From: Candidatus Tiddalikarchaeum anstoanum | GTDB taxonomy: Archaea; Nanobdellota; Nanobdellia; Tiddalikarchaeales; Tiddalikarchaeaceae | Length of the DNA: 64,000 nucleotides | Reading direction: 5' to 3' | Assembly: GCA_902385255.1 (NCBI GenBank) | Contig: CABMEV010000010.1 | Span: forward strand, 64,114 to 128,113 | The notes under the pieces: model-generated | Databases searched by the model: none | What the model saw: the letters and a program-made list of their open reading frames with translations, nothing else | What the model was told of the DNA's origin: nothing | Position numbers and translations under genes: made by a program | Shown: positions 1 through 64,000 of the stretch, in pieces | Layout: every line of letters starts with the position of its first letter | How positions within the stretch are numbered: the first letter of the stretch is position 1

Positions 1-1124
1 TAATAAGTCGTCAAGTATTGTGTTATAATGCATGCATATTAGCGGGAGAGGTATTCGTGCAAAACTGTTCTCGTCAAAAGGTGCAGGCGGGGCTTTTTTA
101 ATCCCATCTATCTGCTCTTCTATCTCGCTAAGCCTGGTTTTCTCATCGCTTAATATTATGTATGCGTTAAAAGGTATTCTTAATATGCTTAATAGTGAAA
201 GTGCAAGATTATTTTCCGCACTGGTTATTCTTTTATTCCACCTAAATAGCTGCGTGTCTGAGAATGATTCGATGCCTAAATCTATCTTTAATAACTTGGC
301 ATACTTTATTATTGATTCCTTGTTTTTCAATACACTGTCAGCCCTCGACAGGAAGTGCGTAGTAATATTTTCTTGTTTGAGGAACCCCATTATTTTAGGG
401 AACCTTGCAGTGTCTGCCAGGAAGTTGTCATCCATGAATACTGCCTGTTTCACTTCCTGATATTTTTGTATTTCTTTAATCCATGATATGACTTTTTCAG
501 CATTCATATATTTCAAGTGAGGATACATTTTTTTAGATTCGCAGAATGAACAGTTCCCGTTGCACCCTCTCGCTGATGAGAGTTCAGCCACTCCGTTTAA
601 ATTGTATTCTTTAAAATCAGGTAATGGCACTGTGTTTAAGTTAAGCGAGCTTTCTCTTGGCATAAAAATAATTTTTCCATCTTCTTTTCTTGCTATTCCT
701 TTAACCCTGGATTCATTGTTGTCTAATATATTGATTGCATATTCAAGAGAGGACTCTTCACCCTCTCCGACGCACACAGCGTTTATTGACTCCTCAGCGA
801 GGAGTTTGTCATAATGCATGCTTGCATGTCCGCCTATTATTATCTTCACATCTGGCAGTTCTTTTTTTATCATCCTGGAACAATAATTTGTTGCATCAAT
901 CTGTGTTGTAAGCGAATTAATTCCGACTATTTTCGGGTTTAATTCCTTGATTTTTTTTATATCTAAGAATTCGTAATTATATCGTTCTAGCCTGTTATCT
1001 GCGTATAATGGCTGCACTATTTGGGATTCAATTTTGTTATGCAAAAAATAAGTGTTTAAGAATTCCAATCCTATACAAGGATGCATGTTTTTCAGGCACC
1101 CGTTATAATTTCTTATTAAGACTA
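1..1124 (-). CDS. B12-binding radical SAM protein (class B), partial. The N-terminus is at 1124 and the C-terminus runs off the window start.
   Basis: Minus-strand translation from ATG (complement of 1122-1124) gives MADIVLIRNYNGCLKNMHPCIGLE...IIIGGHASMH (cobalamin-binding-like) and ...SSARGCNGNCSFCES (CxxxCxxC radical SAM cluster motif, complement of ~541-585). It is not in the ORF track because it is open at the edge. Plus-strand ORFs 32..460 and 560..814 are antisense artefacts. Confidence 0.8.
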
Positions 1125-1178
1125 TATCCGCCATTCTTGGTTTTTTGTTAAAAAAATTCTAATTTTAAATGTTTTCTT

Positions 1179-3698
1179 TTATGCGGACTCGCTTATTGAG
1201 TACTTCTTATAGAACCATTTTTTCATGAGTTCTACAAGTATTATGTATGTTATTACAAATATCACAAGTATGCCCATGAATGATAATGGAGGCGTTACGA
1301 ATCCAAACAATGAACCAATGAACGTGAAAGGTATTAATATTGCCATACTCACCATGATGAGATTATTTAGTATAAGGGACCTGCTTGGTTTGCTTTTGAA
1401 AAAAGGCACTTTGCTTGTCCTGATTGAGAATATTATTATTGTCTGGGTGCAGAACGATTCTATAAACCACGCTGTTTGAAAGAGAGCTGCAGGGGCTTTG
1501 AAGAAGTACAGCATGACGAAGAATGTCAAGAAGTCATATATTGAACTGATTGGTCCAATATAAAACATGAAATCCCTGATGAACTTGGAGTCCAATTTTT
1601 TAGGTTTCGTAATATATTCCTTGTCAACGTTGTCGGAGGGAATAGCTATCTGTGACACATCGTACATTAAGTTGTTCAATAATATCTGTATGGGCAGCAT
1701 TGGCAGGAAAGGCAGGAATAGTGATGCCACTGCGGCGCTGAACATGTTTCCGAAATTGGAGCTTAACCCCATCATTATATATTTCATGGTGTTTCCGAAC
1801 GTTTTTCTGCCCTCTAACACTCCGTCATATAACACTGCCAGGTCCTGCTTCAGAAGTATTATATCAGCAGTCTCTTTTGCTATATCAACGGCGTTGTTAA
1901 CTGATATTCCGACATCTGATGCTTTCATCGAGGGTGCATCGTTTATCCCGTCGCCCATGAATCCTACAACATGATTGTTGGATTTTAATGCGCTGATAAT
2001 CCTCGTCTTCTCTATTGGTGATACTCTTGTAAAAATATTCGCATTTTCAGCCGCGTTTTTTAACGCTTCATCACTCATTGTTTTTATTTCATTCCCGGAA
2101 AGCATATCCTTTATTTTGAACCCTAATTCTGTGCATATCATTCTAGTTACTAGCTCGTTGTCCCCTGTTAGTATCTTTAGTTCGACCCCTGAATTTTGCA
2201 ATTGTTTTATGGAATTCTTTGCACTCTCCTTAGGGGGGTCCATGAAGGCGACGAATCCTACGAACACCATGTCTTTTTCATCATTTACTGAATAACTCTT
2301 TTCCTTGCTGATTTCTTTGTAGGATACTCCTAAAACCCTGAATCCTTTGAGGCTCAAGTACTGGTATATCTTGTCTACTTTATCTTTCGCCTCTTTATTG
2401 AATGGTTTTATTTTTTCATTATTTTCATACTCTTTGCATATGCTTATCACTTCTTCAGGCGCACCTTTTGTTGCTATGAATCTTCTTCCATCTTCAGCAA
2501 CAACTGACACTCTTTTTCTTTTGAAATCAAAAGGTATCTCATCTATTTTTTTGTAATCATCAATGTTTATCTGCTTGTGCTCTATAATTGCTTCATCCAG
2601 TGCGCTTTTCAGCCCCGTCTGGAAATGGCTGTTAATATAGGAGTAGAATAATACTTTGTTATCCTCGTCGCCGTTCGTGTTCACATGCCTGACTAGGGTG
2701 ACCCTGTTCTCAGTTAATGTTCCTGTCTTGTCAGTGCATAATACGTCCATGCTGCCGAAATTTTGTATTGCTGCGAGGCGCTTTACTATAACATCCTTGT
2801 TTTTCATGTTTAATGCACCTTTCGACAAGTTGATTGAGGTTATCATAGGAAGCAGTTCTGGTGTTAATCCGACTGCGAGGGTTATTGCAAATAGCACCGA
2901 GTCTATAAAATCCCTTTTTAGAAGCGTGTTGACTATTACTGTAAATAATACGAGGAAGAATGTGACTTGTGTTATTAAATAGCTGAATCTTTTTAGTCCG
3001 CCTTCAAATTCTGTTTCGGGCCTGAGTGATACGCTTTTTATTATCTCCCCATACTCTGTCTGTTTTCCTGTTTTTACAACAACTACTGCAGCTTCCCCTG
3101 TCGTGACGAAAGTTCCCATGAAGAGATAATTTTTCCATTCTTCGCTTTTTGTGATTTCCGCGCTTTTATCCACTGGGAATGCTTCTCCTGTCAGCGCCGA
3201 CTGGTCCACTGCTAAGTCTTTGCTTTCTATTATCCTGCAGTCTGCAGGTATGATATCTCCCGCGCTCAAATATACTATATCACCAGGCACTATCTCTGAT
3301 ATTTTTATTTCAGTCTTTAGCCCGTTCCTTAATGCTAGCGTTGTTGTCCTTATTCTTTCTTCAAGTTTCTCTGCAGTTTTCTCAGCCCTGAATTCCTGAT
3401 AAGAGTCTAATATTACGCTAAAAAGTATTATTATGAATATTACTACCGAGTTGAACAATTCTTTTAATATTATTGATATTACGCTGACTATTACAAGTAT
3501 CATCACTAATGGGTTTGCAAAATGAGAGAATAAGTCTCCTATTGCCGTCTTTTTCTTTTTAACTATCTCATTGTATCCGTACTTCTTTACCCTCTCTTCA
3601 ACGTCGCTTATTGTGAGCCCGGACTTTGATGTTTCTAATTTTTTTAGAACTTCGCTGATAGGTAAGTGCACGATTTCTTCGGGTTTTAATTCAGCCAT
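1179..3698 (-). CDS. Cation-transporting P-type ATPase (Mg2+/Ca2+-type, P2/P3 family)
   Basis: 839 aa. DKTGTLT phosphorylation motif (CTDKTGTLTEN), TGEA actuator motif, GDGINDAPSMK hinge motif, about 10 TM segments. Confidence 0.9.
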   Translation of the reverse strand: MAELKPEEIVHLPISEVLKKLETSKSGLTISDVEERVKKYGYNEIVKKKKTAIGDLFSHFANPLVMILVIVSVISIILKELFNSVVIFIIILFSVILDSYQEFRAEKTAEKLEERIRTTTLALRNGLKTEIKISEIVPGDIVYLSAGDIIPADCRIIESKDLAVDQSALTGEAFPVDKSAEITKSEEWKNYLFMGTFVTTGEAAVVVVKTGKQTEYGEIIKSVSLRPETEFEGGLKRFSYLITQVTFFLVLFTVIVNTLLKRDFIDSVLFAITLAVGLTPELLPMITSINLSKGALNMKNKDVIVKRLAAIQNFGSMDVLCTDKTGTLTENRVTLVRHVNTNGDEDNKVLFYSYINSHFQTGLKSALDEAIIEHKQINIDDYKKIDEIPFDFKRKRVSVVAEDGRRFIATKGAPEEVISICKEYENNEKIKPFNKEAKDKVDKIYQYLSLKGFRVLGVSYKEISKEKSYSVNDEKDMVFVGFVAFMDPPKESAKNSIKQLQNSGVELKILTGDNELVTRMICTELGFKIKDMLSGNEIKTMSDEALKNAAENANIFTRVSPIEKTRIISALKSNNHVVGFMGDGINDAPSMKASDVGISVNNAVDIAKETADIILLKQDLAVLYDGVLEGRKTFGNTMKYIMMGLSSNFGNMFSAAVASLFLPFLPMLPIQILLNNLMYDVSQIAIPSDNVDKEYITKPKKLDSKFIRDFMFYIGPISSIYDFLTFFVMLYFFKAPAALFQTAWFIESFCTQTIIIFSIRTSKVPFFKSKPSRSLILNNLIMVSMAILIPFTFIGSLFGFVTPPLSFMGILVIFVITYIILVELMKKWFYKKYSISESA

Positions 3699-3723
3699 TC
3701 TGAAATTATTTATATTCGGGAAC

Positions 3724-3731
3724 TTTAAATA
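3724..3731 (+). promoter_or_regulatory. Archaeal TATA-box-like element (TTTAAATA) about 28 nt upstream of the ATG of the receiver gene, suggesting a leaderless transcript
   Basis: Seen in sequence in the divergent intergenic region between the ATPase and the receiver gene. Confidence 0.45.
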
Positions 3732-3755
3732 TTTGTAGTAATTAATCTTTTTATT

Positions 3756-4118
3756 ATGGTTTCTTCAAAGAAGCTTGTTTTAGTTGTTGATGATAATGAA
3801 GATATTCGTTTTCTTGTTAAGACCTGGCTTACAAATGCTGGATTTTCCGTTGTCACCGCTGTTGATGGTGATGATTTAATAAAAAAGTTAGACAAGAATA
3901 TTGATTTGGTGTTGACTGATTTTCACATGCCGGGCCCCGACCCGAAAATAGTACTTGACTCTATTAAGAAGAAAAGTCCAAAGGCAAAAATTATCTATCT
4001 TACGGGCTCCGTTCCTGATGTTATGATTAAAAGTCCAGTTGTTGGTTTTATTTCAAAGCCTGTGGAGGAAGAGGTCTTGATTAAGAAATTAAAAGAATTA
4101 TTCCTTAAAAATAAATAA
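3756..4118 (+). CDS. Single-domain response regulator (receiver/CheY-like)
   Basis: 120 aa. LVVDDNEDIRFLV...LVLTDFHMPG (acidic pocket, phospho-acceptor Asp), conserved K near the C-terminus. No output domain. Confidence 0.85.
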   Translation: MVSSKKLVLVVDDNEDIRFLVKTWLTNAGFSVVTAVDGDDLIKKLDKNIDLVLTDFHMPGPDPKIVLDSIKKKSPKAKIIYLTGSVPDVMIKSPVVGFISKPVEEEVLIKKLKELFLKNK

Positions 4119-4153
4119 TTATTAAAGCTTTGACTGCCTTAACTTGAGGTTTA

Positions 4154-7100
4154 ATGGCTGGATACGATGATTTTACTAGTGAGAAATATTTTAGACTCTT
4201 GTTCGACAAGATGAGTGATGCGGCATTTCTCGCGGATGTCGAGTCCGGACTTTTATTTGATGCTAATTTGTCAGCAGTTAAATTAACAGGCAGAGCGAGA
4301 AGTGAGCTAGTTGGCAAGCATCAGTCTATTCTCCATACTGATAAGAATGAAGGTAAACGGATTTTCAGGGCAGCGATGCTTGAAGGTGCGCCTCACGAGT
4401 TTGAAAGCAGTGTAATCACAAAAAAAGGAAATATAGTTCCTGTTTTAATCACAGTCACTATTATCAAGCTTGATGGCAGAACTTTTGCCTTGGGAATTTT
4501 CAAAGATATCACTGAAATTAAACACGTCGAGACAGAATTATTGAAAGAGAGGGAATGGTCAAACTCGATTATCCACTCAGCTCCAAATATTATTATAGGA
4601 CTTGGCAAGAATTCTAAAATATTAATATTTAATGAGTTTGCAGAAAAACTTACTGGTTATAAGGCTAAAGAAGTCATTGGCAGTAACTGGATTGATATAT
4701 TCATATCTAAAGACAAGCGCAGGGAGATGTATAAATTATGGGAAAACATTGTTGACAAAAAATTGGTCGGGCATCATTATACTAATCCAATAATCCTGAA
4801 GGACAAATCGGAGCGTTTAATTTCATGGAACAACACCTGCTTAACTGAACATGATAAATTTAAGATGGTGCTTTCAATTGGTGAGGACGTTACCGAACGG
4901 GAGAAATTACTAATCCAGTTAAGACAGAGCGAGTATAAGTATCGCAAGATTTTCGATAATTCTCCTGAGATTATCATCCTGCTGGATAATTTCGGCAAAG
5001 TTCTCGATATTAATTATAGTGTCTTTAACGCTATTGGCTATAAACCCAGTGAGGTTATAGGTAAGTTATTCTTCAAGCTGCCTTTTATACCCAAAAAATC
5101 TATGGTAGCAATGAGAGAGAATTTTATCAAACGTGTTAAAGGCGAAGATGTCGGCTCTTATACTGCAGATTTCATAGCGAAAAACGGGCTTACGCATTAT
5201 GGCCAGGTAAATGGCTCCGTAGTCAAGGATGATAATGGAAGAATTATTCGGTCATTAATAACCATACGCGACATTACTGAGATTAAGAATGCTGAGACTG
5301 AATTGGTGGAGAGCGAGCAGAAGCTTTACAGCATTATTAACGGCTCGCTGACGCCCACGTTTGTCATAGGGACTAACCATAAAATATTATACTGGAATTC
5401 AGCTTTGGAAAAATTGAGCGGTCTTACTGCAAGGAAGATGATTGGCACAAATAATCAATGGGTGGTTTTTTACAATAAGAAGAGGCCTGTAATGTCGGAT
5501 TTATTGGTTAATGGAGATTTCAAGGCAGTTCATTCCTGGTATGCTAATAAAGTATCTAAGTCCAGCTTGTTAGCGAATGCGTACGAAGCCATTGATTTCT
5601 TCCCGAAATTAAAAAAGTGGCTGCGATTCGGTGCAGTCCCAATCAAGGACAGCAAAGGCAAACTAATTGGAGCTATTGAAACGTTAGAAGATATTACTGC
5701 AAAAAAGAAATTTGAGGAATTATTGATTAACAGTGAGTCTCGTTTCAAAGCTTTGTTTAATAACATGAAGAGCGGGGTTTCAGTTTATGAGGCAGTTAAT
5801 AATGGTAATGATTTCATTTTTAAGGATTTCAACAAGGCTGCCGAGCGTATCGATAAAATAAGCAAGGCGTCAGTTATTGGGAGGAGTATCTTGAAAGTTT
5901 TCCCTGGAGTTCGCAAGTTTGGATTGTTTGATATCTTTAAACAAGTATACAGGACAGGCGTTCCTAAACATCACCCTATATCATTGTATAAAGATAAAAG
6001 ATTGAACAGTTGGCGTGAGAATTATGTTTACAAGCTTCCTACTGGCGAGATTGTTGCTGTTTTTGATGATGTCACTGAGCAAAAAAAAGCAAATATCGCT
6101 TTAACTTTTAGTGAGGTTCGTTACAGGCGTTTGTTCGAGGCGGCGCGTGACGGAATATTTATACTGGATTATGAAACAGGGAAGATTGTTGACGTAAACC
6201 CTTACATGACCGAGATGCTAGGCTTCACCCACAATGAACTCATTGGCGAGAAGCTTTGGGATCTTGGCTATTTTAAGGATATTATCGCCAGCCGAGCTGC
6301 ATTCAAGATACTGCAGAAGAAAGGTTATATCCATTACGAGAACCTGCCTCTTAAAACTAAGAAAGGTATTATCTTTACTGTCGAATTTGTAAGCAATGTT
6401 TATGATGTTGGCGGCAGAAAAGTTATCCAGTGCAATATTAGGGATATTACTGGCCGTAAAAAGGCTGAAGAGAAGATAGTAAGCCTTGCCAGGTTCCCTA
6501 ATGAGAATCCAAATCCTGTAATGAGGTTTTCAAAGACAGACCTTTTATTTGCCAATAAGCCAGGTCTTGACTTTTTTAAAAAATATGTTGCTTTTTGCAA
6601 AAACCGCAAAGATACCCTTAGAAATCTGATAATTGAATCTTTAAAAAATAATATTAGAAAAGATGCAGAGATTAATCTCGGGGAGAATTATTATTTATTA
6701 TTTTTCATCCCGTTCGTTAATGAAAATTATGTTAATGTATATGCTATTAATATTACAACGCGCAGAAAGGCAGAGGGATTACTGCAGGACAGCGAATCCC
6801 GTTTTAGGGAATTATTCAGCAGTATGGGCAATGGTGTTGCAGTTTACGAAGCGGTTAATGACGGCGCAGATTTCATTTTTAAGGATTTGAACAAGGCAGG
6901 GGAAAGGATTAGCAAGATTAGGAGAAGTAAAGCAGTTGGGCAAAGGCTGACTAAACTATTCCCAAGCATTAAGAAATCAGGGCTGCTGGAAATGTTCACG
7001 CGCGTTTTCAAGACAGGGAAATCTGAAAGAATTCCAGCTGTACTTTATAATGACAAAAATTTAAACCAATGGGTTGATAATTATGTGTATAAACTACCAA

Positions 7101-9550
7101 CAGGAGAATTAATCGTTGTTTATGATGATATTACTGTTCGCAAGAAAATTGAAGATGAATTAAAGGATAGCGAGGAGAAATTCAGAACTCTCATTGAGAA
7201 TGCTTCTGACCAGATTTTTATTATTGATAATAAGTACAGATTTGTATCTGCAAATAAAGTTGTTCTGACACTGTTTAGAAAAACTCCAAACGAAGTAATA
7301 GGAAAACATATTTCTGAAATTTTTCCAAAAGAGATTGCCGCTAAGAATTTAGAGAATCTGAAACATATATTCAAAACAGGCAAAGGAATATTTATTGAAG
7401 AAAAATTGAATATTGGAGGGCATGAATTCTGGGCAAGTTCAAGTCTTAATCCTGTGAAAAATGACGCCGGGCAGGTAACAGCGGTGCAAGGTATTGTTAG
7501 GGATATTACTGAATTGAAAAAAGCTGAAGAAGCTGATAGAGTTAATTTTGAAAACAACAAAGTCCTCTCGGAATCAGCCATTCATCTTATTGAGATATCA
7601 AATGAGGATGACTTGCTTGATTACGTAACAAACCAGGTAAAGATACTGGCAGGAGATGTTGTTGTAGTAACAACCAGTGTTGACATAGAGAACGGCATTG
7701 CTCACATTAAGTCGGTTAAAGGTGTGGATAATTTAGAAAAAATTGCCAAATTATTTAATAAAAATTCTAAAAATATGTATTTTGAATCTCCAAAAAACTC
7801 TAATTTGGAATACAGGACGCCCTCCCTGCAGGAGTTCAAAGGAGGTATTTATGAACTTGCATTAAGGAGAATACCTAAACAAATATGTGATTTGATAAAT
7901 AATTGGCTGAATATAGACAAGATTTACTTGATGGCTTTTATGGTTAAAAAAGAGTTCTTAGGTGATATAATCATAATCACCAGGAGAGGTTCGGAACTGA
8001 AGAATAAAGAAGTAATAACTGCATTAGTCAATCAGTCATCAATTGCGCTGCAGAAAAAAATACTTGAGGAAGATATGAAAAAGAGCGAAGATAAGTATCG
8101 TAACCTAACTGAAAACATAAATGATATTATCTACTCCATGGATGATAAAGGTGTAATCACTTATATAAGCCCCAAGGTTGCATCGTACGGAATTAATCCT
8201 ATGCAGTTAATAGGTAAAAATTTTTCACATATCATATATCGTGATGATTTGCATAATATTTCGAATGATGTAACTACAACACTCAAGACAGGCAAAGAAT
8301 TCATATCTATTTTCAGGGTCCAAAATGATAAAGGGGAATTATTCTGGTTTGAAGACAAAGGAAAAGCTAGAACTGATGATTCAGGCAAGGTAGTTGGCAT
8401 ACTTGGGATAATAAGAGATATTACAGAACGAAGGAAAGCAGAGGAGAATTTGAGAAATTCTGAGGAGGAGTTTAGGACCATATTTGACAGTTCAACGGAT
8501 GGTATTATAGTTGTTGACTTAAATGGTAAAATATTAAAAATTAATAAAAAAATCTTGGAACTAACTGGATATGATGAATCTGACTTTATAGGGAAACTTT
8601 TTACAAGTTTATCTATGATTTCAATAAATGATTTGCCAAATCTTTCAGTCACATTCGCTGGCTATATGTCTAGTTTTACAAAATTAAATGAATTAGCTGA
8701 ATTTGAAATTAATACTCGAAAGGGGGAAAAATTAATCATAGAACTGAAAGCTTCACCATTTATCAAGAATGGCAGGAAAACAGGCATAATTTTAATAATT
8801 AGAGACATTACTGAGCGCAACAAGCTTGGAAAATTAGAATCCGACGCTAAAGTTAATGAAGAATTGAATAAGATGAGAAATGATTTCCTTATGATGATAA
8901 CCCACGAATTGAAGCAGCCATTAACCCCTATAATAGGTTATGCAGGGCTTCTAAAGAATGAAGAATTATCGCGCGTCTCCAGGGATTATGTTGATAAGAT
9001 TATTTCAAGCTCGTACAAAATGAAGGACTTGGTTAACAGCATCCTTACACTGATAAAATTAGAAGCTGGAACACTGGAATTCCACTTCGAAAAATATGAC
9101 TTATCACAAATTATTGTTGACTCATTAGCTGAGAAGACTTCGCTGATTTCATTGAAAAGAATAATTATCTCCAAAGAACTGGATAAAGTCGATGCGGTTT
9201 GCGACTATGAAAGGATTAAGGATACAGTAAATAATCTGATTGAAAACGCTGTAAAATTCTCAAAACCAAATTCTGAAATATATTTAAGATTATGGAAAGA
9301 CAATAATAATGCTTATATAATAGTAAAAGACCACGGTGTAGGAATAAGGAAAGATGATATCCCTAAATTGTTTACTAAATTCTACCAGACTGAAGAAGGT
9401 AGAAAAGAAGGAGGAACAGGGATTGGTCTGGCAATAGTAAAAATGATAATAGACAAACACCATGGTAATGTAAGAGTAAGTAGTGAATATGGCAAAGGTT
9501 CAGAGTTCATAATCTCCCTGCCTTTGAAAGGTGCTGACTATGGCAAGTAA
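4154..9550 (+). CDS. Giant multi-PAS/GAF sensor histidine kinase
   Basis: 1798 aa. About 10 PAS-like modules with repeated ...RDITE(R/L)K(K/N)AE... linkers. H-box MITHELKQPLTPIIGYAGLL. N-box NLIENAVKFS. G1 DHGVGIRKDD. G2 GGTGIGLAIVKMI. Confidence 0.9.
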   Translation: MAGYDDFTSEKYFRLLFDKMSDAAFLADVESGLLFDANLSAVKLTGRARSELVGKHQSILHTDKNEGKRIFRAAMLEGAPHEFESSVITKKGNIVPVLITVTIIKLDGRTFALGIFKDITEIKHVETELLKEREWSNSIIHSAPNIIIGLGKNSKILIFNEFAEKLTGYKAKEVIGSNWIDIFISKDKRREMYKLWENIVDKKLVGHHYTNPIILKDKSERLISWNNTCLTEHDKFKMVLSIGEDVTEREKLLIQLRQSEYKYRKIFDNSPEIIILLDNFGKVLDINYSVFNAIGYKPSEVIGKLFFKLPFIPKKSMVAMRENFIKRVKGEDVGSYTADFIAKNGLTHYGQVNGSVVKDDNGRIIRSLITIRDITEIKNAETELVESEQKLYSIINGSLTPTFVIGTNHKILYWNSALEKLSGLTARKMIGTNNQWVVFYNKKRPVMSDLLVNGDFKAVHSWYANKVSKSSLLANAYEAIDFFPKLKKWLRFGAVPIKDSKGKLIGAIETLEDITAKKKFEELLINSESRFKALFNNMKSGVSVYEAVNNGNDFIFKDFNKAAERIDKISKASVIGRSILKVFPGVRKFGLFDIFKQVYRTGVPKHHPISLYKDKRLNSWRENYVYKLPTGEIVAVFDDVTEQKKANIALTFSEVRYRRLFEAARDGIFILDYETGKIVDVNPYMTEMLGFTHNELIGEKLWDLGYFKDIIASRAAFKILQKKGYIHYENLPLKTKKGIIFTVEFVSNVYDVGGRKVIQCNIRDITGRKKAEEKIVSLARFPNENPNPVMRFSKTDLLFANKPGLDFFKKYVAFCKNRKDTLRNLIIESLKNNIRKDAEINLGENYYLLFFIPFVNENYVNVYAINITTRRKAEGLLQDSESRFRELFSSMGNGVAVYEAVNDGADFIFKDLNKAGERISKIRRSKAVGQRLTKLFPSIKKSGLLEMFTRVFKTGKSERIPAVLYNDKNLNQWVDNYVYKLPTGELIVVYDDITVRKKIEDELKDSEEKFRTLIENASDQIFIIDNKYRFVSANKVVLTLFRKTPNEVIGKHISEIFPKEIAAKNLENLKHIFKTGKGIFIEEKLNIGGHEFWASSSLNPVKNDAGQVTAVQGIVRDITELKKAEEADRVNFENNKVLSESAIHLIEISNEDDLLDYVTNQVKILAGDVVVVTTSVDIENGIAHIKSVKGVDNLEKIAKLFNKNSKNMYFESPKNSNLEYRTPSLQEFKGGIYELALRRIPKQICDLINNWLNIDKIYLMAFMVKKEFLGDIIIITRRGSELKNKEVITALVNQSSIALQKKILEEDMKKSEDKYRNLTENINDIIYSMDDKGVITYISPKVASYGINPMQLIGKNFSHIIYRDDLHNISNDVTTTLKTGKEFISIFRVQNDKGELFWFEDKGKARTDDSGKVVGILGIIRDITERRKAEENLRNSEEEFRTIFDSSTDGIIVVDLNGKILKINKKILELTGYDESDFIGKLFTSLSMISINDLPNLSVTFAGYMSSFTKLNELAEFEINTRKGEKLIIELKASPFIKNGRKTGIILIIRDITERNKLGKLESDAKVNEELNKMRNDFLMMITHELKQPLTPIIGYAGLLKNEELSRVSRDYVDKIISSSYKMKDLVNSILTLIKLEAGTLEFHFEKYDLSQIIVDSLAEKTSLISLKRIIISKELDKVDAVCDYERIKDTVNNLIENAVKFSKPNSEIYLRLWKDNNNAYIIVKDHGVGIRKDDIPKLFTKFYQTEEGRKEGGTGIGLAIVKMIIDKHHGNVRVSSEYGKGSEFIISLPLKGADYGK
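5740..6100 (+). repeat. Internal PAS-domain duplication, copy A, inside the giant kinase
   Basis: aa ESRFKALFNNMKSGVSVYEAVNNGNDFIFKDFNKAAERI...YVYKLPTGEIVAVFDDVTEQKKA is about 60% identical to copy B. Confidence 0.7.
6790..7150 (+). repeat. Internal PAS-domain duplication, copy B
   Basis: aa ESRFRELFSSMGNGVAVYEAVNDGADFIFKDLNKAGERI...YVYKLPTGELIVVYDDITVRKK. Confidence 0.7.
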
Positions 9551-9914
9551 TGAAATAATACATATAGATGATGATGAAGCTATAAGGGATTTGGTTGTTG
9601 CAGTATTAAAAACCGCGAATATTGAAATACTCAGTTTTCCCGATGCTGAAACTGCGCTCCAAAAAATAAAGAGCGGAGATGTGCGGTTGATAATCCTTGA
9701 CATGAAACTGCATAACAAGTTTGAAGGCGAAGACGTGTTAAAATGGCTTTCCGGCGTTAAAAGCAGGATTAAAGTCATAATTTTGACGGCAAACCCTTCT
9801 GAGATTAGCAGTAAATTAAAATCCGAATATTCTTCATTAGTAAGTGAATGTGTTATGAAGCCTTTTGAGCCTAAACTTTTGATTAATGCGGTTAAAAAAG
9901 CAATTGGCAAATAA
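9531..9914 (+). CDS. Single-domain response regulator (receiver only)
   Basis: 127 aa. IHIDDDEAIRDLV...RLIILDMKLHN. The start overlaps the kinase stop by 20 nt, suggesting translational coupling. Confidence 0.8.
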   Translation: MLTMASNEIIHIDDDEAIRDLVVAVLKTANIEILSFPDAETALQKIKSGDVRLIILDMKLHNKFEGEDVLKWLSGVKSRIKVIILTANPSEISSKLKSEYSSLVSECVMKPFEPKLLINAVKKAIGK

Positions 9915-9986
9915 TAACTTGATGGAAAATACTGCTATAATCAATAATAAAGTATTAAAAACGTTATATACTAATTCATAATATAA

Positions 9987-10661
9987 ATGGCTGATTTAAT
10001 ATCTCTCATCTTCAATATTTCATGGATATTGTTAAGTGCGATAACATCAGTTTTTTCTTTCATACTCGCCAAAAAGTTTTGGAAAACAAAACAGAGAATA
10101 TGCTTCCTGCTAATAGCAGTTTCAATGCTTCTTGACTTAATTGCCAATTTTTTCTGGGCTGGAAATTTCATCGTTTACGGAAGCGAGGACTTAATACCTT
10201 ACCCCACATTCATGGATATATTATGGTTTACTTATTATACCCTGTTAGGTTTTGGAGTGTTGACTTACTGGGTTAGCATATACAGGGAAATTTATGAAAA
10301 CATCCCTGTTTTTTGGATTATGATGATTATAGCATTATCTGTTGCATCATGCTTTTTTGCGCCAGTGTTTTTCGGACCCAGTGCAGACATGATTACACAA
10401 ATAGCTGATTCTTTATACATAGGTCTTCCTTTGTTTTCATCACTTAACTGCATACCTCTCCTTCTTTTTTTTAAAGAAGGCAGGTTGTCAAAACCATGGT
10501 TGTATATGGGAATTGCCTTAACCATTAACTTAGCAGCTGAAATTGTCTGGATTATTGAATCTGTTAATGATTTTGGTTCAATTTCTTCAAATATTTTGTA
10601 CGCATTAGGTTATATTTTTATGATAACCTCTTATTGGAAACTTAATAAACTTAATATTTGA
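9987..10661 (+). CDS. Stand-alone 7-TM membrane protein (possible 7TM sensor module)
   Basis: 224 aa with seven predicted hydrophobic helices and no soluble domain. It sits directly upstream of a 7TM histidine-kinase-like gene. Confidence 0.55.
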   Translation: MADLISLIFNISWILLSAITSVFSFILAKKFWKTKQRICFLLIAVSMLLDLIANFFWAGNFIVYGSEDLIPYPTFMDILWFTYYTLLGFGVLTYWVSIYREIYENIPVFWIMMIIALSVASCFFAPVFFGPSADMITQIADSLYIGLPLFSSLNCIPLLLFFKEGRLSKPWLYMGIALTINLAAEIVWIIESVNDFGSISSNILYALGYIFMITSYWKLNKLNI

Positions 10662-10711
10662 ACGCTTTTTGATTACAAATAATTAAAAACTAATGCTTTG
10701 TTATAATCTGT

Positions 10712-12328
10712 ATGGATATATACATGATTTATCCGGTTTTGCTTCTTATAACAATTATAACTCCTTTTGTAATAATCGGACTGGTTTTCAGGAACAAATC
10801 AAGGCTCGTAAAATTATTTATCCTGGTTCTTTTATGCTTATCAGGCTGGTCTTTTTTCACTTTTTTTGAAATATTGTCCCCAGTCTACAAACCGTTAATC
10901 TACGAGTTTAGCTTCATTTTCAGGACGGCGGTTTCGCCGCTTATGCTGGTATTTGTTTTGGAATTTACAGGAAGAACAAAACTGGTAAATAAGAAATTAA
11001 TCATTGCATTATCACTCTTCTATGCAGCAGTCATAGTTTTATTATTAACCAACAATTATCACAAATTATTCTTGAATTCAATATCCTTAGTCAACCTGCC
11101 TTATGATACAGTAGTAACAGAATCTGTTAAAGGCCCGCTTTTTAATGCATACTTGGCGTATAATTATTCCCTTTTAATAATAGCCTGTTTTATACTATTA
11201 GATTTTATAGTGAATAAAAAAGGGTCGTACAAAGGGGGTTTAATCATCCTTTTAGGTTTATTGATGCCTTTTGCAGCAAACGTATTAACAAATATTTTTC
11301 CAGACATTTTTAATGTCAAACTTGATTTGACTGTGTTGTTTTTTATGGTAACTGAAATACTTTTCCTGGTTGCCGTTAGTTTTTTCAAGCTTATACCTCT
11401 TAGCCGCAACATGGTTTTTGATTTCATCGACGACTCGATTTTTATATTAAACGATGAAGATGTAGTTATTGATTTTAACAAGAATGCTAAAAGGATGATA
11501 GATGAGAAAATAATCAATTATAATTCAGATAAGATTACGGGCGTGAAGATTAACGACTTATTTGGTTCAATTAATTATAAGGGGGAAAACATCATTTTTT
11601 CCGCAAAACAAAAAAGTTATTTCATAGAACAGACACCAATATTTACCAATTCTGAAGTTATAGGTAAACTGCTACGCATCAAGGATATCACATATATGCA
11701 AAAAATTGAAAATTTGACAAAGGACAAGGAGATTAGTGATTTGAAGGATAAATTTGTTTTGTTGATGATTCATGACTTGAAGCAGCCATTAACCCCTATA
11801 ATAGGTTTCTCTGAACTTTTAAAGGAGAGTGCGAATCCTAAACAGAAAGAGTATTCTGACAAGATATTATCCAATGCCTACAAACTAAAGGATATAACTG
11901 AGAAGGTTATAAATTCATTAAAATTCACGGCTGAGACATATGAAAAAACAGATGAGAAAAATTATCTTTCAGAAATAGTAGACGGTGTGCTGGATTCTTT
12001 AGAAACTAGCATAGCTTCGCATAAGGTGAAGATTTTAAAAAAAATTGACAAGATAATGATATCTTATGATTCAAGCGTATTTTCGAAAGTCTTGTCCAAA
12101 ATACTTGAGGATTTAATAAGCGCCAGCCAAGCAGGTAATATTGTTGGTATAGAAAGTTCTGAAGACTCAAAAAACATTTATGTTAATATAAAATTTAAAA
12201 TCAATAGCACTTTCATAAATGATTTGGAGTTTGAAATAATCAAGAGGAAATTGTCAGTTATAAATGTCATATTTGAATTAAAAGATAATGAAATGATAAT
12301 AACACTCCCAAAATCGGGAAAAGCTTAA
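10712..12328 (+). CDS. 7TM-anchored histidine-kinase-like protein with an apparently degenerate ATP-binding domain
   Basis: 538 aa. N-terminal ~230 aa has about 7 TM helices. The H-box MIHDLKQPLTPIIGFSELL is near-identical to that of the giant kinase. In the C-terminal ~170 aa I cannot find N-box, G1 (DxGxG) or G2 (GxGxG) motifs. Confidence 0.7.
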   Translation: MDIYMIYPVLLLITIITPFVIIGLVFRNKSRLVKLFILVLLCLSGWSFFTFFEILSPVYKPLIYEFSFIFRTAVSPLMLVFVLEFTGRTKLVNKKLIIALSLFYAAVIVLLLTNNYHKLFLNSISLVNLPYDTVVTESVKGPLFNAYLAYNYSLLIIACFILLDFIVNKKGSYKGGLIILLGLLMPFAANVLTNIFPDIFNVKLDLTVLFFMVTEILFLVAVSFFKLIPLSRNMVFDFIDDSIFILNDEDVVIDFNKNAKRMIDEKIINYNSDKITGVKINDLFGSINYKGENIIFSAKQKSYFIEQTPIFTNSEVIGKLLRIKDITYMQKIENLTKDKEISDLKDKFVLLMIHDLKQPLTPIIGFSELLKESANPKQKEYSDKILSNAYKLKDITEKVINSLKFTAETYEKTDEKNYLSEIVDGVLDSLETSIASHKVKILKKIDKIMISYDSSVFSKVLSKILEDLISASQAGNIVGIESSEDSKNIYVNIKFKINSTFINDLEFEIIKRKLSVINVIFELKDNEMIITLPKSGKA

Positions 12329-12381
12329 GAAAAATTTATTAAACATAGAGTACATTAAAACTGTTAAGAGATGTTTGAATA

Positions 12382-12777
12382 TTGAAATTTCTTGTTGTAG
12401 ATGATGAAGAAGATATACGCTTATTAATAACGACGTGGCTCAAAAGAAAAGGTTATGACTACATAACCGCAGTTAACGGTGATGACTGCATCACTAAATT
12501 AACAAAAGATATAGATATAATATTATTGGATATAATAATGCCAGGGCTTAAGGCTAAAGATGTGATTGACGGCATTAAAAAGAAGAATCCAAATGTGAGA
12601 GTAATATACTTAACAAGTGTGAAACCCTTCAATGTAACTCAGGAGCAGGAGAAAAAAGGCTTAGTTCCGGTAATAGAACCGCCAATTATAGGTTATATTG
12701 AGAAGCCGCTGGACGAGAAAACTTTCTTTTCAAGAATAGACGACGCGTTAAAGATGAAGAAGTTCTTGAAAAAATAA
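12382..12777 (+). CDS. Single-domain response regulator (receiver only), TTG start
   Basis: 131 aa. (M)KFLVVDDEEDIRLLITTWL...IDIILLDIIMPG. The upstream ATG at 12371 hits a stop after 4 codons, so TTG at 12382 is used. Confidence 0.8.
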   Translation: MKFLVVDDEEDIRLLITTWLKRKGYDYITAVNGDDCITKLTKDIDIILLDIIMPGLKAKDVIDGIKKKNPNVRVIYLTSVKPFNVTQEQEKKGLVPVIEPPIIGYIEKPLDEKTFFSRIDDALKMKKFLKK

Positions 12778-12784
12778 AATAATT

Positions 12785-13360
12785 TTATCTGAGGAATCCC
12801 TCTTTTTTCAATATTAATCTTCCTAATTCGTCAAGACTTGAATAATAACAGATATTATGAATGTCATCTTCGAAGTTAGACGGCAGTTTCTGGCTTATGC
12901 ACCTTTCATCAATAAAGAGATGAATATTTCTCAATTTCTTATCCTTGAATGCACCATATTTCTGATGATATTTGATAAAAGAGAGTTCTATTAAACTGCC
13001 TGGCGAGAATCCGAGGCATATAATACACAACGCCTGCTTTGTCAACTCAGCGTTTAATTTATACCAGTCGCCGTCAATAGGCCTAGTTTCATACTTTTCG
13101 AAATTCTTCTTCAAGTGCTCATAACCATAATAAGTATCTTTGTCAGGGTAGTAACCGATTGGTTTCTTTTTCTTAATCTCGCCGAACTTTAATGCAATAT
13201 CCGTATAAACACCATCGTCAGGAGCGACTATTATGTTGTCAAAGACTTTAGCCAGGAACTTTGCATAATCATAAACGAAATTTTGGTAATCCTCCTTTTT
13301 TATTCCGCCTAAATTCCACAATACTTGCCTGTCAGATAACCCTATCAAGACTGCATCCAT
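12785..13360 (-). CDS. Hypothetical protein; possibly a LOG/SLOG-superfamily Rossmann-like fold
   Basis: 191 aa. The segment LGFSPGSLIELSF resembles the PGGxGTxEEL motif of LOG-family proteins and the size fits. Other LOG motifs are not clear. Weak call. Confidence 0.3.
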   Translation of the reverse strand: MDAVLIGLSDRQVLWNLGGIKKEDYQNFVYDYAKFLAKVFDNIIVAPDDGVYTDIALKFGEIKKKKPIGYYPDKDTYYGYEHLKKNFEKYETRPIDGDWYKLNAELTKQALCIICLGFSPGSLIELSFIKYHQKYGAFKDKKLRNIHLFIDERCISQKLPSNFEDDIHNICYYSSLDELGRLILKKEGFLR

Positions 13361-13383
13361 AAAGTACTAACTAACATGCTCTA

Positions 13384-13394
13384 TTTTTAAATAA
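13384..13394 (+). promoter_or_regulatory. Archaeal TATA-like element (TTTTTAAATAA) about 26 nt upstream of the EndoQ-like ATG
   Basis: Seen in sequence. The 54-bp divergent intergenic region is shared with the minus-strand 191-aa gene. Confidence 0.45.
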
Positions 13395-13414
13395 CCTATT
13401 TATCAACTAATCAT

Positions 13415-14698
13415 ATGATATTCGCAGATTTTCACATACACTCAAAATACAGCCGCGCAACAAGCAGCACCATGGACATCAAGCACTTATCAGAGTACGG
13501 TTCTATGAAGGGATTAAACGTTATAGGAACAGGAGATTTCACGCACCCAAAATGGAGAAGCGAGATAAAAAGAGACACTGAATACTTAGGCAAAGGAATT
13601 TACAAAAGCAGGTTCAATAATATGAGGTTTGTGCTCTCAAGCGAGATAGCAACAATATACTCCCAGGGCGATTCTGTCAGGAAGATACACCATATAATAA
13701 TACTGCCTGACTTTGAAATAGTTGAACAATTCGTGGATAACTTAAGCAGGAAATTATTGGCATCAAATAAGAAAGCCAACTTCACAAGCGACGGGAGGCC
13801 AATAATAGGGATGAGCAGTTTGGAGCTTTGCGACACGCTGTTTTCAACTTATGATAAAGCACTCTTAATACCTGCTCATATATGGACTCCATGGTTCAGC
13901 CTGTTTGGAAGCGGAAGCGGATTTGACAAGATAGAAGACTGCTACGGCAAGTACACTAAGAATATTTTTGCATTAGAGACGGGACTGTCATCCGACCCAT
14001 TGATGAACTGGAGACTGTCACAGATAGCGGATAAGACATTAATCAGCAACAGCGACTGCCACGGCCCGTTCGTTGACAGGATAGGACGGGAGTGCAACGT
14101 TTTTGATACAACGCTTGACGCTTTCAACTATGACTACTTATATGACGCATTAAAGAATAAGAAATTAGCATTCACTGTAGAGGTTGACCCAAGTTACGGC
14201 AAGTACCATTTCGACGGACATAGGAACTGCAACATCTGCTTTACGCCAAAAGAGAGCATACAACATAAGAATATCTGCCCGGTATGCAGGCGCAAGTTAA
14301 CAATAGGAGTGCTTCACAGGGTTGAGGAACTCGCTGACAAACCTGAAGGTTACAAGCCTCTAAATGCAGTGCCTTTCCAGTACCACGTTCCGCTCATAGA
14401 AATAATAGCTGCACTGACTGGTAAAGGAATCGGAACCAAGGGAGTGAAGGAACAGTATTTTGAATTAATCAAAAAATACGGCAACGAGTTTAACATAATG
14501 TTCAACCTGTCTGTTAATGAGATAGAAAGTTCATTTACAGGGCTTGGGAAAATAATACAATCACTCAGGGATAAGACTATGAAGGTAACGCCAGGTTATG
14601 ACGGCGTGTACGGAGTTCCAGGTATAGGAACTTTGAAAGATAAACCTTCTAAAACAGTTAAAACACCCCAAAAAAGCATTTTAGAATTCCAAAAGTAA
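13415..14698 (+). CDS. PHP-domain endonuclease, endonuclease Q (EndoQ)-like, for deaminated-base repair
   Basis: 427 aa. FADFHIHSKYSRA (PHP HxH), LISNSDCHGP, VEVDPSYGKYHFDGH and the Zn-finger CNICF...CPVCRR match my recollection of the Pyrococcus EndoQ architecture and its ~424-aa length. Confidence 0.7.
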   Translation: MIFADFHIHSKYSRATSSTMDIKHLSEYGSMKGLNVIGTGDFTHPKWRSEIKRDTEYLGKGIYKSRFNNMRFVLSSEIATIYSQGDSVRKIHHIIILPDFEIVEQFVDNLSRKLLASNKKANFTSDGRPIIGMSSLELCDTLFSTYDKALLIPAHIWTPWFSLFGSGSGFDKIEDCYGKYTKNIFALETGLSSDPLMNWRLSQIADKTLISNSDCHGPFVDRIGRECNVFDTTLDAFNYDYLYDALKNKKLAFTVEVDPSYGKYHFDGHRNCNICFTPKESIQHKNICPVCRRKLTIGVLHRVEELADKPEGYKPLNAVPFQYHVPLIEIIAALTGKGIGTKGVKEQYFELIKKYGNEFNIMFNLSVNEIESSFTGLGKIIQSLRDKTMKVTPGYDGVYGVPGIGTLKDKPSKTVKTPQKSILEFQK

Positions 14699-14732
14699 TG
14701 TTTTTAAACAGGTTTTTTCCTATATTTGAAAG

Positions 14733-15575
14733 ATGACTTTAAGGGATATTTTGTACACAACATCCAATGAGATAACTAATATTAAAGATAATATTTCAGA
14801 ATATTCTGCAACTTCTCAAAAATACACTGACTGCCTTGTTAATATGCAGAGAATAAATTACATATTAGATTTGGACAGGGGAAAGAAAGAAGGTTTATTG
14901 GATAAGTTTCACAGCCTAAACATTTCAAGGATTACACCTATTAAGGGAAGAGGATATCTTCAGAACATAATTGGCGAACTTGAGGAAGTTCAAACGGTTT
15001 TCGAGGAAGAAGTTCCGGAATTTAATGATACTTTAAATCGGATTATTTCATCATATCATAACAATGAGATAAGCGATGATAACGCATGTCTTATACTAAT
15101 GACTAATTGGCTGGCTAATTCGAATTATAGAGATGATTTAGTATTGACTGAAATTATGGAATATATGAATCTTGCTAAGATTAATTCTGCAAGAACTGCA
15201 GTAGAGATGCTTGGAACTAACTCTTTCAATGAAGATTTGCAGGAAAAATTTAATTATTTTATTGAAAACTTAAGCAATACGCTCAGGGGAACTAAATTGA
15301 CTTTTTTATATCCGGAACCGGAACTTAAAACAAGTCAAAAAATTAAGCCAAGCTCTATATTAAACGCACCTGTTAATACTACTTTTGAAAATTTAGAAAT
15401 AAATTTTGACTTTATTAACGATGATGTTCCTGTTAAGAATTACAGAATAATGGAGAATGATAACTTAGTTGCAGAGATTAACCCTGCCGTAACAGCCATA
15501 CTTCACGAAAATAATCATGCAAAAATCGTAAGCCTTACTAACTTATTGGATTTTATTATGCCAAGATTAAACTGA
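14733..15575 (+). CDS. Hypothetical protein, probably co-transcribed with the EndoQ-like gene (34-nt gap)
   Basis: 280-aa ORF with no recognisable motif. Confidence 0.5.
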   Translation: MTLRDILYTTSNEITNIKDNISEYSATSQKYTDCLVNMQRINYILDLDRGKKEGLLDKFHSLNISRITPIKGRGYLQNIIGELEEVQTVFEEEVPEFNDTLNRIISSYHNNEISDDNACLILMTNWLANSNYRDDLVLTEIMEYMNLAKINSARTAVEMLGTNSFNEDLQEKFNYFIENLSNTLRGTKLTFLYPEPELKTSQKIKPSSILNAPVNTTFENLEINFDFINDDVPVKNYRIMENDNLVAEINPAVTAILHENNHAKIVSLTNLLDFIMPRLN

Positions 15576-15586
15576 AAATCCCTGTT

Positions 15587-16258
15587 TTAATCTTTAATTT
15601 CTAATTTTTTTTCAGGAAATTTTTCTTTCAATGTATTAATTAGCGTATCTTCACTTATACCTGAAAGGTCAATTATTACTGTTTTTGACATATCTAAATT
15701 CATTAGCTGCATTAAATTTCTTATTAAATTATTTATTTTTTTAGTATATTCAGTTATTTCAGTATTAGTGAATATAAAGAGAGTTTTGCTGGAAAGGCGA
15801 TTGATTCCGTGTCTTGTTTTAGCATAATTATGTTTTATTTCAAACCGTTCAATGCTTTCTTTTTTAATCTCGTATTTTCCGACTCTGTCTGAAACTATTA
15901 TTCTGTTGTTTGTTATGTCATAGATTTCGTTATATCTGGCTTTATTTATTGCAAGCACGTCCAAAACTATAAGTAATAAAACACTTCCAAAAATAATATA
16001 TTTCATAGTTATAACAACGCCGAGTGCGGCTTCAGGAGTTCCTTCAATATTTCCTGAAGCAAAACTAAAAATTGTTTTTAAAACAAGCCCCATTTCACTC
16101 AAGAAATTAGTATTGTTTGCTATGCTATTATTTTCATTTATTGCCTGGATTTTAGAGTCAAAATCCATTAATGAAAATACAGTCACAAGCACTGTCAATG
16201 CCGCAGTTAGAAAAATAATTAGAAATATATCAGGATATTTAGACCTTTTAATTATCAT
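15587..16258 (-). CDS. Membrane protein with 2 TM helices and a possible bacterial-PH-like cytoplasmic domain
   Basis: 223 aa with two hydrophobic helices. The segment NRIIVSDRVGKYEIKKESIERFEI fits a bPH/DUF304-like pattern weakly. Confidence 0.4.
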   Translation of the reverse strand: MIIKRSKYPDIFLIIFLTAALTVLVTVFSLMDFDSKIQAINENNSIANNTNFLSEMGLVLKTIFSFASGNIEGTPEAALGVVITMKYIIFGSVLLLIVLDVLAINKARYNEIYDITNNRIIVSDRVGKYEIKKESIERFEIKHNYAKTRHGINRLSSKTLFIFTNTEITEYTKKINNLIRNLMQLMNLDMSKTVIIDLSGISEDTLINTLKEKFPEKKLEIKD

Positions 16259-16263
16259 TTTCT

Positions 16264-16617
16264 TTATGCCTTTAATCCGTGCATGCTTGACAATCTCCAG
16301 ATTGAGATTGTGACAAGCAAAAAGAATATTGTGAATATTGCACTATTCAGCATCTCGGGAAGTATTCCGCCAATGGTTAACAACCCGTGAGCTATGCCGG
16401 CTAAGCTTCCAAAAAGAAGTAGGGTAAATCCTTCACGCCAGCGCCTGATAATGCTGCGCTTTAAGCTTCTCTTGCTGATGGTGAGGATTATTATCCCGAA
16501 TATTACTTCTAACACGTTATATATTAGCTTAAGATTGGTGAATGCCAGTGCGAGTATTATGACAATAAAAGCTATGTAGAAAATGTTATAGTTCATATCT
16601 TTAGTTAAAAAATCCAA
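16264..16617 (-). CDS. Small integral membrane protein (3-4 TM)
   Basis: 117 aa, strongly hydrophobic. Confidence 0.45.
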   Translation of the reverse strand: MDFLTKDMNYNIFYIAFIVIILALAFTNLKLIYNVLEVIFGIIILTISKRSLKRSIIRRWREGFTLLLFGSLAGIAHGLLTIGGILPEMLNSAIFTIFFLLVTISIWRLSSMHGLKA

Positions 16618-16650
16618 TTTTATAAATATTAGCTGTTTATTAAAAAAACA

Positions 16651-17184
16651 ATGAATGGGCTTATATTATTAATAATAGTATTGAACATTTTTGGGATAAT
16701 ACTCGGGCTGGACGCCTATTATTACCAGCTGACAACTACGCCCTTCATGTTCTGGATTTTCGTTATAGACTGCCCTCTTGCAGCGATACTTTTTTTATTG
16801 TACCTGATGGGTTTGACTAATCCTTATTTTGAAGCCATAATGAGATGTTATGCCCTAAAATACGGAATCTGGACTATTATAGTAATATTCTCATCGTCCG
16901 AGTTCTTAAATTACTCTTTCACATGGGTGAACTTATTGCTGCACGCTGGTTTAATAATTGAATCCTTCACTTTTATGAAAAAAAGATTAGCAGCCAAGCA
17001 TTTTATACCTGCGCTAATAATACTTTTAACGAATGATTTTTTGGACTACGTTATAGGCATCCATCCTCCAATTAACAACTCATTATTTTTCGAAACAGCA
17101 TTTTTTACGGTATTCTTGTCAATATTTTCAGTTGCTGTGTTCGTATTGTTCTATAAAAATAATAAAAATATTAAGTTAGAATAA
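16651..17184 (+). CDS. Integral membrane protein (about 5 TM), unknown function
   Basis: 177 aa, hydrophobic helices. Confidence 0.5.
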   Translation: MNGLILLIIVLNIFGIILGLDAYYYQLTTTPFMFWIFVIDCPLAAILFLLYLMGLTNPYFEAIMRCYALKYGIWTIIVIFSSSEFLNYSFTWVNLLLHAGLIIESFTFMKKRLAAKHFIPALIILLTNDFLDYVIGIHPPINNSLFFETAFFTVFLSIFSVAVFVLFYKNNKNIKLE

Positions 17185-17185
17185 A

Positions 17186-17206
17186 TTTTTTTTACTTCTT
17201 TTTTGG
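17186..17206. terminator. Oligo-T tract (T8...T6) between convergent genes
   Basis: tttttttttacttcttttttgg immediately after the TAA at 17182-17184. It overlaps the 3' end of the convergent ferredoxin gene. Confidence 0.4.
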
Positions 17207-17434
17207 TGCAGTTTTCTTTTCTTCCTTAACCCAGCTTGGTGCGGTTTCACTGACTATTATCGCATTCTCCGGACAGTTAGCTTCGCAGGCATGGCATCCT
17301 ATGCAGTCAGCAGGTCTTGCAATCTTTGGGTAATCTTTGTCAGAGACTTTGTCGAATACTGTTACTGGGCAAACGCTTACGCAGGTAAAATGTTTCTTGC
17401 ACTTCTTGACATCTATATAAGGCCTTACTCCCAT
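17192..17434 (-). CDS. 2x[4Fe-4S] ferredoxin
   Basis: 80 aa with two CxxCxxCxxxCP motifs (CKKHFTCVSVCPV, CIGCHACEANCPE). It lies 2 nt downstream of topA on the same strand. Confidence 0.85.
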   Translation of the reverse strand: MGVRPYIDVKKCKKHFTCVSVCPVTVFDKVSDKDYPKIARPADCIGCHACEANCPENAIIVSETAPSWVKEEKKTAPKKK

Positions 17435-17436
17435 AT

Positions 17437-19692
17437 TTAGTGTTCACACTCCTTATTTATGCAGGACTCCTCATCATTTATAAGTATTATCGGGCTGCCG
17501 CACTTTTTGCATTTCTTCTCTGTAAATTTCAATTCATCCTTCTGGTTTAACCCGTACAACTTTTTGCAGTTCGGGTAATTTGAGCATCCTACAAATCTCG
17601 AACCCCTGTTTGAGAACATGAGCCTTAATGCGTTTTTGCACTCAGGGCATTCGCCAACTATCCTGGTCTTGCAATTCTTCTCAAGGCAGCACTCGAATCC
17701 TTTTTTGCCTACTTTGACAATAGGCGAGCCGCACGTGCACGTCTTGTCTGAGAATTCGTAAACTCCCCTTGGCAGGCTGTAAATGCTTGTGCATTTCGGA
17801 TAATTTGAGCACCCTACGAATTCCTGCCCGTTCTTCTTGCTGTACATTATTATAAGATTAGAGCCGCACTTTCTGCACTTTCCTACAACTTTTCCAACAT
17901 TGCTCTGCTCTTTCCACATTTCTTCAAGCGCGGCGTTCAACTCTTTGCCTATTACTTCCTCATTATCCTTGAAGGTGTTGCTGATATCTATTATTATCTC
18001 CTCAGCCTGGGACATTACTTCTTCTTTTGTCTCCTTCTTGTCCTGAATCTTATCCATCAATTTTTCGAAATGCCTTGTTAAATCCTCGCTTATTATCTTT
18101 GGGCAGAACTTCTCCAATGTTCTTATCACTCCGATTCCTAGTTTCGTTACAGTTATGCTTTCGCCAGTAATGTATCCCCTATCCTCCAGCGTCTTTACAA
18201 CATCCGCCCTTGTCGCCTTGGTTCCAATATCCCTTTTTTCCATCTCTGCAACTATACCTGCCTGAGTGTACCTGTTAGGAGGCAGTGTCTGTTTCTTTTC
18301 ATCACTCACCTTATCAATTGATACAATCTCCCCTTCCTTAACGTCAGGGAGTTCGAACTCCTTAGTTAGAGCATACTTTCCGTAATATTTCATCCATCCC
18401 TTTTCAATAATTATGCTTCCGTTCGAGACGAAAACGTGGTCCTTCACGCTTATCTTGATGTTAGTATTATTTTTTATTGCATCCTCCGCGAAGCATGACA
18501 AGAATCGTCTTACTATCAGGTCGTACACGTTCTTGTCCTGTATAGTTAAGCCATGAGGCGCTTCGCCTGTCGGGTGTATTGCCGTATGGGCCTGGTCGTC
18601 TTTCTTGCCCTCGAAAGGTTTTAAGTATTTCTTGCCAAGGAGTTCGCTGCATTCTCTTTTGTAAAACTCCTGCTTTTTCAGATTCCCGATAATCTTGGCG
18701 TAGCCTATCTTCTCAGGGAGTTTTTGGGAGCTTGTTCTTGGATAACTTATGAGTGCTGAAGTGTAAAGTTTTTGCGCAATCTTCTGCGTATTGTAAGGGT
18801 TGTACTTGAACTGCTTGTACGCCTCAGTCTGGAGGTTCGTAAGGTTGAACGGTACTGGAGGATTTAATTTGACCTCTTTCTTGGTGACGCTTTTTACTGT
18901 TCCTGTCTTTTCATTCCTGCAGTCCTCTTCGATTTTTTTCGCAGCTTCGAAATCGAATATTTTGTCTTTCTCATGCTCCGCCAAGTACTCCTTGTTCCAT
19001 ATTATGCTTAAGTCCCAGTAATCCATGGGAATAAATTTTCCAATTTCGTCCTCTTTATCAGTCAGCATTTTCAGTGTCGGGCCCTGCACTCTTCCGGTGC
19101 TGAGCACCTTAAAGCCTCCGCCTCTTGCTTTCTTGAGGCATATCGTTAAAGCCCTTGTCAGGTTTATTCCATACATCCAGTCAAGGTGGTGTCTTGCAAG
19201 GCCTGCATTTATCATGCCCATGTCAATGTTTTCCCTTTTATTCTCGAAGCTTTGGAGAAGCTCCTCTTTTGTCAGGGTTGTGAAGTACATCCGTTCCGCC
19301 TCTTTCCTGTTGCAGATGAATCTTAATATGTTGTAAGCGATGACGCTGCCTTCTATATCCCAGTCAGTTGCTACTATGAATTTGTCTGCTTTCTTGGCCA
19401 ATGCTTCCATATTCTTATAATATTTTTTTGTAAACAGTGCTTTCTTGTCAGCCTCGAAAGTTGGCACCCACTCATTCTCAAATATAGGGTAAGTCCAGCC
19501 TTTGCCGTTGACGTGCTTTAATACGAATAAGTGGCCGACTGCGGGCGAGACAATTATTCCCTCATTATTCTTCTTTAACTCGTAATACCTGACACCATCC
19601 TTCTTATGCTCTTTTAACGTTCCCGAATCGGCAAGTGCGGAAGCTATCTTCTCTGCAGCATCAGGTTTTTCAGCGATTATGAGTGTGGACAT
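17437..19692 (-). CDS. topA: DNA topoisomerase I (type IA) with four C-terminal Zn-ribbons
   Basis: 751 aa. Toprim N-terminus (IIAEKPDAAEKIA), active-site LISYPRTSSQ, and four CxxC...CxxC zinc ribbons at the C-terminus. Confidence 0.9.
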   Translation of the reverse strand: MSTLIIAEKPDAAEKIASALADSGTLKEHKKDGVRYYELKKNNEGIIVSPAVGHLFVLKHVNGKGWTYPIFENEWVPTFEADKKALFTKKYYKNMEALAKKADKFIVATDWDIEGSVIAYNILRFICNRKEAERMYFTTLTKEELLQSFENKRENIDMGMINAGLARHHLDWMYGINLTRALTICLKKARGGGFKVLSTGRVQGPTLKMLTDKEDEIGKFIPMDYWDLSIIWNKEYLAEHEKDKIFDFEAAKKIEEDCRNEKTGTVKSVTKKEVKLNPPVPFNLTNLQTEAYKQFKYNPYNTQKIAQKLYTSALISYPRTSSQKLPEKIGYAKIIGNLKKQEFYKRECSELLGKKYLKPFEGKKDDQAHTAIHPTGEAPHGLTIQDKNVYDLIVRRFLSCFAEDAIKNNTNIKISVKDHVFVSNGSIIIEKGWMKYYGKYALTKEFELPDVKEGEIVSIDKVSDEKKQTLPPNRYTQAGIVAEMEKRDIGTKATRADVVKTLEDRGYITGESITVTKLGIGVIRTLEKFCPKIISEDLTRHFEKLMDKIQDKKETKEEVMSQAEEIIIDISNTFKDNEEVIGKELNAALEEMWKEQSNVGKVVGKCRKCGSNLIIMYSKKNGQEFVGCSNYPKCTSIYSLPRGVYEFSDKTCTCGSPIVKVGKKGFECCLEKNCKTRIVGECPECKNALRLMFSNRGSRFVGCSNYPNCKKLYGLNQKDELKFTEKKCKKCGSPIILINDEESCINKECEH

Positions 19693-19795
19693 TGAAATAG
19701 TACATTTATTAACAACTATTTAAATTCTACCTTTTTTTTTACCCTGTTTAGTGGTGGAAAAGTTATTTAAGGTGAATATTTTTCTAAAATGAGTT

Positions 19796-20287
19796 ATGCA
19801 AGAGGGTCTTGAAACATTAATACAATTGCTGCCGAAGGATTTTGACGGCAAAAAGTACAAGGTAAAAGACACATTATTTCGCAAAAGATTAGAGGTTAAT
19901 ATAGAAAGATATGAAAATGCTATTGCTGCGTTTTGGTATGATTGGTCAACGTTTAAAGAATCTTCAAAGAGTGATAAGATATTCTATGACAACGTAGGCA
20001 AGCGCGCTTCTGCCGAGTGGATTTGGGACCTTCCTAATAAGATTGCAGATTTCACAAGCACTTACACGTTTATGGTTAATACTAGATTCACTATTTCGAA
20101 ACCAGAAGGCAATTTAAATTATTTCATAGTCAAGCCAGAGAATTCAGTGTACGAATCTCTTTTTGGAATATTCAAGATAGACCCTGTCGTTTTCTTATGC
20201 TTTGATGATAAAGACTTAAAAAGTATTCTTGAAAAAATAAAAATTCCAGAGAAAAAATTAGAACAAATTAATACAATGTATCAATAA
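19796..20287 (+). CDS. Hypothetical protein
   Basis: 163-aa ORF with a TATA-like element at 19763-19772. No motif recognised. Confidence 0.45.
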   Translation: MQEGLETLIQLLPKDFDGKKYKVKDTLFRKRLEVNIERYENAIAAFWYDWSTFKESSKSDKIFYDNVGKRASAEWIWDLPNKIADFTSTYTFMVNTRFTISKPEGNLNYFIVKPENSVYESLFGIFKIDPVVFLCFDDKDLKSILEKIKIPEKKLEQINTMYQ

Positions 20288-20295
20288 AAAAATAT

Positions 20296-21543
20296 TTACC
20301 AGCATATCCCATCATAGACTGCAGCTGCTGTTTTTATTTTCCTTCCCGCTATTACTATCTTACCTTTGTACAAATCTTCTTTTTTGAACTCGTCCCAGTC
20401 TGTTATTATCAAAACAGCATCGCTCTCATCCACTGCTTCTTTTGCGCTTTTTGCAAAATTTACTTTGCCATCGAATATTTTCTTTGCATTCTCCATCGCT
20501 TTCGGATCGTATGCGACTACTTTGGCGCCTAACTGCAGCAACTCGTTGATTATGGTTATGCTTGGAGATTCCCTCATATCATCAGTTCCTTTTTTGAAAG
20601 CAAGCCCCAATATGCAGATTTTTCTGCCTTTAGGGTTTATGTGGTTCTTTAACAGCGCGATTATCTTTGAAGGCTGTTTTCTATTGACTTCCATCACGCT
20701 TTTTAACAAAGTCATAGGCTCTCCTGTTTCTTCGCCTTTTTTAATTAATGCTTTGACATCTTTCGGGAAACAACTGCCCCCAAATCCGCACCCTGCATCC
20801 AAAAAGCTTCTGCATATTCGTTTATCCATGCCTACAGCATCCATGACATCATAGACGTCTATCCCTATTTTTTTGCATACGTTGCCTACTTCGTTTGCGA
20901 AGCTTATCTTTGTTGCAAGCAGGCTGTTGTTTGAGTATTTTATCATCTCTGCAGTTGTGGGATTCGTTACGAATATCTTTTGAGGAAAACCTTTGTATAA
21001 TAATCTCATCTTCTCCTCAGTTTTTGAGTCAATGACGCCGAGAACCACCCTGTCCCCTTCGAGGAAGTCCTTGATTGCAGTCCCCTCCTTTAAGAATTCA
21101 GGATTCATAGAGAGCCCGAAAGCTTTGCCGCTTTTGTCAAGTATCGGCTTCACTATATTCATGGTTGTTCCAGGAACCACGGTGCTCTTTACAACAACCA
21201 CTTTATAATCATTCAAGTTCTCGCTTATCGTTTTTGCAGCGCTCTTGATATAATCAAGATTGATGCTTCCGTCATCGCTGCTGGGAGTGCCGACGCATAT
21301 GAATACTATTTCGCTTTTTGTTATTCCTTCCTTGGAATTAGTTGTAGCTTTCAACGAGCTTTTCTTAATCATGCTCTGCAATAATTCCTTCATGCCTTCC
21401 TCGTATATTGGAGGTTCTCCGCTGTTAATCATGTCTACTTTTTTATTGTCAATGTCAATGCAGGTCACAACATGGCCCATCTTTGCAAAACAAACGCTTG
21501 TTGTTAATCCAACATAACCGCTTCCAACTACTGCGATTTTCAT
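20296..21543 (-). CDS. UDP-glucose/GDP-mannose-family nucleotide-sugar 6-dehydrogenase
   Basis: 415 aa. N-terminal Rossmann MKIAVVGSGYVGLTT, catalytic GFGGSCFPKD. Confidence 0.9.
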   Translation of the reverse strand: MKIAVVGSGYVGLTTSVCFAKMGHVVTCIDIDNKKVDMINSGEPPIYEEGMKELLQSMIKKSSLKATTNSKEGITKSEIVFICVGTPSSDDGSINLDYIKSAAKTISENLNDYKVVVVKSTVVPGTTMNIVKPILDKSGKAFGLSMNPEFLKEGTAIKDFLEGDRVVLGVIDSKTEEKMRLLYKGFPQKIFVTNPTTAEMIKYSNNSLLATKISFANEVGNVCKKIGIDVYDVMDAVGMDKRICRSFLDAGCGFGGSCFPKDVKALIKKGEETGEPMTLLKSVMEVNRKQPSKIIALLKNHINPKGRKICILGLAFKKGTDDMRESPSITIINELLQLGAKVVAYDPKAMENAKKIFDGKVNFAKSAKEAVDESDAVLIITDWDEFKKEDLYKGKIVIAGRKIKTAAAVYDGICW

Positions 21544-21586
21544 AATGAAATAGAATGAATGCCTTTAAGTTTTATAAATATTTTTT

Positions 21587-22465
21587 TTACAGCGTCGTAA
21601 TTATAGGCTTGTCTTTTACAAGTATTGTATGCTCAAACTGGCTTACTACTCCGTTCATCTCTTCCTTAAGAAGAGGGTAAGACCTGAGTGCACCATTGTT
21701 TTTCAGCTCCTTCAGTCCTAACTTAACATCTACTTGGCTGAATTTTTTATATAATGCCCTTTCGGCAAAAGGAAGAGTATTAAAGTTTTCTTTGATGAAT
21801 GTTAAGATTTTTTTGCCGCTTTCAGTCCTTACTGGTTTTACGCTGACTAATGCATGTATCTTTTCCATACTGCTGTTTATTACATAGCCTTTTCCCGTAG
21901 TGGCAAAGGGTTCTACTGCAATCATGTCGCCGTCTTTCAAAGTGTTCTTGTTGCCGTTGTCAAAGTTAGGTATGAACAGCCCCGAGTGAAGGTCATATTT
22001 TCCAACACCATGGCCCCCAAGATTAGTTATCGGATTGAATCCAAAAGACCTTATAGTATCATTAATAACTCTGCCAACCTGGCACAGTTTGACCCCTGGC
22101 TTTATCACTTTCATCGCTTCCCAGAAAGCCTTCTCGCTAGCTTTTATCAATTCCTTATACACAGCAGTCCCAATCTCTACAGTGAATGCGGTATCTCCTA
22201 CGTAGCCGTTTATCTGAGCCCCCAAGTCCAGCTTGACAACCTGGCCCTTCTGGAATACTTTATCATCTTTGAAATTAGGCGTATCATGGGCTGCGAACTC
22301 GTTAAAGCTGATATTCAGCGGAAACGCTAATTTTCCCCCAAATTCCACTATTTTAGCCTCAACATCTTCCGCGAAATCATAAATGTTTAATCCCTCTTTT
22401 ATTATACTTTTGGCATATTCCCTGGCTTTTCCTGTTATTCTACCTGCTTCTATGAAATCATCCAT
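21587..22465 (-). CDS. map: Methionine aminopeptidase, type 2 (archaeal)
   Basis: FAAHDTP, GHGVGKYDLHSG, AVEPFATTG. The track ORF starts at 22477 (MCINM...). The M at 22465 (MDDFIEAGRITGKARE) is the more likely start. Confidence 0.9.
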   Translation of the reverse strand: MDDFIEAGRITGKAREYAKSIIKEGLNIYDFAEDVEAKIVEFGGKLAFPLNISFNEFAAHDTPNFKDDKVFQKGQVVKLDLGAQINGYVGDTAFTVEIGTAVYKELIKASEKAFWEAMKVIKPGVKLCQVGRVINDTIRSFGFNPITNLGGHGVGKYDLHSGLFIPNFDNGNKNTLKDGDMIAVEPFATTGKGYVINSSMEKIHALVSVKPVRTESGKKILTFIKENFNTLPFAERALYKKFSQVDVKLGLKELKNNGALRSYPLLKEEMNGVVSQFEHTILVKDKPIITTL

Positions 22466-22529
22466 ATTAATACACAAAAACGTGTTAGTATAAAAATTTT
22501 TAAACTATCATACTTTTAGTGGATGAACT

Positions 22530-23684
22530 ATGGCAAAAAGAAAACATGCTAAATTAAAGCCTGAAAAGAAGGAACCTGAAAAGAAAAAAATAGTAGAAGA
22601 CGGTGCCAATTTGGAAAACCTAATACCTATAGACTGGAAAATACCAGTTTCTTTCTTAGCTGGTGTTGTGTTAACAATACTTTACTTTACACTATTCACG
22701 GGCACTTCAGGAACATCAAATACTAATACGGGCGGGAATACACTGCCTGGAAATACAGTACTATCTGATGCGCATGTTAACCTTATAGTGTTGACAGATA
22801 ATGCGTGTACAGTTTGTGATTACAGCTGGATACCAATCAGAGTTAGAATGGACTATTCAAATGTAACGATAAGTTATGTTGATGTAAGTTCAACGCAGGG
22901 ACAAAGTTACGTTAGCTCTCTTGGGATAACCAGTGTTCCAACAGCATTCTTTGACAGCTCAGTTGTGAACGCAGCAAACTTTTCAACTTATACACAGAAT
23001 AATTGGTTAATACCATCAGGAACGTATTACTTACTGAACATACAGGGAGAGAAGGATTTAACAAGAACGCCTTCAGCAACTCCAAAAATAGACTTGTTCG
23101 TAATGAGCCATTGCCCTTATGGAACAGCAGCAGAGACAACTATGAATAATATGTTAAATACAGTATCAGGATTTGACTTTAATGTACACTTCATAGGAAC
23201 AGTGTATAATGAGAGCGACGTACCTGCTAACGTGCTTTCAAACCTTGACCAGTACGGATTGATAAGAAAGAACGACTCAAAATATTATTCAACACTGCAT
23301 GGTACAACTGAACTCGACGGAGACATAGCTCAACTTTGCGCAATGAAATACTATCCTGCAACTTGGTGGAACTTCACACTCGCATACAATACAGCTAATT
23401 TCAACTTAGCAAGCGCGATAGCAACACTTGGTTACAATTCATCATTAATAATGAATTGTGTTAACTCACCTGAAGGATGGAACTTATTCGCAGAAGATGT
23501 GCAAATAGCTGAAGAGTTAGGTATCAGTTCAAGCCCAACTTACATGTTTGACAACACCATAAGACCGCAGCAATCAATACAAACTTATGGACCAGCAGGA
23601 GTACTATGTACGCTGCACTCAACATTAAACGGTTGTGCTAATATAGACCAGATACAGACAGCAACAGCAACTGGAAGCTGCTAA
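22530..23684 (+). CDS. Secreted or membrane-anchored Cys/Thr/Asn-rich protein with multiple N-glycosylation sequons (candidate glycoprotein)
   Basis: 384 aa. Lys-rich N-terminus then one TM (PVSFLAGVVLTILYFTLF). Six N-x-S/T sequons (NVT, NFS, NES, NDS, NFT, NSS) and about 10 Cys. Confidence 0.6.
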   Translation: MAKRKHAKLKPEKKEPEKKKIVEDGANLENLIPIDWKIPVSFLAGVVLTILYFTLFTGTSGTSNTNTGGNTLPGNTVLSDAHVNLIVLTDNACTVCDYSWIPIRVRMDYSNVTISYVDVSSTQGQSYVSSLGITSVPTAFFDSSVVNAANFSTYTQNNWLIPSGTYYLLNIQGEKDLTRTPSATPKIDLFVMSHCPYGTAAETTMNNMLNTVSGFDFNVHFIGTVYNESDVPANVLSNLDQYGLIRKNDSKYYSTLHGTTELDGDIAQLCAMKYYPATWWNFTLAYNTANFNLASAIATLGYNSSLIMNCVNSPEGWNLFAEDVQIAEELGISSSPTYMFDNTIRPQQSIQTYGPAGVLCTLHSTLNGCANIDQIQTATATGSC

Positions 23685-23693
23685 AACAGCCTC

Positions 23694-23711
23694 TATTTTT
23701 TATTTTTTTTT
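23694..23711 (+). terminator. Oligo-T terminator (T5 + T9)
   Basis: ctctatttttTATTTTTTTTT directly after the TAA at 23682-23684. Confidence 0.55.
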
Positions 23712-24335
23712 ATGAGTTTAAACATAATTTTCAGCTTTATTTCAGAATTAAACGTTATAAAATATACTATATCAAAGACTGACAGGTACATCAAACTTGG
23801 TTATAAATATTCTTTGCCAAAAGATGTGGCTGAATTTTCAAGCATTACGGATATATCAAAATCATTAAAAAATGAGTATAATGAAGCTGAGTATGAAAAT
23901 GTAAAAAAAAGCCTTGAAAGCGACTATTCCAAAATAGAACACAAATTTATCGAGTCATTAACCAAAGTATTCGGTGATAAAATCCCTCGTGATTTTGATG
24001 TCGTGTTAACAAAGTATGGCGTCGTCGGCGCTTTCAATCCCCCGAACAAGGTTACTATAAACTTTACAAATACCTGCCATTCGCCTATCAATATATTAGT
24101 GCATGAGATCCTTCACTTAATCATTGAGCCTTTTGTCATAATGTATAATATAAATCAGATGAGGAAAGAGCGCACAGTTGATTTATTATTAAACAGCGGC
24201 GAGTTTAACATGTTGGGGTTTAACAGCTGGCAGAGTAATTATAACGGCGCTGAAAAAGTTGTTGATGAACTGTTCAAAAACGATTTTTTTGCGTCGCCTG
24301 AACAATTTTTTAAAAAATTAAGCAAAATAAAATAA
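23712..24335 (+). CDS. Hypothetical protein with an HExxH motif (possible small zinc metallopeptidase)
   Basis: 207 aa. ...SPINILVHEILHLIIEPF... with a downstream Glu (KERT) as a candidate third ligand. Motif-only call. Confidence 0.4.
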   Translation: MSLNIIFSFISELNVIKYTISKTDRYIKLGYKYSLPKDVAEFSSITDISKSLKNEYNEAEYENVKKSLESDYSKIEHKFIESLTKVFGDKIPRDFDVVLTKYGVVGAFNPPNKVTINFTNTCHSPINILVHEILHLIIEPFVIMYNINQMRKERTVDLLLNSGEFNMLGFNSWQSNYNGAEKVVDELFKNDFFASPEQFFKKLSKIK

Positions 24336-24350
24336 AAAGAAGCCTGGAGT

Positions 24351-24360
24351 TTTTTTTATT
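24351..24360 (+). terminator. Oligo-T tract (T7) after the 207-aa gene
   Basis: gagTTTTTTTatt 16 nt after the stop at 24335. Confidence 0.4.
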
Positions 24361-25285
24361 CTGTCTCTCCGAGGAGTTTTGGTATTATCTGCTTCTTCCT
24401 GCTCATGACGCCTTTCATGTACACGCTTCCGTCTTTAAGTTTGACATTGAATGTCTTCTCGAACAAATCGGTTTTTCCCATTGCGTAAACCTGGCTGGAC
24501 TCTTCATTTAAGTCTGTAATCATGGCGATGAATATGTCATACTTCTTTTCCTTGATGAATTTTGCAATATCATCCTTCATTGCTTTGTCATTCTTTTTCA
24601 TGAACTCCTTCAAGTCCATGAGTTTGAACTGGGAAACACCCATCTTTAAATTATTAGGGGCAGGTATGTCATAATCCTTCAAGTCTTCGGTTATTATTTC
24701 CCTCATATTCTTCTTGTCGAACTTGCTCTTTATCTTGAACATCTCGGTTCCTATCTTTTGAATATCTAATCCGCTTGTCTTTGCCAGCTCGTCGCCGATG
24801 TCCTTATCAAGTTTTGTCGTCGCAGGCGACTTAAACATATCAGTGTCGCTTATTATTCCAGTAAGTATCAGGCTTGCAATATTCTTCGGAATCTGCACGT
24901 TATGACTCTTAAAATATGTGGCAATAATAGTTGATGTCGCGCCAACAGGTTCAGAGTGGTAATGTATGGGCTTATTTGTCCTAATGTCGCTGATGTTATG
25001 ATGGTCTATCACTTCAACAAGGTCTGCTTTGTCAAAATCAGGCACCATTTGCGCGATACAGCAGTGGTCAACAAGTGCTACGTGTTTCTGCGCCAGACTG
25101 TTTAACACTTGCGGTGTTGCGAACCCGAACCTTTTAAGAATGAATTCAGTTTCGTCGTCTACTTTTCCGGATACTGCAGGAGTCCATTCTTTTTCGCCAA
25201 TCTTTTCCTTGAAAAAAGCAAGTGCTATAGAACTCGCAACACTATCCAAATCAGGGTTTTTATGTCCAATAACGTATGTTACCAT
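24356..25285 (-). CDS. ppaC: Family II (Mn-dependent, DHH-DHHA2) inorganic pyrophosphatase
   Basis: 309 aa. MVTYVIGHKNPDLDSVASSIALA (DHH motif I), VDHCC, DHHN, and DHHA2-like ILTGIISDTDMFKSPATT. The size is typical of PpaC. Confidence 0.75.
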   Translation of the reverse strand: MVTYVIGHKNPDLDSVASSIALAFFKEKIGEKEWTPAVSGKVDDETEFILKRFGFATPQVLNSLAQKHVALVDHCCIAQMVPDFDKADLVEVIDHHNISDIRTNKPIHYHSEPVGATSTIIATYFKSHNVQIPKNIASLILTGIISDTDMFKSPATTKLDKDIGDELAKTSGLDIQKIGTEMFKIKSKFDKKNMREIITEDLKDYDIPAPNNLKMGVSQFKLMDLKEFMKKNDKAMKDDIAKFIKEKKYDIFIAMITDLNEESSQVYAMGKTDLFEKTFNVKLKDGSVYMKGVMSRKKQIIPKLLGETE

Positions 25286-25345
25286 AGTAGAACTGTAAGT
25301 AAAAAAGATTTAAAAAAACTTTTGGATTAATATAAATATACAAAA

Positions 25346-25978
25346 ATGAATGCTGACAAGGAGAAGCTGTTAAAATATTGGAAGAAAGACAAGATAGTGA
25401 AAGATGCAAAAATCTTGAAAGCCCTAACTGATGTTAAAAGGGAGGAGTTCATACCTGATTATCAGAAAAAATTCGCTTACGATGACATACCTCTTCACAT
25501 AGGAGAAGGGCAGACTATTTCCCAGCCGACGACAGTTGCGATAATGACTCAGGCATTAAGCCCAAAATTAGGCGAGAAGATATTAGAGGTAGGTACTGGG
25601 AGCGGCTACCAGTCTGCAATATTATCAAAAATTATAGGCCCTAAAGGAAAAATAATCACAATCGAGTATTTGAAGGAGCTTTACTTATTTGCAAAAAAAA
25701 ACCTTAAAGATTTCAAAAACGTATCAGTCCTGCACGGCGACGGAAGCAAGGGTTATCCGAAAGAGGCGCCGTTTGACAAGATAATAGTCACTGCAGCGGC
25801 AAGTTCCATTCCAAAACAATTATTAGGTCAGTTGAAAACAGGGGGCGTTCTCGTAATACCTGTCGGGGATTTCATACAAGAGATGCAGAAGATAACAAAA
25901 ACTAAAGAAGGACTGAAGAAGGAGAAACTTGGAGAGTTCAGGTTTGTGCCATTAGTCCTTGAAGATGATGGAAAGTAG
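25346..25978 (+). CDS. pcm: Protein-L-isoaspartate O-methyltransferase
   Basis: 210 aa. ILEVGTGSGYQSAILSKI SAM motif I and the typical Pcm layout (HIGEGQTISQP). Confidence 0.9.
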   Translation: MNADKEKLLKYWKKDKIVKDAKILKALTDVKREEFIPDYQKKFAYDDIPLHIGEGQTISQPTTVAIMTQALSPKLGEKILEVGTGSGYQSAILSKIIGPKGKIITIEYLKELYLFAKKNLKDFKNVSVLHGDGSKGYPKEAPFDKIIVTAAASSIPKQLLGQLKTGGVLVIPVGDFIQEMQKITKTKEGLKKEKLGEFRFVPLVLEDDGK

Positions 25979-26245
25979 GAAATAGATTGGAATCCCTATA
26001 ATGAAAACAATCAGTATTAACAATAATATTCTTATGGTGTTAGAGTCAAGCCCGGTAATCTTGCTGACCCTGTCTGAAATCCTAAGAAGCTCATCAGTGG
26101 TCTCGACATCCCTTTTTATTTTCAGAACTGTTGGTTTAACCTGTTTGACTAATTTTTTCTTCTTTAATATTTTTACCTTGGATTGTCTGCTTATTGTTTT
26201 CTTTGAAGGAACTTTCTCCACAGGTTCAGCGATTTCATCAGCCAT
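25952..26245 (-). CDS. Possible small tail-anchored membrane protein (uncertain whether real)
   Basis: 97 aa: Lys-rich N-terminal ~70 aa followed by a single C-terminal TM (ILLLILIVFIIGIPIYFLLSII). It overlaps the pcm 3' end by 27 nt on the opposite strand. Confidence 0.35.
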   Translation of the reverse strand: MADEIAEPVEKVPSKKTISRQSKVKILKKKKLVKQVKPTVLKIKRDVETTDELLRISDRVSKITGLDSNTIRILLLILIVFIIGIPIYFLLSIIFKD

Positions 26246-26266
26246 ATTAAAAACTAATTACGCCCT

Positions 26267-26278
26267 TATTTAAAAAAT
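26267..26278 (+). promoter_or_regulatory. TATA-like element (TTATTTAAAAAA) about 30 nt upstream of the orc1/cdc6 ATG
   Basis: Seen in sequence. Confidence 0.45.
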
Positions 26279-26304
26279 CCGCTACATTACAGGAATACTT
26301 ATAA

Positions 26305-27399
26305 ATGATTAAAAATTCCTATATTGTTATGAGTCTTTTCAATGATATACTTGCTGCTGACCAGACCTTATTCAAGGATGATACCATCCTCGATTTCGAT
26401 TATATTCCTACAATAGTTTCAGGAAGGGATGATGAGATTAAAGGCATAGTTGAAAGCGTGAAGCCGTTATTCTTCGACAAGGCTCCTACAAACCTTTTCA
26501 TAACAGGGCTTCCCGGTATTGGAAAAACGTTAGCGTTAAAGTTCGTATTCAATGACTTAAAGCAGACAAGCAGTGATATCATCCCTTGTTATATTAACTG
26601 CTGGAAGAATTCAACGTATCACAGCGTTTTCGTGGAATTGTCAAAATTTTTCGGAGTGCCATACCCAAGCAAGGGTGTAAGCACTGACGAGATTATCAGG
26701 GGAATCACCAAGAAGATAGAGAACAAGAAAGGGATAGTTGTAGCATTTGATGAGATAGACAAGGCGCGCACAATGGATTTCTTATACCCTTTGATAGACG
26801 GCTTTGGAAGAAAGATATGCCTCCTACTAGTATCCAATTATAATAATTTCCTTTCAAAAGTTGATTCAAGATTGTTGTCAAGATTGAACATTGAGAACTT
26901 GGATTTCAAGCCTTACAACAGGCCGCAGTTTGAAAACATACTGAAAGAGAGAGTGGACTACGCTTTTTATCCTAACGTTTTCGAGAAGGATGCGTTTAAC
27001 ACTGTTGTTGACAAGGCATGCACCAAGAAAGATGTAAGACTTGGGATATCACTTTTATTGAAGAGCGGCAGACGCGCAGAGAGCGAATCATCCAAGAAAG
27101 TGAAGAAGGAGCATGTTGATTTCGCAATCAAGAATATTGAAGAGTCGCTCCAGAAAGACAGGATGAAAGACTTAGAGGACCATGAGAAGAAAATCTTGGA
27201 CTTGTTGAAAGGCGAGAACGGCATAATAACAGGCGACTTGTATGACAAGTTTGTAAAGACAGGCGAGAATATAAGCATGAGGACTTTCAGAAAGTATCTA
27301 AATCAGCTTGAACGCTCAGAATTCATAAACACTGAGGATACCGGTGCAGGATTTCGCGGAAAGAGCAGGAAGATTTACCTGAAAAACTATGGTAGTTGA
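26305..27399 (+). CDS. cdc6: Orc1/Cdc6 replication initiator paralogue (AAA+ plus winged helix)
   Basis: 364 aa. Walker A LFITGLPGIGKT, Walker B VVAFDEIDK, C-terminal winged-helix-like segment. Confidence 0.85.
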   Translation: MIKNSYIVMSLFNDILAADQTLFKDDTILDFDYIPTIVSGRDDEIKGIVESVKPLFFDKAPTNLFITGLPGIGKTLALKFVFNDLKQTSSDIIPCYINCWKNSTYHSVFVELSKFFGVPYPSKGVSTDEIIRGITKKIENKKGIVVAFDEIDKARTMDFLYPLIDGFGRKICLLLVSNYNNFLSKVDSRLLSRLNIENLDFKPYNRPQFENILKERVDYAFYPNVFEKDAFNTVVDKACTKKDVRLGISLLLKSGRRAESESSKKVKKEHVDFAIKNIEESLQKDRMKDLEDHEKKILDLLKGENGIITGDLYDKFVKTGENISMRTFRKYLNQLERSEFINTEDTGAGFRGKSRKIYLKNYGS

Positions 27400-28225
27400 A
27401 AGTTTCATATCAGCAGATGATGCAAGAAAGAACCCGTGGTACTTATTCTTTCTAGGGATGGTTTACGCAAGCATGGGAATACTGCTTGCCATGATAATAT
27501 TCCCGAACCAGGCCAGCTTGACAGCCGTATTCCTGACAACGCTTGCGACAGCGCCATTATTTGTGTCATTGCTGAAATCTGAAGAGGTAATACAGATAGA
27601 ACTCATAGAGCAGAGAAAACCATTATTGTTAAAACAGATAGATATTATCAGCGTATTCTTCTTCTTATTCCTCGGATTCACATTGGCATTCTCATTCTGG
27701 TTCACGTTCCTGCCTGACACAATGGTGGAATCTGTTTTTAACACGCAGGTTGCAGAATTGACTAATATTCAGGGCTTGACAACAGGCAACTTGTTCAACG
27801 AAGGCATTTTCACGCTGATACTGCAGAACAACCTCAGGGTTTTATTATTCATAATAATAATATCATTCATATACGGTGCAGGTTCGATACTGATACTTGC
27901 TTGGAATGCAAGCGTACTCGGCTCAGCTGTTGGATTATTCATCAAAGAACAGGTTGGCTCGTTAATGGGCACCGACTACTTGAACAATCTCGCACTTTAC
28001 TTCTCATCCCTCCCTGCAGGTCTTGGCCAGTACATGGTCCACGGCAGCTTCGAAATGGGTGCTTATTTCATAGGAAGCTTCGTTGGCGGCATAATCAGCG
28101 CAGCAGTCGTAAGAAAACAGTTTATAAATATTAATTTCTTAAAGTTTTTAAAAAACGTAACAGTTTTAATAACAATCGCTTTATTACTTTTAGTAATCGC
28201 GGCGTATATAGAAGTGAGTTTATAA
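27389..28225 (+). CDS. Polytopic membrane protein (about 7 TM; DUF95/SpoIIM-like?) directly upstream of aglB
   Basis: 278 aa, hydrophobic. Overlaps orc1 by 11 nt and is 2 nt from the aglB start. Confidence 0.4.
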   Translation: MVVESFISADDARKNPWYLFFLGMVYASMGILLAMIIFPNQASLTAVFLTTLATAPLFVSLLKSEEVIQIELIEQRKPLLLKQIDIISVFFFLFLGFTLAFSFWFTFLPDTMVESVFNTQVAELTNIQGLTTGNLFNEGIFTLILQNNLRVLLFIIIISFIYGAGSILILAWNASVLGSAVGLFIKEQVGSLMGTDYLNNLALYFSSLPAGLGQYMVHGSFEMGAYFIGSFVGGIISAAVVRKQFININFLKFLKNVTVLITIALLLLVIAAYIEVSL

Positions 28226-28227
28226 AA

Positions 28228-30870
28228 ATGAAGAATAAGAAGGAATCTAAAAAAGCAGATGATGAAGAGGAGTTAGAATTAGACTTTGACTCAGTCTTTG
28301 AGTATGTGAAGACGCACAAGTTTGTAATCACGATTATAGGCATAATATTGGCACTCGGTGTCACTTGGATTGTAAGAACGCAGGATATACCGAATTTTGT
28401 AGGCGGAATACTTCCAGACCTTGACACTTACGTATTCCTAAGATACGCTAATGATATTATAACAAAAGGCGCGATACCGCTCAATGATACGATGCGTTAC
28501 TACCCTACAGGTTTTGACACTACTAGTGAATTAATGACTCCTTCTTATGCAATTGCGGCAATTTACCGCATACTTAATTTGTTCACTAATGTGAGCGTCA
28601 ATGATGCTGCAATACTATTTCCTGTCATTACAACCTGCATCGGCATGATATTCTTCTTTTTAATAGCGCACGATGCTTTTGGAAACGCTGTCGCCGTAAT
28701 ATCATCACTGCTACTTGCAGTAAGCCAGGGATTTCTTTACAGGACCAGCGCCGGAGTCCCGGAGAAAGAGCCTATAGCAATAATGTTCTTATTTCCAATG
28801 ATATATTTCATACTTAAGGCAATCAGGAATACCGACCTCAAAAAGAAAATAATATACTCTTTGCTTTGCGGAGTTTGTATAATCGGTTCTGCAGCGTCAT
28901 GGGGAGGTTCAAACTTCACGTTCATACCTTTGGAGATAACGCTATTCTTGCTTGTGATGTTCGGAGTCTCAACGAGAAAAGACTCAATAGTCTACTTCAT
29001 ACTTGTGTTGTCCATATTAGGCATTACTTTAGTCTCAGGACGCTATGGAGTATTCCTTGACATCTTCAAGAATTATATGTTCATACTCTTTGTCCCAGCA
29101 CTATTCCTCAACTTATTCGTGCACGAATTATACCCTAAGTTAAACAGTTTTGTTTCAAAGTACAAGCCTTCCTTCCTGTCAGAACAGTTCTACTCAGTTC
29201 TTCTTGGAATATTTATCCTGTTCATTTTAACACTAATATATCCAGGTATTAGTTATTACTCTTACCTCTTCAAATTCGCATTTGAACGAATCAATAATCC
29301 ATTTGGCTCCGACCCGTTCGCATTAAGCGTCAGTGAGAACCAAGCGCCTTATTTTTATGACCCAAGCAGCCACGTCGACTGGTGGTCGCCTTTAAACTAT
29401 ACTTTTTTCACAATGTTGCTCGGCTCATTTCTGTTATTCTACGAATTATTGAAAGAGTTTAAGCATTCACGATTAATACTGACCATTACTTATGTCGCGT
29501 CAATAGTATTATTCATATTTGCGCGCTTTAGCAGCGACTCGAAATATGCATGGATTAACAATATAATGGACCAGCCATTCCTGGGACTGCAGCTTCACCA
29601 CTGGGTGCTGTTTTCATTCTTCGCCTATTTTGCATTCTTCACATTCAAGAATAACAAGAGAGTTGAAGCATTCAAAAAATTCAGGCCAGAATACTTATTC
29701 CTGTTCTTATGGTTCCTCCTTTCAGCAATAGGTGCAAGCGGAGGAGTAAGATTAATATTCGCAGTGTGCCCTCCGGCAATGATACTGTCAGGATACTTTT
29801 TCAGGAAGCTCTTTGACATAATAAACAGGTTCGTCGAATCTAAGACGCTTGCATCATCAGCGTATGTCCTGGCAATAATACTTATTGGGTATAACCTTTT
29901 CGTATCAATTAATCTTAACAAGAACATTTATCCAAGTTTCACATCAGAATGGAATGATGCAATGAACTGGGTGAAGTTAAACACACCTATTGACAGCGTC
30001 TTTGCTCACTGGTGGGATTATGGCTACTGGGTTCAGACAATGGGTGACAGGGCTACAAACCTCGACGGTGGAAACTTCTTCGTAGACCGAGACCACTTAA
30101 TGGGCAGGTACTTATTCGCATCAAGGGTGTTTAATAACGGGACTTATAATATGAGCGAGCCGGCAACAGCGCTTGTCAGGAACTTTGGAAGCCCTGAGTA
30201 TTTCTTAATAATAGATGATGATGTGTTAAAGTACGTCCAGATGGGAAGGATTGGAAAAAGACCAATGTATTACACAGTAGGAATACCTGACCAGACAATG
30301 ACCAACGACGTAAGGTTCAACATAGCTAACGCTTCAACTTACCCTTCAATTGCAGTCTATAAATCAATTTATGGCGCTTTCCCTGTGCAGGAAGACTTCA
30401 AGTATAATAATTTCCTTTACAAGGCAGGGCAGACTTACATAGTGAACATATTATTCCCTTACAACGAAACTGACGTGTCTCCGAAAGCTTATGCTGCCGT
30501 ATACAACTCTTATGCTGACAGTGCAAATGTCAAACTAGTACCTTTCAACTGTTACTGCACGTACGGCGAACAATGCTATTACTATAGGAATGACGGATTG
30601 CCTGAATGCACTTACTTGGTGAGCGATGGTGTAGTATTAATACCTCAGAATGCAAGCAATAACTTGTTCACACAATTATACCTGCTCAATGCTACAGTTC
30701 CAGGATTCGAAATAGCATATGATAATGACAGGCTGTTAAACATTCAGGGAATGGTCAGTCAAAGCCTTACAGACATTAAGATTTACAAAATAAATTATAC
30801 AGCACTCGACCCGTTCGTGTTAGACTCAGTGCCTAATTACTGGACTACAACAGGCGGAGTATTCTGGTAA
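28228..30870 (+). CDS. aglB: Archaeal oligosaccharyltransferase AglB (STT3 family)
   Basis: 880 aa. N-terminal multi-TM domain. WWDYGYW signature (AHWWDYGYWVQTMGD). Acidic LPDLDTY loop motif near the N-terminus. Large C-terminal soluble domain. Confidence 0.92.
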   Translation: MKNKKESKKADDEEELELDFDSVFEYVKTHKFVITIIGIILALGVTWIVRTQDIPNFVGGILPDLDTYVFLRYANDIITKGAIPLNDTMRYYPTGFDTTSELMTPSYAIAAIYRILNLFTNVSVNDAAILFPVITTCIGMIFFFLIAHDAFGNAVAVISSLLLAVSQGFLYRTSAGVPEKEPIAIMFLFPMIYFILKAIRNTDLKKKIIYSLLCGVCIIGSAASWGGSNFTFIPLEITLFLLVMFGVSTRKDSIVYFILVLSILGITLVSGRYGVFLDIFKNYMFILFVPALFLNLFVHELYPKLNSFVSKYKPSFLSEQFYSVLLGIFILFILTLIYPGISYYSYLFKFAFERINNPFGSDPFALSVSENQAPYFYDPSSHVDWWSPLNYTFFTMLLGSFLLFYELLKEFKHSRLILTITYVASIVLFIFARFSSDSKYAWINNIMDQPFLGLQLHHWVLFSFFAYFAFFTFKNNKRVEAFKKFRPEYLFLFLWFLLSAIGASGGVRLIFAVCPPAMILSGYFFRKLFDIINRFVESKTLASSAYVLAIILIGYNLFVSINLNKNIYPSFTSEWNDAMNWVKLNTPIDSVFAHWWDYGYWVQTMGDRATNLDGGNFFVDRDHLMGRYLFASRVFNNGTYNMSEPATALVRNFGSPEYFLIIDDDVLKYVQMGRIGKRPMYYTVGIPDQTMTNDVRFNIANASTYPSIAVYKSIYGAFPVQEDFKYNNFLYKAGQTYIVNILFPYNETDVSPKAYAAVYNSYADSANVKLVPFNCYCTYGEQCYYYRNDGLPECTYLVSDGVVLIPQNASNNLFTQLYLLNATVPGFEIAYDNDRLLNIQGMVSQSLTDIKIYKINYTALDPFVLDSVPNYWTTTGGVFW

Positions 30871-30876
30871 AAAAAC

Positions 30877-31902
30877 ATGATAGTTTCGCTTATAACACTG
30901 ACTGTAAGTTTCTTAGTGACTTACTTTATCACACCTCTTTTCATAAACTATTTTAACAGTATTGGGCTCGTAAACAGCGACGTTCATAAAAAAACAAAGA
31001 CAATAGTTGCAAACAGCGGGGGAATACCTGTAATCTCAGGGATAGTAATGGGCCTGTTTACTTACATAGCATTAAAGACGTTCATTTACAAGGATGCAAC
31101 AAGCCTTATAGAATTATTCAGCGCCATAACAAGCATATTAATAATAACATTCTCAGGATTCCTTGACGACTTAAACAGCAAACCCCAAAAATACGAAGGG
31201 TTCACTTACAAATCAGGCCTAAAACAATGGCAGAAACCTTTGTTTACACTGCCAGCAGTAATACCTTTAATGGTGATTAATGCAGGAGAAACTACAATGA
31301 GCCTGCCTTTGCTAGGACTTGTGAATTTCGGATTATTATACCCCTTAGTGCTCATCCCACTTGGCATAGTCGGATGCGCTAATATGGTAAACCTCCTTGG
31401 AGGATTTAACGGCTCGGAAGCAGGTATGGGCATAATATACACATTAAGCCTTGGTCTTTACGCATTATATGCGCATCAGAATATTGCTGCAATAATCTTA
31501 TTGTCTACAACAGTGAGCCTCATCGCATTTTTGAATTTTAACTTTGCACCGGCAAGAATATTATCAGGCGACAGTTTAACGTATGCTTTGGGAGGAATAG
31601 TTGCAGTGTGCGCAATACTTGGCAACATGGAGAAATTTGCACTTGTAACAATGAGCTTGTTTATAATAGAATGGATACTGAAACTACGATCCTTACATGA
31701 CTTGAAACACTTCGCGACGAGCTTGGGGCACCTTGATAAGAAAACAATGCTGATAACATCAAAATATGACAAAGTGTACTCCTTAACTCATATAGCCATG
31801 GGAAAGAATGGTTCAACAGAGAAAGTAATTGCAGTCAAACTTGTCGCGCTGCAGATACTTGTTGCAGTAATTCCATGGATACTTTTTGTCAAAATAGTAT
31901 AA
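30877..31902 (+). CDS. Polyprenyl-phosphate sugar-1-phosphate transferase (GT4 MraY/WecA/AglH-like), the first committed step of lipid-linked glycan assembly
   Basis: 341 aa with about 10 TM. DDxxD-like FLDDLNSK. NMVNLLGGFNGSEAG matches the NxxNxxDGxDGL motif of GPT-family enzymes. Confidence 0.7.
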   Translation: MIVSLITLTVSFLVTYFITPLFINYFNSIGLVNSDVHKKTKTIVANSGGIPVISGIVMGLFTYIALKTFIYKDATSLIELFSAITSILIITFSGFLDDLNSKPQKYEGFTYKSGLKQWQKPLFTLPAVIPLMVINAGETTMSLPLLGLVNFGLLYPLVLIPLGIVGCANMVNLLGGFNGSEAGMGIIYTLSLGLYALYAHQNIAAIILLSTTVSLIAFLNFNFAPARILSGDSLTYALGGIVAVCAILGNMEKFALVTMSLFIIEWILKLRSLHDLKHFATSLGHLDKKTMLITSKYDKVYSLTHIAMGKNGSTEKVIAVKLVALQILVAVIPWILFVKIV

Positions 31903-31915
31903 TTTTTTTTATTTT
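31903..31915 (+). terminator. Oligo-T terminator (T8 a T4)
   Basis: TTTTTTTTATTTT immediately after the TAA at 31900-31902. Confidence 0.5.
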
Positions 31916-32784
31916 GTAGTCTCAACTCTCTGCCAAACCTGTTTGAAACTCTTTTTTACCAGCCTGTCGTAAAATGTTAAAATCCATAAGTAAAGTCTTA
32001 TCGGGAATAATAACAAACTCCATACTAATTCAATGGGGTTCTTTGCGTAACTTAATGCGTAACTTGGGCCTTTTATTATTTCATTTTTCAGGCTTCGCAT
32101 TTTGACATCTTGTCTGAAATAATTATTTATCTGATGGTATCCTCCTGCACTCCTTCTTTTCTGCTTAATCCAATCTGACAAAGTTGTCGGGTATTTTACG
32201 AAAACTTCAGCCTTTGGCGAGTAAGCAGTATCGTAGCCTTTGCTCCAAACATAATGGCTGATATATGCATCTTCGCTTAACAGGTTTGGAGGAAGCTCTT
32301 TTACTATCCCTTTTCTTAATCCCAACAAGTAGCCGCTGCAGTCGATGAATAATTTTTTGCTGCTCCTCTTTAATCTTTCATTATGCGCAGCTTCAACTAA
32401 TAAATGCGACCAGTAGCCTAGCATATTATTCTTAGGGTTAATGCTGACTACTCTTCCGCTTGCGCAGCCGACGTCGCGGTTTTTGAAAGCGTCAATCATG
32501 TAATTAATGCTGTTTTTGCCAAGGTAAGTGTCGCCATCGCATAATATCATAACTTCACCTTTAGCTTGTTCAAAACCCAGGTTTAAGGCTGCAAATTTTC
32601 CAATACCTTTATCCTTGAAAATCCTCGCCTTTTTGTAAGACTCTTTTGCAGACATAAGCGTCTCCTTGTCAGGTGCGATAACTAAAACTTCAAAAGGTTC
32701 GCTTATTTTTTGAGAAGTAATCGATTTTAAGCACTTATTTATCGTTTTTTCCTCTTTATATGCGGTAACTATTATTGAAATCAT
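31909..32784 (-). CDS. Family 2 glycosyltransferase
   Basis: 291 aa. MISIIVTAYKEEKTINKCLKSI, DGD motif (MILCDGDTY). Confidence 0.85.
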   Translation of the reverse strand: MISIIVTAYKEEKTINKCLKSITSQKISEPFEVLVIAPDKETLMSAKESYKKARIFKDKGIGKFAALNLGFEQAKGEVMILCDGDTYLGKNSINYMIDAFKNRDVGCASGRVVSINPKNNMLGYWSHLLVEAAHNERLKRSSKKLFIDCSGYLLGLRKGIVKELPPNLLSEDAYISHYVWSKGYDTAYSPKAEVFVKYPTTLSDWIKQKRRSAGGYHQINNYFRQDVKMRSLKNEIIKGPSYALSYAKNPIELVWSLLLFPIRLYLWILTFYDRLVKKSFKQVWQRVETTK

Positions 32785-32818
32785 AACGTTTTAAATTGTT
32801 AGTATATTTTAAAATCTT

Positions 32819-33772
32819 ATGAAAAAGGCCGAAAAAGTTAGCAAGCATAAAAAATTCAAGTTTGACACAAGAATATTCGCAGTAATAGGAATATTAATTT
32901 TTTTATATATCATTTCAAAATCTAACCTGGCATACTTATTCTCCGTCCTTGCAAACCTTGATTATAGATTTGTAATCTTGTCATTTTTAATCACAATATT
33001 AACAATAGTGTTAAAGAGCGTGAAGTGGAAATTATTAATAACTGAGGCAAAGTTTGATTATTCTATTGCCCGTTCAATCATTGTTTGGGTTATAAGTTTC
33101 GCTTACGGTTTTATTACTCCCGGAAGGGCAGGTGACTTCATAAGGGTCTTCTACTTAAAGCAGGATGCTGATATTCCAAAAAGAAAAGGATTCATTATAT
33201 GCTTATTAGACAGGTTAGTTGACCTGGCAAGCCTGGCGATTATAACGCTGGTGCTTTATTCAGCATCAATAAACATACCATTCCAGCTAATAATGATAAT
33301 AATATTATTTTCTTTAGTGTCAGTACTCCTTGCAGTAATACTCGACAAACTGGTTAAGTACTCCCATGAAAGAATCAAATCTTTATACTATCTTTCTAAG
33401 GATTTCGTAATTGAGGTATTTAAGATGTACAGTCCAAAACAAGTGTTTTTCCCTTTCTCAATAAGTATTACAAGCTGGTTTTTCAGCTTCCTGCAGAGTT
33501 TCCTGATACTGCTTGCGATGGGAAAAACAGTTCCTTTCCTCATCTTTAGCACTGCAACATCCACGGCAATACTAGTAAGCCTTCTCCCAATAAGCATAGG
33601 AGGTCTTGGAACTACAGAGGCAACCCTTTATTTCTTTCTGTCATCTTATTTAAGCATGGAAGAGGTTATTGCATTAGCATTTGTCTCAAATGTTGTAGGA
33701 TTATGGATACCTGCCCTTATTGGTTTTGTGCTTAATGGTTTTAAAAAATTAGAAGGTGAAAAATTAAAATGA
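32819..33772 (+). CDS. UPF0104 flippase-like membrane protein (lysyl-PG-synthase TM-region family)
   Basis: 317 aa with about 8 TM. N-terminal pattern ...LANLDYRFVILSFLITILTIVLKSVKWKLLI is typical of this family. Its stop overlaps the next GT2 start (ATGA). Confidence 0.65.
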   Translation: MKKAEKVSKHKKFKFDTRIFAVIGILIFLYIISKSNLAYLFSVLANLDYRFVILSFLITILTIVLKSVKWKLLITEAKFDYSIARSIIVWVISFAYGFITPGRAGDFIRVFYLKQDADIPKRKGFIICLLDRLVDLASLAIITLVLYSASINIPFQLIMIIILFSLVSVLLAVILDKLVKYSHERIKSLYYLSKDFVIEVFKMYSPKQVFFPFSISITSWFFSFLQSFLILLAMGKTVPFLIFSTATSTAILVSLLPISIGGLGTTEATLYFFLSSYLSMEEVIALAFVSNVVGLWIPALIGFVLNGFKKLEGEKLK

Positions 33773-34428
33773 TCAGCGTAGTCGTGCCGACTTATAATGA
33801 GAAAGAGAGCGTCAGCGAATTCTTAAGAGTGTTAAAGCAGAATTTGAAAACAGAATTTAATGTTATCATGATAGATGACTCTAATGATAATACTGCAAAA
33901 GTTGCAGAAACATCATGCAAACAATTAGGTATTAAATCAGTAATCATCCACAGGAGAGGAAAGAAAGGCAAAGGAAGCGCAGTAGCCGACGGGCTTAAAC
34001 TCGCAAAAGGAGACACTATAGTAATAATTGATGCAGACTTGGAATACCACCCGCGCTATATAACTCCCATGATAAAAAAGTTATCAGACTGCGACGTAGT
34101 CACCGCTGTAAGGATAAGGCGTGATGTATGGTACAGGCAGATACTTGGTGCATTATTCAAATTCGCAGTAAGATTGATGTTTGGAATACCTTTCGAAACC
34201 CAGTCAGGATTGAAAGTTATGAAAAGAAGCGCTGTTAAAAACATAGAAATTGAAAGCATAGGATGGTCATGGGATGTAGAATTCATCAAAAAATTAATGA
34301 ATAATAAAGCAGTGATTTGCACGCACACAATCCCTTACACAACAAGGGAGTTTGGAAGCAGCAAGATTAATTTTTTTACGCCAATTCAGATGCTTTTAGA
34401 TTTGATTGTTCTCAGGTTTAAGTTATAA
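33769..34428 (+). CDS. Polyprenyl/dolichyl-phosphate hexose synthase-like GT2 (DPM1/GtrB-like)
   Basis: 219 aa. MISVVVPTYNEKESVSEF...IMIDDSNDNT...GKGSAVADGLKLAKGDTIVIIDADLEYHP. Confidence 0.8.
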   Translation: MISVVVPTYNEKESVSEFLRVLKQNLKTEFNVIMIDDSNDNTAKVAETSCKQLGIKSVIIHRRGKKGKGSAVADGLKLAKGDTIVIIDADLEYHPRYITPMIKKLSDCDVVTAVRIRRDVWYRQILGALFKFAVRLMFGIPFETQSGLKVMKRSAVKNIEIESIGWSWDVEFIKKLMNNKAVICTHTIPYTTREFGSSKINFFTPIQMLLDLIVLRFKL

Positions 34429-35306
34429 CCTTCAACTATGCCTTTTATTTCAGTAAGGTAATAAATATTCATGTATATTACTGACCTAATTATTGACATT
34501 ATTAATTCGCGCAGCAGATAAAAAAACAATCTCACTGCATTATTCTTATACAAGTGCTTGAAGAAGAAATAACTCGTATTCCTGTGATACCAGTATGCCC
34601 AATCCTTTTTCCTTGAAGGATCTATGTTGCCCCCTATGCTGGAAGCATTATGAAAAACCCTGGCTTTCGGCTCGAACACAACATCGAATCCGGATTCAAA
34701 AACCCTGTACACGAATTCAGTCTCGTCCCTGTAATGGCCTTCCATCTTCTCATCCATCAACCCTATCTTTTTGATTACGCTTCTTCTGATGCTGAAATTG
34801 GAGCCGTGAAGGTGTTCAACAATAATCTTATTTTTATAATCCGGGGAAAAATTGGATATTATCTCGCCTGACCAAGTTATAGAGCCAGGCTTGTTAAAAG
34901 CAAAAAATAATCTGTGAAGAAGTGATATTTTTTCTTTAATCTCGCTTCCGCCTGCTGCGCCAACATTAACATCACAATAATCCCTCATTATATACTTGAA
35001 ATAATCCTTTTGTATTTCCGTATCGTCGTCGAAGAAGAATAATATTTCACCACGTGCTTTCTTTATCCCTAAATTCCTAGCTTTAACGCTTCCAACAGCG
35101 CTCTCTGTTTTAATCTCAACAATGTTAAGCTTGGAATCCCTGCAGACACGGCTTGTCTCATCCCTTAATTTTTTATCATTATTATTGTTTATTACAACTA
35201 CTTCAAAAGGCTTAATAGGGTTCAGGTCTAAAACTTCTATTGATTTTATGCATTTTTCGAATATTTTAGGCCTGCCGAAAGTTGGTATTATAATTGAAAC
35301 TTTCAT
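34386..35306 (-). CDS. Family 2 glycosyltransferase
   Basis: 306 aa. MKVSIIIPTFGRP...FFFDDDTEI. Confidence 0.85.
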   Translation of the reverse strand: MKVSIIIPTFGRPKIFEKCIKSIEVLDLNPIKPFEVVVINNNNDKKLRDETSRVCRDSKLNIVEIKTESAVGSVKARNLGIKKARGEILFFFDDDTEIQKDYFKYIMRDYCDVNVGAAGGSEIKEKISLLHRLFFAFNKPGSITWSGEIISNFSPDYKNKIIVEHLHGSNFSIRRSVIKKIGLMDEKMEGHYRDETEFVYRVFESGFDVVFEPKARVFHNASSIGGNIDPSRKKDWAYWYHRNTSYFFFKHLYKNNAVRLFFYLLRELIMSIIRSVIYMNIYYLTEIKGIVEGYNLNLRTIKSKSI

Positions 35307-36379
35307 TTTTTTAACAGCTCCGCGTATAATTTTTTATGTTCCTCGTAAACTTTAACCCAGCTGAATTTTTTAACCCATACTAATCCTTTCCTAGATAAAT
35401 CTTCCCGCAATTTTTTATTATTATATAATTTCATAATTTTTTCAATAAAATCCTTAATATCACCCTGTTTGAAATACTGGCATACTTCTCCGCCAGCCTC
35501 CTTTATTGCCGGCTGGTCGCTTGCCAAAACAGGCACCCCGCATGCCATACCTTCAAGTACTACAAGTCCGAAACCTTCAGACATCATGGTAGGGAAAACA
35601 ACAAGGTCGCTCTCTCCAATCAGTCTTGGAAGCTCCTTTTCAGGTATATTAATATAATACTTTATACCATCTCCTTTTTCTAAATTATTATAATACTCCT
35701 CGTCGCTGACATATCCTATAATTCTTAATTCGCACATTTTTTGAACATTTTTAGGCAGCGTATTAAACGCTTTGATTAAGAAGTCCTGTCCTTTTTCAGG
35801 GCTTATCCTTGATACGTGGCTGATTATGAATTTATTATGCTTACTTCTTGCATAGGGCTTGAATTTTTCCAAGTCAACGCCGTTTGGTATTACTTTTATT
35901 TTCTCCTTCTTAACTCCCATTTTTACCAAGTCATTCATTGTTCCGTTGCTTACAGTTATCACCTTATCTGCACGGTTAGCCTGCCAGACAAGCACTCTCC
36001 CAAGAAATTTATTGATTAACGTTTGCTTTCTGATGTTCGGGTCTATGAAGTGGCCCACATGGTGTATTGTAAGTACGAATGGCGTTTTAGACAATCTTAT
36101 ACACTCTATGTTATTTGCATGCACCAAGTCACACTTGTTGAATAAGTTTCTCAAGCTCATATTCCAAGTGTAGTAAATGTACCGAATCAGCGCATTCTTT
36201 GTCTTTAAATGCTTGAATACCGAGCTGTCTTTTGGAAAAACGTCATTATTAGTGTATCCGCTGATTATTCTGATTTTGAACTCCTTCTCAGCTTTTTTAT
36301 ATAATTCATAGAATACTTTTTCGCATCCTCCCTTGCAGTCCGGATAAAAATTCCTGGAGACAAAATTTAGAACTTTCAT
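35303..36379 (-). CDS. Family 4 (GT-B) glycosyltransferase
   Basis: 358 aa. C-terminal EGFGLVVLEGMACGVPVLAS. Confidence 0.85.
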   Translation of the reverse strand: MKVLNFVSRNFYPDCKGGCEKVFYELYKKAEKEFKIRIISGYTNNDVFPKDSSVFKHLKTKNALIRYIYYTWNMSLRNLFNKCDLVHANNIECIRLSKTPFVLTIHHVGHFIDPNIRKQTLINKFLGRVLVWQANRADKVITVSNGTMNDLVKMGVKKEKIKVIPNGVDLEKFKPYARSKHNKFIISHVSRISPEKGQDFLIKAFNTLPKNVQKMCELRIIGYVSDEEYYNNLEKGDGIKYYINIPEKELPRLIGESDLVVFPTMMSEGFGLVVLEGMACGVPVLASDQPAIKEAGGEVCQYFKQGDIKDFIEKIMKLYNNKKLREDLSRKGLVWVKKFSWVKVYEEHKKLYAELLKK

Positions 36380-36388
36380 TTTTAAACT

Positions 36389-37966
36389 TCAGCAGCTCCT
36401 AATATCATATACTTTTGTCATTTCATAATTTTTAACAGATATGGAATTATAAGGGCATCTGGCTAGACTATTATTTATGCTGCTAACACATTCGCCGCTT
36501 CCTATCACATGCGTAATGCTTGAATTTTTTAAAATTTCAAAACTGGGGCAGGTATTAGTTCCCAGCATTAATTTAGCTATTCCAGCGTTGATGTAGTTAA
36601 CATTATTGTTAACATAGAATCCGATTAGGCCTGTAGTGCCGACCGGGTCGTATACGTTTACACCGTTTAATGAGTTTAAGTATTCGCCAACGATTCTTGA
36701 GTCAAAATTGCGAAGGTTATGGCCATCTTGGCATTCCTGGCTCGTGCATAATACGTTTTTTGCAAGCCCCATATTCGGGAAATAATATGCTGTCAATGCT
36801 AGGTCTGAGATTATTATCACTAATGAGATTATAAGCCAAAATTTGGATGCGTATTTTATTTTATTATTATCCGAGAAAACTCTTCCTGCAATTATGAAAA
36901 AAAGCATGGAGTACTGTATTCCTCTCTTTATGGATTCGTGAGCTTCGAAGAATCCGCTGAAGAGCAACAAAACTAACAAGAAGACTGAGAATGCATCATT
37001 CAATTTGATGTTTTTTATTTCTTTATATATCATATATAAAGAAGATGCTACTAGTATCCATAATAACGGATTATTGAAGAACAAAGAGTCATATAATAAT
37101 TCAAATAGTACGAAGTGGATTCCTGCTCCTCCTGCCAAGTTGTAATACTGGTATACTTTGTACGGGACGCTGAAATCAAATCCAAAGATTATTCCTAATG
37201 TCAGCGCGCTAACTCCAGCAATTATGAGAATATTTTTCAAAATAACTACGACATCAAATGATAATTCTTTCTTCAGCATCTTAATGCCAGCGATTGTTGA
37301 AAATGCTGCAAATAAAGGTATGAGAACCAAGCCGTTTAGTTTCGCGGCTGCTATGAGCCCTAAAAATACGCTGCTAATAACCAAGTCCTGCAATTTCTTT
37401 TTTTCAAGCCATAAGTAGAAAAATAGCAGCGCCAAAACAGTGTATAATATCTGGAAAATTTCAAGCAGCGCCACCCTGCTGTAGTCTATGATTAACGGGT
37501 TGAATGAGAATAGTGCAAAACTTATTAGTCCCGCTTTTTTCCCGTACATATTTTTAACCAGGAAATATATTACTACTCCGCTTATTATGCCTGCAAGCGC
37601 AGACGGCAGCCTCGCTGCAAACTCGAGTCCTTTTATCAAATCCCTGTTAACATCTATGCTTGCATAATCCATCTGTGGATAATTTCTTATAGGCGAGAAG
37701 TCGCGGTTTGACAATAAGACAATTGACAATCCTATTGGCCACTGCCCTCCAGGTGTTGCCATATCATATAATGAGACGCTGTAAGGATTGTTCAAAAAAT
37801 GTTTTATCCCAGCCGTAATAATCACAGGCTCGTCAGTAGTATAACCAACGGAGTCAAGATTGCTTAATCGGATAAAAGATGATACAATAAGCACTGCGAA
37901 GAATATTAACGTAAACTTGTCAATTTTGATTTTCATTTCAGTATCCTCTCTGCTATACTCACCCAA
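36389..37966 (-). CDS. Polytopic membrane glycosyltransferase-like protein (GT-C fold, ArnT/PMT-like?)
   Basis: 525 aa. N-terminal TM with a TTDEP acidic loop motif, about 11 TM, and a C-terminal soluble Cys-containing domain. Confidence 0.5.
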   Translation of the reverse strand: MGEYSREDTEMKIKIDKFTLIFFAVLIVSSFIRLSNLDSVGYTTDEPVIITAGIKHFLNNPYSVSLYDMATPGGQWPIGLSIVLLSNRDFSPIRNYPQMDYASIDVNRDLIKGLEFAARLPSALAGIISGVVIYFLVKNMYGKKAGLISFALFSFNPLIIDYSRVALLEIFQILYTVLALLFFYLWLEKKKLQDLVISSVFLGLIAAAKLNGLVLIPLFAAFSTIAGIKMLKKELSFDVVVILKNILIIAGVSALTLGIIFGFDFSVPYKVYQYYNLAGGAGIHFVLFELLYDSLFFNNPLLWILVASSLYMIYKEIKNIKLNDAFSVFLLVLLLFSGFFEAHESIKRGIQYSMLFFIIAGRVFSDNNKIKYASKFWLIISLVIIISDLALTAYYFPNMGLAKNVLCTSQECQDGHNLRNFDSRIVGEYLNSLNGVNVYDPVGTTGLIGFYVNNNVNYINAGIAKLMLGTNTCPSFEILKNSSITHVIGSGECVSSINNSLARCPYNSISVKNYEMTKVYDIRSC

Positions 37967-39036
37967 TCATATTTTTCCAGGCAAATATCCCTGTTAGTTT
38001 CGCCTATTTTTTTAGTTAATCGCTTCGATTTATATAATTTTAATACGCACTTTACAAGATCTTCATCATCGTTCGTTTTAACCCTGAAGCCGTTAATTCC
38101 ATTTTTAACCAGTTTTTGGAGGTTTCCAGCATCAGTGACTATTACTGGCTTTGCCATACTCATATACTCAAAAAGTTTCAAAGGCGAGAAGTAAAAGCCC
38201 AGCCTTTTCATAGGTTCATAATTTTCAGTGTCGGGGACATATAAGCAGACATCGCTGTCCGCTATTATTTGAGGTATCTTATTATAATTCACCCTGCCAA
38301 GGAATCTTGTATTTTCACTATTCTCTCCTGTCCCGCCTGCGAAAACAAACAATATTTTTTTGTACTTCTTCAATTTCTCTGCAGCTTTTAATATTGTCTC
38401 AACACCCTGCCATTTCGCGAACGTCCCTACAAACAAGCAGACGAACTTGTCATTCAAATTATCCCTTTTTAATTTTTCAGGATTGAAAAGTTCTGTATCA
38501 ACCCCGTTTGTAAGAACTCTTACTTTTTTAGGGCTGGCTCTCTTTGTCATTATCTTATCATGGGTGATTATTTTGTCTGCGAATTTGAACACGCAATACT
38601 CCCATATTGATGCTAATATCATCATGGTGAAGCTTATCCTTTTTTCAATATAAGGCGCGTCAACAGTCGGGTCGTTTACTTCTAGAATGGTTTTCTTGCC
38701 TAACAATTTTCCAATTACAGCACCAACACCACCGAATATCCTGTAGCGCTCGTAGACTATATCCGGTGAAAAATTATTTATCTGATATACTGAGTTAGTA
38801 ACACTTTTTAAAAATAAAACCAGCATGTTCAGCCAGTTTTTAGAACTAATACGCCAATAAACACGCCTAACTTCAATACCATCCAATACATCCTTTACTG
38901 ACTCCTCATTATTCCACTCGCAGACTATCCTGATTTCATTGCCCAATTTTTGGAAAGCTCTTGCTATACTCAATTCATGAGTGGAACCTCCAAGCCCGGG
39001 AATTGGCGTGTCCCAGGTGAAATGTAAAATCTTCAT
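37933..39036 (-). CDS. Family 4 glycosyltransferase
   Basis: 367 aa. MKILHFTWDTPIPGLGGSTHELSIARAF. Confidence 0.85.
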   Translation of the reverse strand: MKILHFTWDTPIPGLGGSTHELSIARAFQKLGNEIRIVCEWNNEESVKDVLDGIEVRRVYWRISSKNWLNMLVLFLKSVTNSVYQINNFSPDIVYERYRIFGGVGAVIGKLLGKKTILEVNDPTVDAPYIEKRISFTMMILASIWEYCVFKFADKIITHDKIMTKRASPKKVRVLTNGVDTELFNPEKLKRDNLNDKFVCLFVGTFAKWQGVETILKAAEKLKKYKKILFVFAGGTGENSENTRFLGRVNYNKIPQIIADSDVCLYVPDTENYEPMKRLGFYFSPLKLFEYMSMAKPVIVTDAGNLQKLVKNGINGFRVKTNDDEDLVKCVLKLYKSKRLTKKIGETNRDICLEKYDWVSIAERILK

Positions 39037-39072
39037 TTTATTGTTATATTAACAAGGATTATATAAAAACTT

Positions 39073-39717
39073 CTAAACATTCTTTTTCTCAAGTATGAAA
39101 AAATAATGATACGAGTTTAACACTGGCTGAAACTCTTTTTTAATATTAAAGAATTTCTTAAGCAGCCCCTTTATTTTTGCCTTTGAATACTCTTTCCTGC
39201 CCATTTCCCAATAATGCTCCTTATTTTTTTTGAAGCTTTTAGACCAGTATGGTATGCGTACAGCCATGTTCAATTTTAGGTTAATTAATGGTATGCGCAG
39301 CCTTGTTAAGTTTTCAAAATATGCACAACTATATGGTATTGAGATTATTACATTGTGTTTTGAAACGCGCCTTAGTTCCTTAAGTGCTGTTTCGACTTCA
39401 TGGAAGTCTATATGCTCAAGTATTTCGCAGGCGATTACGGTGTCAAAAGAATTGTTGCCAAAAGGGATTTTTCGTATATCCCCAACTTTGTCAGGTTTCA
39501 AGTTTTTGTCAATATCACATGTAGTTATGTCAAAACCTGACTCTTTCAAATAATTGCAGACTGTTTTATTTCCTATACCTATCTCCAATACTTTGCCTGG
39601 CTTAGTTTTGATAACTGAATCAATCTGGTAAAAATAAGAGATAAACCGTTCAACAGTGTCATAACCATTGAAATAATGGTCCTTTTCAACTTGTATACTT
39701 GGTTTTTTCAAAGCCAT
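39073..39717 (-). CDS. Class I SAM-dependent methyltransferase
   Basis: 214 aa. VLEIGIGNKT motif I, FDTVIACEILEHI motif II. Confidence 0.8.
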   Translation of the reverse strand: MALKKPSIQVEKDHYFNGYDTVERFISYFYQIDSVIKTKPGKVLEIGIGNKTVCNYLKESGFDITTCDIDKNLKPDKVGDIRKIPFGNNSFDTVIACEILEHIDFHEVETALKELRRVSKHNVIISIPYSCAYFENLTRLRIPLINLKLNMAVRIPYWSKSFKKNKEHYWEMGRKEYSKAKIKGLLKKFFNIKKEFQPVLNSYHYFFILEKKNV

Positions 39718-39720
39718 AAA

Positions 39721-40254
39721 TTATTTCCTCGCTTCAGCATAATAAGCCAATGGCATTAGGCGAAAACCATACTCTTTTATTTTAACGTCTTTAAATTTTT
39801 TAAGAATCTCCTTTAAGCCGTATTTAGTGAACCTGTAATAGTCACCTGGTTCATCATGCAGTGGGAACGCAAAAGGTATTACGAACAGGGCTACTCCTCC
39901 TTTTTTCAGCGCTTTGTAAATATTATCCACTGCTTTTTTCGTATTTATCACGTGTTCTAATACGTTAAGGCAGAGAATAATGTCAAATTCCTTGTTAAAA
40001 CGCATTGTTGTAACATCGACTAATTTATGGCCGTACTCTTTTTTAATATCAGATTGAGTGAAATTATTCGACTTGTCGAAGAATCTCCTTGTCGAGTAAT
40101 AATACTCGTCATTTTTCTTTTTCCCGCTCCCAAGCTCTAATATTTTTTTGTTTTTAACACCAGCCGCAAACTTTTTTACTTGTTCATTATTGAATCTTCT
40201 AATAGAAATTATGCTTAAACCAATGTTTTTTATGATAGTGTTCATCTTATGCAA
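39721..40254 (-). CDS. Class I SAM-dependent methyltransferase
   Basis: 177 aa. ILELGSGKK, FDIILCLNVLEHV. Confidence 0.7.
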   Translation of the reverse strand: MHKMNTIIKNIGLSIISIRRFNNEQVKKFAAGVKNKKILELGSGKKKNDEYYYSTRRFFDKSNNFTQSDIKKEYGHKLVDVTTMRFNKEFDIILCLNVLEHVINTKKAVDNIYKALKKGGVALFVIPFAFPLHDEPGDYYRFTKYGLKEILKKFKDVKIKEYGFRLMPLAYYAEARK

Positions 40255-40915
40255 GCTTACCTCTTATTACTGCAATTAAGAATGTCCAACAGCTTTTAAA
40301 AAAATGCAGTTTGCTCATGCCAAATCTTTGTTCTGTCTTTATTGGGATTTCAGTATACTTCATCCCGTTTTTTATTACGCGCGCAGTTAACTCAGCTTCA
40401 TAATCAAGATTGCTCGCTTTTGAAGGCAGTCCTGCAACTTTTCTATTGAATACCCTCAAACCTGAAGTGACATCAGTAACTTTATGCATTAAAATTATGG
40501 TCGTAACCCAAGCACCTAACACGTTTGCAATAGCCCTCCTCCAGGAATACCCTTTTGGAAATCCATTCATGAACCTGGAACCAACCACTATATCATAACC
40601 TGTTTCTAATTTTTTTACAAGTTTAGGTATCTCTTCAGGAGGGTATGTACAGTCTGCATCTATAGTCGCAATAATGTCATATTTTGCATTTTTATAGCCT
40701 GTCTGCAATGCATGCACTTTTCCCTTGTTCTTTTTATGCTGCAGGATTTTTGTATTCTTGTCAGCGAATTTCTTCATAATATCCCATGTTTTATCGCTTG
40801 ACCCGTCATCAATGATTATTATCTCAGCATCAGGATTTGATTTTAACACCCTTTTGTAGGTTCTTTCCAAGCCTTCTTCCTCATTAAAAGCTGGGATTAT
40901 TATTGAGTAATTCAT
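40247..40915 (-). CDS. Family 2 glycosyltransferase (Dol-P-sugar synthase-like)
   Basis: 222 aa. MNYSIIIPAFNEEEGLERT...IIIIDDGSSDKT...IDADCTYPP. Confidence 0.85.
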   Translation of the reverse strand: MNYSIIIPAFNEEEGLERTYKRVLKSNPDAEIIIIDDGSSDKTWDIMKKFADKNTKILQHKKNKGKVHALQTGYKNAKYDIIATIDADCTYPPEEIPKLVKKLETGYDIVVGSRFMNGFPKGYSWRRAIANVLGAWVTTIILMHKVTDVTSGLRVFNRKVAGLPSKASNLDYEAELTARVIKNGMKYTEIPIKTEQRFGMSKLHFFKSCWTFLIAVIRGKLA

Positions 40916-40963
40916 AGTTAATTTCAGAATTAGTTAATCTTTTTATATCTTTATATTTAGGAA

Positions 40964-42127
40964 TTAGTTTATTTTTGAGCTTATCAGCTTATTATACAGA
41001 GGGATGAGGTTGTTCTTAATATGCTCATGCCAGTAAAATCTTTTTATGGTGTTCATCTCGTTTTTTTGGATTTCTTCATATAAAAATTGGTCTTCAAGTT
41101 TTTTAACTCCACTGGCTATCTGTTCAGGGTGCAATGGTTCAACTAAGAATCCTTCCTTTAGATTAGTCACTATTTCGGGCGTTCCACCGATATTAGTTGC
41201 TATTATAGGTGTTCTTGTAGTCATTGCATCATACAATGACACGCTTGCAGGCTCGTATATGCTTGGCAGGATAAATGCAAAACTTGAAAGCATATGTTTT
41301 ATCACTTCATTATGCGAGATACTGCCTATGAATGAGACCCTGTTTTCAAGTTTTTCTTTCTTCGCAAGTTCCTTAAGATGCGATTCTTCATTGCCGTTTC
41401 CTGCGATTACAAGGCGGTAATTTTTACGCAAAAAATGCAGGGAGCGTATCGCATCATCAACGTTTTTTTTGGATTCTAGTTTCAATGCACAGAATAACTT
41501 GTTCTTATCCCTTTTTTCCACTGCGTTAACAGGTTCAGCCCCGTTTCTAAACAAGAATATTTTTCCTCCATCTATATTATTATACTTCATTAGTTCATTT
41601 TTGATAAATAAGCTTGGAACAGTTATCATATCCACCTTCGATGCTATAAATTTCTGCAGCGAAAGCAGTAATTTTTTTAATAAGGTTTTTCTGTTGTAAA
41701 ATTCTTCAGGAGTTATGTCAGTTGTTCTTGCTTTTTTAATCTTTGAATAAAACTCTATCGCTACATCCCCTGTAAATTTTGAAATCTTCTTAATTTTTAC
41801 GCCTGATAATATCACTGCCAGAGATGATATGTTTAGGTCATGGCAGTGTATGAGGTCGTACTCATAATTTTTGCATAATTTTTTAATTGAACTGCTTAGT
41901 GTAAAAACCAATTTTAAAACGCTGAAAATATTATCCTTTGTCCTGTCAAATATTCCTGCCCTTATAAGATTATAATTGGATTTCTTATCCTCGTAACCCT
42001 TTAAACCATAAGTTAAGACATCAACACTATTGCCTAATTTTACTAATTCAGTTGCTATAACTGGCACTGTGGCAGCAGGCCCGCCTATTGAAGGCGGATA
42101 ATTTGCAGATATTATCAGTATTTTCAT
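40964..42127 (-). CDS. Family 4 glycosyltransferase
   Basis: 387 aa. MKILIISANYPPSIGGPAATV. Confidence 0.85.
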   Translation of the reverse strand: MKILIISANYPPSIGGPAATVPVIATELVKLGNSVDVLTYGLKGYEDKKSNYNLIRAGIFDRTKDNIFSVLKLVFTLSSSIKKLCKNYEYDLIHCHDLNISSLAVILSGVKIKKISKFTGDVAIEFYSKIKKARTTDITPEEFYNRKTLLKKLLLSLQKFIASKVDMITVPSLFIKNELMKYNNIDGGKIFLFRNGAEPVNAVEKRDKNKLFCALKLESKKNVDDAIRSLHFLRKNYRLVIAGNGNEESHLKELAKKEKLENRVSFIGSISHNEVIKHMLSSFAFILPSIYEPASVSLYDAMTTRTPIIATNIGGTPEIVTNLKEGFLVEPLHPEQIASGVKKLEDQFLYEEIQKNEMNTIKRFYWHEHIKNNLIPLYNKLISSKIN

Positions 42128-42161
42128 TCGTATTCTAAACTATTTTTTACTTATTATGTGG

Positions 42162-43097
42162 TTATATTATTTTCTCTATTTTTACTTTGTTACTTGCGGC
42201 ATTGCTGCTGAAATACAAGCTAATAGACCTGAAATAAGCAAGCACGGACTCAGTTACAGCTATATCCAAGCTGTATCCTTTGATTAGCATCATAATAGTC
42301 ATCAATAAGAATGGCAGTATAACCATAGAAATAAGGATTGTATTGTAGAAACCAGCAATGACAGACGCCAAAATCCAGGGTGTTAAGAAGAAATCCTGGT
42401 CAAAAAAAGATATTTTTTCGCTAAATGATAATTTATTGAATACATTCCTCTTCCCGATGGCATACCAGTTATGCTTCTTGATTAAATCCAGTATTGAAGA
42501 ACTGTCTCCTTTGCTGTTATGGTACATTGAAACTTTATTTATCCTGTAAATTTTATACCCTTCTTTTGTTACCTTCAAGGAAATATAATGCTCTTCAGCT
42601 GCAGTGACAGTCTCGTCAAGTTCAGTATATTTTAAGATGACATTTTTCCTAAACATGTAATTTCCAGAAACTTTGGAGACAAACCCGAACTTGTCATTTT
42701 TGAATCTTTGAGTATACATTCTGCCTATTAATGAATCCTGGTTTTTTTCAACCCTTTTTCCTGACACAACTGCAATGTCAGGATTATCAAAAAGTTTGAC
42801 TGCTTCGCTGATAAATTCCCTGCTCACAGTTGAGTCTCCATTAACTATAAACACAAGTTCGCCTTTTGCAAGATTTATCCCTGATTTTAATGCCGCCCCT
42901 ATACTGGCTGCATCCATTTTATAAATCGAGACGCCTCTTATTTTTTTGGCAACTTTTATTGTATTATCATTTGAAAAACTATCTATTAAAATTATTTCCA
43001 AGTTTTTATAAGATGAATTCTTTATCGAGATGATGCAGTCTTTTATCTTATCTTCTTCATTTCTCGCCAGGATTACTACGCTTACATTCTTAGTCAT
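42162..43097 (-). CDS. Family 2 glycosyltransferase
   Basis: 311 aa. VSVVILARNEEDKIKDCI. Confidence 0.85.
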   Translation of the reverse strand: MTKNVSVVILARNEEDKIKDCIISIKNSSYKNLEIILIDSFSNDNTIKVAKKIRGVSIYKMDAASIGAALKSGINLAKGELVFIVNGDSTVSREFISEAVKLFDNPDIAVVSGKRVEKNQDSLIGRMYTQRFKNDKFGFVSKVSGNYMFRKNVILKYTELDETVTAAEEHYISLKVTKEGYKIYRINKVSMYHNSKGDSSSILDLIKKHNWYAIGKRNVFNKLSFSEKISFFDQDFFLTPWILASVIAGFYNTILISMVILPFLLMTIMMLIKGYSLDIAVTESVLAYFRSISLYFSSNAASNKVKIEKII

Positions 43098-43105
43098 ACA
43101 TTATC

Positions 43106-44584
43106 CTATTTTTTAATTAATTTAAAAAAATCTCCTAAAACTAAAGATTTATGTATTAATTTGTCTAAAGCAATTCCTGGATGTCTTAAAAAATATTTTA
43201 CCATTTCTTTTTTGAGCTCTGATTTATATTCTTTCAGGGCTTTATCGAGATCATCCTTGCTGAATTCTTTCGTTGAAATAGGGTGGTTGCCGTCAATTTG
43301 TGTTGCAGTGGCAAAATCTTTATCATTCATTTTTTTAATGATTTTATTTTTTACGCATATATTGTATAATTCTGTCCCGTACAATGGTGTGGCTACGCTG
43401 ACATAAGGGTAACAATCGTATTCCCTTAACAATTTTATGGCTAAATTCAGTGTTTCCTTTATATTATCCAACGTTTCCCCAGGCAATCCTACGACATAAA
43501 AAGCGATTAAAACGATTTTTAATTTCTTGCAGTCCTTTACGACTTCCAAGACTTTTTTTAAAGACAGGTTCTTCTTTATTATCTTATCAAGGACGTACTG
43601 GTTTCCTGATTCTATTGCTATCTTAATCATCTTACAGCCTGATTTTTTCATTTTTTTCAGCAAATTGTAATCAAGGGAATCTGCGCGCAGGCCATTTGGC
43701 ACATCCCATTTTATATTAAGCTTGTTTTCTATTATCTTGTCAAGGATGGCTTCAAATCGTTTTCTGTCAAGGGAGAAATTATCATCTTCAAAGTGGAAAT
43801 TTCGTATCCCCAACTTGTTAATGCAGAGTTTAAGGTGATTAATCACATAATCAGGTGAGTTAGCGCGCCAGCCATTTCCCATATGCAGTTTTATAGAGCA
43901 GAATACGCAGTTGAAAGGGCAGCCCCTGCTTGTTATTATTGAAATAGATTTCTTACCTAAGTCCCCTCTAGTTGCGTATAAATATTTATTTTTTAGATAA
44001 TCATTTATGTTTATTAAATCATAAGCCGGCAATGGCAGGCTGTCCAAATTTTTTATGAAAGGCCTTGCTTTGTATTGTATTTTTTTGTCTTTTTTGTACG
44101 CTAATCCTTCAATGTTGTACAGGTTTTGTTTTGAACTGAATTTTTTCACGACTTCGAAAAAAGTCTCTTCACCTTCGCCGACTACGCAGAAATCGCACGT
44201 TTTCTCTTTTAGAAGCATATCATATCTAACTGAAGCGTCGGGGCCGCCGAAGATAACTATTATTTTTGGGTTTACTTCTTTGCATATCCTGCTTATCTTA
44301 ATTGCTTGCTCTGACTGGGCTGAAAAAGGTATGGAAATACCGACAATATCAGGGTTTTCATTTTTTATTATCTCTTTTATCCTCTTAAAAGATGTGCCGT
44401 AAAGCGTATATTCTTTCTTCTTTAATATCTCAAAATCAGTAACCAGGCAGTCTAAGATTTTAACATCGCATATTTTTTTAATCATTGCTCCAACATATAA
44501 TAACCCAATTGGGAAATAGACGTTAAACATCCTTGAAGAACCAAAATACTTCTGTGGAGGGTTTATTAACAGTACTCTTGGCAT
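43106..44584 (-). CDS. B12-binding radical SAM enzyme (class B; putative glycan C-methyltransferase or modifier)
   Basis: 492 aa. N-terminal cobalamin-binding-like region (IVIFGGPDAS) and a radical SAM cluster motif RGCPFNCVFCS. Confidence 0.9.
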   Translation of the reverse strand: MPRVLLINPPQKYFGSSRMFNVYFPIGLLYVGAMIKKICDVKILDCLVTDFEILKKKEYTLYGTSFKRIKEIIKNENPDIVGISIPFSAQSEQAIKISRICKEVNPKIIVIFGGPDASVRYDMLLKEKTCDFCVVGEGEETFFEVVKKFSSKQNLYNIEGLAYKKDKKIQYKARPFIKNLDSLPLPAYDLININDYLKNKYLYATRGDLGKKSISIITSRGCPFNCVFCSIKLHMGNGWRANSPDYVINHLKLCINKLGIRNFHFEDDNFSLDRKRFEAILDKIIENKLNIKWDVPNGLRADSLDYNLLKKMKKSGCKMIKIAIESGNQYVLDKIIKKNLSLKKVLEVVKDCKKLKIVLIAFYVVGLPGETLDNIKETLNLAIKLLREYDCYPYVSVATPLYGTELYNICVKNKIIKKMNDKDFATATQIDGNHPISTKEFSKDDLDKALKEYKSELKKEMVKYFLRHPGIALDKLIHKSLVLGDFFKLIKK

Positions 44585-44636
44585 ATTTAGATATGGTTCA
44601 CTTAATGTTTTATAATATTTTCTATTCTTACTTGTC

Positions 44637-46202
44637 TTATATTTTTATATCAGCACTGGATTCTGAACAATTCTGCTGGAAATCTACGAAATCCCTGCCT
44701 GTTTCTGTATTAATAAGCCAGGTCATATTTTTTGAAACACTGAAATTAAAAATTGTGTAATTGTTCCTCAGCAGCTTAATGCTGTTCATTATATGCAGAA
44801 ATGTTTTGTTGCCAGAACCCTGGAAGGGTGAGTCATAAAAGATATTATTGTATTCTCCCTTTTCCGCAAGATAAGCCGTACTAATACATACGGAATCATT
44901 TGAGGTAATATTTTTCTGCAAATCCACTAATCGGGTAAAGTATGACTGGTCTACATCCCACTTAGTTGAACTCTTGAAATATGAAGGGAACATCAAAAAA
45001 TAGATTAAGTACAATAACATTGCAGCATAAATTAATTTTTTATTTATTTTATCTATTATTTTGGAATATAGTATTGAGGAAGGTATTATCAGCAGATAAG
45101 CATATTTTATTACCATATATGCTTGTTTTATTTCAAAGAATAAAAAGTAAGTAAACAAATAATTCGTAATAAAGATTACAAAGAGCACTAATGGAGGTAT
45201 TAGGAATGCGATTGTTAAAAACAACACCGCCTTGTCTTTTAGGAACATCTTAATGTTTTTTACTGCATAATATAATAAGGGGATAAATATTAAGACTGAA
45301 CATATGTTCGGTATTGTAATTCCTCCCCTGATGAAAAATATAACCTCTAATCCAGGCATGTTATTAAACATGCGTATTATGTAAAAAGCAGCCAGCTGTA
45401 GACTTTCTATTGTGCCGATGAATAATCCAAGCAGGTATATGTGGTATTCTTTTTTATAGTTGAATACCAGATTTAGCAAAAGGAATAAAAATCCTATTAA
45501 GAAATAATGAGGATAAGTAAGTCCAAGTGCTCCGAAAAAAAAACTGCTAAACAAGTATTCTTTGCTGAAAAAAAAGTATAATACCAATAATAAGTATAGT
45601 ATCCCGAGTATGCTTGGTATATAACCCTGACCTAGTTCCAAAAGAAGTATTATCGAGAATGAAAATAAGCTTGTTGAAATTAAACTATTATTTTCATTGT
45701 TAAATAATTTCATATTAATTTTGTACAGCACCCATGATGAATATATCATGAATACTAAAGCAGAACAAAATCCTGTTATTAGCTCATTTTGCGGCAAAAT
45801 ATGTATTAAGAAAGCCAGTATTGTGTAAATCCCAACAGGGTAAGTGTGCACGAAACTGGTTTGGGTTGCACTATGATCTGTAACATAAAATAAGCTGTCA
45901 GTGTCAGATACGACCTTGCTGACTGATATGTGATTATAGAAGTCCGGGCTGTCAGTTATCAGCGTGAGTTTATCAGTCATGAGTATTAGCGCAAGCGCCT
46001 GGACTGCAATTATTATCAGCAGCTTGTAATTAACATGTACATTTTTAAAATCCGTATTAACCAATAAAAAAATGACTGCGGCAATGTCTATTATTGCAGT
46101 CACACCAAAACTGATATTAAAATAAAGAAGCAGGTAAGATGCGAATTGGGTGAGTAATAATAGTACACCAATAGCGTTAAACAATGATAATTTTTTTGCC
46201 AT
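44637..46202 (-). CDS. Polytopic membrane protein with a C-terminal extracytoplasmic domain (Wzy-like polymerase, ligase or GT-C candidate)
   Basis: 521 aa. About 12 TM in the first ~400 aa. The C-terminal ~120 aa is soluble with N-x-S/T sequons. Confidence 0.35.
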   Translation of the reverse strand: MAKKLSLFNAIGVLLLLTQFASYLLLYFNISFGVTAIIDIAAVIFLLVNTDFKNVHVNYKLLIIIAVQALALILMTDKLTLITDSPDFYNHISVSKVVSDTDSLFYVTDHSATQTSFVHTYPVGIYTILAFLIHILPQNELITGFCSALVFMIYSSWVLYKINMKLFNNENNSLISTSLFSFSIILLLELGQGYIPSILGILYLLLVLYFFFSKEYLFSSFFFGALGLTYPHYFLIGFLFLLLNLVFNYKKEYHIYLLGLFIGTIESLQLAAFYIIRMFNNMPGLEVIFFIRGGITIPNICSVLIFIPLLYYAVKNIKMFLKDKAVLFLTIAFLIPPLVLFVIFITNYLFTYFLFFEIKQAYMVIKYAYLLIIPSSILYSKIIDKINKKLIYAAMLLYLIYFLMFPSYFKSSTKWDVDQSYFTRLVDLQKNITSNDSVCISTAYLAEKGEYNNIFYDSPFQGSGNKTFLHIMNSIKLLRNNYTIFNFSVSKNMTWLINTETGRDFVDFQQNCSESSADIKI

Positions 46203-46204
46203 AC

Positions 46205-47149
46205 TTATTTCTTATCTTGATATATTTTTAATGATTTTGAATTTGCTATAAGCACATTAAGGATAAACAAAGATAGTATGAATAATATGGATGAGGAGAG
46301 TGAAAAACTTATTACTCCCTCAGCAGGTATGTTCAATAATCCGAAGAAATAAACGAGCGACACTTCACGCAGACCGAATCCTGAGAAACTGATTGGCAGC
46401 ATTGAAATTATTGTGATTAACGGGAATACCAGAGTTACGAAATAGAACGGTACGTACACTTTGAAGCCCAGTAAGAATACGAATGTTATAAAATAAGTGA
46501 ACAGCCAGTAAATTATGGATACTAAAAGCGATTTGAACAGCGCTTTTTTATTTGACATCAACGTTTTAAAAGCATCATTCACTTTTTCTGATATTTCTGA
46601 AACTCTCTTCCTGAACTTATTTGGGATGATTCTGATAAAGAATTTATTGTACTTAATATAGAGGAAGAATGCGACAATGCATGCAAAGAAAAATGCAAAG
46701 CCTGCAATCAGATAAAGCAGGTTGTTAACCTCAAAGGCGTTTAGGAAGACTGAAAAGAAGCATATGATGAAGATAGAGAAGTAACTTATTATCTTGTCCA
46801 TAAAAACAGTTGATAATGCCTTGCTTTTTGATATGCCTGTGGCTTTTGATAATATGAACCCTCTTGAAAAATCACCGACTTGTCCTGGTGTTATCCTGCC
46901 TGAAAATGTTCCTATTATAAGGGCAAAAAACGCATCTTTCAAGCTATACTCAGTGAAAATTTTGACAAGTATAATCCATTGGATGCTCTTTATCAACTGG
47001 CTGAAAATTGAGCCAACTATGAATATTATAATGTAAAAAGGGCTGATTGACAAAAGAGCGTTTAAAACAGCCTTAATATCATATTTGGAGAATAAATATA
47101 TGAAGAATATAATACTTAAAAATATTAATAATAATTTTTTAATGTTCAT
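46205..47149 (-). CDS. UPF0104 flippase-like membrane protein (paralogue of 32819..33772)
   Basis: 314 aa. ...ISPFYIIIFIVGSIFSQLIKSIQWIILV... has the same family pattern. Confidence 0.6.
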   Translation of the reverse strand: MNIKKLLLIFLSIIFFIYLFSKYDIKAVLNALLSISPFYIIIFIVGSIFSQLIKSIQWIILVKIFTEYSLKDAFFALIIGTFSGRITPGQVGDFSRGFILSKATGISKSKALSTVFMDKIISYFSIFIICFFSVFLNAFEVNNLLYLIAGFAFFFACIVAFFLYIKYNKFFIRIIPNKFRKRVSEISEKVNDAFKTLMSNKKALFKSLLVSIIYWLFTYFITFVFLLGFKVYVPFYFVTLVFPLITIISMLPISFSGFGLREVSLVYFFGLLNIPAEGVISFSLSSSILFILSLFILNVLIANSKSLKIYQDKK

Positions 47150-47203
47150 TACTTGAAAACTTAGTTAAGGGCGGGTTTTAAATTTGTTTTGTAATGAAAA
47201 TCT

Positions 47204-47217
47204 TTTTATTAAATAGC
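47204..47217 (+). promoter_or_regulatory. TATA-like element (TTTTTATTAAATAG) about 22 nt upstream of the wecB ATG
   Basis: Seen in sequence. A second A/T box is at 47177-47186. Confidence 0.4.
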
Positions 47218-47231
47218 ACTTAATTCATATT

Positions 47232-48314
47232 ATGCTTAAAGTCGCCGTCTGTTTGGGCACCCGTCCGGAAATAATTAAAATGAGTCCGATAATCCGCGCT
47301 CTTATTGATGAAAAAATTGAATATTTCATCCTTCACTCAGGGCAGCATTATTCATATAACATGGATAAATTATTCTTTGAGGAATTAAATCTTCCAGCCC
47401 CAAAATATAATCTTAACGTCGGGTCAGGGACTCATGCAAGCATGACTGCGAAGATAATGGAAGAATCTGAAAAAATATTTTTAGACGAGAAGCCAACGCA
47501 TGTTTTTGTGCAGGGAGATACGAATACTGTTCTTGGCTGCAGTATGGGCGCATTTAAGATTGAAGGAATTAAGCTTTGCCATGTTGAAGCAGGGTTAAGG
47601 AGTAATTTATGGTATATGCCTGAGGAAAAAAACAGGGTAATTGTTGATCACATATCAGATATCTTATTCGCGCCAACGAAGGAATCAGTAAAACTGCTTA
47701 AGAAAGAAGGAATACCTTCAAAAAGGATATTTCTAACGGGCAATACAATAGTAGACGCCACAATTCAAAATATCAAGCTTAAGGACGAGACTGAAACATT
47801 GTCTAAATTCAACCTTGAAAAAAAGAAATTTATAATAGTGACAGTCCACAGGCAGGAAAACGTGGATAATAAAAATAGTTTATTGTCAATATCCAATGCT
47901 ATAAACGAATTGAGCAATGATTATACAATACTATGGCCCATTCATCCGAGAACTAAAGAAAGGATTAAGGAATTTAACATAATAATTAATAAATCTATAA
48001 AAATTGTAGAACCAATAGGATACCTTGATTTTCTTAACCTGATAAAAAACGCCAGCTTGGTGCTGACTGATTCGGGCGGGCTGCAGGAGGAAAGTTGTAT
48101 ACTTAAAACTCCCTGTGTAACACTGCGCGAGAATACTGAAAGGCCTGAAACGTTAAAGGCGGGCAGTAACATGCTGTCAAAACTGGATAAGAAAAAAATA
48201 ATTAAAACAGTCAACGTGATGATTAAAAGAAAGCCCAGATGGAAGAACCCGTTTGGTGACGGCTTTGCTGCTAAAAAAATTATAAATATATTAAAATCCG
48301 AGCGTAAAAGCTAA
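47232..48314 (+). CDS. wecB: UDP-N-acetylglucosamine 2-epimerase (non-hydrolysing)
   Basis: 360 aa. MLKVAVCLGTRPEIIKMSPII N-terminus and HVEAGLRS are characteristic. Confidence 0.92.
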   Translation: MLKVAVCLGTRPEIIKMSPIIRALIDEKIEYFILHSGQHYSYNMDKLFFEELNLPAPKYNLNVGSGTHASMTAKIMEESEKIFLDEKPTHVFVQGDTNTVLGCSMGAFKIEGIKLCHVEAGLRSNLWYMPEEKNRVIVDHISDILFAPTKESVKLLKKEGIPSKRIFLTGNTIVDATIQNIKLKDETETLSKFNLEKKKFIIVTVHRQENVDNKNSLLSISNAINELSNDYTILWPIHPRTKERIKEFNIIINKSIKIVEPIGYLDFLNLIKNASLVLTDSGGLQEESCILKTPCVTLRENTERPETLKAGSNMLSKLDKKKIIKTVNVMIKRKPRWKNPFGDGFAAKKIINILKSERKS

Positions 48315-48338
48315 CATTTTTATAGGTTTAATTTAGAT

Positions 48339-49577
48339 ATGTTCATTATGAAACTTATGGACAAGATAAAGAGCAAGTCTGCTAAAATATGCGTTATAGG
48401 TATAGGTTATATGGGCCTGCCAATCTCTGCTCTCTTTGCTAAGCAAGGTTTTGATGTATTAGGTTTTGATGTTGATGCAAAAAAAGTTGAGCTAGTGAAT
48501 AAGTCAATACCTCCGTTTGAAGAAAAAGACCTGCCTGAACTAATTAAATCAGTGCGCTTTAAGTCAAAACTAAGGGCTTCATCAAAGATAGAAAAAGCTG
48601 ACATTTTTTTAATATCAGTGCCAACTCCAAAAAAGAACAATAATGCAGACTTATCCTTTGTAGAAGCAGCAACTAAATCAATATATTCAGTTTTAGAGGA
48701 GGGAAATCTCGTAATACTCGAATCAACAGTTCCCCCAAAGACTTCAATAAATCTTATCAAGCCACTCCTTGACCAGAAAAAAATAAAATATTACTTGGCC
48801 CACTGTCCGGAAAGGGCATTCCCAGGCAATACTATTTATGAATTAATTAATAATGACAGGATAGTCGGCGGCTTGGATGAAGAGGCAACAAGTCTGGCAA
48901 AAGAATTGTATTTAACATTCGTAAAAGGCAAAATATTTACCACAACTATTACCACAGCTGAGTTTTGCAAACTGGCGGAGAATACTTATCGTGATGTAAA
49001 CATAGCCCTCGCAAATGAGCTTGCATTATTATGCGAAGATGTAGGGATTAATGTTTGGGATTTAATTGAGCTCGCGAATAAGCATCCTCGTGTTAATATC
49101 CTGCAGCCTGGACCTGGAGTCGGCGGGCACTGCATACCTAAAGACCCAATATATTTGTACAAATCTTCCACCAAGGCTAAATTAATACCTATAGCCAGGG
49201 AGGTAAATGACAGTATGCCAAAACACGTTGTTGATATGATTAAAGAAGAGGTTAAAGGAGTAAAGAAACCAAAAATTGCATTGCTTGGCGCCTCCTTTAA
49301 AAAGAATGTGGATGACACGAGGGATTCGCCCACTGAATTCATTGCAAAACTATTATTAGACCTGGATTATGAAGTTAAAATACACGACCCTCTTGTTAAA
49401 ATGTTTAAATTTGAATTAAGCGATTATGATGCTTGCGTAAAAGATGCCGACTTAGTCGTTTTATTAATAGACCATGACTATTATAAAAGCAAGGATTTCA
49501 GCAAACTTAAAATATTAGATACCAGGAATTTTTACCCCAAAGCTGCAAGAAAATTAGGTGTTGGTTCTAAACCTTAG
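48339..49577 (+). CDS. wecC: UDP-N-acetyl-D-mannosamine dehydrogenase (nucleotide-sugar dehydrogenase)
   Basis: 412 aa. KICVIGIGYMGLPISALFA, catalytic GVGGHCIPKDP. Immediately downstream of wecB. Confidence 0.85.
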   Translation: MFIMKLMDKIKSKSAKICVIGIGYMGLPISALFAKQGFDVLGFDVDAKKVELVNKSIPPFEEKDLPELIKSVRFKSKLRASSKIEKADIFLISVPTPKKNNNADLSFVEAATKSIYSVLEEGNLVILESTVPPKTSINLIKPLLDQKKIKYYLAHCPERAFPGNTIYELINNDRIVGGLDEEATSLAKELYLTFVKGKIFTTTITTAEFCKLAENTYRDVNIALANELALLCEDVGINVWDLIELANKHPRVNILQPGPGVGGHCIPKDPIYLYKSSTKAKLIPIAREVNDSMPKHVVDMIKEEVKGVKKPKIALLGASFKKNVDDTRDSPTEFIAKLLLDLDYEVKIHDPLVKMFKFELSDYDACVKDADLVVLLIDHDYYKSKDFSKLKILDTRNFYPKAARKLGVGSKP

Positions 49578-50205
49578 TCGCGACTATTAATGATTTATAG
49601 GAGAATATTTTTCCAGTTAAGCCGTTTACCCAATTAATTAACCGCTTATTGTTTAAGTAATAGAGAATCCTGCCTAAACCTCTTGGCGTTACCCACTCCC
49701 TTGATACTATATTTATGTCGAATCCATTGTCTTTCAGAATTTCTATGATTGCCCTTGGGTGAACAGGCTGCCTATGTGTATAATCGTTGAAGAACTCCCA
49801 TTTGCGTCTCCTTATATCCGGAAAAACCAGCATCATTTTTCCGCCTTTTTTTAAAACTCGCGACCACTCTTTTATTATTTCATAGCGGTTATCCAAGTGT
49901 TCTATCACGCAGTCCGAGCATACTGCATCGAAAACTCCGTCTTTAAACTGCAATTTTTTTGCATCCCCAAGTTTAACGTTCAAGCCTTTTTTAGCTGCGT
50001 ATTTAATGAAAGTTTCATTATTATCCAATCCGAACGCTTCAACTTTTTTCGGGAGAAATTCCAAGAATGCACCCCAGCCGCAGCCTATATCTAATACTCT
50101 TTTTGGTTCTCCTAAAATGTCATAATAGTGCAGGACCTGTATTTCCCGCATAAACTTGGAATACTTGTTGGCGTAAGGTTTAGGCAGAACGTGTTCATAA
50201 TACAT
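49567..50205 (-). CDS. Class I SAM-dependent methyltransferase
   Basis: 212 aa. VLDIGCGWGAFLEFL, FDAVCSDCVIEHL. Confidence 0.8.
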   Translation of the reverse strand: MYYEHVLPKPYANKYSKFMREIQVLHYYDILGEPKRVLDIGCGWGAFLEFLPKKVEAFGLDNNETFIKYAAKKGLNVKLGDAKKLQFKDGVFDAVCSDCVIEHLDNRYEIIKEWSRVLKKGGKMMLVFPDIRRRKWEFFNDYTHRQPVHPRAIIEILKDNGFDINIVSREWVTPRGLGRILYYLNNKRLINWVNGLTGKIFSYKSLIVATKV

Positions 50206-51691
50206 TTTTTATCTTCCTCCATAAAGTTTTTGCATAATTTAATATGATTCTTAATAAGAAGAATGGTAGTATTAAAAAACCCAGCACTTTTTTAATTAAA
50301 TGGCTTTTCAAAAACACTGCGTTTTTGAATTCTATAAAAAACAGCCTTAAATCATAGCCATTCTTTAACAGGAAGTGAAATGGCACGTACTCGTTGAGGA
50401 ATAAATATTTCAGGCTTTTCGAATCTTTTATGTCCATCAGGGTATATAACGCATAGCGCATGTAGAATCTCTTTGCGTATTCTTCCAATTTTGCTTCATC
50501 CAGGCTCGGATTTTGAAAACGAGGTACTGTTTGTCCTTGCTTGTTTTTATAATTTTCATCAGTCCACGAGAATTTTTTGAGCAGCCCTTTTTCTACGGCG
50601 ATATCATAAACCCTGCTTCCAGGAAATATATCAAGCGGGCAGAATGAAAGTGACTGCGGCCTTAGTTTCCATGCTATATTAAACGTATCATTTATCGTCT
50701 TCTCATTATCACCAGGGTGGCCAATGATGAAGAAAGTTGTATAGTCAAGACCTACTTTTTCAGTAATCCTTATTGCCTTAATCACCTTTTCAACAGTTAT
50801 CATTTTATTAATGGATTTTAATATCTCATTATTCCCGCTTTCCACGCCGTACTCTATCATCACGCACCCGGCTGACTTTAATTTTTTTAACAATTCTTCA
50901 TCGACTGTGTCAACCCTGCCTAAGCATTCCCATTCTAGGTCTAGTTTTCTTTTAATTATCTCATTGCATATTTCAATAGCCCAGCTTTTTCTTGCGGTGA
51001 AAGTGTCATCTTTTATGTGGATGCGTTTTTTACCGTACTTGTTGATTAAGTATTCTATCTCATCGACAACTTTTTTGGCGCTTCGCGTTCTTAATTTCCT
51101 ATTCCATAATTTCGGGGAAGCGCAGAATGTACAGTCAAACGGGCAGCCTCTTGATGCAAACACTCCGAAATATTTGTACTTCTCCATTGGCAATAAGTCC
51201 CAGCCATAAGGGAGAGCATCTATATCCTGTATGAACAGCCTCGGCTGGTTTTTCCTGATTTTTTTCCCATCTCTGAATATTATTCCCTCTATTTCACCCA
51301 GTTTTTTGCCGCGGCAAATATCAAGCATGGTGTCTTCACCTTCCCCGAATACCACTATGTCTATGAAAGGATAATCCTGCATTATTTCTTCGCCCATGAA
51401 TGTGGCATGTACTCCGCCATAAACTGTCTTATAACCTAATTTTTTTGCACGCTTAAGCATATCCAGCGCTTCGAACCTATTATACGTAATGCTGGTAACC
51501 CCTACTATTTGGGGTTTTATTTTTTTAATCTCATTTTCCACCCTATTATTATCCCAGTTTAATATTTCGGCGTCTATTATGCTTACATCAATCCCATGTT
51601 CCTTAAGGTATCCGCCAATCATGGTAATACCTATTGGAGGTTCAAAATTACTTCCGCCAAATGAGAGACAATTTATTAGCACAATTTTCAT
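50195..51691 (-). CDS. B12-binding radical SAM enzyme (class B)
   Basis: 498 aa. MKIVLINCLSFGG... and RGCPFDCTFCAS (CxxxCxxC). Confidence 0.9.
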   Translation of the reverse strand: MKIVLINCLSFGGSNFEPPIGITMIGGYLKEHGIDVSIIDAEILNWDNNRVENEIKKIKPQIVGVTSITYNRFEALDMLKRAKKLGYKTVYGGVHATFMGEEIMQDYPFIDIVVFGEGEDTMLDICRGKKLGEIEGIIFRDGKKIRKNQPRLFIQDIDALPYGWDLLPMEKYKYFGVFASRGCPFDCTFCASPKLWNRKLRTRSAKKVVDEIEYLINKYGKKRIHIKDDTFTARKSWAIEICNEIIKRKLDLEWECLGRVDTVDEELLKKLKSAGCVMIEYGVESGNNEILKSINKMITVEKVIKAIRITEKVGLDYTTFFIIGHPGDNEKTINDTFNIAWKLRPQSLSFCPLDIFPGSRVYDIAVEKGLLKKFSWTDENYKNKQGQTVPRFQNPSLDEAKLEEYAKRFYMRYALYTLMDIKDSKSLKYLFLNEYVPFHFLLKNGYDLRLFFIEFKNAVFLKSHLIKKVLGFLILPFFLLRIILNYAKTLWRKIKNVL

Positions 51692-53016
51692 TTCATAATC
51701 ACTTTTTCAATTCCCTTATCAATTATTCGTATTGTTTTAAATTCTTTTGCTGTTTTCCTGCTTCTTTGCCTAAACCATTCTGCGAGATGTGTCATATTAG
51801 TTATCCAAATATTTCTTTTCTTGATGAGATTAAGCGTGAACCTTAACCCTCTAAAATCTAATGAAGGATGGTATAACACGTTTATTATTTCATTATTTTT
51901 GACCGAGTATTTGATGCTGTCAATAATTTCTCTTTTATCATGACACTCGAATAATGAAACTGGAAGTTCATAAAACTTGAATAACTTAGTTTTGTATACA
52001 GGATTAAATAATATGGATATTCCAACCAAACTCTTACTTTTTTTAGGTCTAATCTTTTTTGAAATATTTTTGCCGTAATTTATCGAAACTTCTTGGTATA
52101 ATGATGAATCGAGCGCTATTTCTGCATCATCCAGATTTTCAAGCATCAATGGCAGGAATATGTAGCCGTTATGAACTCTGGAGATTATGACTTTCTTCCC
52201 AACATAACGTTCAAGCTCTCTTTTTTGTACCAATATATTTGTAAAATTTCCATAAGCGTTATCATATAATGAATCATTTACGAATCCTTTACTGTACTCC
52301 CAAACTGTGCTTCCAAAATGCAGGCCTACTTCATCATTTTCTTTCGACGGGATGTATCCGTACCTTCCTGTTCCAAGAGGAGGAAATCTGCCATTTTCTT
52401 CTTTTGAGGTTTTTGGTGTTCTTAAAAACAGGGTTGGATATACTCCATATTTATGGCATGTTTCTAAGACATTAGGTGCAAACTTGAACCTCGTTTCCAT
52501 ACCAGCGTACCATAATGGGTAGAACATAGCTTTTAACAAGAAATCAGGGAGTTTAAGCAGGAAATTTAAAAAAAAATTATTTTTCTTCTTAATGTTTGCG
52601 TATTGTTTCTCAAAATCGATATCAAAGCTGAGCACGAATGCGCTCTCATAATTTTTGGGATAATACCACTTTGTTGTAATGGATAAATCATACGCTTTTG
52701 TTATCTCTTTTAAAATTTTAATTAAAATCTTCGGCTCATCTATGTTTGTTTGCTTGAAACTGAAAGCGTCATAAAACTGCTCTATAATCCTCTCATTTAC
52801 GTATATTGTATTATTTTCAAAAACATAATTTTTATCTAACTTTTTTTGTGTTATGAGGATTTTTCCAGTTTTTATTTTATTGCTGGAGAATATTATATCA
52901 CCTTCTGTTCCAGTTTTGTAATCAAGTCCTTCCCATTCTAAGAGGTTCTTCATTACTGCAAAAAATTTGCTGTTATCTTTTTTTAATGTAATAATCATTT
53001 TATTTTTTCCTCGCAA
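51688..53016 (-). CDS. Hypothetical protein in the glycan-modification operon
   Basis: 442-aa ORF whose ends overlap both neighbours. I cannot assign a family confidently. A weak polysaccharide-deacetylase-like guess was not supported. Confidence 0.45.
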   Translation of the reverse strand: MRGKNKMIITLKKDNSKFFAVMKNLLEWEGLDYKTGTEGDIIFSSNKIKTGKILITQKKLDKNYVFENNTIYVNERIIEQFYDAFSFKQTNIDEPKILIKILKEITKAYDLSITTKWYYPKNYESAFVLSFDIDFEKQYANIKKKNNFFLNFLLKLPDFLLKAMFYPLWYAGMETRFKFAPNVLETCHKYGVYPTLFLRTPKTSKEENGRFPPLGTGRYGYIPSKENDEVGLHFGSTVWEYSKGFVNDSLYDNAYGNFTNILVQKRELERYVGKKVIISRVHNGYIFLPLMLENLDDAEIALDSSLYQEVSINYGKNISKKIRPKKSKSLVGISILFNPVYKTKLFKFYELPVSLFECHDKREIIDSIKYSVKNNEIINVLYHPSLDFRGLRFTLNLIKKRNIWITNMTHLAEWFRQRSRKTAKEFKTIRIIDKGIEKVIMK

Positions 53017-53713
53017 AAATGATAATCTGGTTGGAATTGTCTTTGAAGAGATTGCTCAGCGGGAACAGGAGGAATTTGCGTATAACTGCATATCTAGAAA
53101 GTACAGGAAGGTCAAATAATATGCCTGAATATTTTAAAATCTCAAATCCGGATGTTTCTATTAACTTCTTCAGTTCTTTTGAGCTGTACCTTTTTTCACT
53201 CCAGCTCTTTTTATTTTTAGAGTAGATTACATCCTCCTCTGTTTTTTTACTAATTAACTTGTATAATATTTTTTTAATATTATCCTTATTTCCCAGACTT
53301 AGAATCAAATGGCCGTTTTTCTTGATTACTCTGTGTAATTCGTGCATCATCAAATTTTTATCATGATAGTATAATGTCTCCATACATAGAACTACATCAA
53401 AAGATTCGTCTTTGAACGGCAGTTTTACTGCATTCCCGACGAATACTTTTTCAATACTATTTTTTGCCCTAATAGCTGCCTGAAAGGATACGTCAATACC
53501 TATTATGTTGTCATAGCCTAATTCTTTTGAAAAGAAGCCTTCTCCGCATCCAACGTCGAGAATCCTTAATTTCTTATTATCTAGCGAATTCAGATAACTT
53601 TTTGTCTTCTTTACTCGCTCATAAAATTTTTCAGCCCTTATCTTGTTAGTAAATATTTCCCACGCATCTTTTCCCTTCTTATAGTAGTCTTCGAAAAATT
53701 CATTCTCATTCAT
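53000..53713 (-). CDS. Class I SAM-dependent methyltransferase
   Basis: 237 aa. ILDVGCGEGFFSKEL, FDVVLCMETLYYH. Confidence 0.8.
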   Translation of the reverse strand: MNENEFFEDYYKKGKDAWEIFTNKIRAEKFYERVKKTKSYLNSLDNKKLRILDVGCGEGFFSKELGYDNIIGIDVSFQAAIRAKNSIEKVFVGNAVKLPFKDESFDVVLCMETLYYHDKNLMMHELHRVIKKNGHLILSLGNKDNIKKILYKLISKKTEEDVIYSKNKKSWSEKRYSSKELKKLIETSGFEILKYSGILFDLPVLSRYAVIRKFLLFPLSNLFKDNSNQIIIFARKK

Positions 53714-54821
53714 TTAATTCACCTTGTGTCAGGCAGTCAAATATCTGCGATGTGTATAATAATGATTCATCATTCCTGAAGTTAACATCAAATAACTCCC
53801 TTTTTATCCTCTCCTTTATTCTTTTAATTCGCGTCATCGTTTCATATGTTAATCCTATGCTGGCATCTCCAGTTAACTCATTAATGCATCCTTTTGCCAG
53901 GCCAATTAATGAAAATCTCTTTTCATATCTTGGGAATGCGCCTTTATTGTTCTGCATTTTTGAAAGGATATTGATGCAAGTTTTCAGCTCTTCTTTATAC
54001 CCTTGTTCTTTGAAGCAGTAAGCTCCAAAACCATAAGCGCCGCTGGTTTTGTGGGAAAACATTAAGTGGCTTTTCTCCCACATGAAACCATTGTCATTTA
54101 TCGAGTTAGACAGCCATTGTCCGCCTTTTTCAAGGCTGATATCTAGATACTTATTCTTGATTTTGGATAATAACAAGTAATACATCGTTGTTCCCTGGTA
54201 GTGTATGTCAGGCACGTTTAAATGATACTCATAAGGGTAGCTTTGCACAGGCGTCGAGTACGGGTAAGCCCCATTTTTGAACTGGTGTCTTGCTATATTG
54301 AATATGCACCTTTCGCTCGCGTCTAATAATTTCTTGTTTTTCAATTCTTTTCCAAGATAACTTATGAAGGAGAGTACCGTAGCGTTAACGTTTAAGACAT
54401 CAGCGTAATGCTTGTATGATTTTATGAAAAATCCAGGACTGAACTCTTTTGTAAGAACATAATCAGCGGCCTTCTTTGCACAAATCAGGAATTTTTTACT
54501 GCCAGACTGCCTAAATGCATCAACCATAACCCTGCCGCATATGCTAGTTACTACAGTGCTCTCCTCATTCAAGTCAGGATGTATCTCATTCCAGCTGCCA
54601 TTACCATTCTGCCTTTTTAAAACCCAATTCAGTGATTTGTAAGCTTGTTCTTTCTCTTCCATAAAGAGCAGGCTTTTTCCGATTTCTGCACCAACCCTGT
54701 TTCTTTTGATGTTTAATACTGGGTCCAGGAAAGAACCATCTTCTCCCTGCAGGTTTAAAATGTAATCTTTTATTTTTTTAGTAATCATATTTTTTTGCAT
54801 ACCTTTAGTAATTTTTTGCAC
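53706..54821 (-). CDS. Prenyltransferase/terpene-cyclase-like alpha/alpha-toroid repeat protein
   Basis: 371 aa with four Q-x-x-[DN]-G-[SGA]-[FWY] repeats: LQGEDGSF, RQNGNGSW, HQFKNGAY, MQNNKGAF. Confidence 0.5.
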   Translation of the reverse strand: MQKITKGMQKNMITKKIKDYILNLQGEDGSFLDPVLNIKRNRVGAEIGKSLLFMEEKEQAYKSLNWVLKRQNGNGSWNEIHPDLNEESTVVTSICGRVMVDAFRQSGSKKFLICAKKAADYVLTKEFSPGFFIKSYKHYADVLNVNATVLSFISYLGKELKNKKLLDASERCIFNIARHQFKNGAYPYSTPVQSYPYEYHLNVPDIHYQGTTMYYLLLSKIKNKYLDISLEKGGQWLSNSINDNGFMWEKSHLMFSHKTSGAYGFGAYCFKEQGYKEELKTCINILSKMQNNKGAFPRYEKRFSLIGLAKGCINELTGDASIGLTYETMTRIKRIKERIKRELFDVNFRNDESLLYTSQIFDCLTQGELNE

Positions 54822-55906
54822 TGCTTATCCCTGCTGAATTCTAATGCCGCCTTTCTGCAGTTATTTGAATAATAACTCTTATTTTTTAATAATTTAATTA
54901 TTGCAGCGTTTATCTTTTTAGGGTCTTCACTTGAAACAAAGACACCTAAGGAGTACTTCTTCATGAATTTATCCATATCCCCGTTTTTATACCCTATTGC
55001 GAGTATTGGTTTTTCCGCACCTAAGTACTCTAATAGTTTGGACGGGAGGGCGTAAGCCCATAATTTTTCAGGCTTTAATCCGACATATAATATTGCTGCA
55101 CTTTTAAGATAGCTAAATACATCCTCATGTTTCACTTCATCTTTTATTATAACATTTTTATTGCGCTGTCGTAATTCCTCTTTTCCAGGACCAGAGCCTA
55201 TAACCAAAAGATTTGCATTATCCGGCAATGCGTTTAATACACTTAAAACCCCTCTGGTTTTATATATAGTTCCCATGTAAAGGAGTGTATTATCTTTTAA
55301 ACCGATTGTTTTGGCTTTGGCAAACGACTGCAAGTCTGGTCCGTTAAACACAACTTCAAATTTTTCCTCATCAATACCATGAATCTGGATTAATTCTTCT
55401 TTAATAGCTGGATTTGTCACTATTATCTTTTCAGCTTTTTTATATATCATTTTTAGAAATGGTCTTGCGATTAGGGCGGTTAATGAGTCTTTTTTTATGT
55501 AGCCTTTGTGTGCGTCTATTTCAAAGTTAAAATTTCTAATCCAGATGTCCCTCACTTCAACTATTAATTTTTTTCCGGTAAATAAACTCAGCAGGTATCC
55601 TGCGAACAAGTCCACTATAGGGGGGCTAGTTGCAAATATGCAGTCTATTTTCTCCTCTTTAATTGTCTTATACCCTTTTGTTATCAGGGATAACAGGTAG
55701 CCCGCGCCTGGGAATATCAGTGTTGCTGCGCGGCCTTCAACGCCGAGAACCTTAATGTTTTTCCTGATTTTCGAAGTCTTATTTTTTTTGGAGAGTACGA
55801 AAAGTTTGAACTCTTTCGATAATTCTTCAGTCTGGTACTTTGCCCGGATGCTCCCGCCGTTTATTACAGGAGGATACTCCAATGTTATGTACAATATTTT
55901 TTTCAT
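54785..55906 (-). CDS. Family 4 glycosyltransferase
   Basis: 373 aa. MKKILYITLEYPPVINGGSIRAKYQ. Confidence 0.8.
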   Translation of the reverse strand: MKKILYITLEYPPVINGGSIRAKYQTEELSKEFKLFVLSKKNKTSKIRKNIKVLGVEGRAATLIFPGAGYLLSLITKGYKTIKEEKIDCIFATSPPIVDLFAGYLLSLFTGKKLIVEVRDIWIRNFNFEIDAHKGYIKKDSLTALIARPFLKMIYKKAEKIIVTNPAIKEELIQIHGIDEEKFEVVFNGPDLQSFAKAKTIGLKDNTLLYMGTIYKTRGVLSVLNALPDNANLLVIGSGPGKEELRQRNKNVIIKDEVKHEDVFSYLKSAAILYVGLKPEKLWAYALPSKLLEYLGAEKPILAIGYKNGDMDKFMKKYSLGVFVSSEDPKKINAAIIKLLKNKSYYSNNCRKAALEFSRDKQCKKLLKVCKKI

Positions 55907-57327
55907 GCAAATACTTTCCTTATCTTATTGAATATGTAATCTTTTTCATCCTTTGTTATAACTGAAATTATTATGCAAAATGAAGCTAGTATGACAAGTA
56001 TTGAGACTATTATTCTTAAATACAAGTCGAACTTATACGCTTCCCTAAGTATCAGGATTGCAACAGTATTTACGAATGTAAGCCAGATTATGTTCTTATT
56101 AATCTTAGTCTTGAACATTAATATGAGCATGACTGTCATACTCAGGTAATAAACTATCTGTGATATTCCTGCGCCGAATACCCCGAATCTGTCAATTAAA
56201 AATATCAGGGCCACTGCATCAATCACGAGTCCTAACAGGTATAATAAAGGCATTTTTTTGATATCCCCGCTTCCGAAGTAAAACTTGTTTAAAATCGAGT
56301 AAGTCAGCTGGAATAATCCGGCTATGAATAATGGGAATGCCAAAGTAACTGCATTTCTGAACTCGTCGCCAAAGATTATTATTATAGTTTCTGGGATTGT
56401 TGCAAAGAGTATTGATGCTGTAAAATATAATATTATGTCATACTTTAATGTCTTGTTTATGAAATATTCTTTTTTGTCCTCTTCAAGCTGTGATGAAGCG
56501 CTGAGCATAGTGTTTGCAAGGCTGACTGATACAATATTAAGTATGGATAAGAATGTGAATGCCGAATAGTAAAATCCTACATCTATTGTTGATAACAGCG
56601 ATCCGATTAGAATCTTGTCCAGGTTTTGCGAGATTATGCCCATTATTGTAATGACGAACGCGATTAAGCTGTAGTTTAGGATGTCTCTGCGGAGTTCTGT
56701 CTTGAATTTTTCAAGCAGGCTTATTTTGTTGATTAATGGTTTTAGGAAAATTATTAATACTAATATTGTTGAGACTACTGTTGCCAAAACTATTGATGTA
56801 ATATCCTGTTTGTAAATCACTGCGAGAACAATGATGATTGCCAGGTACAAAACTTGCTTAATATTGTCCATTAAAACCATTTTTACATAATCCCTTAATC
56901 CCCTGAAACTGAAATAAAATATTGTGTATATATTGCCGAAAATAATTATCAGCGATGCTATTTTCAATAAAGGTTCAATTGAAATGTCATTGTATATGGT
57001 GATTGCTAAAAACCTGCTGAACGTAAAATGCAATACTGCAGCTATGGTTGATGTAGCAAGCACTATGAAAATTATTATCTTATAATACGGCAAAAAATTT
57101 ATTTTGTCTTTTTGATAACTTGCTAGAAACTTGCTTAGCGTTGTTTCAAGTCCTAAGAGCGAGATTTCTGAGAATAACGTAACCGAAACGAGTGATAGTG
57201 TGATTTGACCAACACCCAAAGGTCCAAAAATCCTTGAAATAATCATTAAAGCTATGACAGTGACTACTTTTTGTGTTACTGAACCTACAGTCAGCACGGC
57301 GCTTTCCTTTAAATACTGCTTTATCAT
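55903..57327 (-). CDS. Wzx/RfbX-type oligosaccharide flippase (MOP superfamily; AglR-like)
   Basis: 474 aa, about 12-14 TM. The N-terminus MIKQYLKESAVLTVGSVTQKVVTVIALMIISRIFGPLGVGQ is typical of the polysaccharide-biosynthesis protein family. Confidence 0.75.
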   Translation of the reverse strand: MIKQYLKESAVLTVGSVTQKVVTVIALMIISRIFGPLGVGQITLSLVSVTLFSEISLLGLETTLSKFLASYQKDKINFLPYYKIIIFIVLATSTIAAVLHFTFSRFLAITIYNDISIEPLLKIASLIIIFGNIYTIFYFSFRGLRDYVKMVLMDNIKQVLYLAIIIVLAVIYKQDITSIVLATVVSTILVLIIFLKPLINKISLLEKFKTELRRDILNYSLIAFVITIMGIISQNLDKILIGSLLSTIDVGFYYSAFTFLSILNIVSVSLANTMLSASSQLEEDKKEYFINKTLKYDIILYFTASILFATIPETIIIIFGDEFRNAVTLAFPLFIAGLFQLTYSILNKFYFGSGDIKKMPLLYLLGLVIDAVALIFLIDRFGVFGAGISQIVYYLSMTVMLILMFKTKINKNIIWLTFVNTVAILILREAYKFDLYLRIIVSILVILASFCIIISVITKDEKDYIFNKIRKVFA

Positions 57328-57430
57328 TTAGAGAATTCTAATGCATTTATATTTAAAAATAGTATAGAAATGCCCATTTTAAGCTGATGAAAACCTTTTT
57401 AATCGAAAATTTTTATTTATAGGCATAAGT

Positions 57431-58378
57431 ATGACTATCTTGGTTACAGGTTCAGCAGGCTTTATCGGTTCTCATATAGTTCAGAAACTTTTAGAAAAAG
57501 GAGAGAAAATTATTGGCGTGGACAATTTTGACATGCTTTATGAGCCATCCTATAAGCTTCGCAACATTTCAGAATTCGTAGATAATAAGAATTTTATATT
57601 CAAGACTATTGATTTTAGGAATTTTAAGGATGTGGAATCCTTATTCAAAGAATATCCTATAACAAAAATAATACATCTTGGCGCAAGAGCAGGCGTTAGG
57701 CCTTCAATAGATGACCCTTTCATTTACCAGGATATTAATGTAAAAGGCACGCTTAATCTTTTAGAATTGGCCAGGCTTAATAAAATCCAAAATTTTATTT
57801 TCGCATCATCTTCAAGCGTTTATGGAAACTCCAAAAAAGTGCCTTTTAATGAAATGGATTCCGCAGACAGGCCAATCTCTCCTTATGCGGCAAGCAAAAG
57901 GGCTGCTGAACTATTATGTTTTAACTATAGCCACCTGTATAATATTCCCGTTTCATGTTTGCGCTTCTTCACTGTTTACGGCCCAAGGCAGAGGCCCGAG
58001 ATGGCTATAGCGAGTTTTACAAAAAAGATTGATGAAGGAAAAGAGATATCTCTGTACGGAGATGGAGATTCAAGCAGGGATTACACTTACATTGATGACA
58101 TAACAGACGGTATTCTGAAAGCATTAAATAAGAAATTCAGTTACGAAATAATAAATCTTGGAAATTCAAATCCTATAAAACTTAAATACTTGGTTTCACT
58201 TATTGAGAAAGAATTAGGCAAAAAAGCAGTTATTAAATTCCTGCCAAAACAAGCAGGGGATGTTGAAACAACATACGCTGATATCTCAAAAGCCCAAAAA
58301 TTATTGGAGTATAAACCTTCAATAACAATAGAAGAGGGAATTAAAAGGTACGTAGTGTGGTATAAGAAGAACAAATAA
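57431..58378 (+). CDS. NAD-dependent nucleotide-sugar epimerase/dehydratase (UDP-glucose/glucuronate 4-epimerase-like)
   Basis: 315 aa. MTILVTGSAGFIGSHIV, catalytic YAASKRAAE. Confidence 0.85.
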   Translation: MTILVTGSAGFIGSHIVQKLLEKGEKIIGVDNFDMLYEPSYKLRNISEFVDNKNFIFKTIDFRNFKDVESLFKEYPITKIIHLGARAGVRPSIDDPFIYQDINVKGTLNLLELARLNKIQNFIFASSSSVYGNSKKVPFNEMDSADRPISPYAASKRAAELLCFNYSHLYNIPVSCLRFFTVYGPRQRPEMAIASFTKKIDEGKEISLYGDGDSSRDYTYIDDITDGILKALNKKFSYEIINLGNSNPIKLKYLVSLIEKELGKKAVIKFLPKQAGDVETTYADISKAQKLLEYKPSITIEEGIKRYVVWYKKNK

Positions 58379-58382
58379 AAAA

Positions 58383-59213
58383 TTATAATACGTAGCCTAT
58401 TGCGAATATTAAATTTCTTATAATGCTAATAAACGATAATTTAATCTTATAACCCAGACTCAGATTATCATACCTTATTATATTTATAATAAATATAATC
58501 AGTAATAGCGGCGGGAAAACTACGGCGGTTAAGAATAATATAATTTTGGCTGCAGGGAGATTATTATTCTTTATGTAAAATTTATGCATGTTTTTCGAGA
58601 ATTTCCATGTTCTTTTAACTAATTTTGTCATACTGTCAGGTTCGCCTAAATGATACTGGACTGCTTTTTTTTCAAAAAATATTTCGTATCCTAATTTTCT
58701 TATTCTTATACCTAAATCAATATCCTCCCCATATTCGAGCGTTTCGTCAAAGCCGCCTGCTTCTCTTAATACTTTTTTTCTTAAAATCCACGCGTTTTTC
58801 GGGCTGAAATTATTATTTTGGCGCAATTCAAATTCTTCCTGCAGTGTTTTCGCAACCCAAGTTTTAGGTTGGTACAATTCCCTTTTATCGAGCATGCAGG
58901 ATATTTTAGCGTCCGTCATCCTCATCTTGACTATTTTAATATAATTATCATAATAAATTGAGTCTGATTCTATGAAGATTATAACGTCATTTTTTGCATT
59001 TTTCCATCCCGTATTTCTTGCAGCCGAACGATTGCATCTTTTTTTAATTATTTTAGCGCCGTATCTTTTTGCAATGTCTAAAGTTTTATCTGTTGAATAA
59101 GAATCAACTATTATTAACTCGTCATTTTTTTCTAATTGTTTGTTTAATGAATATAAGCAGGCGTCAAGTGTTTTTTCCGTATTTATTGTTGGAATTACTA
59201 AACTAATATTCAT
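58383..59213 (-). CDS. Family 2 glycosyltransferase with a C-terminal TM anchor
   Basis: 276 aa. MNISLVIPTINTEKTLDACLYSL...IIFIESDS, hydrophobic C-terminal tail. Confidence 0.8.
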   Translation of the reverse strand: MNISLVIPTINTEKTLDACLYSLNKQLEKNDELIIVDSYSTDKTLDIAKRYGAKIIKKRCNRSAARNTGWKNAKNDVIIFIESDSIYYDNYIKIVKMRMTDAKISCMLDKRELYQPKTWVAKTLQEEFELRQNNNFSPKNAWILRKKVLREAGGFDETLEYGEDIDLGIRIRKLGYEIFFEKKAVQYHLGEPDSMTKLVKRTWKFSKNMHKFYIKNNNLPAAKIILFLTAVVFPPLLLIIFIINIIRYDNLSLGYKIKLSFISIIRNLIFAIGYVL

Positions 59214-59240
59214 ATAGTTATTAGATTGATTGGGTGATTT

Positions 59241-59993
59241 TTATTTCTTTTTAAAATAGTCCCATGCTTCTTCTACGCTGTCCCAGTTTCCCATATCCAA
59301 GTACATCGCATTTGTTGATACTACTTTTATCTTTTCGCCGTTCTTCAGCGCTGTCTTGAATACGTCAGGGACTTGGTATTCTCCTTTTAATCCAGGGGGA
59401 GTCTTCTCGATGTAGTCAAACACTTTCTTGTTGAATATGTAAATGCCAAGATTAACCAAGTATTTCCCGTTTACTTTGAATGGTTTTGCCTGTTCAAGTG
59501 TCGGCTTCTCAATTGTGTCAACTAATTCTCCTTTGTCATTGACTCTTAGTATTCCGTAAAGTGTCGGGTTATCAACTTCTCTGGCTAAGATAGTGGCAAA
59601 AGGCTTCTCCTTCTTGTGAACAAGGACTGCTTTTTTCATCTCATCTTCTGGATTAATAAAAGCATCACCAACGTGAACAATGAAATCCTCATCTATCCAT
59701 CCTTTTCCCTGCAGAATCGCGTGAGCAAGACCTTTTCTCTCTTCCTGAAATAAGTAGCCAATCTTCAATTTTCCGCTGTTAAACATTGTTCCATCACCTA
59801 AGTGGTCTATGATTGCACCCTTATGGCTTCCTACTATTACAAATATCTTATCAACGCCTGCGTAATTGTGCAATGTTTCAACAACGTGGTCAATGACGGC
59901 TTTTCTCTGGACGGGGAATAATTCTTTTGGGTTTGCTTTTGTGAATGGGTACATCCTTGTGCCGCTTCCTGCTGCTGGTATTAATCCAATCAT
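59241..59993 (-). CDS. Sugar-1-phosphate nucleotidyltransferase (short form, glucose-1-P thymidylyl/uridylyltransferase-like)
   Basis: 250 aa. MIGLIPAAGSGTRMYPFTKANPKELFPV. Confidence 0.85.
   Translation of the reverse strand: MIGLIPAAGSGTRMYPFTKANPKELFPVQRKAVIDHVVETLHNYAGVDKIFVIVGSHKGAIIDHLGDGTMFNSGKLKIGYLFQEERKGLAHAILQGKGWIDEDFIVHVGDAFINPEDEMKKAVLVHKKEKPFATILAREVDNPTLYGILRVNDKGELVDTIEKPTLEQAKPFKVNGKYLVNLGIYIFNKKVFDYIEKTPPGLKGEYQVPDVFKTALKNGEKIKVVSTNAMYLDMGNWDSVEEAWDYFKKK
59918..59990. repeat. ~70-bp near-identical direct repeat, copy 1 (5' end of nucleotidyltransferase gene)
   Basis: ggggaataattcttttgggtttgcttttgtgaatgggtacatccttgtgccgcttcctgctgctggtatta. Confidence 0.75.
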
Positions 59994-59995
59994 AT

Positions 59996-60787
59996 TTATT
60001 TTTTCACATCCTTTTCCTCTTTTTTAAGATTTCTAAAAAATTCGTTGGCTTTCTCGACACTCTCCCAGTTTCCTATATCTATATACTCGCCTTTTATTTT
60101 CACTACGCGTATCTTTTTGCCGTCTTTCAATGCCAGCTTTATAGAGTCTGTTATCTGGTACTCATCCTTTACACCTTTCGGGGTCTTTTCGATGTAAGAA
60201 AAAATCTCAGGTGAGAATATGTAAATCGCAGTCAGCGCCAAGTATTTATTACCCACTTTGTAGCTCTTTGCCTGTTCTAATGTCGGCTTCTCAAAAGTAT
60301 CAACTAAGTAATTTTTATTATCAACTTTTACAATACCATGATGAGTCGGGTCCTCAAGTTCAGTGACGAGTATTGTTGCAAAAGGCTTCTCCTTCCTTTG
60401 AATATTAACAGCATCCTTTAATTCGTCTTTAGGATGGATGAATGAATCTCCTGCGTGAACGATGAAGTCCTCGCTAATCCAGTTTTTTGCCTGGTAAATC
60501 GCGTGCGCGAGTCCAAGACGCTCTTCCTGAAAAAGGTATGCTATGCTTAAGTCGTTGCTGTCATCTTTGCCTCCGCTTCCAACGTGGTCTATTATTGCAC
60601 CTTTATGGCTTCCGACGATTATTAGTATCTTGTCAACACCCATGTATTTGTGCAAAGATTCTATTACGTGGTCTATCACTGCACGCCTCTCTATTGGGAA
60701 TAATTCTTTTGGGTTTGCTTTTGTGAATGGGTACATCCTTGTGCCGCTCCCTGCTGCTGGTATTATTCCTATCATTCTTTCATCCAC
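59996..60787 (-). CDS. Sugar-1-phosphate nucleotidyltransferase, tandem paralogue
   Basis: 263 aa. MIGIIPAAGSGTRMYPFTKANPKELFPI. The first ~30 aa are nearly identical to the downstream copy. Confidence 0.85.
   Translation of the reverse strand: MDERMIGIIPAAGSGTRMYPFTKANPKELFPIERRAVIDHVIESLHKYMGVDKILIIVGSHKGAIIDHVGSGGKDDSNDLSIAYLFQEERLGLAHAIYQAKNWISEDFIVHAGDSFIHPKDELKDAVNIQRKEKPFATILVTELEDPTHHGIVKVDNKNYLVDTFEKPTLEQAKSYKVGNKYLALTAIYIFSPEIFSYIEKTPKGVKDEYQITDSIKLALKDGKKIRVVKIKGEYIDIGNWESVEKANEFFRNLKKEEKDVKK
60700..60772. repeat. ~70-bp near-identical direct repeat, copy 2
   Basis: tgggaataattcttttgggtttgcttttgtgaatgggtacatccttgtgccgctccctgctgctggtatta. About 68/71 identities to copy 1. The rest of the two genes are far more diverged. 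Confidence 0.75.
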
Positions 60788-61713
60788 TCAATCATTTTTG
60801 CCAAGCCCGTTTCGAGTTTTATTTTAGGAGACCAGTTTAAGAGCTTTTTAGCTTTGGTGATATCAGGAACTCTCTGCGGAGGGTCGTCCATTGGCAGGTC
60901 TTTGAAAATTATCTTCGATTTGGAATTCGTGACTTTTACTATTTTTTTTGCAAGTTCCAGAATGGTAACTTCTTCAGGGTTGCCTATGTTGATAACTTCA
61001 CCATTTAACTCCTTCTTCGTTGCAAGCGTGTATATTCCTTCAATTAAATCATCGACGAAGCAGAAACTCCTAGTCTGTTTCCCGTCTCCGTAAATAGTTA
61101 TTGGTTCATTATCCAGTGCTTGCATGATGAAATTAGTCATTACCCTGCCGTCGTTGTACCTCATGTGGGGTCCGTAAGTGTTGAAAATTCTGACAATCCT
61201 GCAGTCAATGTTGAATTTGTGAATGAACTCATAGCATAACGCCTCTCCAAAACGCTTGCTTTCGTCATAACAGCTTCTTGGTCCGAAACTGTTAACGTAG
61301 CCGTAATAAGTTTCCGGTGTAGGTATCACTTCTGCCTTGCCGTAAACCTCGCTTGTGCTTGCGAATAAGAAGCGGGCGCTGTCTTTCTGTGCTTTTTTCA
61401 AAAGATTGAATGTGCCTATGCTGTTGGCGAGTAATGTGTCAAAAGAGTTAGTCTGATAATCGCTCGGGCTTGCCCTGCTTGCGAAGTGGAGTATTAAGTC
61501 AACTTTTTCAATATCATCCAGGTCTTTTGTAACATCTTTCTGCATGAATTTGAATCTTCCTGTTTTTCCAAGGTCTTCAATGTTATTTAGTGAACCAGTT
61601 CCCAAATGGTCTATGCAGATTACTTCATTGCCTGTATTTACGAATTTGCTGCAGAGGTGGCTGCCTATGAATCCAGCGCCTCCGGTAATTAAGACTTTCA
61701 TAATAGTAATCAA
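60772..61713 (-). CDS. UDP-glucuronate decarboxylase (UDP-xylose synthase)-like SDR
   Basis: 313 aa. MKVLITGGAGFIGSHLC, catalytic YDESKRFGE (UXS-type YDEGKR motif). Confidence 0.7.
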   Translation of the reverse strand: MITIMKVLITGGAGFIGSHLCSKFVNTGNEVICIDHLGTGSLNNIEDLGKTGRFKFMQKDVTKDLDDIEKVDLILHFASRASPSDYQTNSFDTLLANSIGTFNLLKKAQKDSARFLFASTSEVYGKAEVIPTPETYYGYVNSFGPRSCYDESKRFGEALCYEFIHKFNIDCRIVRIFNTYGPHMRYNDGRVMTNFIMQALDNEPITIYGDGKQTRSFCFVDDLIEGIYTLATKKELNGEVINIGNPEEVTILELAKKIVKVTNSKSKIIFKDLPMDDPPQRVPDITKAKKLLNWSPKIKLETGLAKMIEWMKE

Positions 61714-61739
61714 TCACTGCTAATTATAAATATATTACC

Positions 61740-61762
61740 TTTATCCTACTTGGTAGGATAAA
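61740..61762. promoter_or_regulatory. Perfect palindrome TTTATCCTAC-ttg-GTAGGATAAA (10-bp arms, 3-bp spacer) in the divergent promoter region; candidate operator
   Basis: Seen in sequence. It lies just upstream of the TATA-like element for the RHH-fused nucleotidyltransferase gene and 27-49 nt upstream of the minus-strand UXS-like gene start. Confidence 0.5.
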
Positions 61763-61766
61763 CAAC

Positions 61767-61777
61767 TTAATATATTA
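61767..61777 (+). promoter_or_regulatory. TATA-like element (CTTAATATATT) about 28 nt upstream of the ATG at 61800
   Basis: Seen in sequence. Confidence 0.4.
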
Positions 61778-61799
61778 CTGTGGTCATTGTATTTAGTAA

Positions 61800-62570
61800 A
61801 TGAAGAGTAAGCTGTCAATAACGCTGGATGAGAAGATAATAAAATCTTTGGATAAGTACATTGACGGAGTAAATATAAGGAACCGTTCCCAAGCTATAGA
61901 GTTCTTCATATCAAAGCACTTAAGCCAGAACAGGATTGCTGTGATACTGGCGTCGAAGATAGAGCCTTTCAGGATACTTGCTAAGATAAAAGGCCAGCCT
62001 TTGATTATGCATACTGTCAAGCTTCTTCAGTCTTATAATTTCAAGAAGTTGTTCGTGATTGGCGAGAAGGAGATTTTGTCGCAGGTTTTTACTGTTCTTG
62101 GGACCGGGCAGGAGTACTTGATGAGCATAGAGTATGTTGAGGACGTTAATCCGAAGGGTAGTGCTGCGTCTCTTTCGCTTTTGAAGAATAAGGTTGATTC
62201 GACGTTTCTGGTTGTTCCTGCTGATAATTTTTTCAATACTGATATTAATTCGTTCTGGACTTTTCATGTTAAGAGCGGCAAACTGGTTAACTTGGCTATC
62301 TCTGCTGCAAGTAATCCTACGAAGCTTGGTATTATAGACTTACAGGGTGGGAGTATTGTTGGTTTTGAGCAGAAGCCTAAGAAGAGTACGAGTTATCTTA
62401 TCTGGACTGGTATTATGATTTGCGAGCCTGAGATTTTATATTATAACTGCAATTCTATTGAGAAGGATTTGATACCGAAACTTATCTTAACTCGTGACTT
62501 GGGCGGTTTCGTATTTGCAGGCCAGTGGAAGAACATACACACAAAGAAAGACATAGAAGATTTACGCTAA
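61800..62570 (+). CDS. Sugar-phosphate nucleotidyltransferase with an N-terminal ribbon-helix-helix (CopG-like) extension
   Basis: 256 aa. N-terminal LSITLDEKIIKSLDKYIDGVNIRNRSQAIEFFISKHL fits the RHH pattern (beta strand xSxTLD, helix, RxRSxxI). It is followed by an NTP-transferase fold (IAVILASKIEP...VVPADNFF). Confidence 0.6.
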   Translation: MKSKLSITLDEKIIKSLDKYIDGVNIRNRSQAIEFFISKHLSQNRIAVILASKIEPFRILAKIKGQPLIMHTVKLLQSYNFKKLFVIGEKEILSQVFTVLGTGQEYLMSIEYVEDVNPKGSAASLSLLKNKVDSTFLVVPADNFFNTDINSFWTFHVKSGKLVNLAISAASNPTKLGIIDLQGGSIVGFEQKPKKSTSYLIWTGIMICEPEILYYNCNSIEKDLIPKLILTRDLGGFVFAGQWKNIHTKKDIEDLR

Positions 62571-62617
62571 ATTTAGAAATCGCAATTTGTTATCATGACT
62601 GATTCATAATCCTTTAA

Positions 62618-62640
62618 AAGAATAAAAATTCTTATTTTTT
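62618..62640 (+). terminator. Short hairpin plus oligo-T: AAGAAT-aaaa-ATTCTT-ATTTTTT
   Basis: Seen in sequence, 48 nt after the stop at 62570. Confidence 0.45.
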
Positions 62641-62645
62641 AATTT

Positions 62646-62804
62646 ATGAATAGTCTTAGAATTATACTAATAGTTCTTGGGGTAATAGGTCTGATATTAC
62701 TAATAACTAGTTCTAGTTTTATGAAGCCAGTATTATCTTGCTTTGATATGTCAAACGTGTCTAATACGTTTCAGTTTCAATGCATAGGTTTCTGGTTACA
62801 TTAA
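62646..62804 (+). CDS. Possible small hydrophobic protein (52 aa) in the intergenic region (speculative)
   Basis: MNSLRIILIVLGVIGLILLITSSSFMKPVLSCFDMSNVSNTFQFQCIGFWLH. One predicted TM. It is below the ORF-track size cut-off. Confidence 0.25.
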   Translation: MNSLRIILIVLGVIGLILLITSSSFMKPVLSCFDMSNVSNTFQFQCIGFWLH

Positions 62805-62888
62805 CCAACAAAAATTGAGTATTCAAGCTGATTTATTGTGCAAAGCCGTGTTTAGAGTTAAATATATAAATAAGTATTACTTCGTAAT

Positions 62889-63746
62889 ATGTTTATGATT
62901 GTTCGTGAACGAATTTCTCTAACAATAGATAAAAACGTCCTGGCGGCAGTTGACGCCACAGTAGACGGCAATAAAGTACGCAACAGAAGCCATGCAATGG
63001 AGGTCTTACTCTCAAAGGCACTGGGCAACAAGCGCGTGAAGAGGGCATTCATACTCGCAGGCGGCAAAGGCACAAGACTTAGGCCCATAACTTACGAAAT
63101 ACCTAAACCAATGGTGCCAATACACGGAAAACCATTATTACAGCACACCGTAGAACTATTGAAAAAATATGACATCAGAGATATCATAATCTCAATAGGA
63201 TTCTTAGGAGAAAAAATCCAGGAATACTTCGGCAATGGCTCAAAATTTGGAGTCAAAATAAGCTACGTAAAAGAAGACGAACCTCTCGGAACAGCAGGAC
63301 CACTTAAGATTGCAAAACCATTACTTGAAGACGCGCACTTCGTCATGATAAACGGAGACAACTTATTCAACATAGACTTGTTCGATATGATAAGCACACA
63401 CTTCGAAAACGGGGCTGTAGCAACAATAGCATTAACATCAGTTAGCGATCCGACAAAATTCGGAGTAGCACAGCTAAAAGGGAGAAAGATACTGAAATTC
63501 ATAGAAAAACCCAAGCTTGAAGAAGCACCTTCCAATTTAATCAATGCAGGAGTATACTTATTCTCGCCGAAAATATTCGATTACCTGCCTGAAAACAAAA
63601 AAAATATTATGATAGAAACAGAAGTTTTCCCAAAACTCTTAGAGAAAGGAGAGTTCTATGGCTACGTCATGGAGGGACAATGGCTTCCGGCAGGAACACC
63701 TGAAGAGTATGAGAAAGCAATACAAGAATGGAGAGATATAGAATGA
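62889..63746 (+). CDS. Sugar-phosphate nucleotidyltransferase (mannose-1-P guanylyltransferase-like) with an N-terminal RHH-like extension; paralogue of 61800..62570
   Basis: 285 aa. N-terminal ISLTIDKNVLAAVDATVDGNKVRNRSHAMEVLLSKAL, then AFILAGGKGTRLRPITYEIPKPMVPIHGKP (canonical nucleotidyltransferase G-loop). An alternative start at 62895 (MIVRE) aligns better with the paralogue. Confidence 0.8.
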   Translation: MFMIVRERISLTIDKNVLAAVDATVDGNKVRNRSHAMEVLLSKALGNKRVKRAFILAGGKGTRLRPITYEIPKPMVPIHGKPLLQHTVELLKKYDIRDIIISIGFLGEKIQEYFGNGSKFGVKISYVKEDEPLGTAGPLKIAKPLLEDAHFVMINGDNLFNIDLFDMISTHFENGAVATIALTSVSDPTKFGVAQLKGRKILKFIEKPKLEEAPSNLINAGVYLFSPKIFDYLPENKKNIMIETEVFPKLLEKGEFYGYVMEGQWLPAGTPEEYEKAIQEWRDIE

Positions 63747-64000
63747 GCATATTCAAATCTTATGACATCCGCGGAGTTTACCCAACAGAGATAAACGAAG
63801 AAAACGTATACAAGATAGCAAGGGCATACATTGAATTTACAAAATTCAGAAAAATAGTAGTCGGCCGCGACATGAGACTCTCCTCACCAATGCTTTACTC
63901 TGCAATAGTAAGAGGATTAATAGACCAGGGAACTGAAGTAATAGACGTCGGCGAAGTCAGCACTCCGATGTTTTACTACGCAGTAAACAAACTTGACGCT
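63743..64000 (+). CDS. Phosphomannomutase/phosphoglucomutase (alpha-D-phosphohexomutase), partial; runs off the window
   Basis: MSIFKSYDIRGVYPTEINEENVYKIARAY...GRDMRLSSP. YDIRGV is the typical N-terminus. The start overlaps the previous stop (ATGA). Confidence 0.85.
   Translation, partial: MSIFKSYDIRGVYPTEINEENVYKIARAYIEFTKFRKIVVGRDMRLSSPMLYSAIVRGLIDQGTEVIDVGEVSTPMFYYAVNKLDA

Follow-up and report, generated by a model that had tools for sequence, protein, structure and literature searches.

We lean, though not strongly, towards reading a two-component signalling cluster of Candidatus Tiddalikarchaeum anstoanum as two lineage-typical modules, each leading from a kinase to a receiver (REC) protein, together with an extra REC paralogue; in this arrangement, the second kinase-like protein (HK2) would be a kinase-dead auxiliary, and the output would be carried by receiver-only (REC-only) proteins. 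The organism is a host-dependent DPANN archaeon of the Nanoarchaeota with a 1.16-Mb genome (PMC8561730). A cluster of this sort is rare in a DPANN lineage, yet it is assembled from known kinds of parts.

Organization of the cluster

The cluster was examined within a window of 64 kb (the whole stretch of 64,000 nucleotides analysed, from whose first letter all positions are counted) and accounts for about 0.8% of the genome. Its six genes, all on the + strand, occur in the order REC1-HK1-REC2-7TM-HK2-REC3. A preliminary description of this DNA had placed six ORFs here, and their coordinates were matched exactly; its view of the region as a signalling cluster with three stand-alone REC proteins was likewise borne out by the Pfam domain annotation. 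Its gene order needs one correction: the third receiver had been put after the stand-alone 7TM protein, but it comes after HK2. When all six-frame ORFs of at least 50 aa in the window were searched with phmmer and profile HMMs, no further REC or kinase core was found, and the same two methods detected no output-domain response regulator within the 64 kb, as the description had held for the neighbourhood. No Pfam match to an Hpt family was obtained for the six cluster proteins and most window ORFs of at least 110 aa. Orc1/Cdc6 and AglB/STT3 are encoded in the same window, which confirms that the contig is archaeal.

The stand-alone 7TM protein (9987..10661, + strand; 224 aa) has about seven TM segments by hydropathy. 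A search of 5.8 billion clustered proteins returned only the protein itself, and no match was found in Pfam at E ≤ 10 (PF16927 included) or in NCBIfam; it resembles neither the 7TM region of HK2 nor the giant-kinase neighbours of about 200 aa at two related loci, L013 and L094. Its position suggests that it may be part of the signalling system.

The two kinase-like proteins

HK1 (4154..9550, + strand) is a cytoplasmic protein of 1798 aa, with a Shine-Dalgarno-like GAGGT 5 nt 5′ of its ATG. Its sensor part contains about 10 PAS or PAS-like domains of the Pfam PAS families and two segments without a domain assignment (aa 771–890 and 1131–1320), and hydropathy revealed no TM segment. The DHp (HisKA) domain (8873..9070, + strand; aa 1574–1639) was identified by Pfam (E 1.7e-15; 57.3 bits against a cutoff of 26.9) and by family alignments, and the catalytic ATP-binding domain (9203..9529, + strand; aa 1684–1792) by its match to HATPase_c (E 4.5e-28; 98.3 bits against a cutoff of 26.4) and its motif positions. 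The phospho-acceptor His1584 (nt 8903–8905) belongs to the H-box ITHELKQPLTPIIGYAGLLK and sits within ITHELKQPLTPIIGY. The N (NLIENAVKF), G1 (DHGVGI), F (FTKFYQ) and G2 (GGTGIGL) boxes are all present. HK1 is thus a predicted class I sensor histidine kinase, with HisKA and HATPase_c combined. Its C-terminal 493 aa are 52.5% identical to the 1469-aa kinase of L013 and 47% identical to the 1713-aa kinase of L094.

HK2 (10712..12328, + strand), a membrane-bound kinase-like protein of 538 aa, is 100% identical to a Ca. T. anstoanum protein that NCBI lists as 'Uncharacterised protein'; REC3 and the stand-alone 7TM protein likewise match proteins of this organism at 100% identity. Its N-terminus belongs to HisKA_7TM (PF16927; aa 10–228, E 2.2e-34, 119.7 bits against a cutoff of 28.6) and has seven hydrophobic segments by hydropathy; a weak PAS-like linker in the Pfam annotation separates it from the DHp domain (11747..11911, + strand). 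The latter was recognized by Pfam HisKA (aa 346–400, E 2.3e-10, 40.8 bits against a cutoff of 26.9) and by the family alignment, built from the best matches obtained when 1.84 billion proteins were searched exhaustively. His354 (nt 11771–11773) belongs to the H-box MIHDLKQPLTPIIGFSELLK and sits within MIHDLKQPLTPIIGF.

What follows the DHp domain is a catalytic-domain remnant (11945..12325, + strand), in which three features were found. One is that the C-terminal 139 aa gave no Pfam match to HATPase_c even at E ≤ 10. Another is that, in the family alignment, the N-box has Asp in place of Asn (KILEDLISA, from nt 12098) and the G1, F and G2/lid motifs have all been removed by in-frame deletions; hhalign aligned the C-terminus with the family core at a probability of 99.7% over 203 columns, with gaps precisely at G1, F and G2. 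The last feature is that the AlphaFold model (pLDDT 75) keeps the DHp hairpin and the beta-sheet and has no confident lid region, residues 170–186, where the lid and the G2 helix would lie, scoring below 50. The remaining reading frames of the 3′ part are packed with stops, and hence the catalytic loss is not a frameshift artefact. We also considered HK2 as a functional class I kinase and rejected this on the missing HATPase_c, the N-box Asp and the three deletions. Since the ATP-binding motifs are all lost, HK2 should be unable to autophosphorylate, and the loss of its kinase activity appears highly probable from the sequence.

In the alignment of best matches, HK2 is the sole family member with a gutted catalytic domain, all the others keeping N, G1, F and G2. 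HK2 has kept a fully conserved DHp helix 1, with the His and its acidic neighbour at His+1, while the catalytic remnant has diverged. No homologue of more than 33% identity was found among 1.84 billion representative proteins; there is no orthologue against which purifying selection could be measured; the gene is possibly on its way out. The earlier characterization of HK2 as 'kinase-like' overlooked the gutted catalytic domain. This catalytic loss is the real ground for considering a non-canonical phosphate flow.

Two types of receivers

The Response_reg matches of the three receivers (57.6–65 bits against a cutoff of 30.2) all lie well above the Pfam gathering threshold. REC1 (3756..4118, + strand; 120 aa, E 8.5e-18) has D12/D13, D55, T83 and K101, with the phospho-acceptor Asp55 at nt 3918–3920; REC2 (9540..9914, + strand; 124 aa, E 6.8e-16) has D10-D12, D54, T83 and K107 as numbered from the ATG at 9540, with Asp54 at nt 9699–9701; and REC3 (12382..12777, + strand; 131 aa, E 1.7e-15) has D7/D8, D50, T78 and K108, with Asp50 at nt 12529–12531. 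The acidic pair, Asp, Thr and Lys are therefore present in each, and a loss of the conserved Asp or Lys, which the preliminary description had named as a sign against its view, was not seen.

The REC1 ATG is preceded, at a distance of about 25 nt, by a TATA-like tttaaata. For REC2, which overlaps the 3′ end of HK1, the ATG at 9540, with a Shine-Dalgarno-like AGGTG 6 nt upstream, is a likelier start than the GTG at 9531 (9531..9914; 127 aa). REC3 starts at a TTG that directly follows an in-frame stop and an ATA codon.

Comparison with the receivers of related loci separated two types. Type A comprises REC2 and receivers of L013, L094 and L103 (within-type identity 37–41%), and type B comprises REC1, REC3 and receivers of L094, L096, L098 (two), and L099 (34–54%); the identity between the types is 19–29%. 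REC2 is 37–41% identical to the receivers directly after the giant kinases of L013 and L094 and the 1005-aa kinase of L103, as against 20–25% to type-B receivers. REC3 is 40–53% identical to the receivers after mid-size kinases (L096, L098, and L099) and to an unlinked receiver in L094. REC1, its paralogue, is 46–49% identical to REC3 and 41–51% identical to type-B receivers at related loci; REC3 carries the lineage-typical insert between beta4 and beta5 (...YLTSVKPFNVTQEQEKKGLVPVIEPPIIGYIEKP), part of which is missing from REC1. The switch position at Lys-3 (Tyr106 of CheY, involved in Y-T coupling) is occupied by Phe in REC1, Tyr in REC3 and Cys in REC2, and in type A generally by Cys or Val (C, V or C) and not by an aromatic residue. 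Type-A receivers follow all three giant kinases examined and one 1005-aa kinase, while type-B receivers follow mid-size kinases. REC2 is the presumptive cognate partner of HK1.

A lineage-specific kinase family

The near-identity of the two H-boxes noticed earlier is real: the strings had been quoted correctly, and 13 of their 17 residues are the same. The DHp domains of HK1 and HK2 are indeed homologous (31% identity over 175 aa), and HK1 ranks fifth among the matches to the HK2 core in 1.84 billion representative proteins. Among the top family matches are two proteins labelled 'Candidatus Nanoarchaeia archaeon' and, as a third kinase of Ca. T. anstoanum itself, VVB76348.1; the latter is auto-annotated as 'FilI', an automatic name that is not evidence of orthology. 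At least 12 kinases, drawn from several DPANN-like assemblies, share a nearly invariant H-box of the form TH(E/D)LKQPLTPIxGY, and both HK1 and HK2 carry the broader signature TH[EDH][LI]KQP[LI][TM]PI. As judged from these alignments, the H-box is a signature of a lineage-specific DPANN kinase family and is not private to the HK1/HK2 pair. The likeness had been taken as a sign that the two proteins heterodimerize or cross-phosphorylate; because the motif is common to at least 12 kinases, VVB76348.1 among them, it carries no specific information on either, and the suggestion loses this support.

Partner specificity is usually determined by the DHp helix-1 residues at His+7, +8, +11 and +12. In this family, these residues are alike in kinases paired with type-A and type-B receivers, and the sequence therefore gives no sign of insulation or of a defined route. 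Position His+4 is an invariant Gln (HELKQ in HK1, HDLKQ in HK2), so neither HK1 nor HK2 carries the HisKA phosphatase motif H-E/D-x-x-T/N.

REC-only genes also proved to be the usual neighbours of this family. Each of the seven soluble PAS-containing family kinases placed outside the window adjoins one, which lies immediately downstream in six cases and immediately upstream in one (the REC-fused P0007), and both kinases in the window adjoin one as well. Kinases with a REC-only gene directly after them are those of L013 (1469 aa), L094 (1713 aa) and L098 (793 aa), P0011, P0006, P0009 and P0010. No receiver gene adjoins two of the family's membrane kinases, the L013 MASE3 kinase and P0014, a 7TM-dCache-HAMP kinase, and thus it is adjacency by itself that suggests the HK2–REC3 pairing. 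Multi-PAS cytoplasmic kinases are typical of archaea, where about 40% of response regulators overall, and about 75% in some phyla, are REC-only and DNA-binding ones are rare (Galperin et al. 2018, PMC5847659). Since REC-only proteins are both the archaeal default and the usual companions of the relatives' kinases, their presence alone is not indicative of a phosphorelay or a phosphate sink, which is how they had been interpreted.

Proposed working and its alternatives

The cluster may be regarded as two copies of a unit consisting of a family kinase and then a REC-only protein, with an extra receiver and an orphan membrane protein. In the first module, soluble HK1 would integrate intracellular cues, for example redox state, ligands or metabolites, autophosphorylate at His1584 and then phosphorylate Asp54 of REC2, whose gene overlaps its own and would be translated together with it. 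In the second, HK2, which descends from the same kinase family and still has its 7TM sensor and a DHp domain with His354 and the acidic residue beside it, may act on the type-B receivers REC3 (its neighbour) and REC1 (the paralogue) under the gating of a membrane signal. This action could be dephosphorylation, or else an exchange of phosphoryl groups at the His that serves as back-transfer, sink or relay and resembles that of ChpT or Spo0B. The phosphoryl input to the second module would come from an intact family kinase, HK1 and VVB76348.1 being candidates. The output would consist of protein-protein contacts of the phosphorylated REC-only proteins, as is the norm in archaea, and not of a DNA-binding regulator.

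Dephosphorylation could also be the whole task of HK2. It would then be a phosphatase dedicated to REC3~P and REC1~P and controlled by a signal, one half of a bifunctional kinase/phosphatase split in two, with phosphate supplied by HK1 or the third kinase. Work on EnvZ and HK853 has shown that the phosphatase activity is independent of the His and the acidic His+1, both of which HK2 has nevertheless kept. The fully conserved helix 1 agrees with such a role, and DHp phosphatase activity does not need ATP hydrolysis and has been proposed for archaeal 'HisKA, no HATPase' proteins (PMC5847659). However, HK2 has Gln at His+4 instead of Thr or Asn, and the equivalent substitution in CrdS, N375Q, abolished phosphatase activity (PMC3510030). 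This weakens the phosphatase branch, and we regard a dedicated phosphatase as rather unlikely.

The same Gln, in speaking against a simple phosphatase, is a point for a four-step phosphorelay, in which HK1~P would pass its phosphate through REC2 as a shuttle to His354 of the membrane-anchored, signal-gated HK2 and on to REC3 and REC1 as terminal effectors. HK2, with a His-bearing DHp domain and a catalytic-like domain unable to bind ATP, has an architecture like those of ChpT and Spo0B, and the gene order HK1-REC2-(7TM)-HK2-REC3 parallels the proposed flow. Type-A receivers have no aromatic residue at Lys-3, a trait shared with the Rec-only intermediary Sma0114 (PMC9981736). On the other hand, giant kinases of the relatives are paired with type-A receivers where no kinase-dead partner exists, the neighbouring second kinases in L013 and L094 being catalytically intact, and type-A receivers are therefore not obligate shuttles. 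HK2 is moreover a singleton, and Pfam assigned it to no other phosphotransferase family, its matches being confined to HisKA_7TM, HisKA and a weak PAS. We know of no documented archaeal His-Asp-His-Asp relay of the kind proposed for HK2. On these grounds, the four-step route seems unlikely.

It might be asked whether HK2 functions at all. It could be the relic of a decaying kinase duplicate, perhaps together with the orphan 7TM ORF, leaving HK1-REC2 and receivers served by other kinases as the working system. Its standing as the only gutted family member, without an orthologue and beside an orphan ORF, fits this idea, as does the reductive evolution of DPANN genomes (PMC8561730). Against it, the 538 codons run uninterrupted through stop-prone DNA of about 33% G+C whose other 3′ frames are full of stops, and all three deletions are in frame. 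Helix 1 of the DHp domain, with the His and its acidic neighbour, is further perfectly preserved next to a diverged catalytic remnant, as would be expected if a DHp function were selectively retained, and decay is to our minds quite improbable.

Least probable, and in our view very doubtful, is a DHp heterodimer in which the HK2 His is phosphorylated in trans by the intact catalytic domain of HK1, or in which HK2 acts as an inhibitor of HK1 in the RetS/GacS style. It would draw on the homologous DHp domains with their nearly identical helix 1, on the need of HK2 for an external phosphate source and on the kinase regions of RetS and GacS, which turn up as structural neighbours of the HK2 model. 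But these structural matches reflect generic kinase cores, the identity of the H-boxes extends across the family and is not specific to the pair, the cores of HK1 and HK2 are only 31% identical (no more than to kinases of other organisms), helix 2 and the bundle base, which usually set DHp dimer specificity, are divergent in HK2, and HK1 is soluble whereas HK2 is membrane-bound by hydropathy.

Comparison with known systems

The two-module arrangement that we favour has partial counterparts elsewhere. The RedCDEF system of Myxococcus xanthus likewise has a single operon that encodes a pair of kinase-like proteins and REC-only regulators but no output domain, and one of the pair mainly removes or receives phosphate instead of autophosphorylating; RedE keeps its catalytic domain, however, and the system is bacterial and built from unrelated families, so that the likeness is one of functional analogy. 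RetS-GacS of Pseudomonas and DivL-DivK of Caulobacter also include kinase-like proteins that do not signal through their own autophosphorylation; they act by binding the DHp domain of another kinase, siphoning phosphate, or sensing a phosphorylated REC-only protein. In structure comparisons, the HK2 model has the kinase regions of RetS, GacS and DivL among its neighbours, with TM-scores of 0.45–0.6 and 9–15% identity, a resemblance at the level of the generic kinase core. DivL has Tyr in place of the His that HK2 has kept, and RetS, unlike HK2, is a hybrid kinase with receiver domains.

Among archaea, FilI of Methanosaeta harundinacea is a kinase that serves a stand-alone receiver, FilR2 (PMC5847659); it also has a DNA-binding partner, FilR1, whereas the present cluster has none in the 64-kb window. 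Closer in build to HK2 is ChpT, which combines a DHp bundle bearing a phosphorylatable His with a functionally degenerate, catalytic-related C-terminal domain (PMC9981736). ChpT of Caulobacter and Brucella and Spo0B of Bacillus resemble HK2 in having a DHp four-helix bundle with the His and a degenerate catalytic-like domain; phosphate travels through them from one REC domain to another, and their acceptors, of which there is more than one, are REC-only or contain a REC domain. Both are soluble and sensorless, while in HK2 a 7TM sensor and a PAS-like linker precede the DHp domain, and the likeness may thus be one of architecture only.

The archaeal 'HisKA, no HATPase' proteins form a recognized class for which roles as phospho-acceptors, in phosphotransfer, and as phosphatases have been proposed (PMC5847659). 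They share with HK2 an N-terminal sensor, a HisKA domain with the His, and the lack of a recognizable HATPase. The class has been described mainly in Archaeoglobi and Methanomicrobia, whereas HK2 belongs to a DPANN archaeon, and HK2 differs further in its 7TM sensor, in a catalytic domain that is still traceable as a remnant rather than missing, and in an intact parent family that can be identified.

Composition and genomic setting of the signaling cluster

The six ORFs that a preliminary description had assigned to a signaling cluster were confirmed at their positions, all on the + strand: a receiver-only protein, REC1 (3756-4118); a 1798-aa histidine kinase, HK1 (4154-9550); a second receiver-only protein, REC2 (9531/9540-9914); a stand-alone 7TM protein of 224 aa with about seven TM segments (9987-10661); a 538-aa 7TM kinase-like protein, HK2 (10712-12328); and a third receiver-only protein, REC3 (12382-12777). 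Pfam recognized Response_reg in the three receivers (E values of 1e-15 to 1e-17), a PAS array, HisKA and HATPase_c in HK1, and HisKA_7TM (E 2e-34) and HisKA (E 2e-10) in HK2. The acidic pair, the phospho-acceptor Asp, the Thr and the Lys are kept in REC1, REC2 and REC3. When all six-frame ORFs of at least 50 aa were searched with single sequences and profile HMMs, no further receiver or kinase core was found in the 64 kb. The arrangement described earlier, stand-alone receivers without an output-domain response regulator, stands: no such regulator was found in the 64 kb, and no receiver lacks a catalytic residue. The H-boxes quoted for HK1 and HK2 were also correct, being identical at 13 of 17 residues.

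The stand-alone 7TM protein is isolated in sequence. A word-based homology search among 5.8 billion clustered proteins returned only the protein itself, and no Pfam match (E ≤ 10) or NCBIfam match was obtained. BLAST detected no similarity to the 7TM region of HK2, to the MASE3 region of a membrane kinase at L013 (a locus of a relative), or to the membrane and soluble proteins of about 200 aa that neighbor the giant kinases at L013 and L094.

HK2, the 7TM protein and REC3 each have a 100% identical counterpart among the NCBI proteins of Candidatus Tiddalikarchaeum anstoanum (DPANN, Nanoarchaeota, order Tiddalikarchaeales, alias CG07-land). The MAG of this organism has 1.16 Mb and 36.5% G+C, encodes no respiratory chain, no ATP synthase and no pathways for making amino acids or nucleotides, and was judged host-dependent; neither kinases nor two-component systems are brought up in the paper describing it (PMC8561730). 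The contig is archaeal. Bacterial contamination is opposed by three features: the window encodes Orc1/Cdc6 and AglB/STT3, in addition to topoisomerase I, a TIGR00375 protein and a large glycosylation island; G+C is uniform throughout; and members of the kinase family are found in further Nanoarchaeia assemblies. A scan of genome contigs with HK1 yielded only bacterial multi-PAS kinases (23-48% identity, chance peptide patterns) and was uninformative on origin.

Several other features of the window were recorded. A magnesium-translocating P-type ATPase gene (1179-3698, - strand; TIGR01524, 921 bits) diverges from REC1, the start codons being 57 nt apart. Since this gap contains a TATA-like tttaaata, leaderless divergent transcripts, possibly under common regulation, are suggested. 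Downstream of the cluster, the ORFs at 12785-13360 (-, 191 aa), 14733-15575 (+, 280 aa) and 22530-23684 (+, 384 aa) gave no Pfam or NCBIfam match, and the 427-aa neighbor at 13415-14698 matched TIGR00375 below the curated cutoff (206 vs 326.6 bits). The region of about 28200-63750 is a single large cell-surface glycosylation island, a big outlay for a 1.16-Mb genome, with AglB/STT3 (28228-30870), more than a dozen glycosyltransferases, several SAM methyltransferases, two B12-binding radical SAM enzymes (43106-44584 and 50195-51691), a flippase-like Polysacc_synt protein and sugar-nucleotide enzymes.

HK1 and the kinase family

Segment-wise Pfam scans resolved about 10 PAS or PAS-like units in HK1, and hydropathy analysis found no TM segment. 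Two segments (aa 771-890 and 1131-1320) matched nothing in the Pfam scans or in PDB sequence searches. One PAS-like unit is present twice within HK1, at aa 516-655 (5699-6118) and aa 876-1015 (6779-7198), the copies having 54% identity over 132 aa; this unit is scarcely recognized by Pfam and is apparently single copy in the 1469-aa kinase at L013.

An exhaustive phmmer search of 1.84 billion representative proteins with the HK2 core (aa 330-538) found no close relative, the next best match having 33% identity (E 8e-18). The top matches form one family: HK1 ranks fifth, two members are named 'Candidatus Nanoarchaeia archaeon', and a third Ca. T. anstoanum kinase (VVB76348.1, 835 aa) is included. 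The family alignments bear out the proposed paralogy of the DHp (His-bearing dimerization) domains of HK1 and HK2. They also show that the H-box, TH(E/D)LKQPLTPIxGY, is nearly invariant in at least 12 members, including His+7, +8, +11 and +12, and that Gln at His+4 is invariant. From work on PhoQ and EnvZ, the former four are the usual partner-specificity positions. A metagenome scan with the family core alignment was dominated by the generic N-box pattern, and the 80 loci retained (28-36% identity) carried no synteny information.

Two types of receivers in the neighborhoods

The loci of nine family members were fetched, and these carry seven soluble PAS kinases outside the window. A REC-only gene lies directly downstream of six of these seven (the 1469-aa kinase at L013, the 1713-aa kinase at L094, P0011, P0006, the 793-aa kinase at L098, and P0010), and the seventh, P0007, carries a fused N-terminal REC with a REC-only gene directly upstream. 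At L099, a REC-only gene likewise comes after a separate 208-aa PAS protein and a 292-aa kinase core (P0009). No REC adjoins the two membrane kinases, namely, the MASE3 kinase at L013 and the 7TM-dCache-HAMP kinase P0014.

Two clearly separate types of receiver were distinguished. In type A are REC2, L013_REC125, L094_REC120 and L103_REC122 (37-41% identity); these have Cys or Val at the aromatic switch position and are encoded after giant kinases (1469-1798 aa) or, in one case, after a 1005-aa kinase. REC1, REC3 and five further receivers (34-54% identity) make up type B and come after mid-size kinases. The latter type has a conserved β4-β5 insert, ...YLTSVKAFxxTxEQExKGWxPxxxPPVIGYIEKP, which is carried by REC3 (12382-12777) and by receivers at L094 (13919-14326), L096 (9885-10328), L098 (5968-6423 and 11800-12237) and L099 (2800-3225); about 11 aa of it have been lost from REC1 (3756-4118). 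The insert region is part of the surface that usually serves receivers for output. As for the kinases, His+1 is Glu in those paired with type A receivers and Asp in most of those paired with type B, the exception being the B-paired 793-aa kinase at L098, which has Glu. The classical DHp specificity positions are identical in A-paired and B-paired kinases; a DHp specificity code for the pairing was rejected on these two grounds.

The C-terminal third of HK1 is 52.5% identical to the giant kinase at L013, and REC2 is 36% identical to the REC of that kinase; HK1 and REC2 are thus a conserved pair. Its genes are probably also co-translated: REC2, read from the ATG at 9540, begins within the end of HK1, and a Shine-Dalgarno-like site precedes each gene. 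HK2-REC3 resembles a second unit of this design, one in which the kinase has died, and REC1 is an extra type B paralogue sited upstream of HK1. At L094 (9979-11265; Logan SRR7048220), a giant kinase, a type A receiver and a 646-aa kinase are followed by a Roadblock/LC7 gene and two V4R genes, which are absent from the window; in this family, they may serve as an output or accessory module.

Loss of the ATP-binding boxes in HK2

In the alignment, all other family members keep the N (NLIDNAIKF), G1 (DxGxGI), F (FxKFYQ) and G2 (GGTGIGL) boxes of the ATP-binding (CA) domain. HK2 alone has an Asp in place of the N-box Asn (KILEDLISA) and lacks G1, F and G2, and its last 139 aa gave no Pfam match to HATPase_c even at E ≤ 10. 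Nevertheless, its C-terminal region is homologous to the family core (hhalign, 99.7% probability over 203 columns), with gaps falling exactly at G1, F and G2. An AlphaFold model of the core built from a 9-sequence alignment (pLDDT 75), which replaced an unusable single-sequence full-length model (pLDDT 42), kept the DHp hairpin, the N-box helix and the β-sheet, and the lid/G2-helix region had no confident structure. The Foldseek matches of this model in the PDB were generic DHp-CA cores, from kinases as well as from pseudokinases, and did not tell a ChpT/Spo0B-like fold from a kinase-like one. A frameshift or an assembly error was rejected as the cause of the missing motifs, because the other reading frames are stop-rich; in addition, there are three separate in-frame gaps together with substitutions.

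From the N-box replacement and the loss of G1, F and G2, HK2 cannot be expected to bind ATP or to autophosphorylate. Retained are His354, the acidic His+1 residue (Asp355) and a perfectly conserved DHp helix 1. The 7TM sensor itself is also found on working kinases: the catalytically intact family member at L101 (5001-7403; Logan SRR7048220) has HisKA_7TM-dCache_1-HAMP ahead of the family DHp. The 7TM region of HK2 is nearer to a Chloroflexota 7TM-PAS-GGDEF-EAL protein (27% identity, 335 aa) than to that kinase.

Possible roles of HK2

In the mechanism that we propose, the PAS array would read intracellular cues, upon which HK1 would autophosphorylate and REC2 would be phosphorylated. HK2, gated by its 7TM region, would alter the phosphorylation of type B receivers without making phosphate itself, and the output would proceed through protein-protein interactions of the REC-only proteins, which is the prevailing archaeal mode (PMC5847659). 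Candidate targets are the type IV pilus machinery that has been reported from the Ca. T. anstoanum genome, or Roadblock and V4R proteins like those encoded beside the L094 cluster.

For the action of HK2, reversible His-Asp phosphotransfer, as a sink or in a relay, is slightly favored over a phosphatase acting on type B receivers. The retention of His354 and Asp355 fits phosphotransfer better, and the same architecture, a DHp domain with a dead CA domain, is found in ChpT and Spo0B (PMC9981736). A canonical phosphatase is slightly less favored because the family has an invariant Gln at His+4, where the HisKA phosphatase motif (H-E/D-x-x-T/N) calls for Thr or Asn; in CrdS, phosphatase activity was abolished by the equivalent change, N375Q (PMC3510030).

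A full four-step relay, HK1 to REC2 to HK2 to REC3/REC1, is attractive in view of the gene order and of the type A receivers lacking the aromatic switch residue; however, in relatives the pair of giant kinase and type A receiver adjoins fully intact second kinases. That HK2 is a functionless relic would agree with its lack of an orthologue, but this is countered by a 538-codon frame that stays open in AT-rich DNA, by deletions that are in frame, and by a DHp that is perfectly kept against a diverged catalytic remnant. The HK1-HK2 heterodimer or cross-talk, previously read from the shared H-box, has no specific support, since that motif is common to the whole family and therefore carries no pair-specific information.

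Returning to phosphotransfer, a bolder form of it, in which HK2 is a recently evolved, membrane-anchored, signal-gated histidine phosphotransferase, a former sensor kinase turned ChpT/Spo0B-like by loss of the ATP site, appears unlikely to us. If it were true, HK1 to REC2 to HK2 to REC3/REC1 would be the first His-Asp-His-Asp phosphorelay in an archaeon, and, in a host-dependent DPANN cell, it could link the intracellular state, read by the PAS array, to a cue from the membrane or from host contact, read by the 7TM domain.

Significance and comparison with known systems

DPANN archaea are commonly regarded as sensing very little. Their kinases are rare, though known before. The frequency of these was the lowest of the groups surveyed (about 0.06 per 100 genes), and the first report of Nanoarchaeota kinases dates from 2023 (PMC10805038); finished Nanoarchaeota genomes had zero kinases (PMC5847659). 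The host-dependent 1.16-Mb genome of Ca. T. anstoanum devotes 0.78% to the cluster and 0.47% to HK1 alone, and counts no fewer than three kinase-like genes. Such figures suggest that selection acts on sensing in this symbiont, the cue possibly being host contact or redox state.

The lineage-specific points of note are the kinase family with Gln at His+4, the two families of receiver-only proteins that the cluster defines, and a datable conversion of a kinase to a pseudokinase, for which HK2 and the intact family members provide a natural 'before and after' pair. Every part of the cluster belongs to a known class, and current concepts are unchanged: HK2 fits the non-enzymatic kinase-like class 'HisKA, no HATPase' of Galperin et al. 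(PMC5847659), and archaeal two-component systems have already been described as including multi-PAS cytoplasmic kinases, REC-only regulators, HisKA_7TM sensors and kinase-like proteins without HATPase (PMC5847659).

Follow-up and report, generated by a model that had tools for sequence, protein, structure and literature searches.

A membrane-bound histidine-kinase homolog of Candidatus Tiddalikarchaeum anstoanum lacks its ATP-binding motifs, retains its H-box and may act on neighboring receivers

As we analyzed a 64,000-nucleotide stretch of contig CABMEV010000010.1 from Candidatus Tiddalikarchaeum anstoanum (the window), we found a histidine-kinase homolog in which every ATP-binding motif is lost, the fold core and the H-box are kept, and the receivers encoded in the same gene cluster are intact. 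Because the ATP-binding pocket is gone and the phospho-accepting His remains, the protein, called the pseudo-kinase below, probably moves or removes phosphate on neighboring receivers rather than making it. We give about an even chance to the reading that it is a kinase-dead, signal-gated transmitter whose H-box engages receivers once these are phosphorylated, making it a histidine phosphotransferase, a phosphatase or both. Three points are inferred: a function for the protein, receivers as its targets and the direction in which the phosphoryl group moves. The open reading frame list and the translation agree exactly with the position given in the preliminary description and show a plus-strand frame of 538 codons with an ATG start (Table 1), and the identical protein at NCBI is annotated as [quoted passage not shown]

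Table 1. Features of the pseudo-kinase gene and its cluster, in positions of the window
Feature	Position	Strand	Details
REC0, type-A receiver	3756..4118	+	120 aa; Response_reg E 8.5e-18
Giant soluble kinase	4154..9550	+	1798 aa; 8-9 PAS, HisKA, intact HATPase_c (Pfam)
REC1, type-B receiver	9540..9914	+	124 aa; Response_reg E 6.8e-16
Orphan membrane protein	9987..10661	+	224 aa, 7 hydrophobic segments; between REC1 and pseudo-kinase
Pseudo-kinase (predicted kinase-dead sensor transmitter)	10712..12328	+	538 aa, ATG start; HisKA_7TM - PAS - DHp - truncated CA-like
HisKA_7TM module	10739..11395	+	residues 10-228; PF16927 E 2.2e-34; seven hydropathy peaks
Weak PAS-like domain	11414..11716	+	residues 235-335; PAS_9
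DHp (HisKA) helical hairpin	11720..11935	+	residues 337-408; HisKA E 2.3e-10; AF2 helices
Truncated CA-like domain, predicted ATP-blind	11936..12325	+	residues 409-538; hhalign, MAFFT, AF2, Foldseek
N-box remnant K463..D467	12098-12124	+	alignment with nearest kinases
8-residue loop 496-503 in place of lid	12197-12220	+	AF2 model
REC2, type-A receiver	12382..12777	+	131 aa, TTG start; Response_reg E 1.7e-15

The N-terminal sensor module matches PF16927 with 119.7 bits, against a gathering cut-off of 28.6, and covers profile positions 1–220 of 224. It is followed by a PAS match at residues 235–296 (Pfam), for which the E value of PAS_9 improved from 3.7e-3 with the full-length query to 3.7e-4 with the 101-residue region on its own, both scores being below the Pfam gathering score. 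The HisKA family (PF00512) matches residues 346–400, and the AF2 model places the two helices of the DHp hairpin at positions 2–38 and 41–71 of the 203-residue fragment. The H-box is intact, as the preliminary description had stated: H354-D-L-K-Q-P-L is encoded at 11771–11791, with the His354 codon at 11771–11773, and the longer stretch H354-D-L-K-Q-P-L-T-P-I-I-G-F differs from the subfamily consensus H[DE]LKQPLTPIxGY solely in the final Tyr, which is Phe. Helix 1 of the DHp is 49% identical to the family, members of which are 59% identical to one another. Pfam found no receiver domain in the 538-residue protein itself.

The C-terminal part lacks a recognizable ATPase domain. No HATPase_c family was returned by Pfam at E ≤ 1 in the whole protein or at E ≤ 10 in the isolated last 135 residues, and NCBIfam provided no rescue. 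The alignments to full-length kinase models of NCBIfam end at residue 494 (PhoR, PnpS, CreC, AtoS and KdpD) or residue 497 (VanS), both in the strand that immediately precedes G1. When 1.84 G representatives were searched exhaustively with phmmer, most of the alignments listed ended by query position ~160 (residue ~495) and, among those listed, none but the self-hit went beyond position 180 of 203. We compared the motifs in a MAFFT alignment with the 17 nearest kinases and by hhalign against a family profile built without the query, and the two were concordant. The N-box NLIDNAIKF reads KILEDLISA, the first Asn being replaced by Lys463 and the Mg-binding Asn by Asp467; the Asp position of DxGxG is taken by Phe495, and its glycines fall within an 11-residue deletion; the ATP lid and GGxGIGL (GxGxGL) are removed by a 14-residue deletion; and GKG has become KDN. 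The hhalign alignment spans 123 columns (E 2.7e-5), with gaps of 11 at G1 and 14 at the lid and G2. The CA-like domain is 19–20% identical to the family, compared with 42–44% within the family, and has diverged about twice as far as family members have from one another, with the DHp near family-level conservation.

Structure prediction points the same way. The AF2 model, a monomer with a pLDDT of 84, keeps the alpha/beta sandwich and has a short 8-residue loop where the lid is expected. Its top Foldseek matches are DHp-CA structures of kinases and include, among the best 50, the noncanonical RetS and DivL. The preliminary description had reported ~170 C-terminal residues without recognizable N, G1 and G2 boxes: the boxes are indeed gone and no HATPase_c match was obtained, but the CA-like part measures about 130 residues (409–538) and is still detectable as a truncated CA homolog. 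The term pseudo-kinase is well supported, as no ATP-binding motif has escaped substitution or deletion and the fold core and H-box survive. Judged by its motifs, the protein lacks the HATPase_c domain with N-box Asn, DxGxG, GxGxG and lid that a HisKA-type kinase requires, and ATP-dependent autophosphorylation is predicted to be absent. Motifs hidden in another frame, or an assembly artifact, were rejected as explanations, both flanks of the missing segments lying in one frame. At the C-terminus, the strands match those of the family up to the stop codon, and the protein is simply ~25 residues shorter.

It is improbable, though with a chance that deserves consideration, that the gene is an evolutionary relic of a former kinase–receiver pair, now disappearing or with only its membrane/PAS part still in use. 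The pseudo-kinase is a singleton with no ortholog carrying the same degenerate domain, its CA-like domain shows the doubled divergence and two internal deletions described above, its GC content of 0.32 is slightly below the window average, and the neighboring 224-residue membrane protein is likewise an orphan. Both deletions are, however, in frame, and the C-terminal strands, the near family-level DHp and H-box and the strong HisKA_7TM match all argue against decay. In the CA-like domain, 134 codons contain no stop codon in their own frame, and the other five frames contain 3–19 (18–19 in the two on the same strand). Although the genome is AT-rich and a rough neutral model puts the nonsense hits expected from the excess divergence at ~6.6 (P~0.001), the frame stays open over all 538 codons; the protein being a singleton without orthologs, this neutral-decay test is a crude and indirect gauge of purifying selection. 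Small, gene-dense genomes, as are typical of DPANN archaea, also speak against a lingering relic. From the homology up to the C-terminus, the confident fold and the open frame, the gene does not appear to be decayed.

The top phmmer matches belong to a HisKA subfamily specific to Nanoarchaeia (P0009–P0027; E 1e-17 to 1e-11), with members from Candidatus Nanoarchaeia and Ca. Tiddalikarchaeum that include the giant neighboring kinase and a kinase with HisKA_7TM-dCache-HAMP architecture (P0018). Homology along the full transmitter and the shared H-box indicate that the pseudo-kinase is a member. It resembles the subfamily kinases in the H-box, the DHp, the first half of the CA domain and its last strands, with 27–32% identity and E values down to 1e-17, and in the gene order of a kinase followed by a stand-alone receiver. 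In contrast, all aligned full-length members have NLxDNAxKF, DxGxG and GGxGIGL, and the pseudo-kinase has lost all three. The same degenerate domain was found in none of the 1.84 G representatives searched exhaustively with phmmer; a word-indexed search of 5.8 G proteins returned the self-hit and six weak matches for the whole protein and one weak match for the C-terminus alone; and a scan of GTDB genomes gave no relative. Three proteins flagged as motif-less by regular expression (P0020, P0070 and P0099) proved not to be equivalents: P0020 and P0099 lose the family match part-way, the sequence of P0099 ending shortly after the DHp, and P0070 retains most catalytic boxes. The giant kinase ranks only fourth among the phmmer relatives of the pseudo-kinase, and an origin of the latter by tandem duplication was therefore rejected as well.

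The gene lies in a cluster of six on the same strand, in the order REC0, giant soluble PAS kinase, REC1, orphan membrane protein, pseudo-kinase and REC2. The cluster thus holds one true kinase and three stand-alone receivers, all of them intact. The giant kinase, 35 nt downstream of REC0, has no segment at the transmembrane hydropathy threshold and possesses all the boxes attributed to it earlier (HATPase_c E 4.5e-28; NLIENAVKFS, KDHGVGI and GGTGIGL). The start of REC1 overlaps its stop codon by 11 nt, and REC1 shares 37% identity (E 5e-24) with the receiver overlapping a giant kinase, P0009, in a relative. REC0 and REC2 are paralogs (45% identical, E 2e-28), and in REC2 the residues DD, D50, T78 and K108 are present. 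The gene preceding the pseudo-kinase had been described as encoding only a 7TM module. Seven hydrophobic segments are present, five strong and two moderate by hydropathy, but the protein is an orphan unrelated to HisKA_7TM: it matches no Pfam or NCBIfam family, finds only itself among 5.8 G proteins and has no similarity to the 199-residue protein at the same position in L002, and the idea that it is a detached HisKA_7TM module was dropped. Its membership of the signaling system is uncertain.

Kinase genes of related Nanoarchaeia are as a rule followed by the gene of their receiver. H-D kinases precede type-A receivers in 4/4 cases among the relatives, a pattern that the pseudo-kinase and REC2 fit, and H-box class agrees with receiver type in 9/9 pairs, H-E going with type-B and H-D with type-A. 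The giant kinase has an H-E H-box and is paired with the type-B REC1; the pseudo-kinase has an H-D H-box and is followed by REC2, of the same type as the receivers after H-D kinases in relatives. The DHp as a whole is 37% and 36% identical to those of kinases paired with type-A and type-B receivers, respectively, and only four of its columns discriminate receiver type, of which the pseudo-kinase is A-like in two, B-like in one and like neither in one. Since the DHp is equidistant from both types and the discriminating columns are few, the partner assignment rests mainly on gene order. REC2 is the presumed docking partner, and its paralog REC0 is probably docked as well. There is no type-A kinase within the cluster; an H-D type kinase, P0015, is encoded elsewhere in the genome.

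As a kinase-dead transmitter, the pseudo-kinase would neither bind ATP nor phosphorylate itself. It keeps a DHp hairpin with His354, Asp355 and Gln358, a remnant CA fold and 7TM and PAS input domains, and stand-alone receivers, REC2 and probably also REC0, would dock on it. The phosphoryl group would first be placed on receivers by true kinases of the same subfamily, the giant kinase or P0015, and be transferred from the phosphorylated receiver to His354. From there it could pass either to a second receiver, in a relay of the PhyT, ChpT or Spo0B style, or to water, the protein then serving as a phosphatase or sink like RetS or LovK-LovR, and this phosphoryl handling would be under the control of the membrane and PAS sensors. 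Within this explanation, we hold the relay to be slightly more probable than a pure phosphatase or sink. Histidine phosphotransfer between receivers would be the option with the most precedents for a protein that kept its His and lost its ATP site; the preliminary description named neither this option nor the three stand-alone receivers around the gene. The architecture found by AF2 and the motif comparison is that of the phosphotransferase class, a hairpin with a His and a Bergerat-like domain without lid or ATP-binding residues, and the three receivers of the cluster, two of them paralogs of the type expected to dock, are candidate donors and acceptors. The most specific version, a membrane-bound, signal-gated histidine phosphotransferase arisen in a DPANN (Nanoarchaeia) archaeon by lid deletion from a lineage-specific HisKA kinase and relaying from true kinase to stand-alone receiver to His354 to REC2, we put forward only tentatively, as a possibility with the chances against it. 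Regarding dephosphorylation, the residue four positions after the His is Gln (H-D-L-K-Q), which departs from the HisKA phosphatase motif H-E/D-x-x-T/N; as this Gln is common to all intact family members, it is uninformative on phosphatase function.

A parallel to a relay is PhyT (formerly PhyP) of Sphingomonas melonis, a membrane-anchored protein with a sensor domain, in which the phosphorylatable His is conserved and the ATPase domain degenerate; initially taken for a phosphatase, it operates alongside true kinases and single-domain receivers and carries phosphate from one of these receivers, SdrG, to PhyR (PMC5898713). PhyK and LovK of Caulobacter retain phosphotransferase activity when G1/G2 are mutated, and a phosphate sink is formed by LovK-LovR (PMC5964349). 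The pseudo-kinase shares with PhyT the membrane anchor, the sensor, the retained His, the degenerate ATPase domain and the receivers nearby. PhyT, PhyK and LovK are, however, HisKA_2/HWE proteins with an HRxxN H-box from the PhyR-NepR-EcfG switch of the alphaproteobacterial general stress response, whereas the pseudo-kinase is of the HisKA family, has 7TM and PAS domains and receivers without output domain, and has an activity that is inferred; the sequence relationship is at superfamily level only. ChpT of Caulobacter and Spo0B of Bacillus are dimeric and combine a DHp-like His hairpin with a lid-less Bergerat-like domain, as does the model of the pseudo-kinase, but they are small, soluble and devoid of sensor domains. 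The Bergerat fold of ChpT has no lid and does not bind ATP (PMC3433190). Extra helical turns occupy the place of the lid in ChpT, whereas the pseudo-kinase has simply lost it by deletion and is of an origin independent of ChpT and Spo0B. Spo0B, ChpT and PhyT are absent among the listed PDB sequence and fold matches (best 50 for fold), which are ordinary HisKA kinases, RetS and DivL.

RetS of Pseudomonas aeruginosa is a seven-transmembrane sensor of the 7TMR-DISM type. It has an intact H-box, a degenerate HATPase and a periplasmic ligand-binding domain, does not autophosphorylate and modulates the pathway of a true kinase through transmitter phosphatase activity and DHp contacts (PMC5992135). 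The degenerate HATPase and the retained H-box are features that the pseudo-kinase has as well, and structures of the RetS kinase region are among its best fold matches (TM 0.6–0.66; sequence match E 0.005). RetS differs in having two C-terminal receiver domains, a full-length CA domain and HExxT; the pseudo-kinase has no receiver domain, HDxxQ, ~25 fewer CA residues and another 7TM family (HisKA_7TM). With RetS as a close precedent, the phosphatase or scaffold role proposed in the preliminary description is plausible by analogy.

A purely RetS-like inhibitor or scaffold, which would act by protein contacts without phosphochemistry at His354, we nevertheless regard as clearly unlikely. By pairing with the DHp of the giant kinase or P0015, its own DHp might prevent autophosphorylation, or the protein might sequester a receiver at the membrane. 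The DHp indeed shares the subfamily of the giant kinase (30% identity over 158 residues, E 5e-23) with a nearly identical H-box region, the giant kinase is soluble and the pseudo-kinase membrane-bound, RetS and DivL rank among the best structural matches, and precedents exist in RetS/GacS and in PhyT-PhyR sequestration (PMC5992135, PMC5898713). Such a scaffold would leave the intact, adjacent REC2 unexplained; in addition, the giant kinase is fourth and not first among the phmmer relatives, and heterodimers are usually avoided by paralogous kinases. A near-exact consensus H-box would also be superfluous in a pure scaffold, and DivL has lost its His.

That the pseudo-kinase is trans-phosphorylated by the giant kinase, as had been proposed, found no specific support, and we judge it highly improbable. 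The CA domain of the giant kinase would charge His354, in a heterodimer or between dimers, and REC2 would then be phosphorylated. The location of both genes in one cluster on the same strand, the common DHp subfamily and H-box and the intact CA domain of the giant kinase are consistent with this, and it would give REC2 a phosphate source. The two proteins, however, belong to different H-box classes, H-E/type-B and H-D/type-A, which were kept apart in all nine pairs, the giant kinase is already served by a receiver that is translationally coupled to it and conserved in relatives, and the precedent papers cited here describe no kinase CA domain that charges the His of a separate kinase-like protein. 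Least credible of all is an autokinase with unconventional nucleotide binding: the absence of motifs is no biochemical test and the fold core is kept, but nothing is left of the adenine-binding Asp, the two Gly-rich boxes or the lid, another residue stands in for the Mg-binding Asn, and ChpT, with a comparable loss of the lid, binds no ATP (PMC3433190).

Within archaea, REC-PAS/GAF-HisKA proteins without HATPase, such as AF_1472, have been described; reports of canonical HPt domains are confined to the C-terminal ends of certain hybrid kinases, and no two-component system at all was reported from finished Nanoarchaeota genomes (Galperin et al. 2018, PMC5847659). Like the proteins of the AF_1472 type, the pseudo-kinase keeps a HisKA phosphoacceptor domain without a functional ATPase domain, but those have a receiver domain and no CA at all, whereas it combines a membrane sensor with a CA fold that is degenerate but present. 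Kinase-dead proteins are known in bacteria, and the pseudo-kinase arose separately, in an archaeal kinase family. To our knowledge, all characterized kinase-dead relatives of histidine kinases are bacterial, and Spo0B, ChpT, PhyT, RetS and DivL are connectors through which linear two-component pathways become relays and multi-kinase networks.

The weight of the finding is limited, as the protein is a singleton without orthologs and the organism is experimentally inaccessible. Its small DPANN genome invests in a 1798-residue kinase, three receivers and a pseudo-kinase sensor, and functional kinases would be overcounted if annotated by the HisKA domain alone. If active, the kinase-dead transmitter would represent a case from archaea that evolved independently, within a very small genome, and would offer, with one kinase, three receivers and one pseudo-kinase, a minimal system for probing the roles of connectors; simple loss of the ATP lid could then yield branched or relayed phospho-signaling.

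The C-terminal domain of the pseudo-kinase is a truncated, ATP-blind homologue of the histidine kinase catalytic domain (CA, HATPase_c) rather than unrecognisable sequence, as confirmed by five independent comparisons. Pfam found no match in the last ~135 residues, whether the whole protein was scanned (E ≤ 1) or this domain by itself (E ≤ 10), and the profile search suggested in the preliminary description thus did not recover HATPase_c even at the looser threshold. In a phmmer search of PDB, the DHp (the HisKA hairpin carrying the H-box) and the first half of CA align to genuine kinases, with KILEDLISAS opposite NLVGNAIKFT of GacS. The full-length NCBIfam kinase models stop in the strand preceding the G1 motif DxGxG, at residue 494 (PhoR, PnpS, CreC, AtoS, and KdpD) or 497 (VanS). 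When the C-terminal 203 aa were searched exhaustively with phmmer, 1.84 G representatives yielded 5571 matches; apart from the self-match, most alignments among the matches listed end by query position ~160 and none extends beyond 180.

The closest matches form a tight subfamily with the motifs H[DE]LKQPLTPIxGY, NLxDNAxKF, KDxGxGI, KFYQTEEGK..GGxGIGL, and SxYGKGxEF. When the pseudo-kinase was aligned with 17 of its nearest subfamily matches (MAFFT), the N-box Asn residues were found replaced by Lys463 and Asp467, 11 residues missing at DxGxG, a 14-residue deletion spanning the lid and G2 (GxGxG), and GKG changed to KDN, while the H-box departs from the consensus at one position, the final Tyr→Phe. 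The isolated 130-aa domain, compared by hhalign with a family profile built without the query, aligned over 123 columns up to the C-terminal end (E 2.7e-5, 24% identity); both gaps recur, and the G1 Asp lies opposite Phe495. The N, G1, and G2 boxes reported as lacking are thus all substituted or deleted, and each is present in the neighbouring giant kinase by both Pfam and MAFFT, as had been stated. In an AlphaFold2 model of the fragment (mean pLDDT 84, from a 24-sequence alignment), the DHp hairpin leads into an alpha/beta sandwich, in which an 8-residue loop (fragment 161–168, residues 496–503) joins the usual G1 strand to the usual post-G2 helix; the ATP lid is absent. Of the Bergerat fold, then, the sandwich is kept and the lid is replaced. 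Foldseek matches of the model in PDB are kinase DHp–CA structures (TM up to 0.68); RetS, whose HATPase domain is likewise degenerate, and the repurposed kinase DivL are among them. Domain, motif, and model evidence concur that the feature is real and was correctly described.

Features of the signalling cluster, domains of the pseudo-kinase, and ORFs directly downstream
Feature	Position	Strand	Description
REC0	3756-4118	+	Stand-alone receiver
Giant kinase	4154-9550	+	1798 aa, 8-9 PAS domains, no TM segment (soluble)
REC1	9540-9914	+	Stand-alone receiver; start overlaps giant-kinase stop by 11 nt
Orphan membrane protein	9987-10661	+	224 aa, seven hydrophobic segments
Pseudo-kinase	10712-12328	+	ORF, 538 aa
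HisKA_7TM	Pseudo-kinase residues 10-228		Pfam E 2.2e-34
Weak PAS	Pseudo-kinase residues about 235-296		Pfam
HisKA	Pseudo-kinase residues 346-400		Pfam E 2.3e-10
REC2	12382-12777	+	Stand-alone receiver, TTG start
191-aa ORF	Within 12785-16258	-	No family assignment
427-aa ORF	Within 12785-16258	+	Faint zinc-finger-like matches only
280-aa ORF	Within 12785-16258	+	No family assignment
223-aa ORF	Within 12785-16258	-	No family assignment

The NCBI entry identical to the pseudo-kinase is named 'Uncharacterised protein [Candidatus Tiddalikarchaeum anstoanum]'. In the same-strand cluster of six genes the pseudo-kinase comes fifth, and a convergent gene follows REC2. The acidic pair, phosphoacceptor Asp, Thr, and Lys are conserved in each of the three receivers. 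Of these, REC0 and REC2 are paralogous to each other (45% identity, E 2e-28), and REC1 shows no kinship to them beyond the fold. The REC2 start is confined to a TTG (12382-12384) directly after an in-frame TGA, because the next ATG would remove strand 1 and the acidic pair. Relative to REC0, REC2 has an insertion of ~14 residues between the conserved Thr and Lys, also seen in type-A receivers (defined below) of relatives. REC1 is translationally coupled to the giant kinase through their overlap. The gene preceding the pseudo-kinase, described as encoding only a 7TM module, encodes a protein with seven hydrophobic segments that matches no Pfam or NCBIfam family; a search of 5.8 G proteins gave only the self-match. 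The same position in L002, one of the retrieved loci of relatives, holds an unrelated, uncharacterised 199-aa protein.

MAGs of Candidatus Nanoarchaeia supply the nearest kinases, and one, P0015, is encoded on a different contig of T. anstoanum itself. Across eight retrieved loci, a kinase is as a rule followed by a stand-alone receiver. These receivers fall into two types with 21–35% identity between them: type A (REC0, REC2, and five others, 38–53% within type; motifs ...DIxMPG..., IIYLTSVKxF, PVIGYIxKPV) and type B (REC1 and four others, 37–48%; motifs ...LDxKLSGxMQG..., KPF). In nine of nine kinase–receiver pairs, H-E-LKQP kinases adjoin type-B receivers and H-D-LKQP kinases precede type-A ones, and the residue after the phospho-His and the receiver type may thus constitute a lineage-specific pairing code. 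The giant kinase belongs to the H-E group and its coupled receiver is type-B REC1, a pair kept in relatives (REC1 vs. the L002 receiver, 37% identity, E 5e-24); other giant subfamily kinases with the same kind of receiver directly downstream are P0009 (1469 aa, L002) and P0025 (1713 aa, L005). The pseudo-kinase has H-D and is followed by type-A REC2, which would fit a former ordinary kinase–receiver pair. Support for this is thin: only four DHp columns separate type-A from type-B kinases, the pseudo-kinase being A-like in two, B-like in one, and neither in one, and its overall DHp identity to the two is equal (37% vs. 36%). The order giant kinase, type-B receiver, second kinase recurs in relatives, with CA intact in the second kinase (in L002 a MASE3 kinase, in L003 and L005 P0016). 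The family also includes an intact HisKA_7TM kinase (P0018). The degeneration is therefore derived and lineage-specific.

In L005 (8180-11142, related Nanoarchaeia genome GCA_964457955.1), as in L003, the cluster of giant kinase, receiver, and second kinase is continued by a Roadblock/LC7 gene and two genes with V4R domains, a hint that two-component signalling may be tied to a regulatory module of the small-GTPase type. In L007 (1265-2766), a 208-aa PAS-only ORF overlaps a 292-aa HisKA–HATPase_c ORF (P0014) by 4 nt, with a type-A-like receiver after it; these may be separate sensor and transmitter polypeptides or a gene split by a frameshift.

The pseudo-kinase is unable to use a canonical ATP site, keeps its phospho-histidine machinery, a folded CA remnant, and sensor modules, and is situated among intact receivers and a true kinase. 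It resembles Spo0B, ChpT, and PhyT, kinase-derived histidine phosphotransferases, in having retained the His and lost the ATP site; membrane-anchored PhyT, with a sensor domain, moves phosphate from a single-domain receiver to PhyR and was initially misread as a phosphatase (PMC5898713, PMC3433190). PhyK and LovK likewise act as phosphotransferases, LovK–LovR being a sink (PMC5964349). The other precedent is RetS, a transmitter phosphatase that also inhibits GacS (PMC5992135). The pseudo-kinase would act on phosphorylated receivers via His354/Asp355, either relaying phosphate from REC0~P through His354 to REC2 or serving as a phosphate sink or phosphatase; with two paralogous type-A receivers and no type-A kinase in the cluster, REC0 and REC2 would be a natural substrate pair for relay or sink. 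We give a phosphoryl-handling node (relay and/or phosphatase) about an even chance. At His+4, where HisKA phosphatases carry Thr or Asn, the pseudo-kinase has Gln; as the whole subfamily does, this decides nothing on a phosphatase role.

The gene could instead be a relic, which we consider unlikely. The protein is a singleton, and a search of 5.8 G proteins, 1.84 G representatives, and GTDB genomes gave no orthologue for gauging selection, but three indirect points from the coding sequence argue for a gene that is retained, not dying. Both deletions are in frame, and the final two strands and the stop line up with the family C-terminus. Divergence is uneven, the DHp with its H-box being kept closer to the family level than CA: identity to the family vs. 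within it is 49% vs. 59% in DHp helix 1, 30% vs. 44% in helix 2, and 19–20% vs. 42–44% in the CA segments. The 134 CA-like codons contain no stop (3–19 in the other five frames, 18–19 in two same-strand ones); with 6.3% of non-synonymous single-base changes creating stops and an excess divergence of 0.9 substitutions per site over 108 sites, ~6.6 nonsense hits would be expected under neutrality (P of none ~0.001, a crude Poisson estimate assuming a star-like family tree).

A phosphorylation-independent inhibitor or scaffold, for which RetS is also a parallel, seems less probable still. Trans-phosphorylation by the giant kinase is improbable, and a cryptic kinase, given the lost ATP site, is barely credible. 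It is the precedents and the type-A receiver pair that place the phosphoryl-handling node first in this ranking.

Candidatus T. anstoanum belongs to the DPANN archaea (class Nanoarchaeia, order CG07-land) and is known through a groundwater-derived MAG of 36.5% GC (PMC8561730). The base composition and gene content of the window (Cdc6/Orc1, STT3/AglB, PMT-like transferases, topoisomerase) are consistent with it; GC is 0.32–0.35 at 8001-16000, covering the distal signalling cluster and orphan ORFs, vs. 0.36–0.41 elsewhere. Much of the remainder looks like a surface-glycan region (20296-21543, 28228-30870, 36389-37966, 43106-44584, 48339-49577, 50195-51691, and 55903-57327), with two UDP-glucose/GDP-mannose dehydrogenases, STT3/AglB, a PMT-like transferase, a flippase-type polysaccharide-synthesis protein, and two B12-binding radical SAM enzymes.

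By homology the pseudo-kinase belongs to the HisKA kinase subfamily of Nanoarchaeia; judged by its motifs, it lacks the catalytic feature that defines a kinase. In anatomy it is one of the kinase-dead transmitters, a polyphyletic class. It shares no homology beyond the superfamily with any named one and is an independently evolved case. We found no earlier description of it, and the organism's genome paper is silent on two-component systems. Archaeal HisKA proteins without HATPase domains have been noted, and finished Nanoarchaeota genomes reported to encode no two-component systems (Galperin et al., PMC5847659), so a multi-kinase cluster that includes a pseudo-kinase, here from a Nanoarchaeia MAG, extends that picture modestly. 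The giant kinase and its receiver represent a large investment for the small genomes of these DPANN archaea.

Follow-up and report, generated by a model that had tools for sequence, protein, structure and literature searches.

Characterised class-B radical SAM (rSAM) enzymes are mostly methylases, and their C-methylation of sugars has precedent in GenK, GenD1, Fms7 and MoeK5 (PMC9204698). MoeK5, Fom3 and HpnJ cluster together with SD1168 (PMC9204698), and HpnJ acts in the hopanoid pathway, in which GlcNAc is added by HpnI, deacetylated by HpnK and ring contracted by HpnJ (PMC13459092, PMC9204698). In the literature searched, we found no description of an association between rSAMs and glycan islands. 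Here, we analyzed 64,000 nucleotides of Candidatus Tiddalikarchaeum anstoanum (the window), which a preliminary description had read as containing such an island.

Gene content of the aglB-anchored island

We established directly what the genes encode, how they are arranged in operons, which domains and fold the proteins have, and which neighbourhoods are conserved. According to Pfam and NCBIfam, 34 genes in a row are glycan-related, starting with aglB (28228) and reaching the end of the window, and the stretch that they occupy represents approximately 3% of the tiny genome of this DPANN archaeon. Because none of the 17 ORFs scanned in the 28 kb before aglB was a glycan gene, this clustering is not due to chance. 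Besides AglB, GPT, Wzx, two UPF0104 proteins and WecB/WecC, the island holds six GT2, four GT4 and one PMT_2 GT-C glycosyltransferases, two SDRs, four NDP-sugar transferases, a PMM and four class-I methyltransferases. Its content supports the earlier view of the locus as an aglB-anchored glycosylation island, and this clustering of genes for protein glycosylation and polysaccharides is genuine. Pfam, NCBIfam and motif checks bore out nearly all of the gene content and coordinates first described, including all four methyltransferases, but not the number of rSAMs. The features are as follows:

27389..28225, +, SpoIIM-like membrane protein, 278 aa, 2-nt gap before aglB
28228..30870, +, AglB oligosaccharyltransferase, 880 aa (PF02516 STT3, 53.9 bits)
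30877..31902, +, GPT/AglH-type polyprenyl-phosphate sugar-1-phosphate transferase (PF00953 Glycos_transf_4, 100 bits)
31909..32784, -, GT2a (PF00535 and PF13641)
32819..33772, +, UPF0104/LPG_synthase_TM flippase-like membrane protein A (PF03706, 131 bits)
33769..34428, +, GT2b, short, soluble, polyprenyl-phosphate-sugar synthase-like (PF00535, 91 bits)
34386..35306, -, GT2c, closing gene of TU4 (PF00535)
35303..36379, -, GT4a (PF00534, 107 bits)
36389..37966, -, GT-C fold membrane glycosyltransferase, PMT_2 type (PF13231, 58 bits, and PF02366)
37933..39036, -, GT4b (PF00534, 75 bits)
39073..39717, -, MT1, class-I SAM methyltransferase (PF08241, 48 bits)
39721..40254, -, MT2, class-I SAM methyltransferase (PF13489, 42 bits)
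40247..40915, -, GT2d, short, dolichyl-phosphate hexose synthase-like (PF00535, 132.6 bits)
40964..42127, -, GT4c (PF00534, 120 bits)
42162..43097, -, GT2e (PF00535, 84.8 bits; C-terminal TM at 254-272)
43106..44584, -, rSAM_A, B12-binding radical SAM enzyme, 492 aa (PF02310, 70.1 bits; PF04055, 81.1 bits)
44637..46202, -, unk521, 14-TM membrane protein with a C-terminal soluble part of about 110 aa
46205..47149, -, LPGtmB, UPF0104 flippase-like protein B, opening gene of TU4 (PF03706, 152.7 bits)
47232..48314, +, WecB, UDP-GlcNAc 2-epimerase (PF02350, 349 bits)
48339..49577, +, WecC, UDP-ManNAc dehydrogenase-like (three UDPG_MGDP_dh domains)
49567..50205, -, MT3, class-I methyltransferase, closing gene of TU6 (PF08241, 74 bits)
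50195..51691, -, rSAM_B, B12-binding radical SAM enzyme, 498 aa (PF02310, 79.6 bits; PF04055, 104.9 bits)
51688..53016, -, unk442, putative CE4/NodB-fold sugar de-N-acylase, 4-nt overlap with rSAM_B
53000..53713, -, MT4, class-I methyltransferase (PF08241, 69.7 bits)
53706..54821, -, probable alpha/alpha-toroid protein, 371 aa
54785..55906, -, GT4d (PF00534 and PF13439)
55903..57327, -, Wzx-type flippase, opening gene of TU6 (PF01943, 64 bits; PF13440, 62 bits)
57431..58378, +, SDR nucleotide-sugar epimerase/dehydratase 1 (PF16363, 221.6 bits; PF01370, 208.6 bits)
58383..59213, -, GT2f (PF00535, 86.8 bits)
59241..59993 and 59996..60787, -, two NDP-sugar pyrophosphorylases (PF00483, 136 and 127 bits)
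60772..61713, -, SDR nucleotide-sugar epimerase/dehydratase 2 (PF01370, 181.8 bits)
61800..62570 and 62889..63746, +, two NTP_transferases (PF00483, 62 and 177 bits)
63743..64000, +, PMM/PGM, N-terminal 85 aa, leaving the window (phmmer against PDB chains, E = 8e-15)

AglB has approximately 11 predicted TM segments and carries all catalytic motifs (DLD64, EKE179, SVSE367, WWDYG595 and the DK motif DVLKYVQM665), and its WWDYG region can be aligned to that of P. furiosus AglB (2zag). GPT, with seven TM segments, has the role of initiating enzyme. The SpoIIM-like protein itself lacked a Pfam match and was 39% identical to a protein matching PF01944 SpoIIM, which likewise sits directly 5΄ of an AglB gene in another locus (L098).

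The two rSAM genes lie in separate operons. TU4 (47149->34386) runs LPGtmB-unk521-rSAM_A-GT2e-GT4c-GT2d-MT2-MT1-GT4b-PMT2-GT4a-GT2c with intergenic gaps of at most 52 nt, and TU6 (57327->49567) runs Wzx-GT4d-toroid-MT4-deacetylase-rSAM_B-MT3 with genes that overlap throughout, MT3 sharing 11 nt with the end of rSAM_B. For the short GT2 enzymes, the closest NCBIfam families were ArnC and AglJ (GT2b) and dolichyl-phosphate hexose transferase and AglJ (GT2d), all under cutoff. The PMT_2 protein has eight TM segments and a weak match to TIGR03663 Agl23, and LPGtmB exceeded the cutoff of the TIGR00374 flippase-like domain (94 bits). No match to unk521 was found in Pfam, NCBIfam or PDB; it is a candidate Wzy-like polymerase or GT-C. 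The ORFan-like unk442 has a CE4 deacetylase fold, and the toroid protein matched Pec_lyase (31 bits), Pectate_lyase_2, squalene-cyclase repeats and GH127 weakly. WecC scored 417 bits against the NDP-sugar dehydrogenase subfamily, over cutoff, and 372 bits against the UDP-ManNAc dehydrogenase equivalog (cutoff 459). Both NTP_transferases at 61800 and 62889 begin with an N-terminal ribbon-helix-helix segment (RHH_1, 20.4 and 21.2 bits; cutoff 20.5).

Number and class of the radical SAM enzymes

The preliminary description counted three B12-rSAMs in the island and a fourth at 1-1124. However, a CxxxCxxC scan of all window ORFs and Pfam searches with each gene of the island identified only two in the island (43106-44584 and 50195-51691) and three in the whole window. 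The supposed fourth is the window's third, a partial gene at 1-1134 (start at 1134, CNGNCSFC at residue 191); its context is non-glycan, with a P-type ATPase, a response regulator and a PAS histidine kinase as neighbours.

The B12-rSAM identity of both island enzymes was upheld. PF02310 and PF04055 scored well over their cutoffs in each, and the cluster motif is CPFNCVFC at residue 222 of rSAM_A and CPFDCTFC at residue 183 of rSAM_B. The AF2 model of rSAM_B (pLDDT 86) most closely resembles solved cobalamin rSAMs, with Foldseek matches to MgmA, OxsB, CysS, TsrM, AprD4 and TokK at E of about 1e-21, and the protein ends in a hydrophobic helix (TM-like segment 469-487). Against NCBIfam, rSAM_A reached no equivalog (best, Sden_1168, 206 bits, cutoff 575; second among curated matches, HpnJ), and neither did rSAM_B, whose best matches, BchE (228 bits, cutoff 481) and HpnJ (197 bits, cutoff 577.6), were below cutoff. 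Profile matches to BchE and HpnJ begin close to the N terminus (BchE at residue 3 or 18), as fits a class-B architecture, whereas those to AprD4, which is not known to bind cobalamin, start only past the B12 domain.

Genomic neighbourhoods of related enzymes

We called neighbourhoods in the fetched loci with a crude ORF caller and phmmer seeds from this window. Relatives of rSAM_B (37-66% identity) were accompanied by WecC and/or WecB in 7/7 independent loci, as expected from an enzyme kept in glycan loci, and all six loci having enough sequence also contained Wzx, a class-I methyltransferase next to it, and a GT4. MT4-like genes adjoin Wzx in L004, L006, L008, L124 and L125; GT4d homologs (33-34% identity) occur in L004, L006 and L124, and unk521 homologs adjoin WecC in L004 and L124. 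An MT3 ortholog (67% identity) directly follows rSAM_B in L123. Between the toroid protein and a 450-aa protein of L004, L006 and L124, hhalign detected no homology.

The rSAM_A family is large (48-62% identity) and spans archaea and bacteria. For 25 orthologs (at least 50% identity) with 129 neighbouring genes, the most frequent Pfam families of the neighbours were GT2 (9), Radical_SAM (8), GT4 (5) and Wzx (5), and phmmer placed glycan genes within 4 kb of the ortholog in 10 of 22 loci; the remaining loci added matches to Poly_export, Wzx, CMP-sugar synthetase and SIS. The conserved direct neighbour is GT2e: a GT2e-like gene adjoins the rSAM_A ortholog in three loci (L010, L101 and L114) and is close to it in L098. 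In L098, a 55% identical ortholog sits in a second aglB-GPT cluster with the order SpoIIM-like-AglB-GPT-Wzx-rSAM_A-MT-GT2x3-second B12-rSAM. Thus, the expectation that rSAM_A also lies in glycan loci of relatives was confirmed in part: its orthologs are mostly beside GTs, but a 62% ortholog lies among housekeeping genes (L002) and a 53% ortholog in a fatty-acid/polyene-like cluster of ketoacyl-synthase/ACP/FabA type (L003), and both count against a role in glycan tailoring.

The latter locus is relevant to the possibility that the rSAMs modify lipid (the dolichol/polyprenol carrier or membrane lipids) and merely share glycan operons, like HpnP/HpnR and the archaeal GDGT methylases, which modify lipids. 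Many lipid-modifying rSAMs are known (PMC13459092), NCBIfam matches include HpnR and a ladderane B12-rSAM (125-151 bits), and rSAM_B has its membrane-anchoring helix. However, the Pfam scan detected no lipid-biosynthesis genes in the island, no isoprenoid or lipid synthesis gene lies near the rSAM_B relatives in the seven sugar cassettes, and GTs predominate directly beside the rSAM_A orthologs; we consider this explanation highly unlikely. The housekeeping locus would also fit rSAM genes that are mere passengers in a surface-glycan island prone to recombination, having for instance arrived by horizontal transfer with an unrelated or lost function, and that have no glycan role. Indeed, rSAM_A is 55-62% identical to bacterial proteins (Omnitrophota, Firmicutes, Patescibacteria) compared with only 26% for the AglB of L098, which suggests horizontal movement. 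Such an origin without function is nevertheless barely credible, as neither gene is disrupted or lacks a cluster cysteine, both lie in operons whose genes are tightly packed or overlap, their neighbourhood is found again in different domains, and rSAM_B is the best-conserved cassette protein (44-49% identity, compared with 24-38% for its partners).

Proposed radical chemistry in glycan assembly

We favour, tentatively and with a probability of roughly 0.45, a composite cell-surface glycan factory in which both rSAMs are operon-integral sugar tailors, most likely C-methylating. PMM, four NDP-sugar pyrophosphorylases, two SDRs and WecB/WecC would supply nucleotide sugars including UDP-ManNAcA; with dolichyl phosphate as the carrier, GPT would begin the glycan, which GT4/GT2 enzymes would then lengthen on the cytoplasmic face. 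Dol-P-sugars made by the short GT2s might be used by the UPF0104 and GT-C proteins for outside decoration, and the glycan would be flipped by Wzx and moved by AglB to Asn of surface proteins. We infer the sugar substrate of the rSAMs and the lipid-linked stage at which they act: each would act on a lipid-linked intermediate and abstract H from one of its sugar residues, with rSAM_B kept at the membrane by its C-terminal helix. The CE4 deacetylase fold of the gene overlapping rSAM_B implies an amino-sugar substrate, and in this lineage rSAM_B may follow CE4-like de-N-acetylation, its probable target being a ManNAcA-derived residue. Transfer of the methylcobalamin methyl to carbon, as with MoeK5 and GenK, would be the likeliest result, and the four class-I methyltransferases would provide O-, N- or ester-methyl groups.

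The glycosylation island in the first interpretation stands, but the C-methylation step drawn from class-B membership is only a prior. No curated cutoff was reached, and both methylases (SD_1168, PhpK) and non-methylases (BchE, HpnJ) are among the nearest families. None of the sequence features tested separates the two types. Scores of the island rSAMs at about 35-47% of the equivalog cutoffs, and a Foldseek score of AprD4, a dehydratase, equal to that of methylases, count against C-methylation.

The rSAMs could instead tailor glycan sugars by a cobalamin-assisted radical rearrangement or redox step: a ring contraction like that of HpnJ/Cds, which would turn a de-N-acetylated amino sugar into a carbocyclic (cyclitol-type) residue, loss of CO2 or epimerisation at C5 of the uronic acid, or deoxygenation. 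Consistent with this, the best curated matches of rSAM_B, BchE and HpnJ, are near full length, HpnJ ranks second for rSAM_A, LPGtmB matches HpnL weakly, and the TU6 order of GT4d, CE4-type deacetylase and rSAM_B mirrors HpnI-HpnK-HpnJ. AprD4, a sugar diol-dehydratase, is the top PDB sequence match for both rSAMs. However, these BchE and HpnJ scores lie far under cutoff, and methylases predominate among characterised class-B enzymes (PMC9204698). Similarity to AprD4 is limited to the rSAM core. Moreover, HpnK is a YdjC-type enzyme, not a CE4-type one, and the CE4-like deacetylase is limited to the window and L123. The five rSAM_B loci that are more distant lack it, so rSAM_B does not have this partner throughout its family, which also counts against our favoured reading. 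Overall, non-methylase chemistry appears somewhat unlikely.

The predicted unusually heavy methylation of the glycan was sustained as regards O-/N-methylation, which four class-I methyltransferases back, but not as regards its heaviness. These ordinary enzymes could explain all glycan methylation, leaving other chemistry to the rSAMs, and cobalamin synthesis is improbable for a DPANN genome of 1.16 Mb; both points weigh against C-methylating tailors.

Across 116 fetched loci, 41 of 185 B12-rSAM genes directly abut a GT2 or GT4. Many uncultivated anaerobes share this pairing of B12-rSAMs with glycan genes, which hints that cell-surface glycans are made with a radical step not yet characterised.

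Content and layout of the glycosylation island

Candidatus Tiddalikarchaeum anstoanum is represented by a DPANN (Nanoarchaeia) MAG of 1,159,435 bp with 36.5% GC from Australian groundwater (PMC8561730); that paper and its accessible supplements contain no mention of glycosylation or radical SAM enzymes, and cobalamin is mentioned once, concerning another MAG. The island that begins at aglB covers 35.8 kb, or ~3% of the 1.16-Mb genome. We scanned each ORF from 28228 to 64000 against Pfam, and the gene list compiled previously from the sequence alone was borne out: the island encodes GPT, six GT2 and four GT4 glycosyltransferases, a PMT_2-type GT-C protein, Wzx, two UPF0104/LPG_synthase_TM proteins, WecB, a WecC-like dehydrogenase, two SDRs, four NTP_transferases, a PMM N-terminus and four class-I methyltransferases (MT1 to MT4). 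None of the 17 ORFs scanned in the 28 kb upstream is a glycan gene; that region codes for a P-type ATPase, a PAS histidine kinase, a topoisomerase, PCMT, a DHH phosphoesterase and Orc1/Cdc6. Searches of the window for tRNAs and Rfam elements found none.

Gene units of the island, as delimited by gene spacing
Plus strand: unk278 (27389-28225, a SpoIIM-like protein), aglB, GPT
47149->34386, minus strand: TU4, 12 genes, all gaps <=52 nt; UPF0104, 14-TM protein, rSAM_A, GT2e, GT4c, GT2d, MT2, MT1, GT4b, PMT_2, GT4a, GT2c
Plus strand: wecB, wecC
57327->49567, minus strand: TU6, 7 genes, every gene overlapping; Wzx, GT4d, toroid371, MT4, unk442, rSAM_B, MT3

Because gene spacing separates TU4 and TU6, each of the two B12-binding radical SAM genes, rSAM_A and rSAM_B, lies within a different assembly operon. 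A block of precursor genes follows TU6.

AglB matches STT3 (PF02516) with 53.9 bits, has ~11 TM segments and carries the catalytic motifs DLD64, EKE179, SVSE367 and WWDYG595, together with the DK motif DVLKYVQM665; its WWDYG region can be aligned to that of P. furiosus AglB (2zag), and its score against the archaeosortase-associated subfamily TIGR04154 (82) does not reach the cutoff of 450. Judged by its sequence, AglB is a bona fide oligosaccharyltransferase. GPT follows aglB after 6 nt, and 10 GT2/GT4 genes, Wzx and the two UPF0104 proteins are clustered with them. For the two short GT2 genes at 33769 and 40247, the best-matching families are ArnC, AglJ and Dol-P-hexose transferase, and their products look like polyprenyl-phosphate sugar synthases. 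We picture a pathway, predicted from the gene set, in which the glycan or glycans made by the island would be dolichol-linked and would be transferred to protein by AglB, and in which Dol-P-sugars and GT-C enzymes would add further decoration outside.

This organization resembles that of the Haloferax volcanii agl cluster and the Methanococcus agl genes, with which the island has in common an AglB with the full motif set beside an initiating GPT, GT2/GT4 enzymes, a Wzx/AglR-type flippase, GT2s like Dol-P-sugar synthases, a GT-C protein weakly matching Agl23, methyltransferases (cf. AglP) and nucleotide-sugar genes including a UDP-sugar dehydrogenase. However, the island is larger than classical agl clusters, comprises at least two assembly operons and, unlike described Agl pathways, contains radical SAM enzymes. 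To our knowledge, no Agl pathway uses radical SAM chemistry. The word 'radical' is absent from a 2024 review (PMC11407970), no radical SAM enzyme of an Agl pathway was found in the literature searched, and nothing relevant was found there on radical SAM proteins in N-glycosylation, capsule or O-antigen loci.

The SpoIIM-like multi-pass membrane protein is encoded directly 5' of aglB, and the start of its gene shares 11 nt with the Orc1/Cdc6 gene. A protein 39% identical to it is likewise encoded directly upstream of aglB in another archaeal locus (L098, 4179-5024). The SpoIIM-like protein is a conserved candidate partner of AglB.

Architecture and family of the radical SAM proteins

The preliminary description counted three B12-binding radical SAM enzymes in the island and a fourth at the start of the window. 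A scan of each island gene and a CxxxCxxC search over all ORFs revealed no third island protein; only three long ORFs of the whole window carry the motif, namely the two in the island and rSAM_0.

B12-binding radical SAM genes of the window (Pfam cutoffs: PF04055, 29.5 bits; PF02310, 32.1 bits)
43106-44584, minus strand: rSAM_A; CPFNCVFC at residue 222; PF04055 81.1 bits, PF02310 70.1 bits
50195-51691, minus strand: rSAM_B; CPFDCTFC at residue 183; PF04055 104.9 bits, PF02310 79.6 bits
1-1134, minus strand: rSAM_0; CNGNCSFC at residue 191; PF04055 40.3 bits, PF02310 44.4 bits

Both island proteins thus combine the motif with the two domains, well above threshold. The gene for rSAM_0 is truncated by the window edge, adjoins a P-type cation ATPase gene and scores lower on both domains; we considered it as a part of the glycan system and rejected it, its context being non-glycan.

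For rSAM_B, an AlphaFold model based on 11 relatives (pLDDT 86.4) contains a Rossmann-type beta-alpha domain (residues 1-150) and a partial TIM barrel. Its C-terminal domain is helical and ends in a long hydrophobic helix (residues 465-497), a probable membrane anchor. In Foldseek searches the model matched MgmA (9ccb), OxsB, CysS, TsrM, AprD4 and TokK with E values of about 1e-21; for MgmA, OxsB, CysS, TsrM and TokK the values were 3e-22 to 6e-19, with query-normalized TM-scores of 0.63-0.70, so that the predicted fold agrees with those of solved cobalamin radical SAM enzymes. For rSAM_A, which was compared by sequence only, the PDB matches were AprD4, 9ccb, TokK and CysS.

Neither protein reached the NCBIfam equivalog cutoffs of HpnJ, BchE, PhpK, Sden_1168, AprD4, HpnR, MgmA/MJ_0865 or the ladderane family. 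The best scores of rSAM_A were against Sden_1168 (206 vs 575), HpnJ (176 vs 578) and BchE (162 vs 481), and those of rSAM_B against BchE (228 vs 481) and HpnJ (197 vs 577.6), followed by ApyD and, lower, MJ_0865 (106 vs 360) and AprD4 (101 vs 500). The matches to the BchE, HpnJ and Sden_1168 profiles reach into the B12 domain; those to AprD4 start only past it. As Sden_1168 is the best match of rSAM_A, a role as phosphonate P-methyltransferase was considered and rejected, the island having no PEP-mutase or phosphonate gene.

These comparisons bear on the reaction catalyzed. We know of no sequence motif that tells methylases from non-methylases of the BchE/HpnJ/OxsB type, and the PDB sequence and Foldseek matches do not separate methylases from AprD4. 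Fom3, MoeK5 and HpnJ co-localize in the main sequence cluster of the class, in which the function of SD1168 is unknown, and because this cluster also holds the non-methylases BchE, HpnJ and the ladderane enzyme (PMC9204698), the architecture proves class-B membership, not methyl transfer. We rank C-methylation first among the possible reactions, at slightly less than even odds, ahead of a non-methylating radical rearrangement or redox step, which we regard as rather unlikely. The previous prediction of a methylated glycan is plausible. Given the class-I methyltransferases, methylation at O or N or as an ester is likely; the specification 'C-methylated' reflects a class prior only.

Genomic context of relatives

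The preliminary description had proposed asking whether the radical SAM genes of related genomes stand in glycan contexts. For rSAM_B, which has ten full-length close relatives (37-66% identity), this is the case in all retrievable loci, each of which is a polysaccharide cassette (L123, 66%; L004/L005, 49%; L006/L007, 48%; L124, 44%; L125, 39%; L008/L009, 38%). WecC recurs as a partner, alone or together with WecB, and so do GT4 and a Wzx adjoined by an MT4-like class-I methyltransferase. The gene order of L123 is that of the window, unk442-rSAM_B-MT3 convergent with wecC-wecB, with identities of 51-72%. In distant loci, rSAM_B is the best-conserved member of the cassette (44-49% vs 24-38% for its partners). 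A Hepar_II_III protein and Wzy_C are added in L008 and L125, and Wzz is also present in L008.

Fe-S proteins of the FrhB_FdhB type and of DUF362 adjoin rSAM_B relatives in four loci (L004 8568-9929, L006 8512-9933, L124 3539-6082 and L125 7093-8628). They could be dedicated reductants of the radical SAM enzyme or of cobalamin; no counterpart was found in the window. Another candidate for conservation was toroid371 (53706-54821), which was compared with the 450-aa and Hepar_II_III proteins found alongside rSAM_B relatives to see whether it is their ortholog. No homology was revealed by phmmer or by hhalign, and the proteins have only the same weak alpha-toroid Pfam families in common; toroid371 was therefore not counted as a conserved partner.

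The family of rSAM_A is larger, with 3377 matches at E <= 1e-20, of which the best 120 show 48-62% identity; named relatives belong to Nanoarchaeota, Omnitrophota, Firmicutes, Patescibacteria and others. Because few close relatives were among the matches listed in the genome-collection scan, the context of rSAM_A orthologs rests mainly on metagenome contigs. Neighborhoods were called with a simple ORF caller, with window proteins as phmmer seeds. At 25 ortholog loci (>=50% identity), the 129 neighbors within 4 kb, counted by Pfam family over all loci pooled rather than by individual locus, were most often GT2 (9), Radical_SAM (8), GT4 (5), Polysacc_synt (5) and Methyltransf_21 (4), followed by hexapeptide and NDP-transferases. 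Glycan genes lay within 4 kb of the ortholog in 10 of the 22 loci with adequate flanks (phmmer); among the neighbors at the remaining loci were Poly_export, two Wzx, two CMP-sugar synthetases and two SIS proteins, as well as plain housekeeping genes. As in the window, a GT2e-like gene abuts rSAM_A in L010, L101 and L114 (73% identity).

The contexts of rSAM_A are mixed. On the glycan side is a second aglB cluster, on the AT-rich archaeal contig L098, in the order SpoIIM-like protein (39% to unk278), AglB (26%), GPT (41%), Wzx, rSAM_A (55%), a methyltransferase, three GT2, a second B12-radical SAM protein, an RmlD-like protein and, further on, PMT_2. Since this locus repeats the layout of the island, the association of aglB with the radical SAM gene is not unique to Ca. 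Tiddalikarchaeum anstoanum. An exception is L001 (58%), where the ortholog belongs to a sugar-modification cassette without glycosyltransferases (GFO-oxidoreductase, hexapeptide acetyltransferase, DegT aminotransferase). Further exceptions, on the non-glycan side, are L002 (62%), where it lies among RNA-ligase and deoxyhypusine-synthase genes, and L003. Surroundings such as those of L002 are what would be expected if the radical SAM genes were passengers, a reading to be set beside the polysaccharide cassettes of every retrievable rSAM_B locus and one that we hold to be most improbable. We consider it likely instead, with a probability of about 0.8, that rSAM_A and rSAM_B are tailoring enzymes of the glycan assembly of the island, more so for rSAM_B than for rSAM_A.

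In L003 (1-12300), from a Firmicutes MAG, an rSAM_A ortholog of 53% identity is part of a ketoacyl-synthase/KR/ACP/FabA/thioesterase cluster, which also encodes two BtrH_N/DUF4872 proteins and an FkbM methyltransferase; its product looks like a lipid or polyene, not a glycan.

Over the 116 retrieved loci, 41 of the 185 B12-radical SAM genes directly abut GT2 or GT4. In a contig of Patescibacteria, bacteria of the candidate phyla radiation (L069, 3918-11400), an STT3/AglB-like ORF, the best phmmer match of which is the AglB of the window, lies within 6 kb of a B12-radical SAM gene that is flanked by two GT2 genes. Arrays of 3-6 B12-radical SAM paralogs within 20 kb were observed in Bathyarchaeia (L021, L026, L029-L032, L039, L040); almost no glycosyltransferases were detected near them, and they appear to represent a different use of the same superfamily.

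Comparison with known systems and implications

The gene unk442 (51688-53016) has no Pfam or NCBIfam match. A word-indexed search returned only unk442 itself, and an exhaustive search of 1.84 billion representatives yielded 11 relatives, with D132, D134, H233, R280, H282, D303 and H383 conserved. Its predicted fold is that of CE4, and on this basis it is a putative sugar deacetylase, whose association with rSAM_B is limited to the window and L123. TU6 thereby encodes together a glycosyltransferase, a putative sugar deacetylase and a B12-radical SAM protein, the layout of the hopanoid side-chain module of HpnI (GT), HpnK (deacetylase) and HpnJ (B12-radical SAM, ring contraction) (PMC13459092). 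The order is parallel, and the sugar on which all three act, or in TU6 would act, is lipid-anchored. Among curated families, HpnJ ranks second for both radical SAM proteins, at about one-third of its cutoff, and one UPF0104 protein of the island weakly matches HpnL. Unlike in the hopanoid module, the putative deacetylase has a CE4 fold, and the acceptor is presumably a dolichol-linked glycan. No squalene-hopene cyclase or other hpn/hopanoid gene was found in the window. We judge it improbable that the radical SAM enzymes modify a lipid.

For glycan tailoring, there are precedents in antibiotic pathways, where GenK, GenD1, Fms7 and MoeK5 are class-B radical SAM sugar C-methyltransferases (PMC9204698). 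The island proteins share their B12-binding Rossmann domain and radical SAM barrel, and are likened to them by architecture and by their putative sugar substrate; however, methylation by the island enzymes is putative, and the context is a primary cell-surface glycan or N-glycosylation rather than secondary metabolism. MoeK5, which methylates the uronic-acid unit of a lipid-linked saccharide, may be the closest functional analogy to the ManNAcA-linked cassette. A different reaction is exemplified by AprD4, the radical SAM 1,2-diol dehydratase of apramycin biosynthesis (PDB 6fd2), which acts on an amino sugar and works without cobalamin. It is the best PDB sequence match of both proteins and gives the highest target-length-normalized TM-score (0.75) for the rSAM_B model, with the likeness confined to the radical SAM core (rSAM_B residues 172-372); unlike in AprD4, the N-terminal domain of the island proteins fits canonical B12-binding profiles.

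Loci for ManNAcA-containing, Wzx/Wzy-dependent polysaccharides include those of the enterobacterial common antigen and S. aureus CP5/CP8. The island resembles them in having WecB and WecC (UDP-ManNAcA supply) beside GT4 and Wzx, and the bacterial-type relatives of the cassette extend the likeness to Wzy_C (L008, L125) and Wzz (L008). We know of no B12-radical SAM gene in the classical loci. In the window, Wzx is present and neither Wzy_C nor Wzz gave a match; since unk521 (44637-46202) has no Pfam, NCBIfam or PDB match, assignment of this 14-TM protein as Wzy or GT-C remains a guess.

We propose tentatively, as a somewhat doubtful extension, that rSAM_A and rSAM_B represent two unrecognized cobalamin-type radical enzyme families that tailor lipid-linked surface glycans, and that the rSAM_B cassette is a mobile module of DPANN archaea and bacteria. 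If this is true, archaeal N-glycans and Wzx-dependent polysaccharides would contain, as the product of these enzymes, an amino- or uronic sugar that is C-methyl-branched, ring-contracted (carbocyclic) or rearranged in another way, and radical SAM chemistry would be known for the first time from protein N-glycosylation. DPANN archaea and uncultivated anaerobic bacteria would have in common the cassette of WecB/WecC, radical SAM protein, class-I methyltransferase, Wzx and GT4. A host-dependent archaeon would also need scavenged cobalamin for its cell surface, linking surface biogenesis to cobalamin scavenging.

Archaeal N-glycans are chemically very diverse, and the surface of DPANN episymbionts is the site of host contact. 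Ca. Tiddalikarchaeum anstoanum is uncultivated; we know of no glycan from it and of nothing on DPANN surface glycans. Relatives of the island radical SAM proteins recur beside glycosyltransferases in Nanoarchaeota, Bathyarchaeia, Omnitrophota, Patescibacteria and others, and, if these enzymes modify sugars, they would constitute a widespread, unstudied class of glycan-tailoring reactions in anaerobes, with new C-methyl or carbocyclic residues. The rSAM_B cassette offers a testable entry point, with UDP-ManNAcA as likely donor, a defined glycosyltransferase, a putative deacetylase and a methyltransferase.

Three further features of the window were observed. The N-terminal ~50 aa of the plus-strand NTP_transferases at 61800-62570 and 62889-63746 match ribbon-helix-helix (CopG) at about the threshold (20.4 and 21.2 bits vs a cutoff of 20.5); they are possibly fusions of a DNA-binding domain with a sugar-nucleotidyltransferase that also regulate the island. 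The 326-nt intergenic region 25979-26304, upstream of orc1/cdc6, directly adjoins the glycan island and may be a replication-origin neighborhood; a single inverted pair of 20 nt was found in it, with 80% complementarity and a separation of 175 nt, and ORB-type repeats were not clearly present. Finally, a response regulator and two kinases are encoded at 3756-12328, one a histidine kinase of 1798 aa with at least eight PAS domains and the other a 7TM-HisKA kinase; this sensory apparatus is unusually elaborate for a 1.16-Mb DPANN genome.
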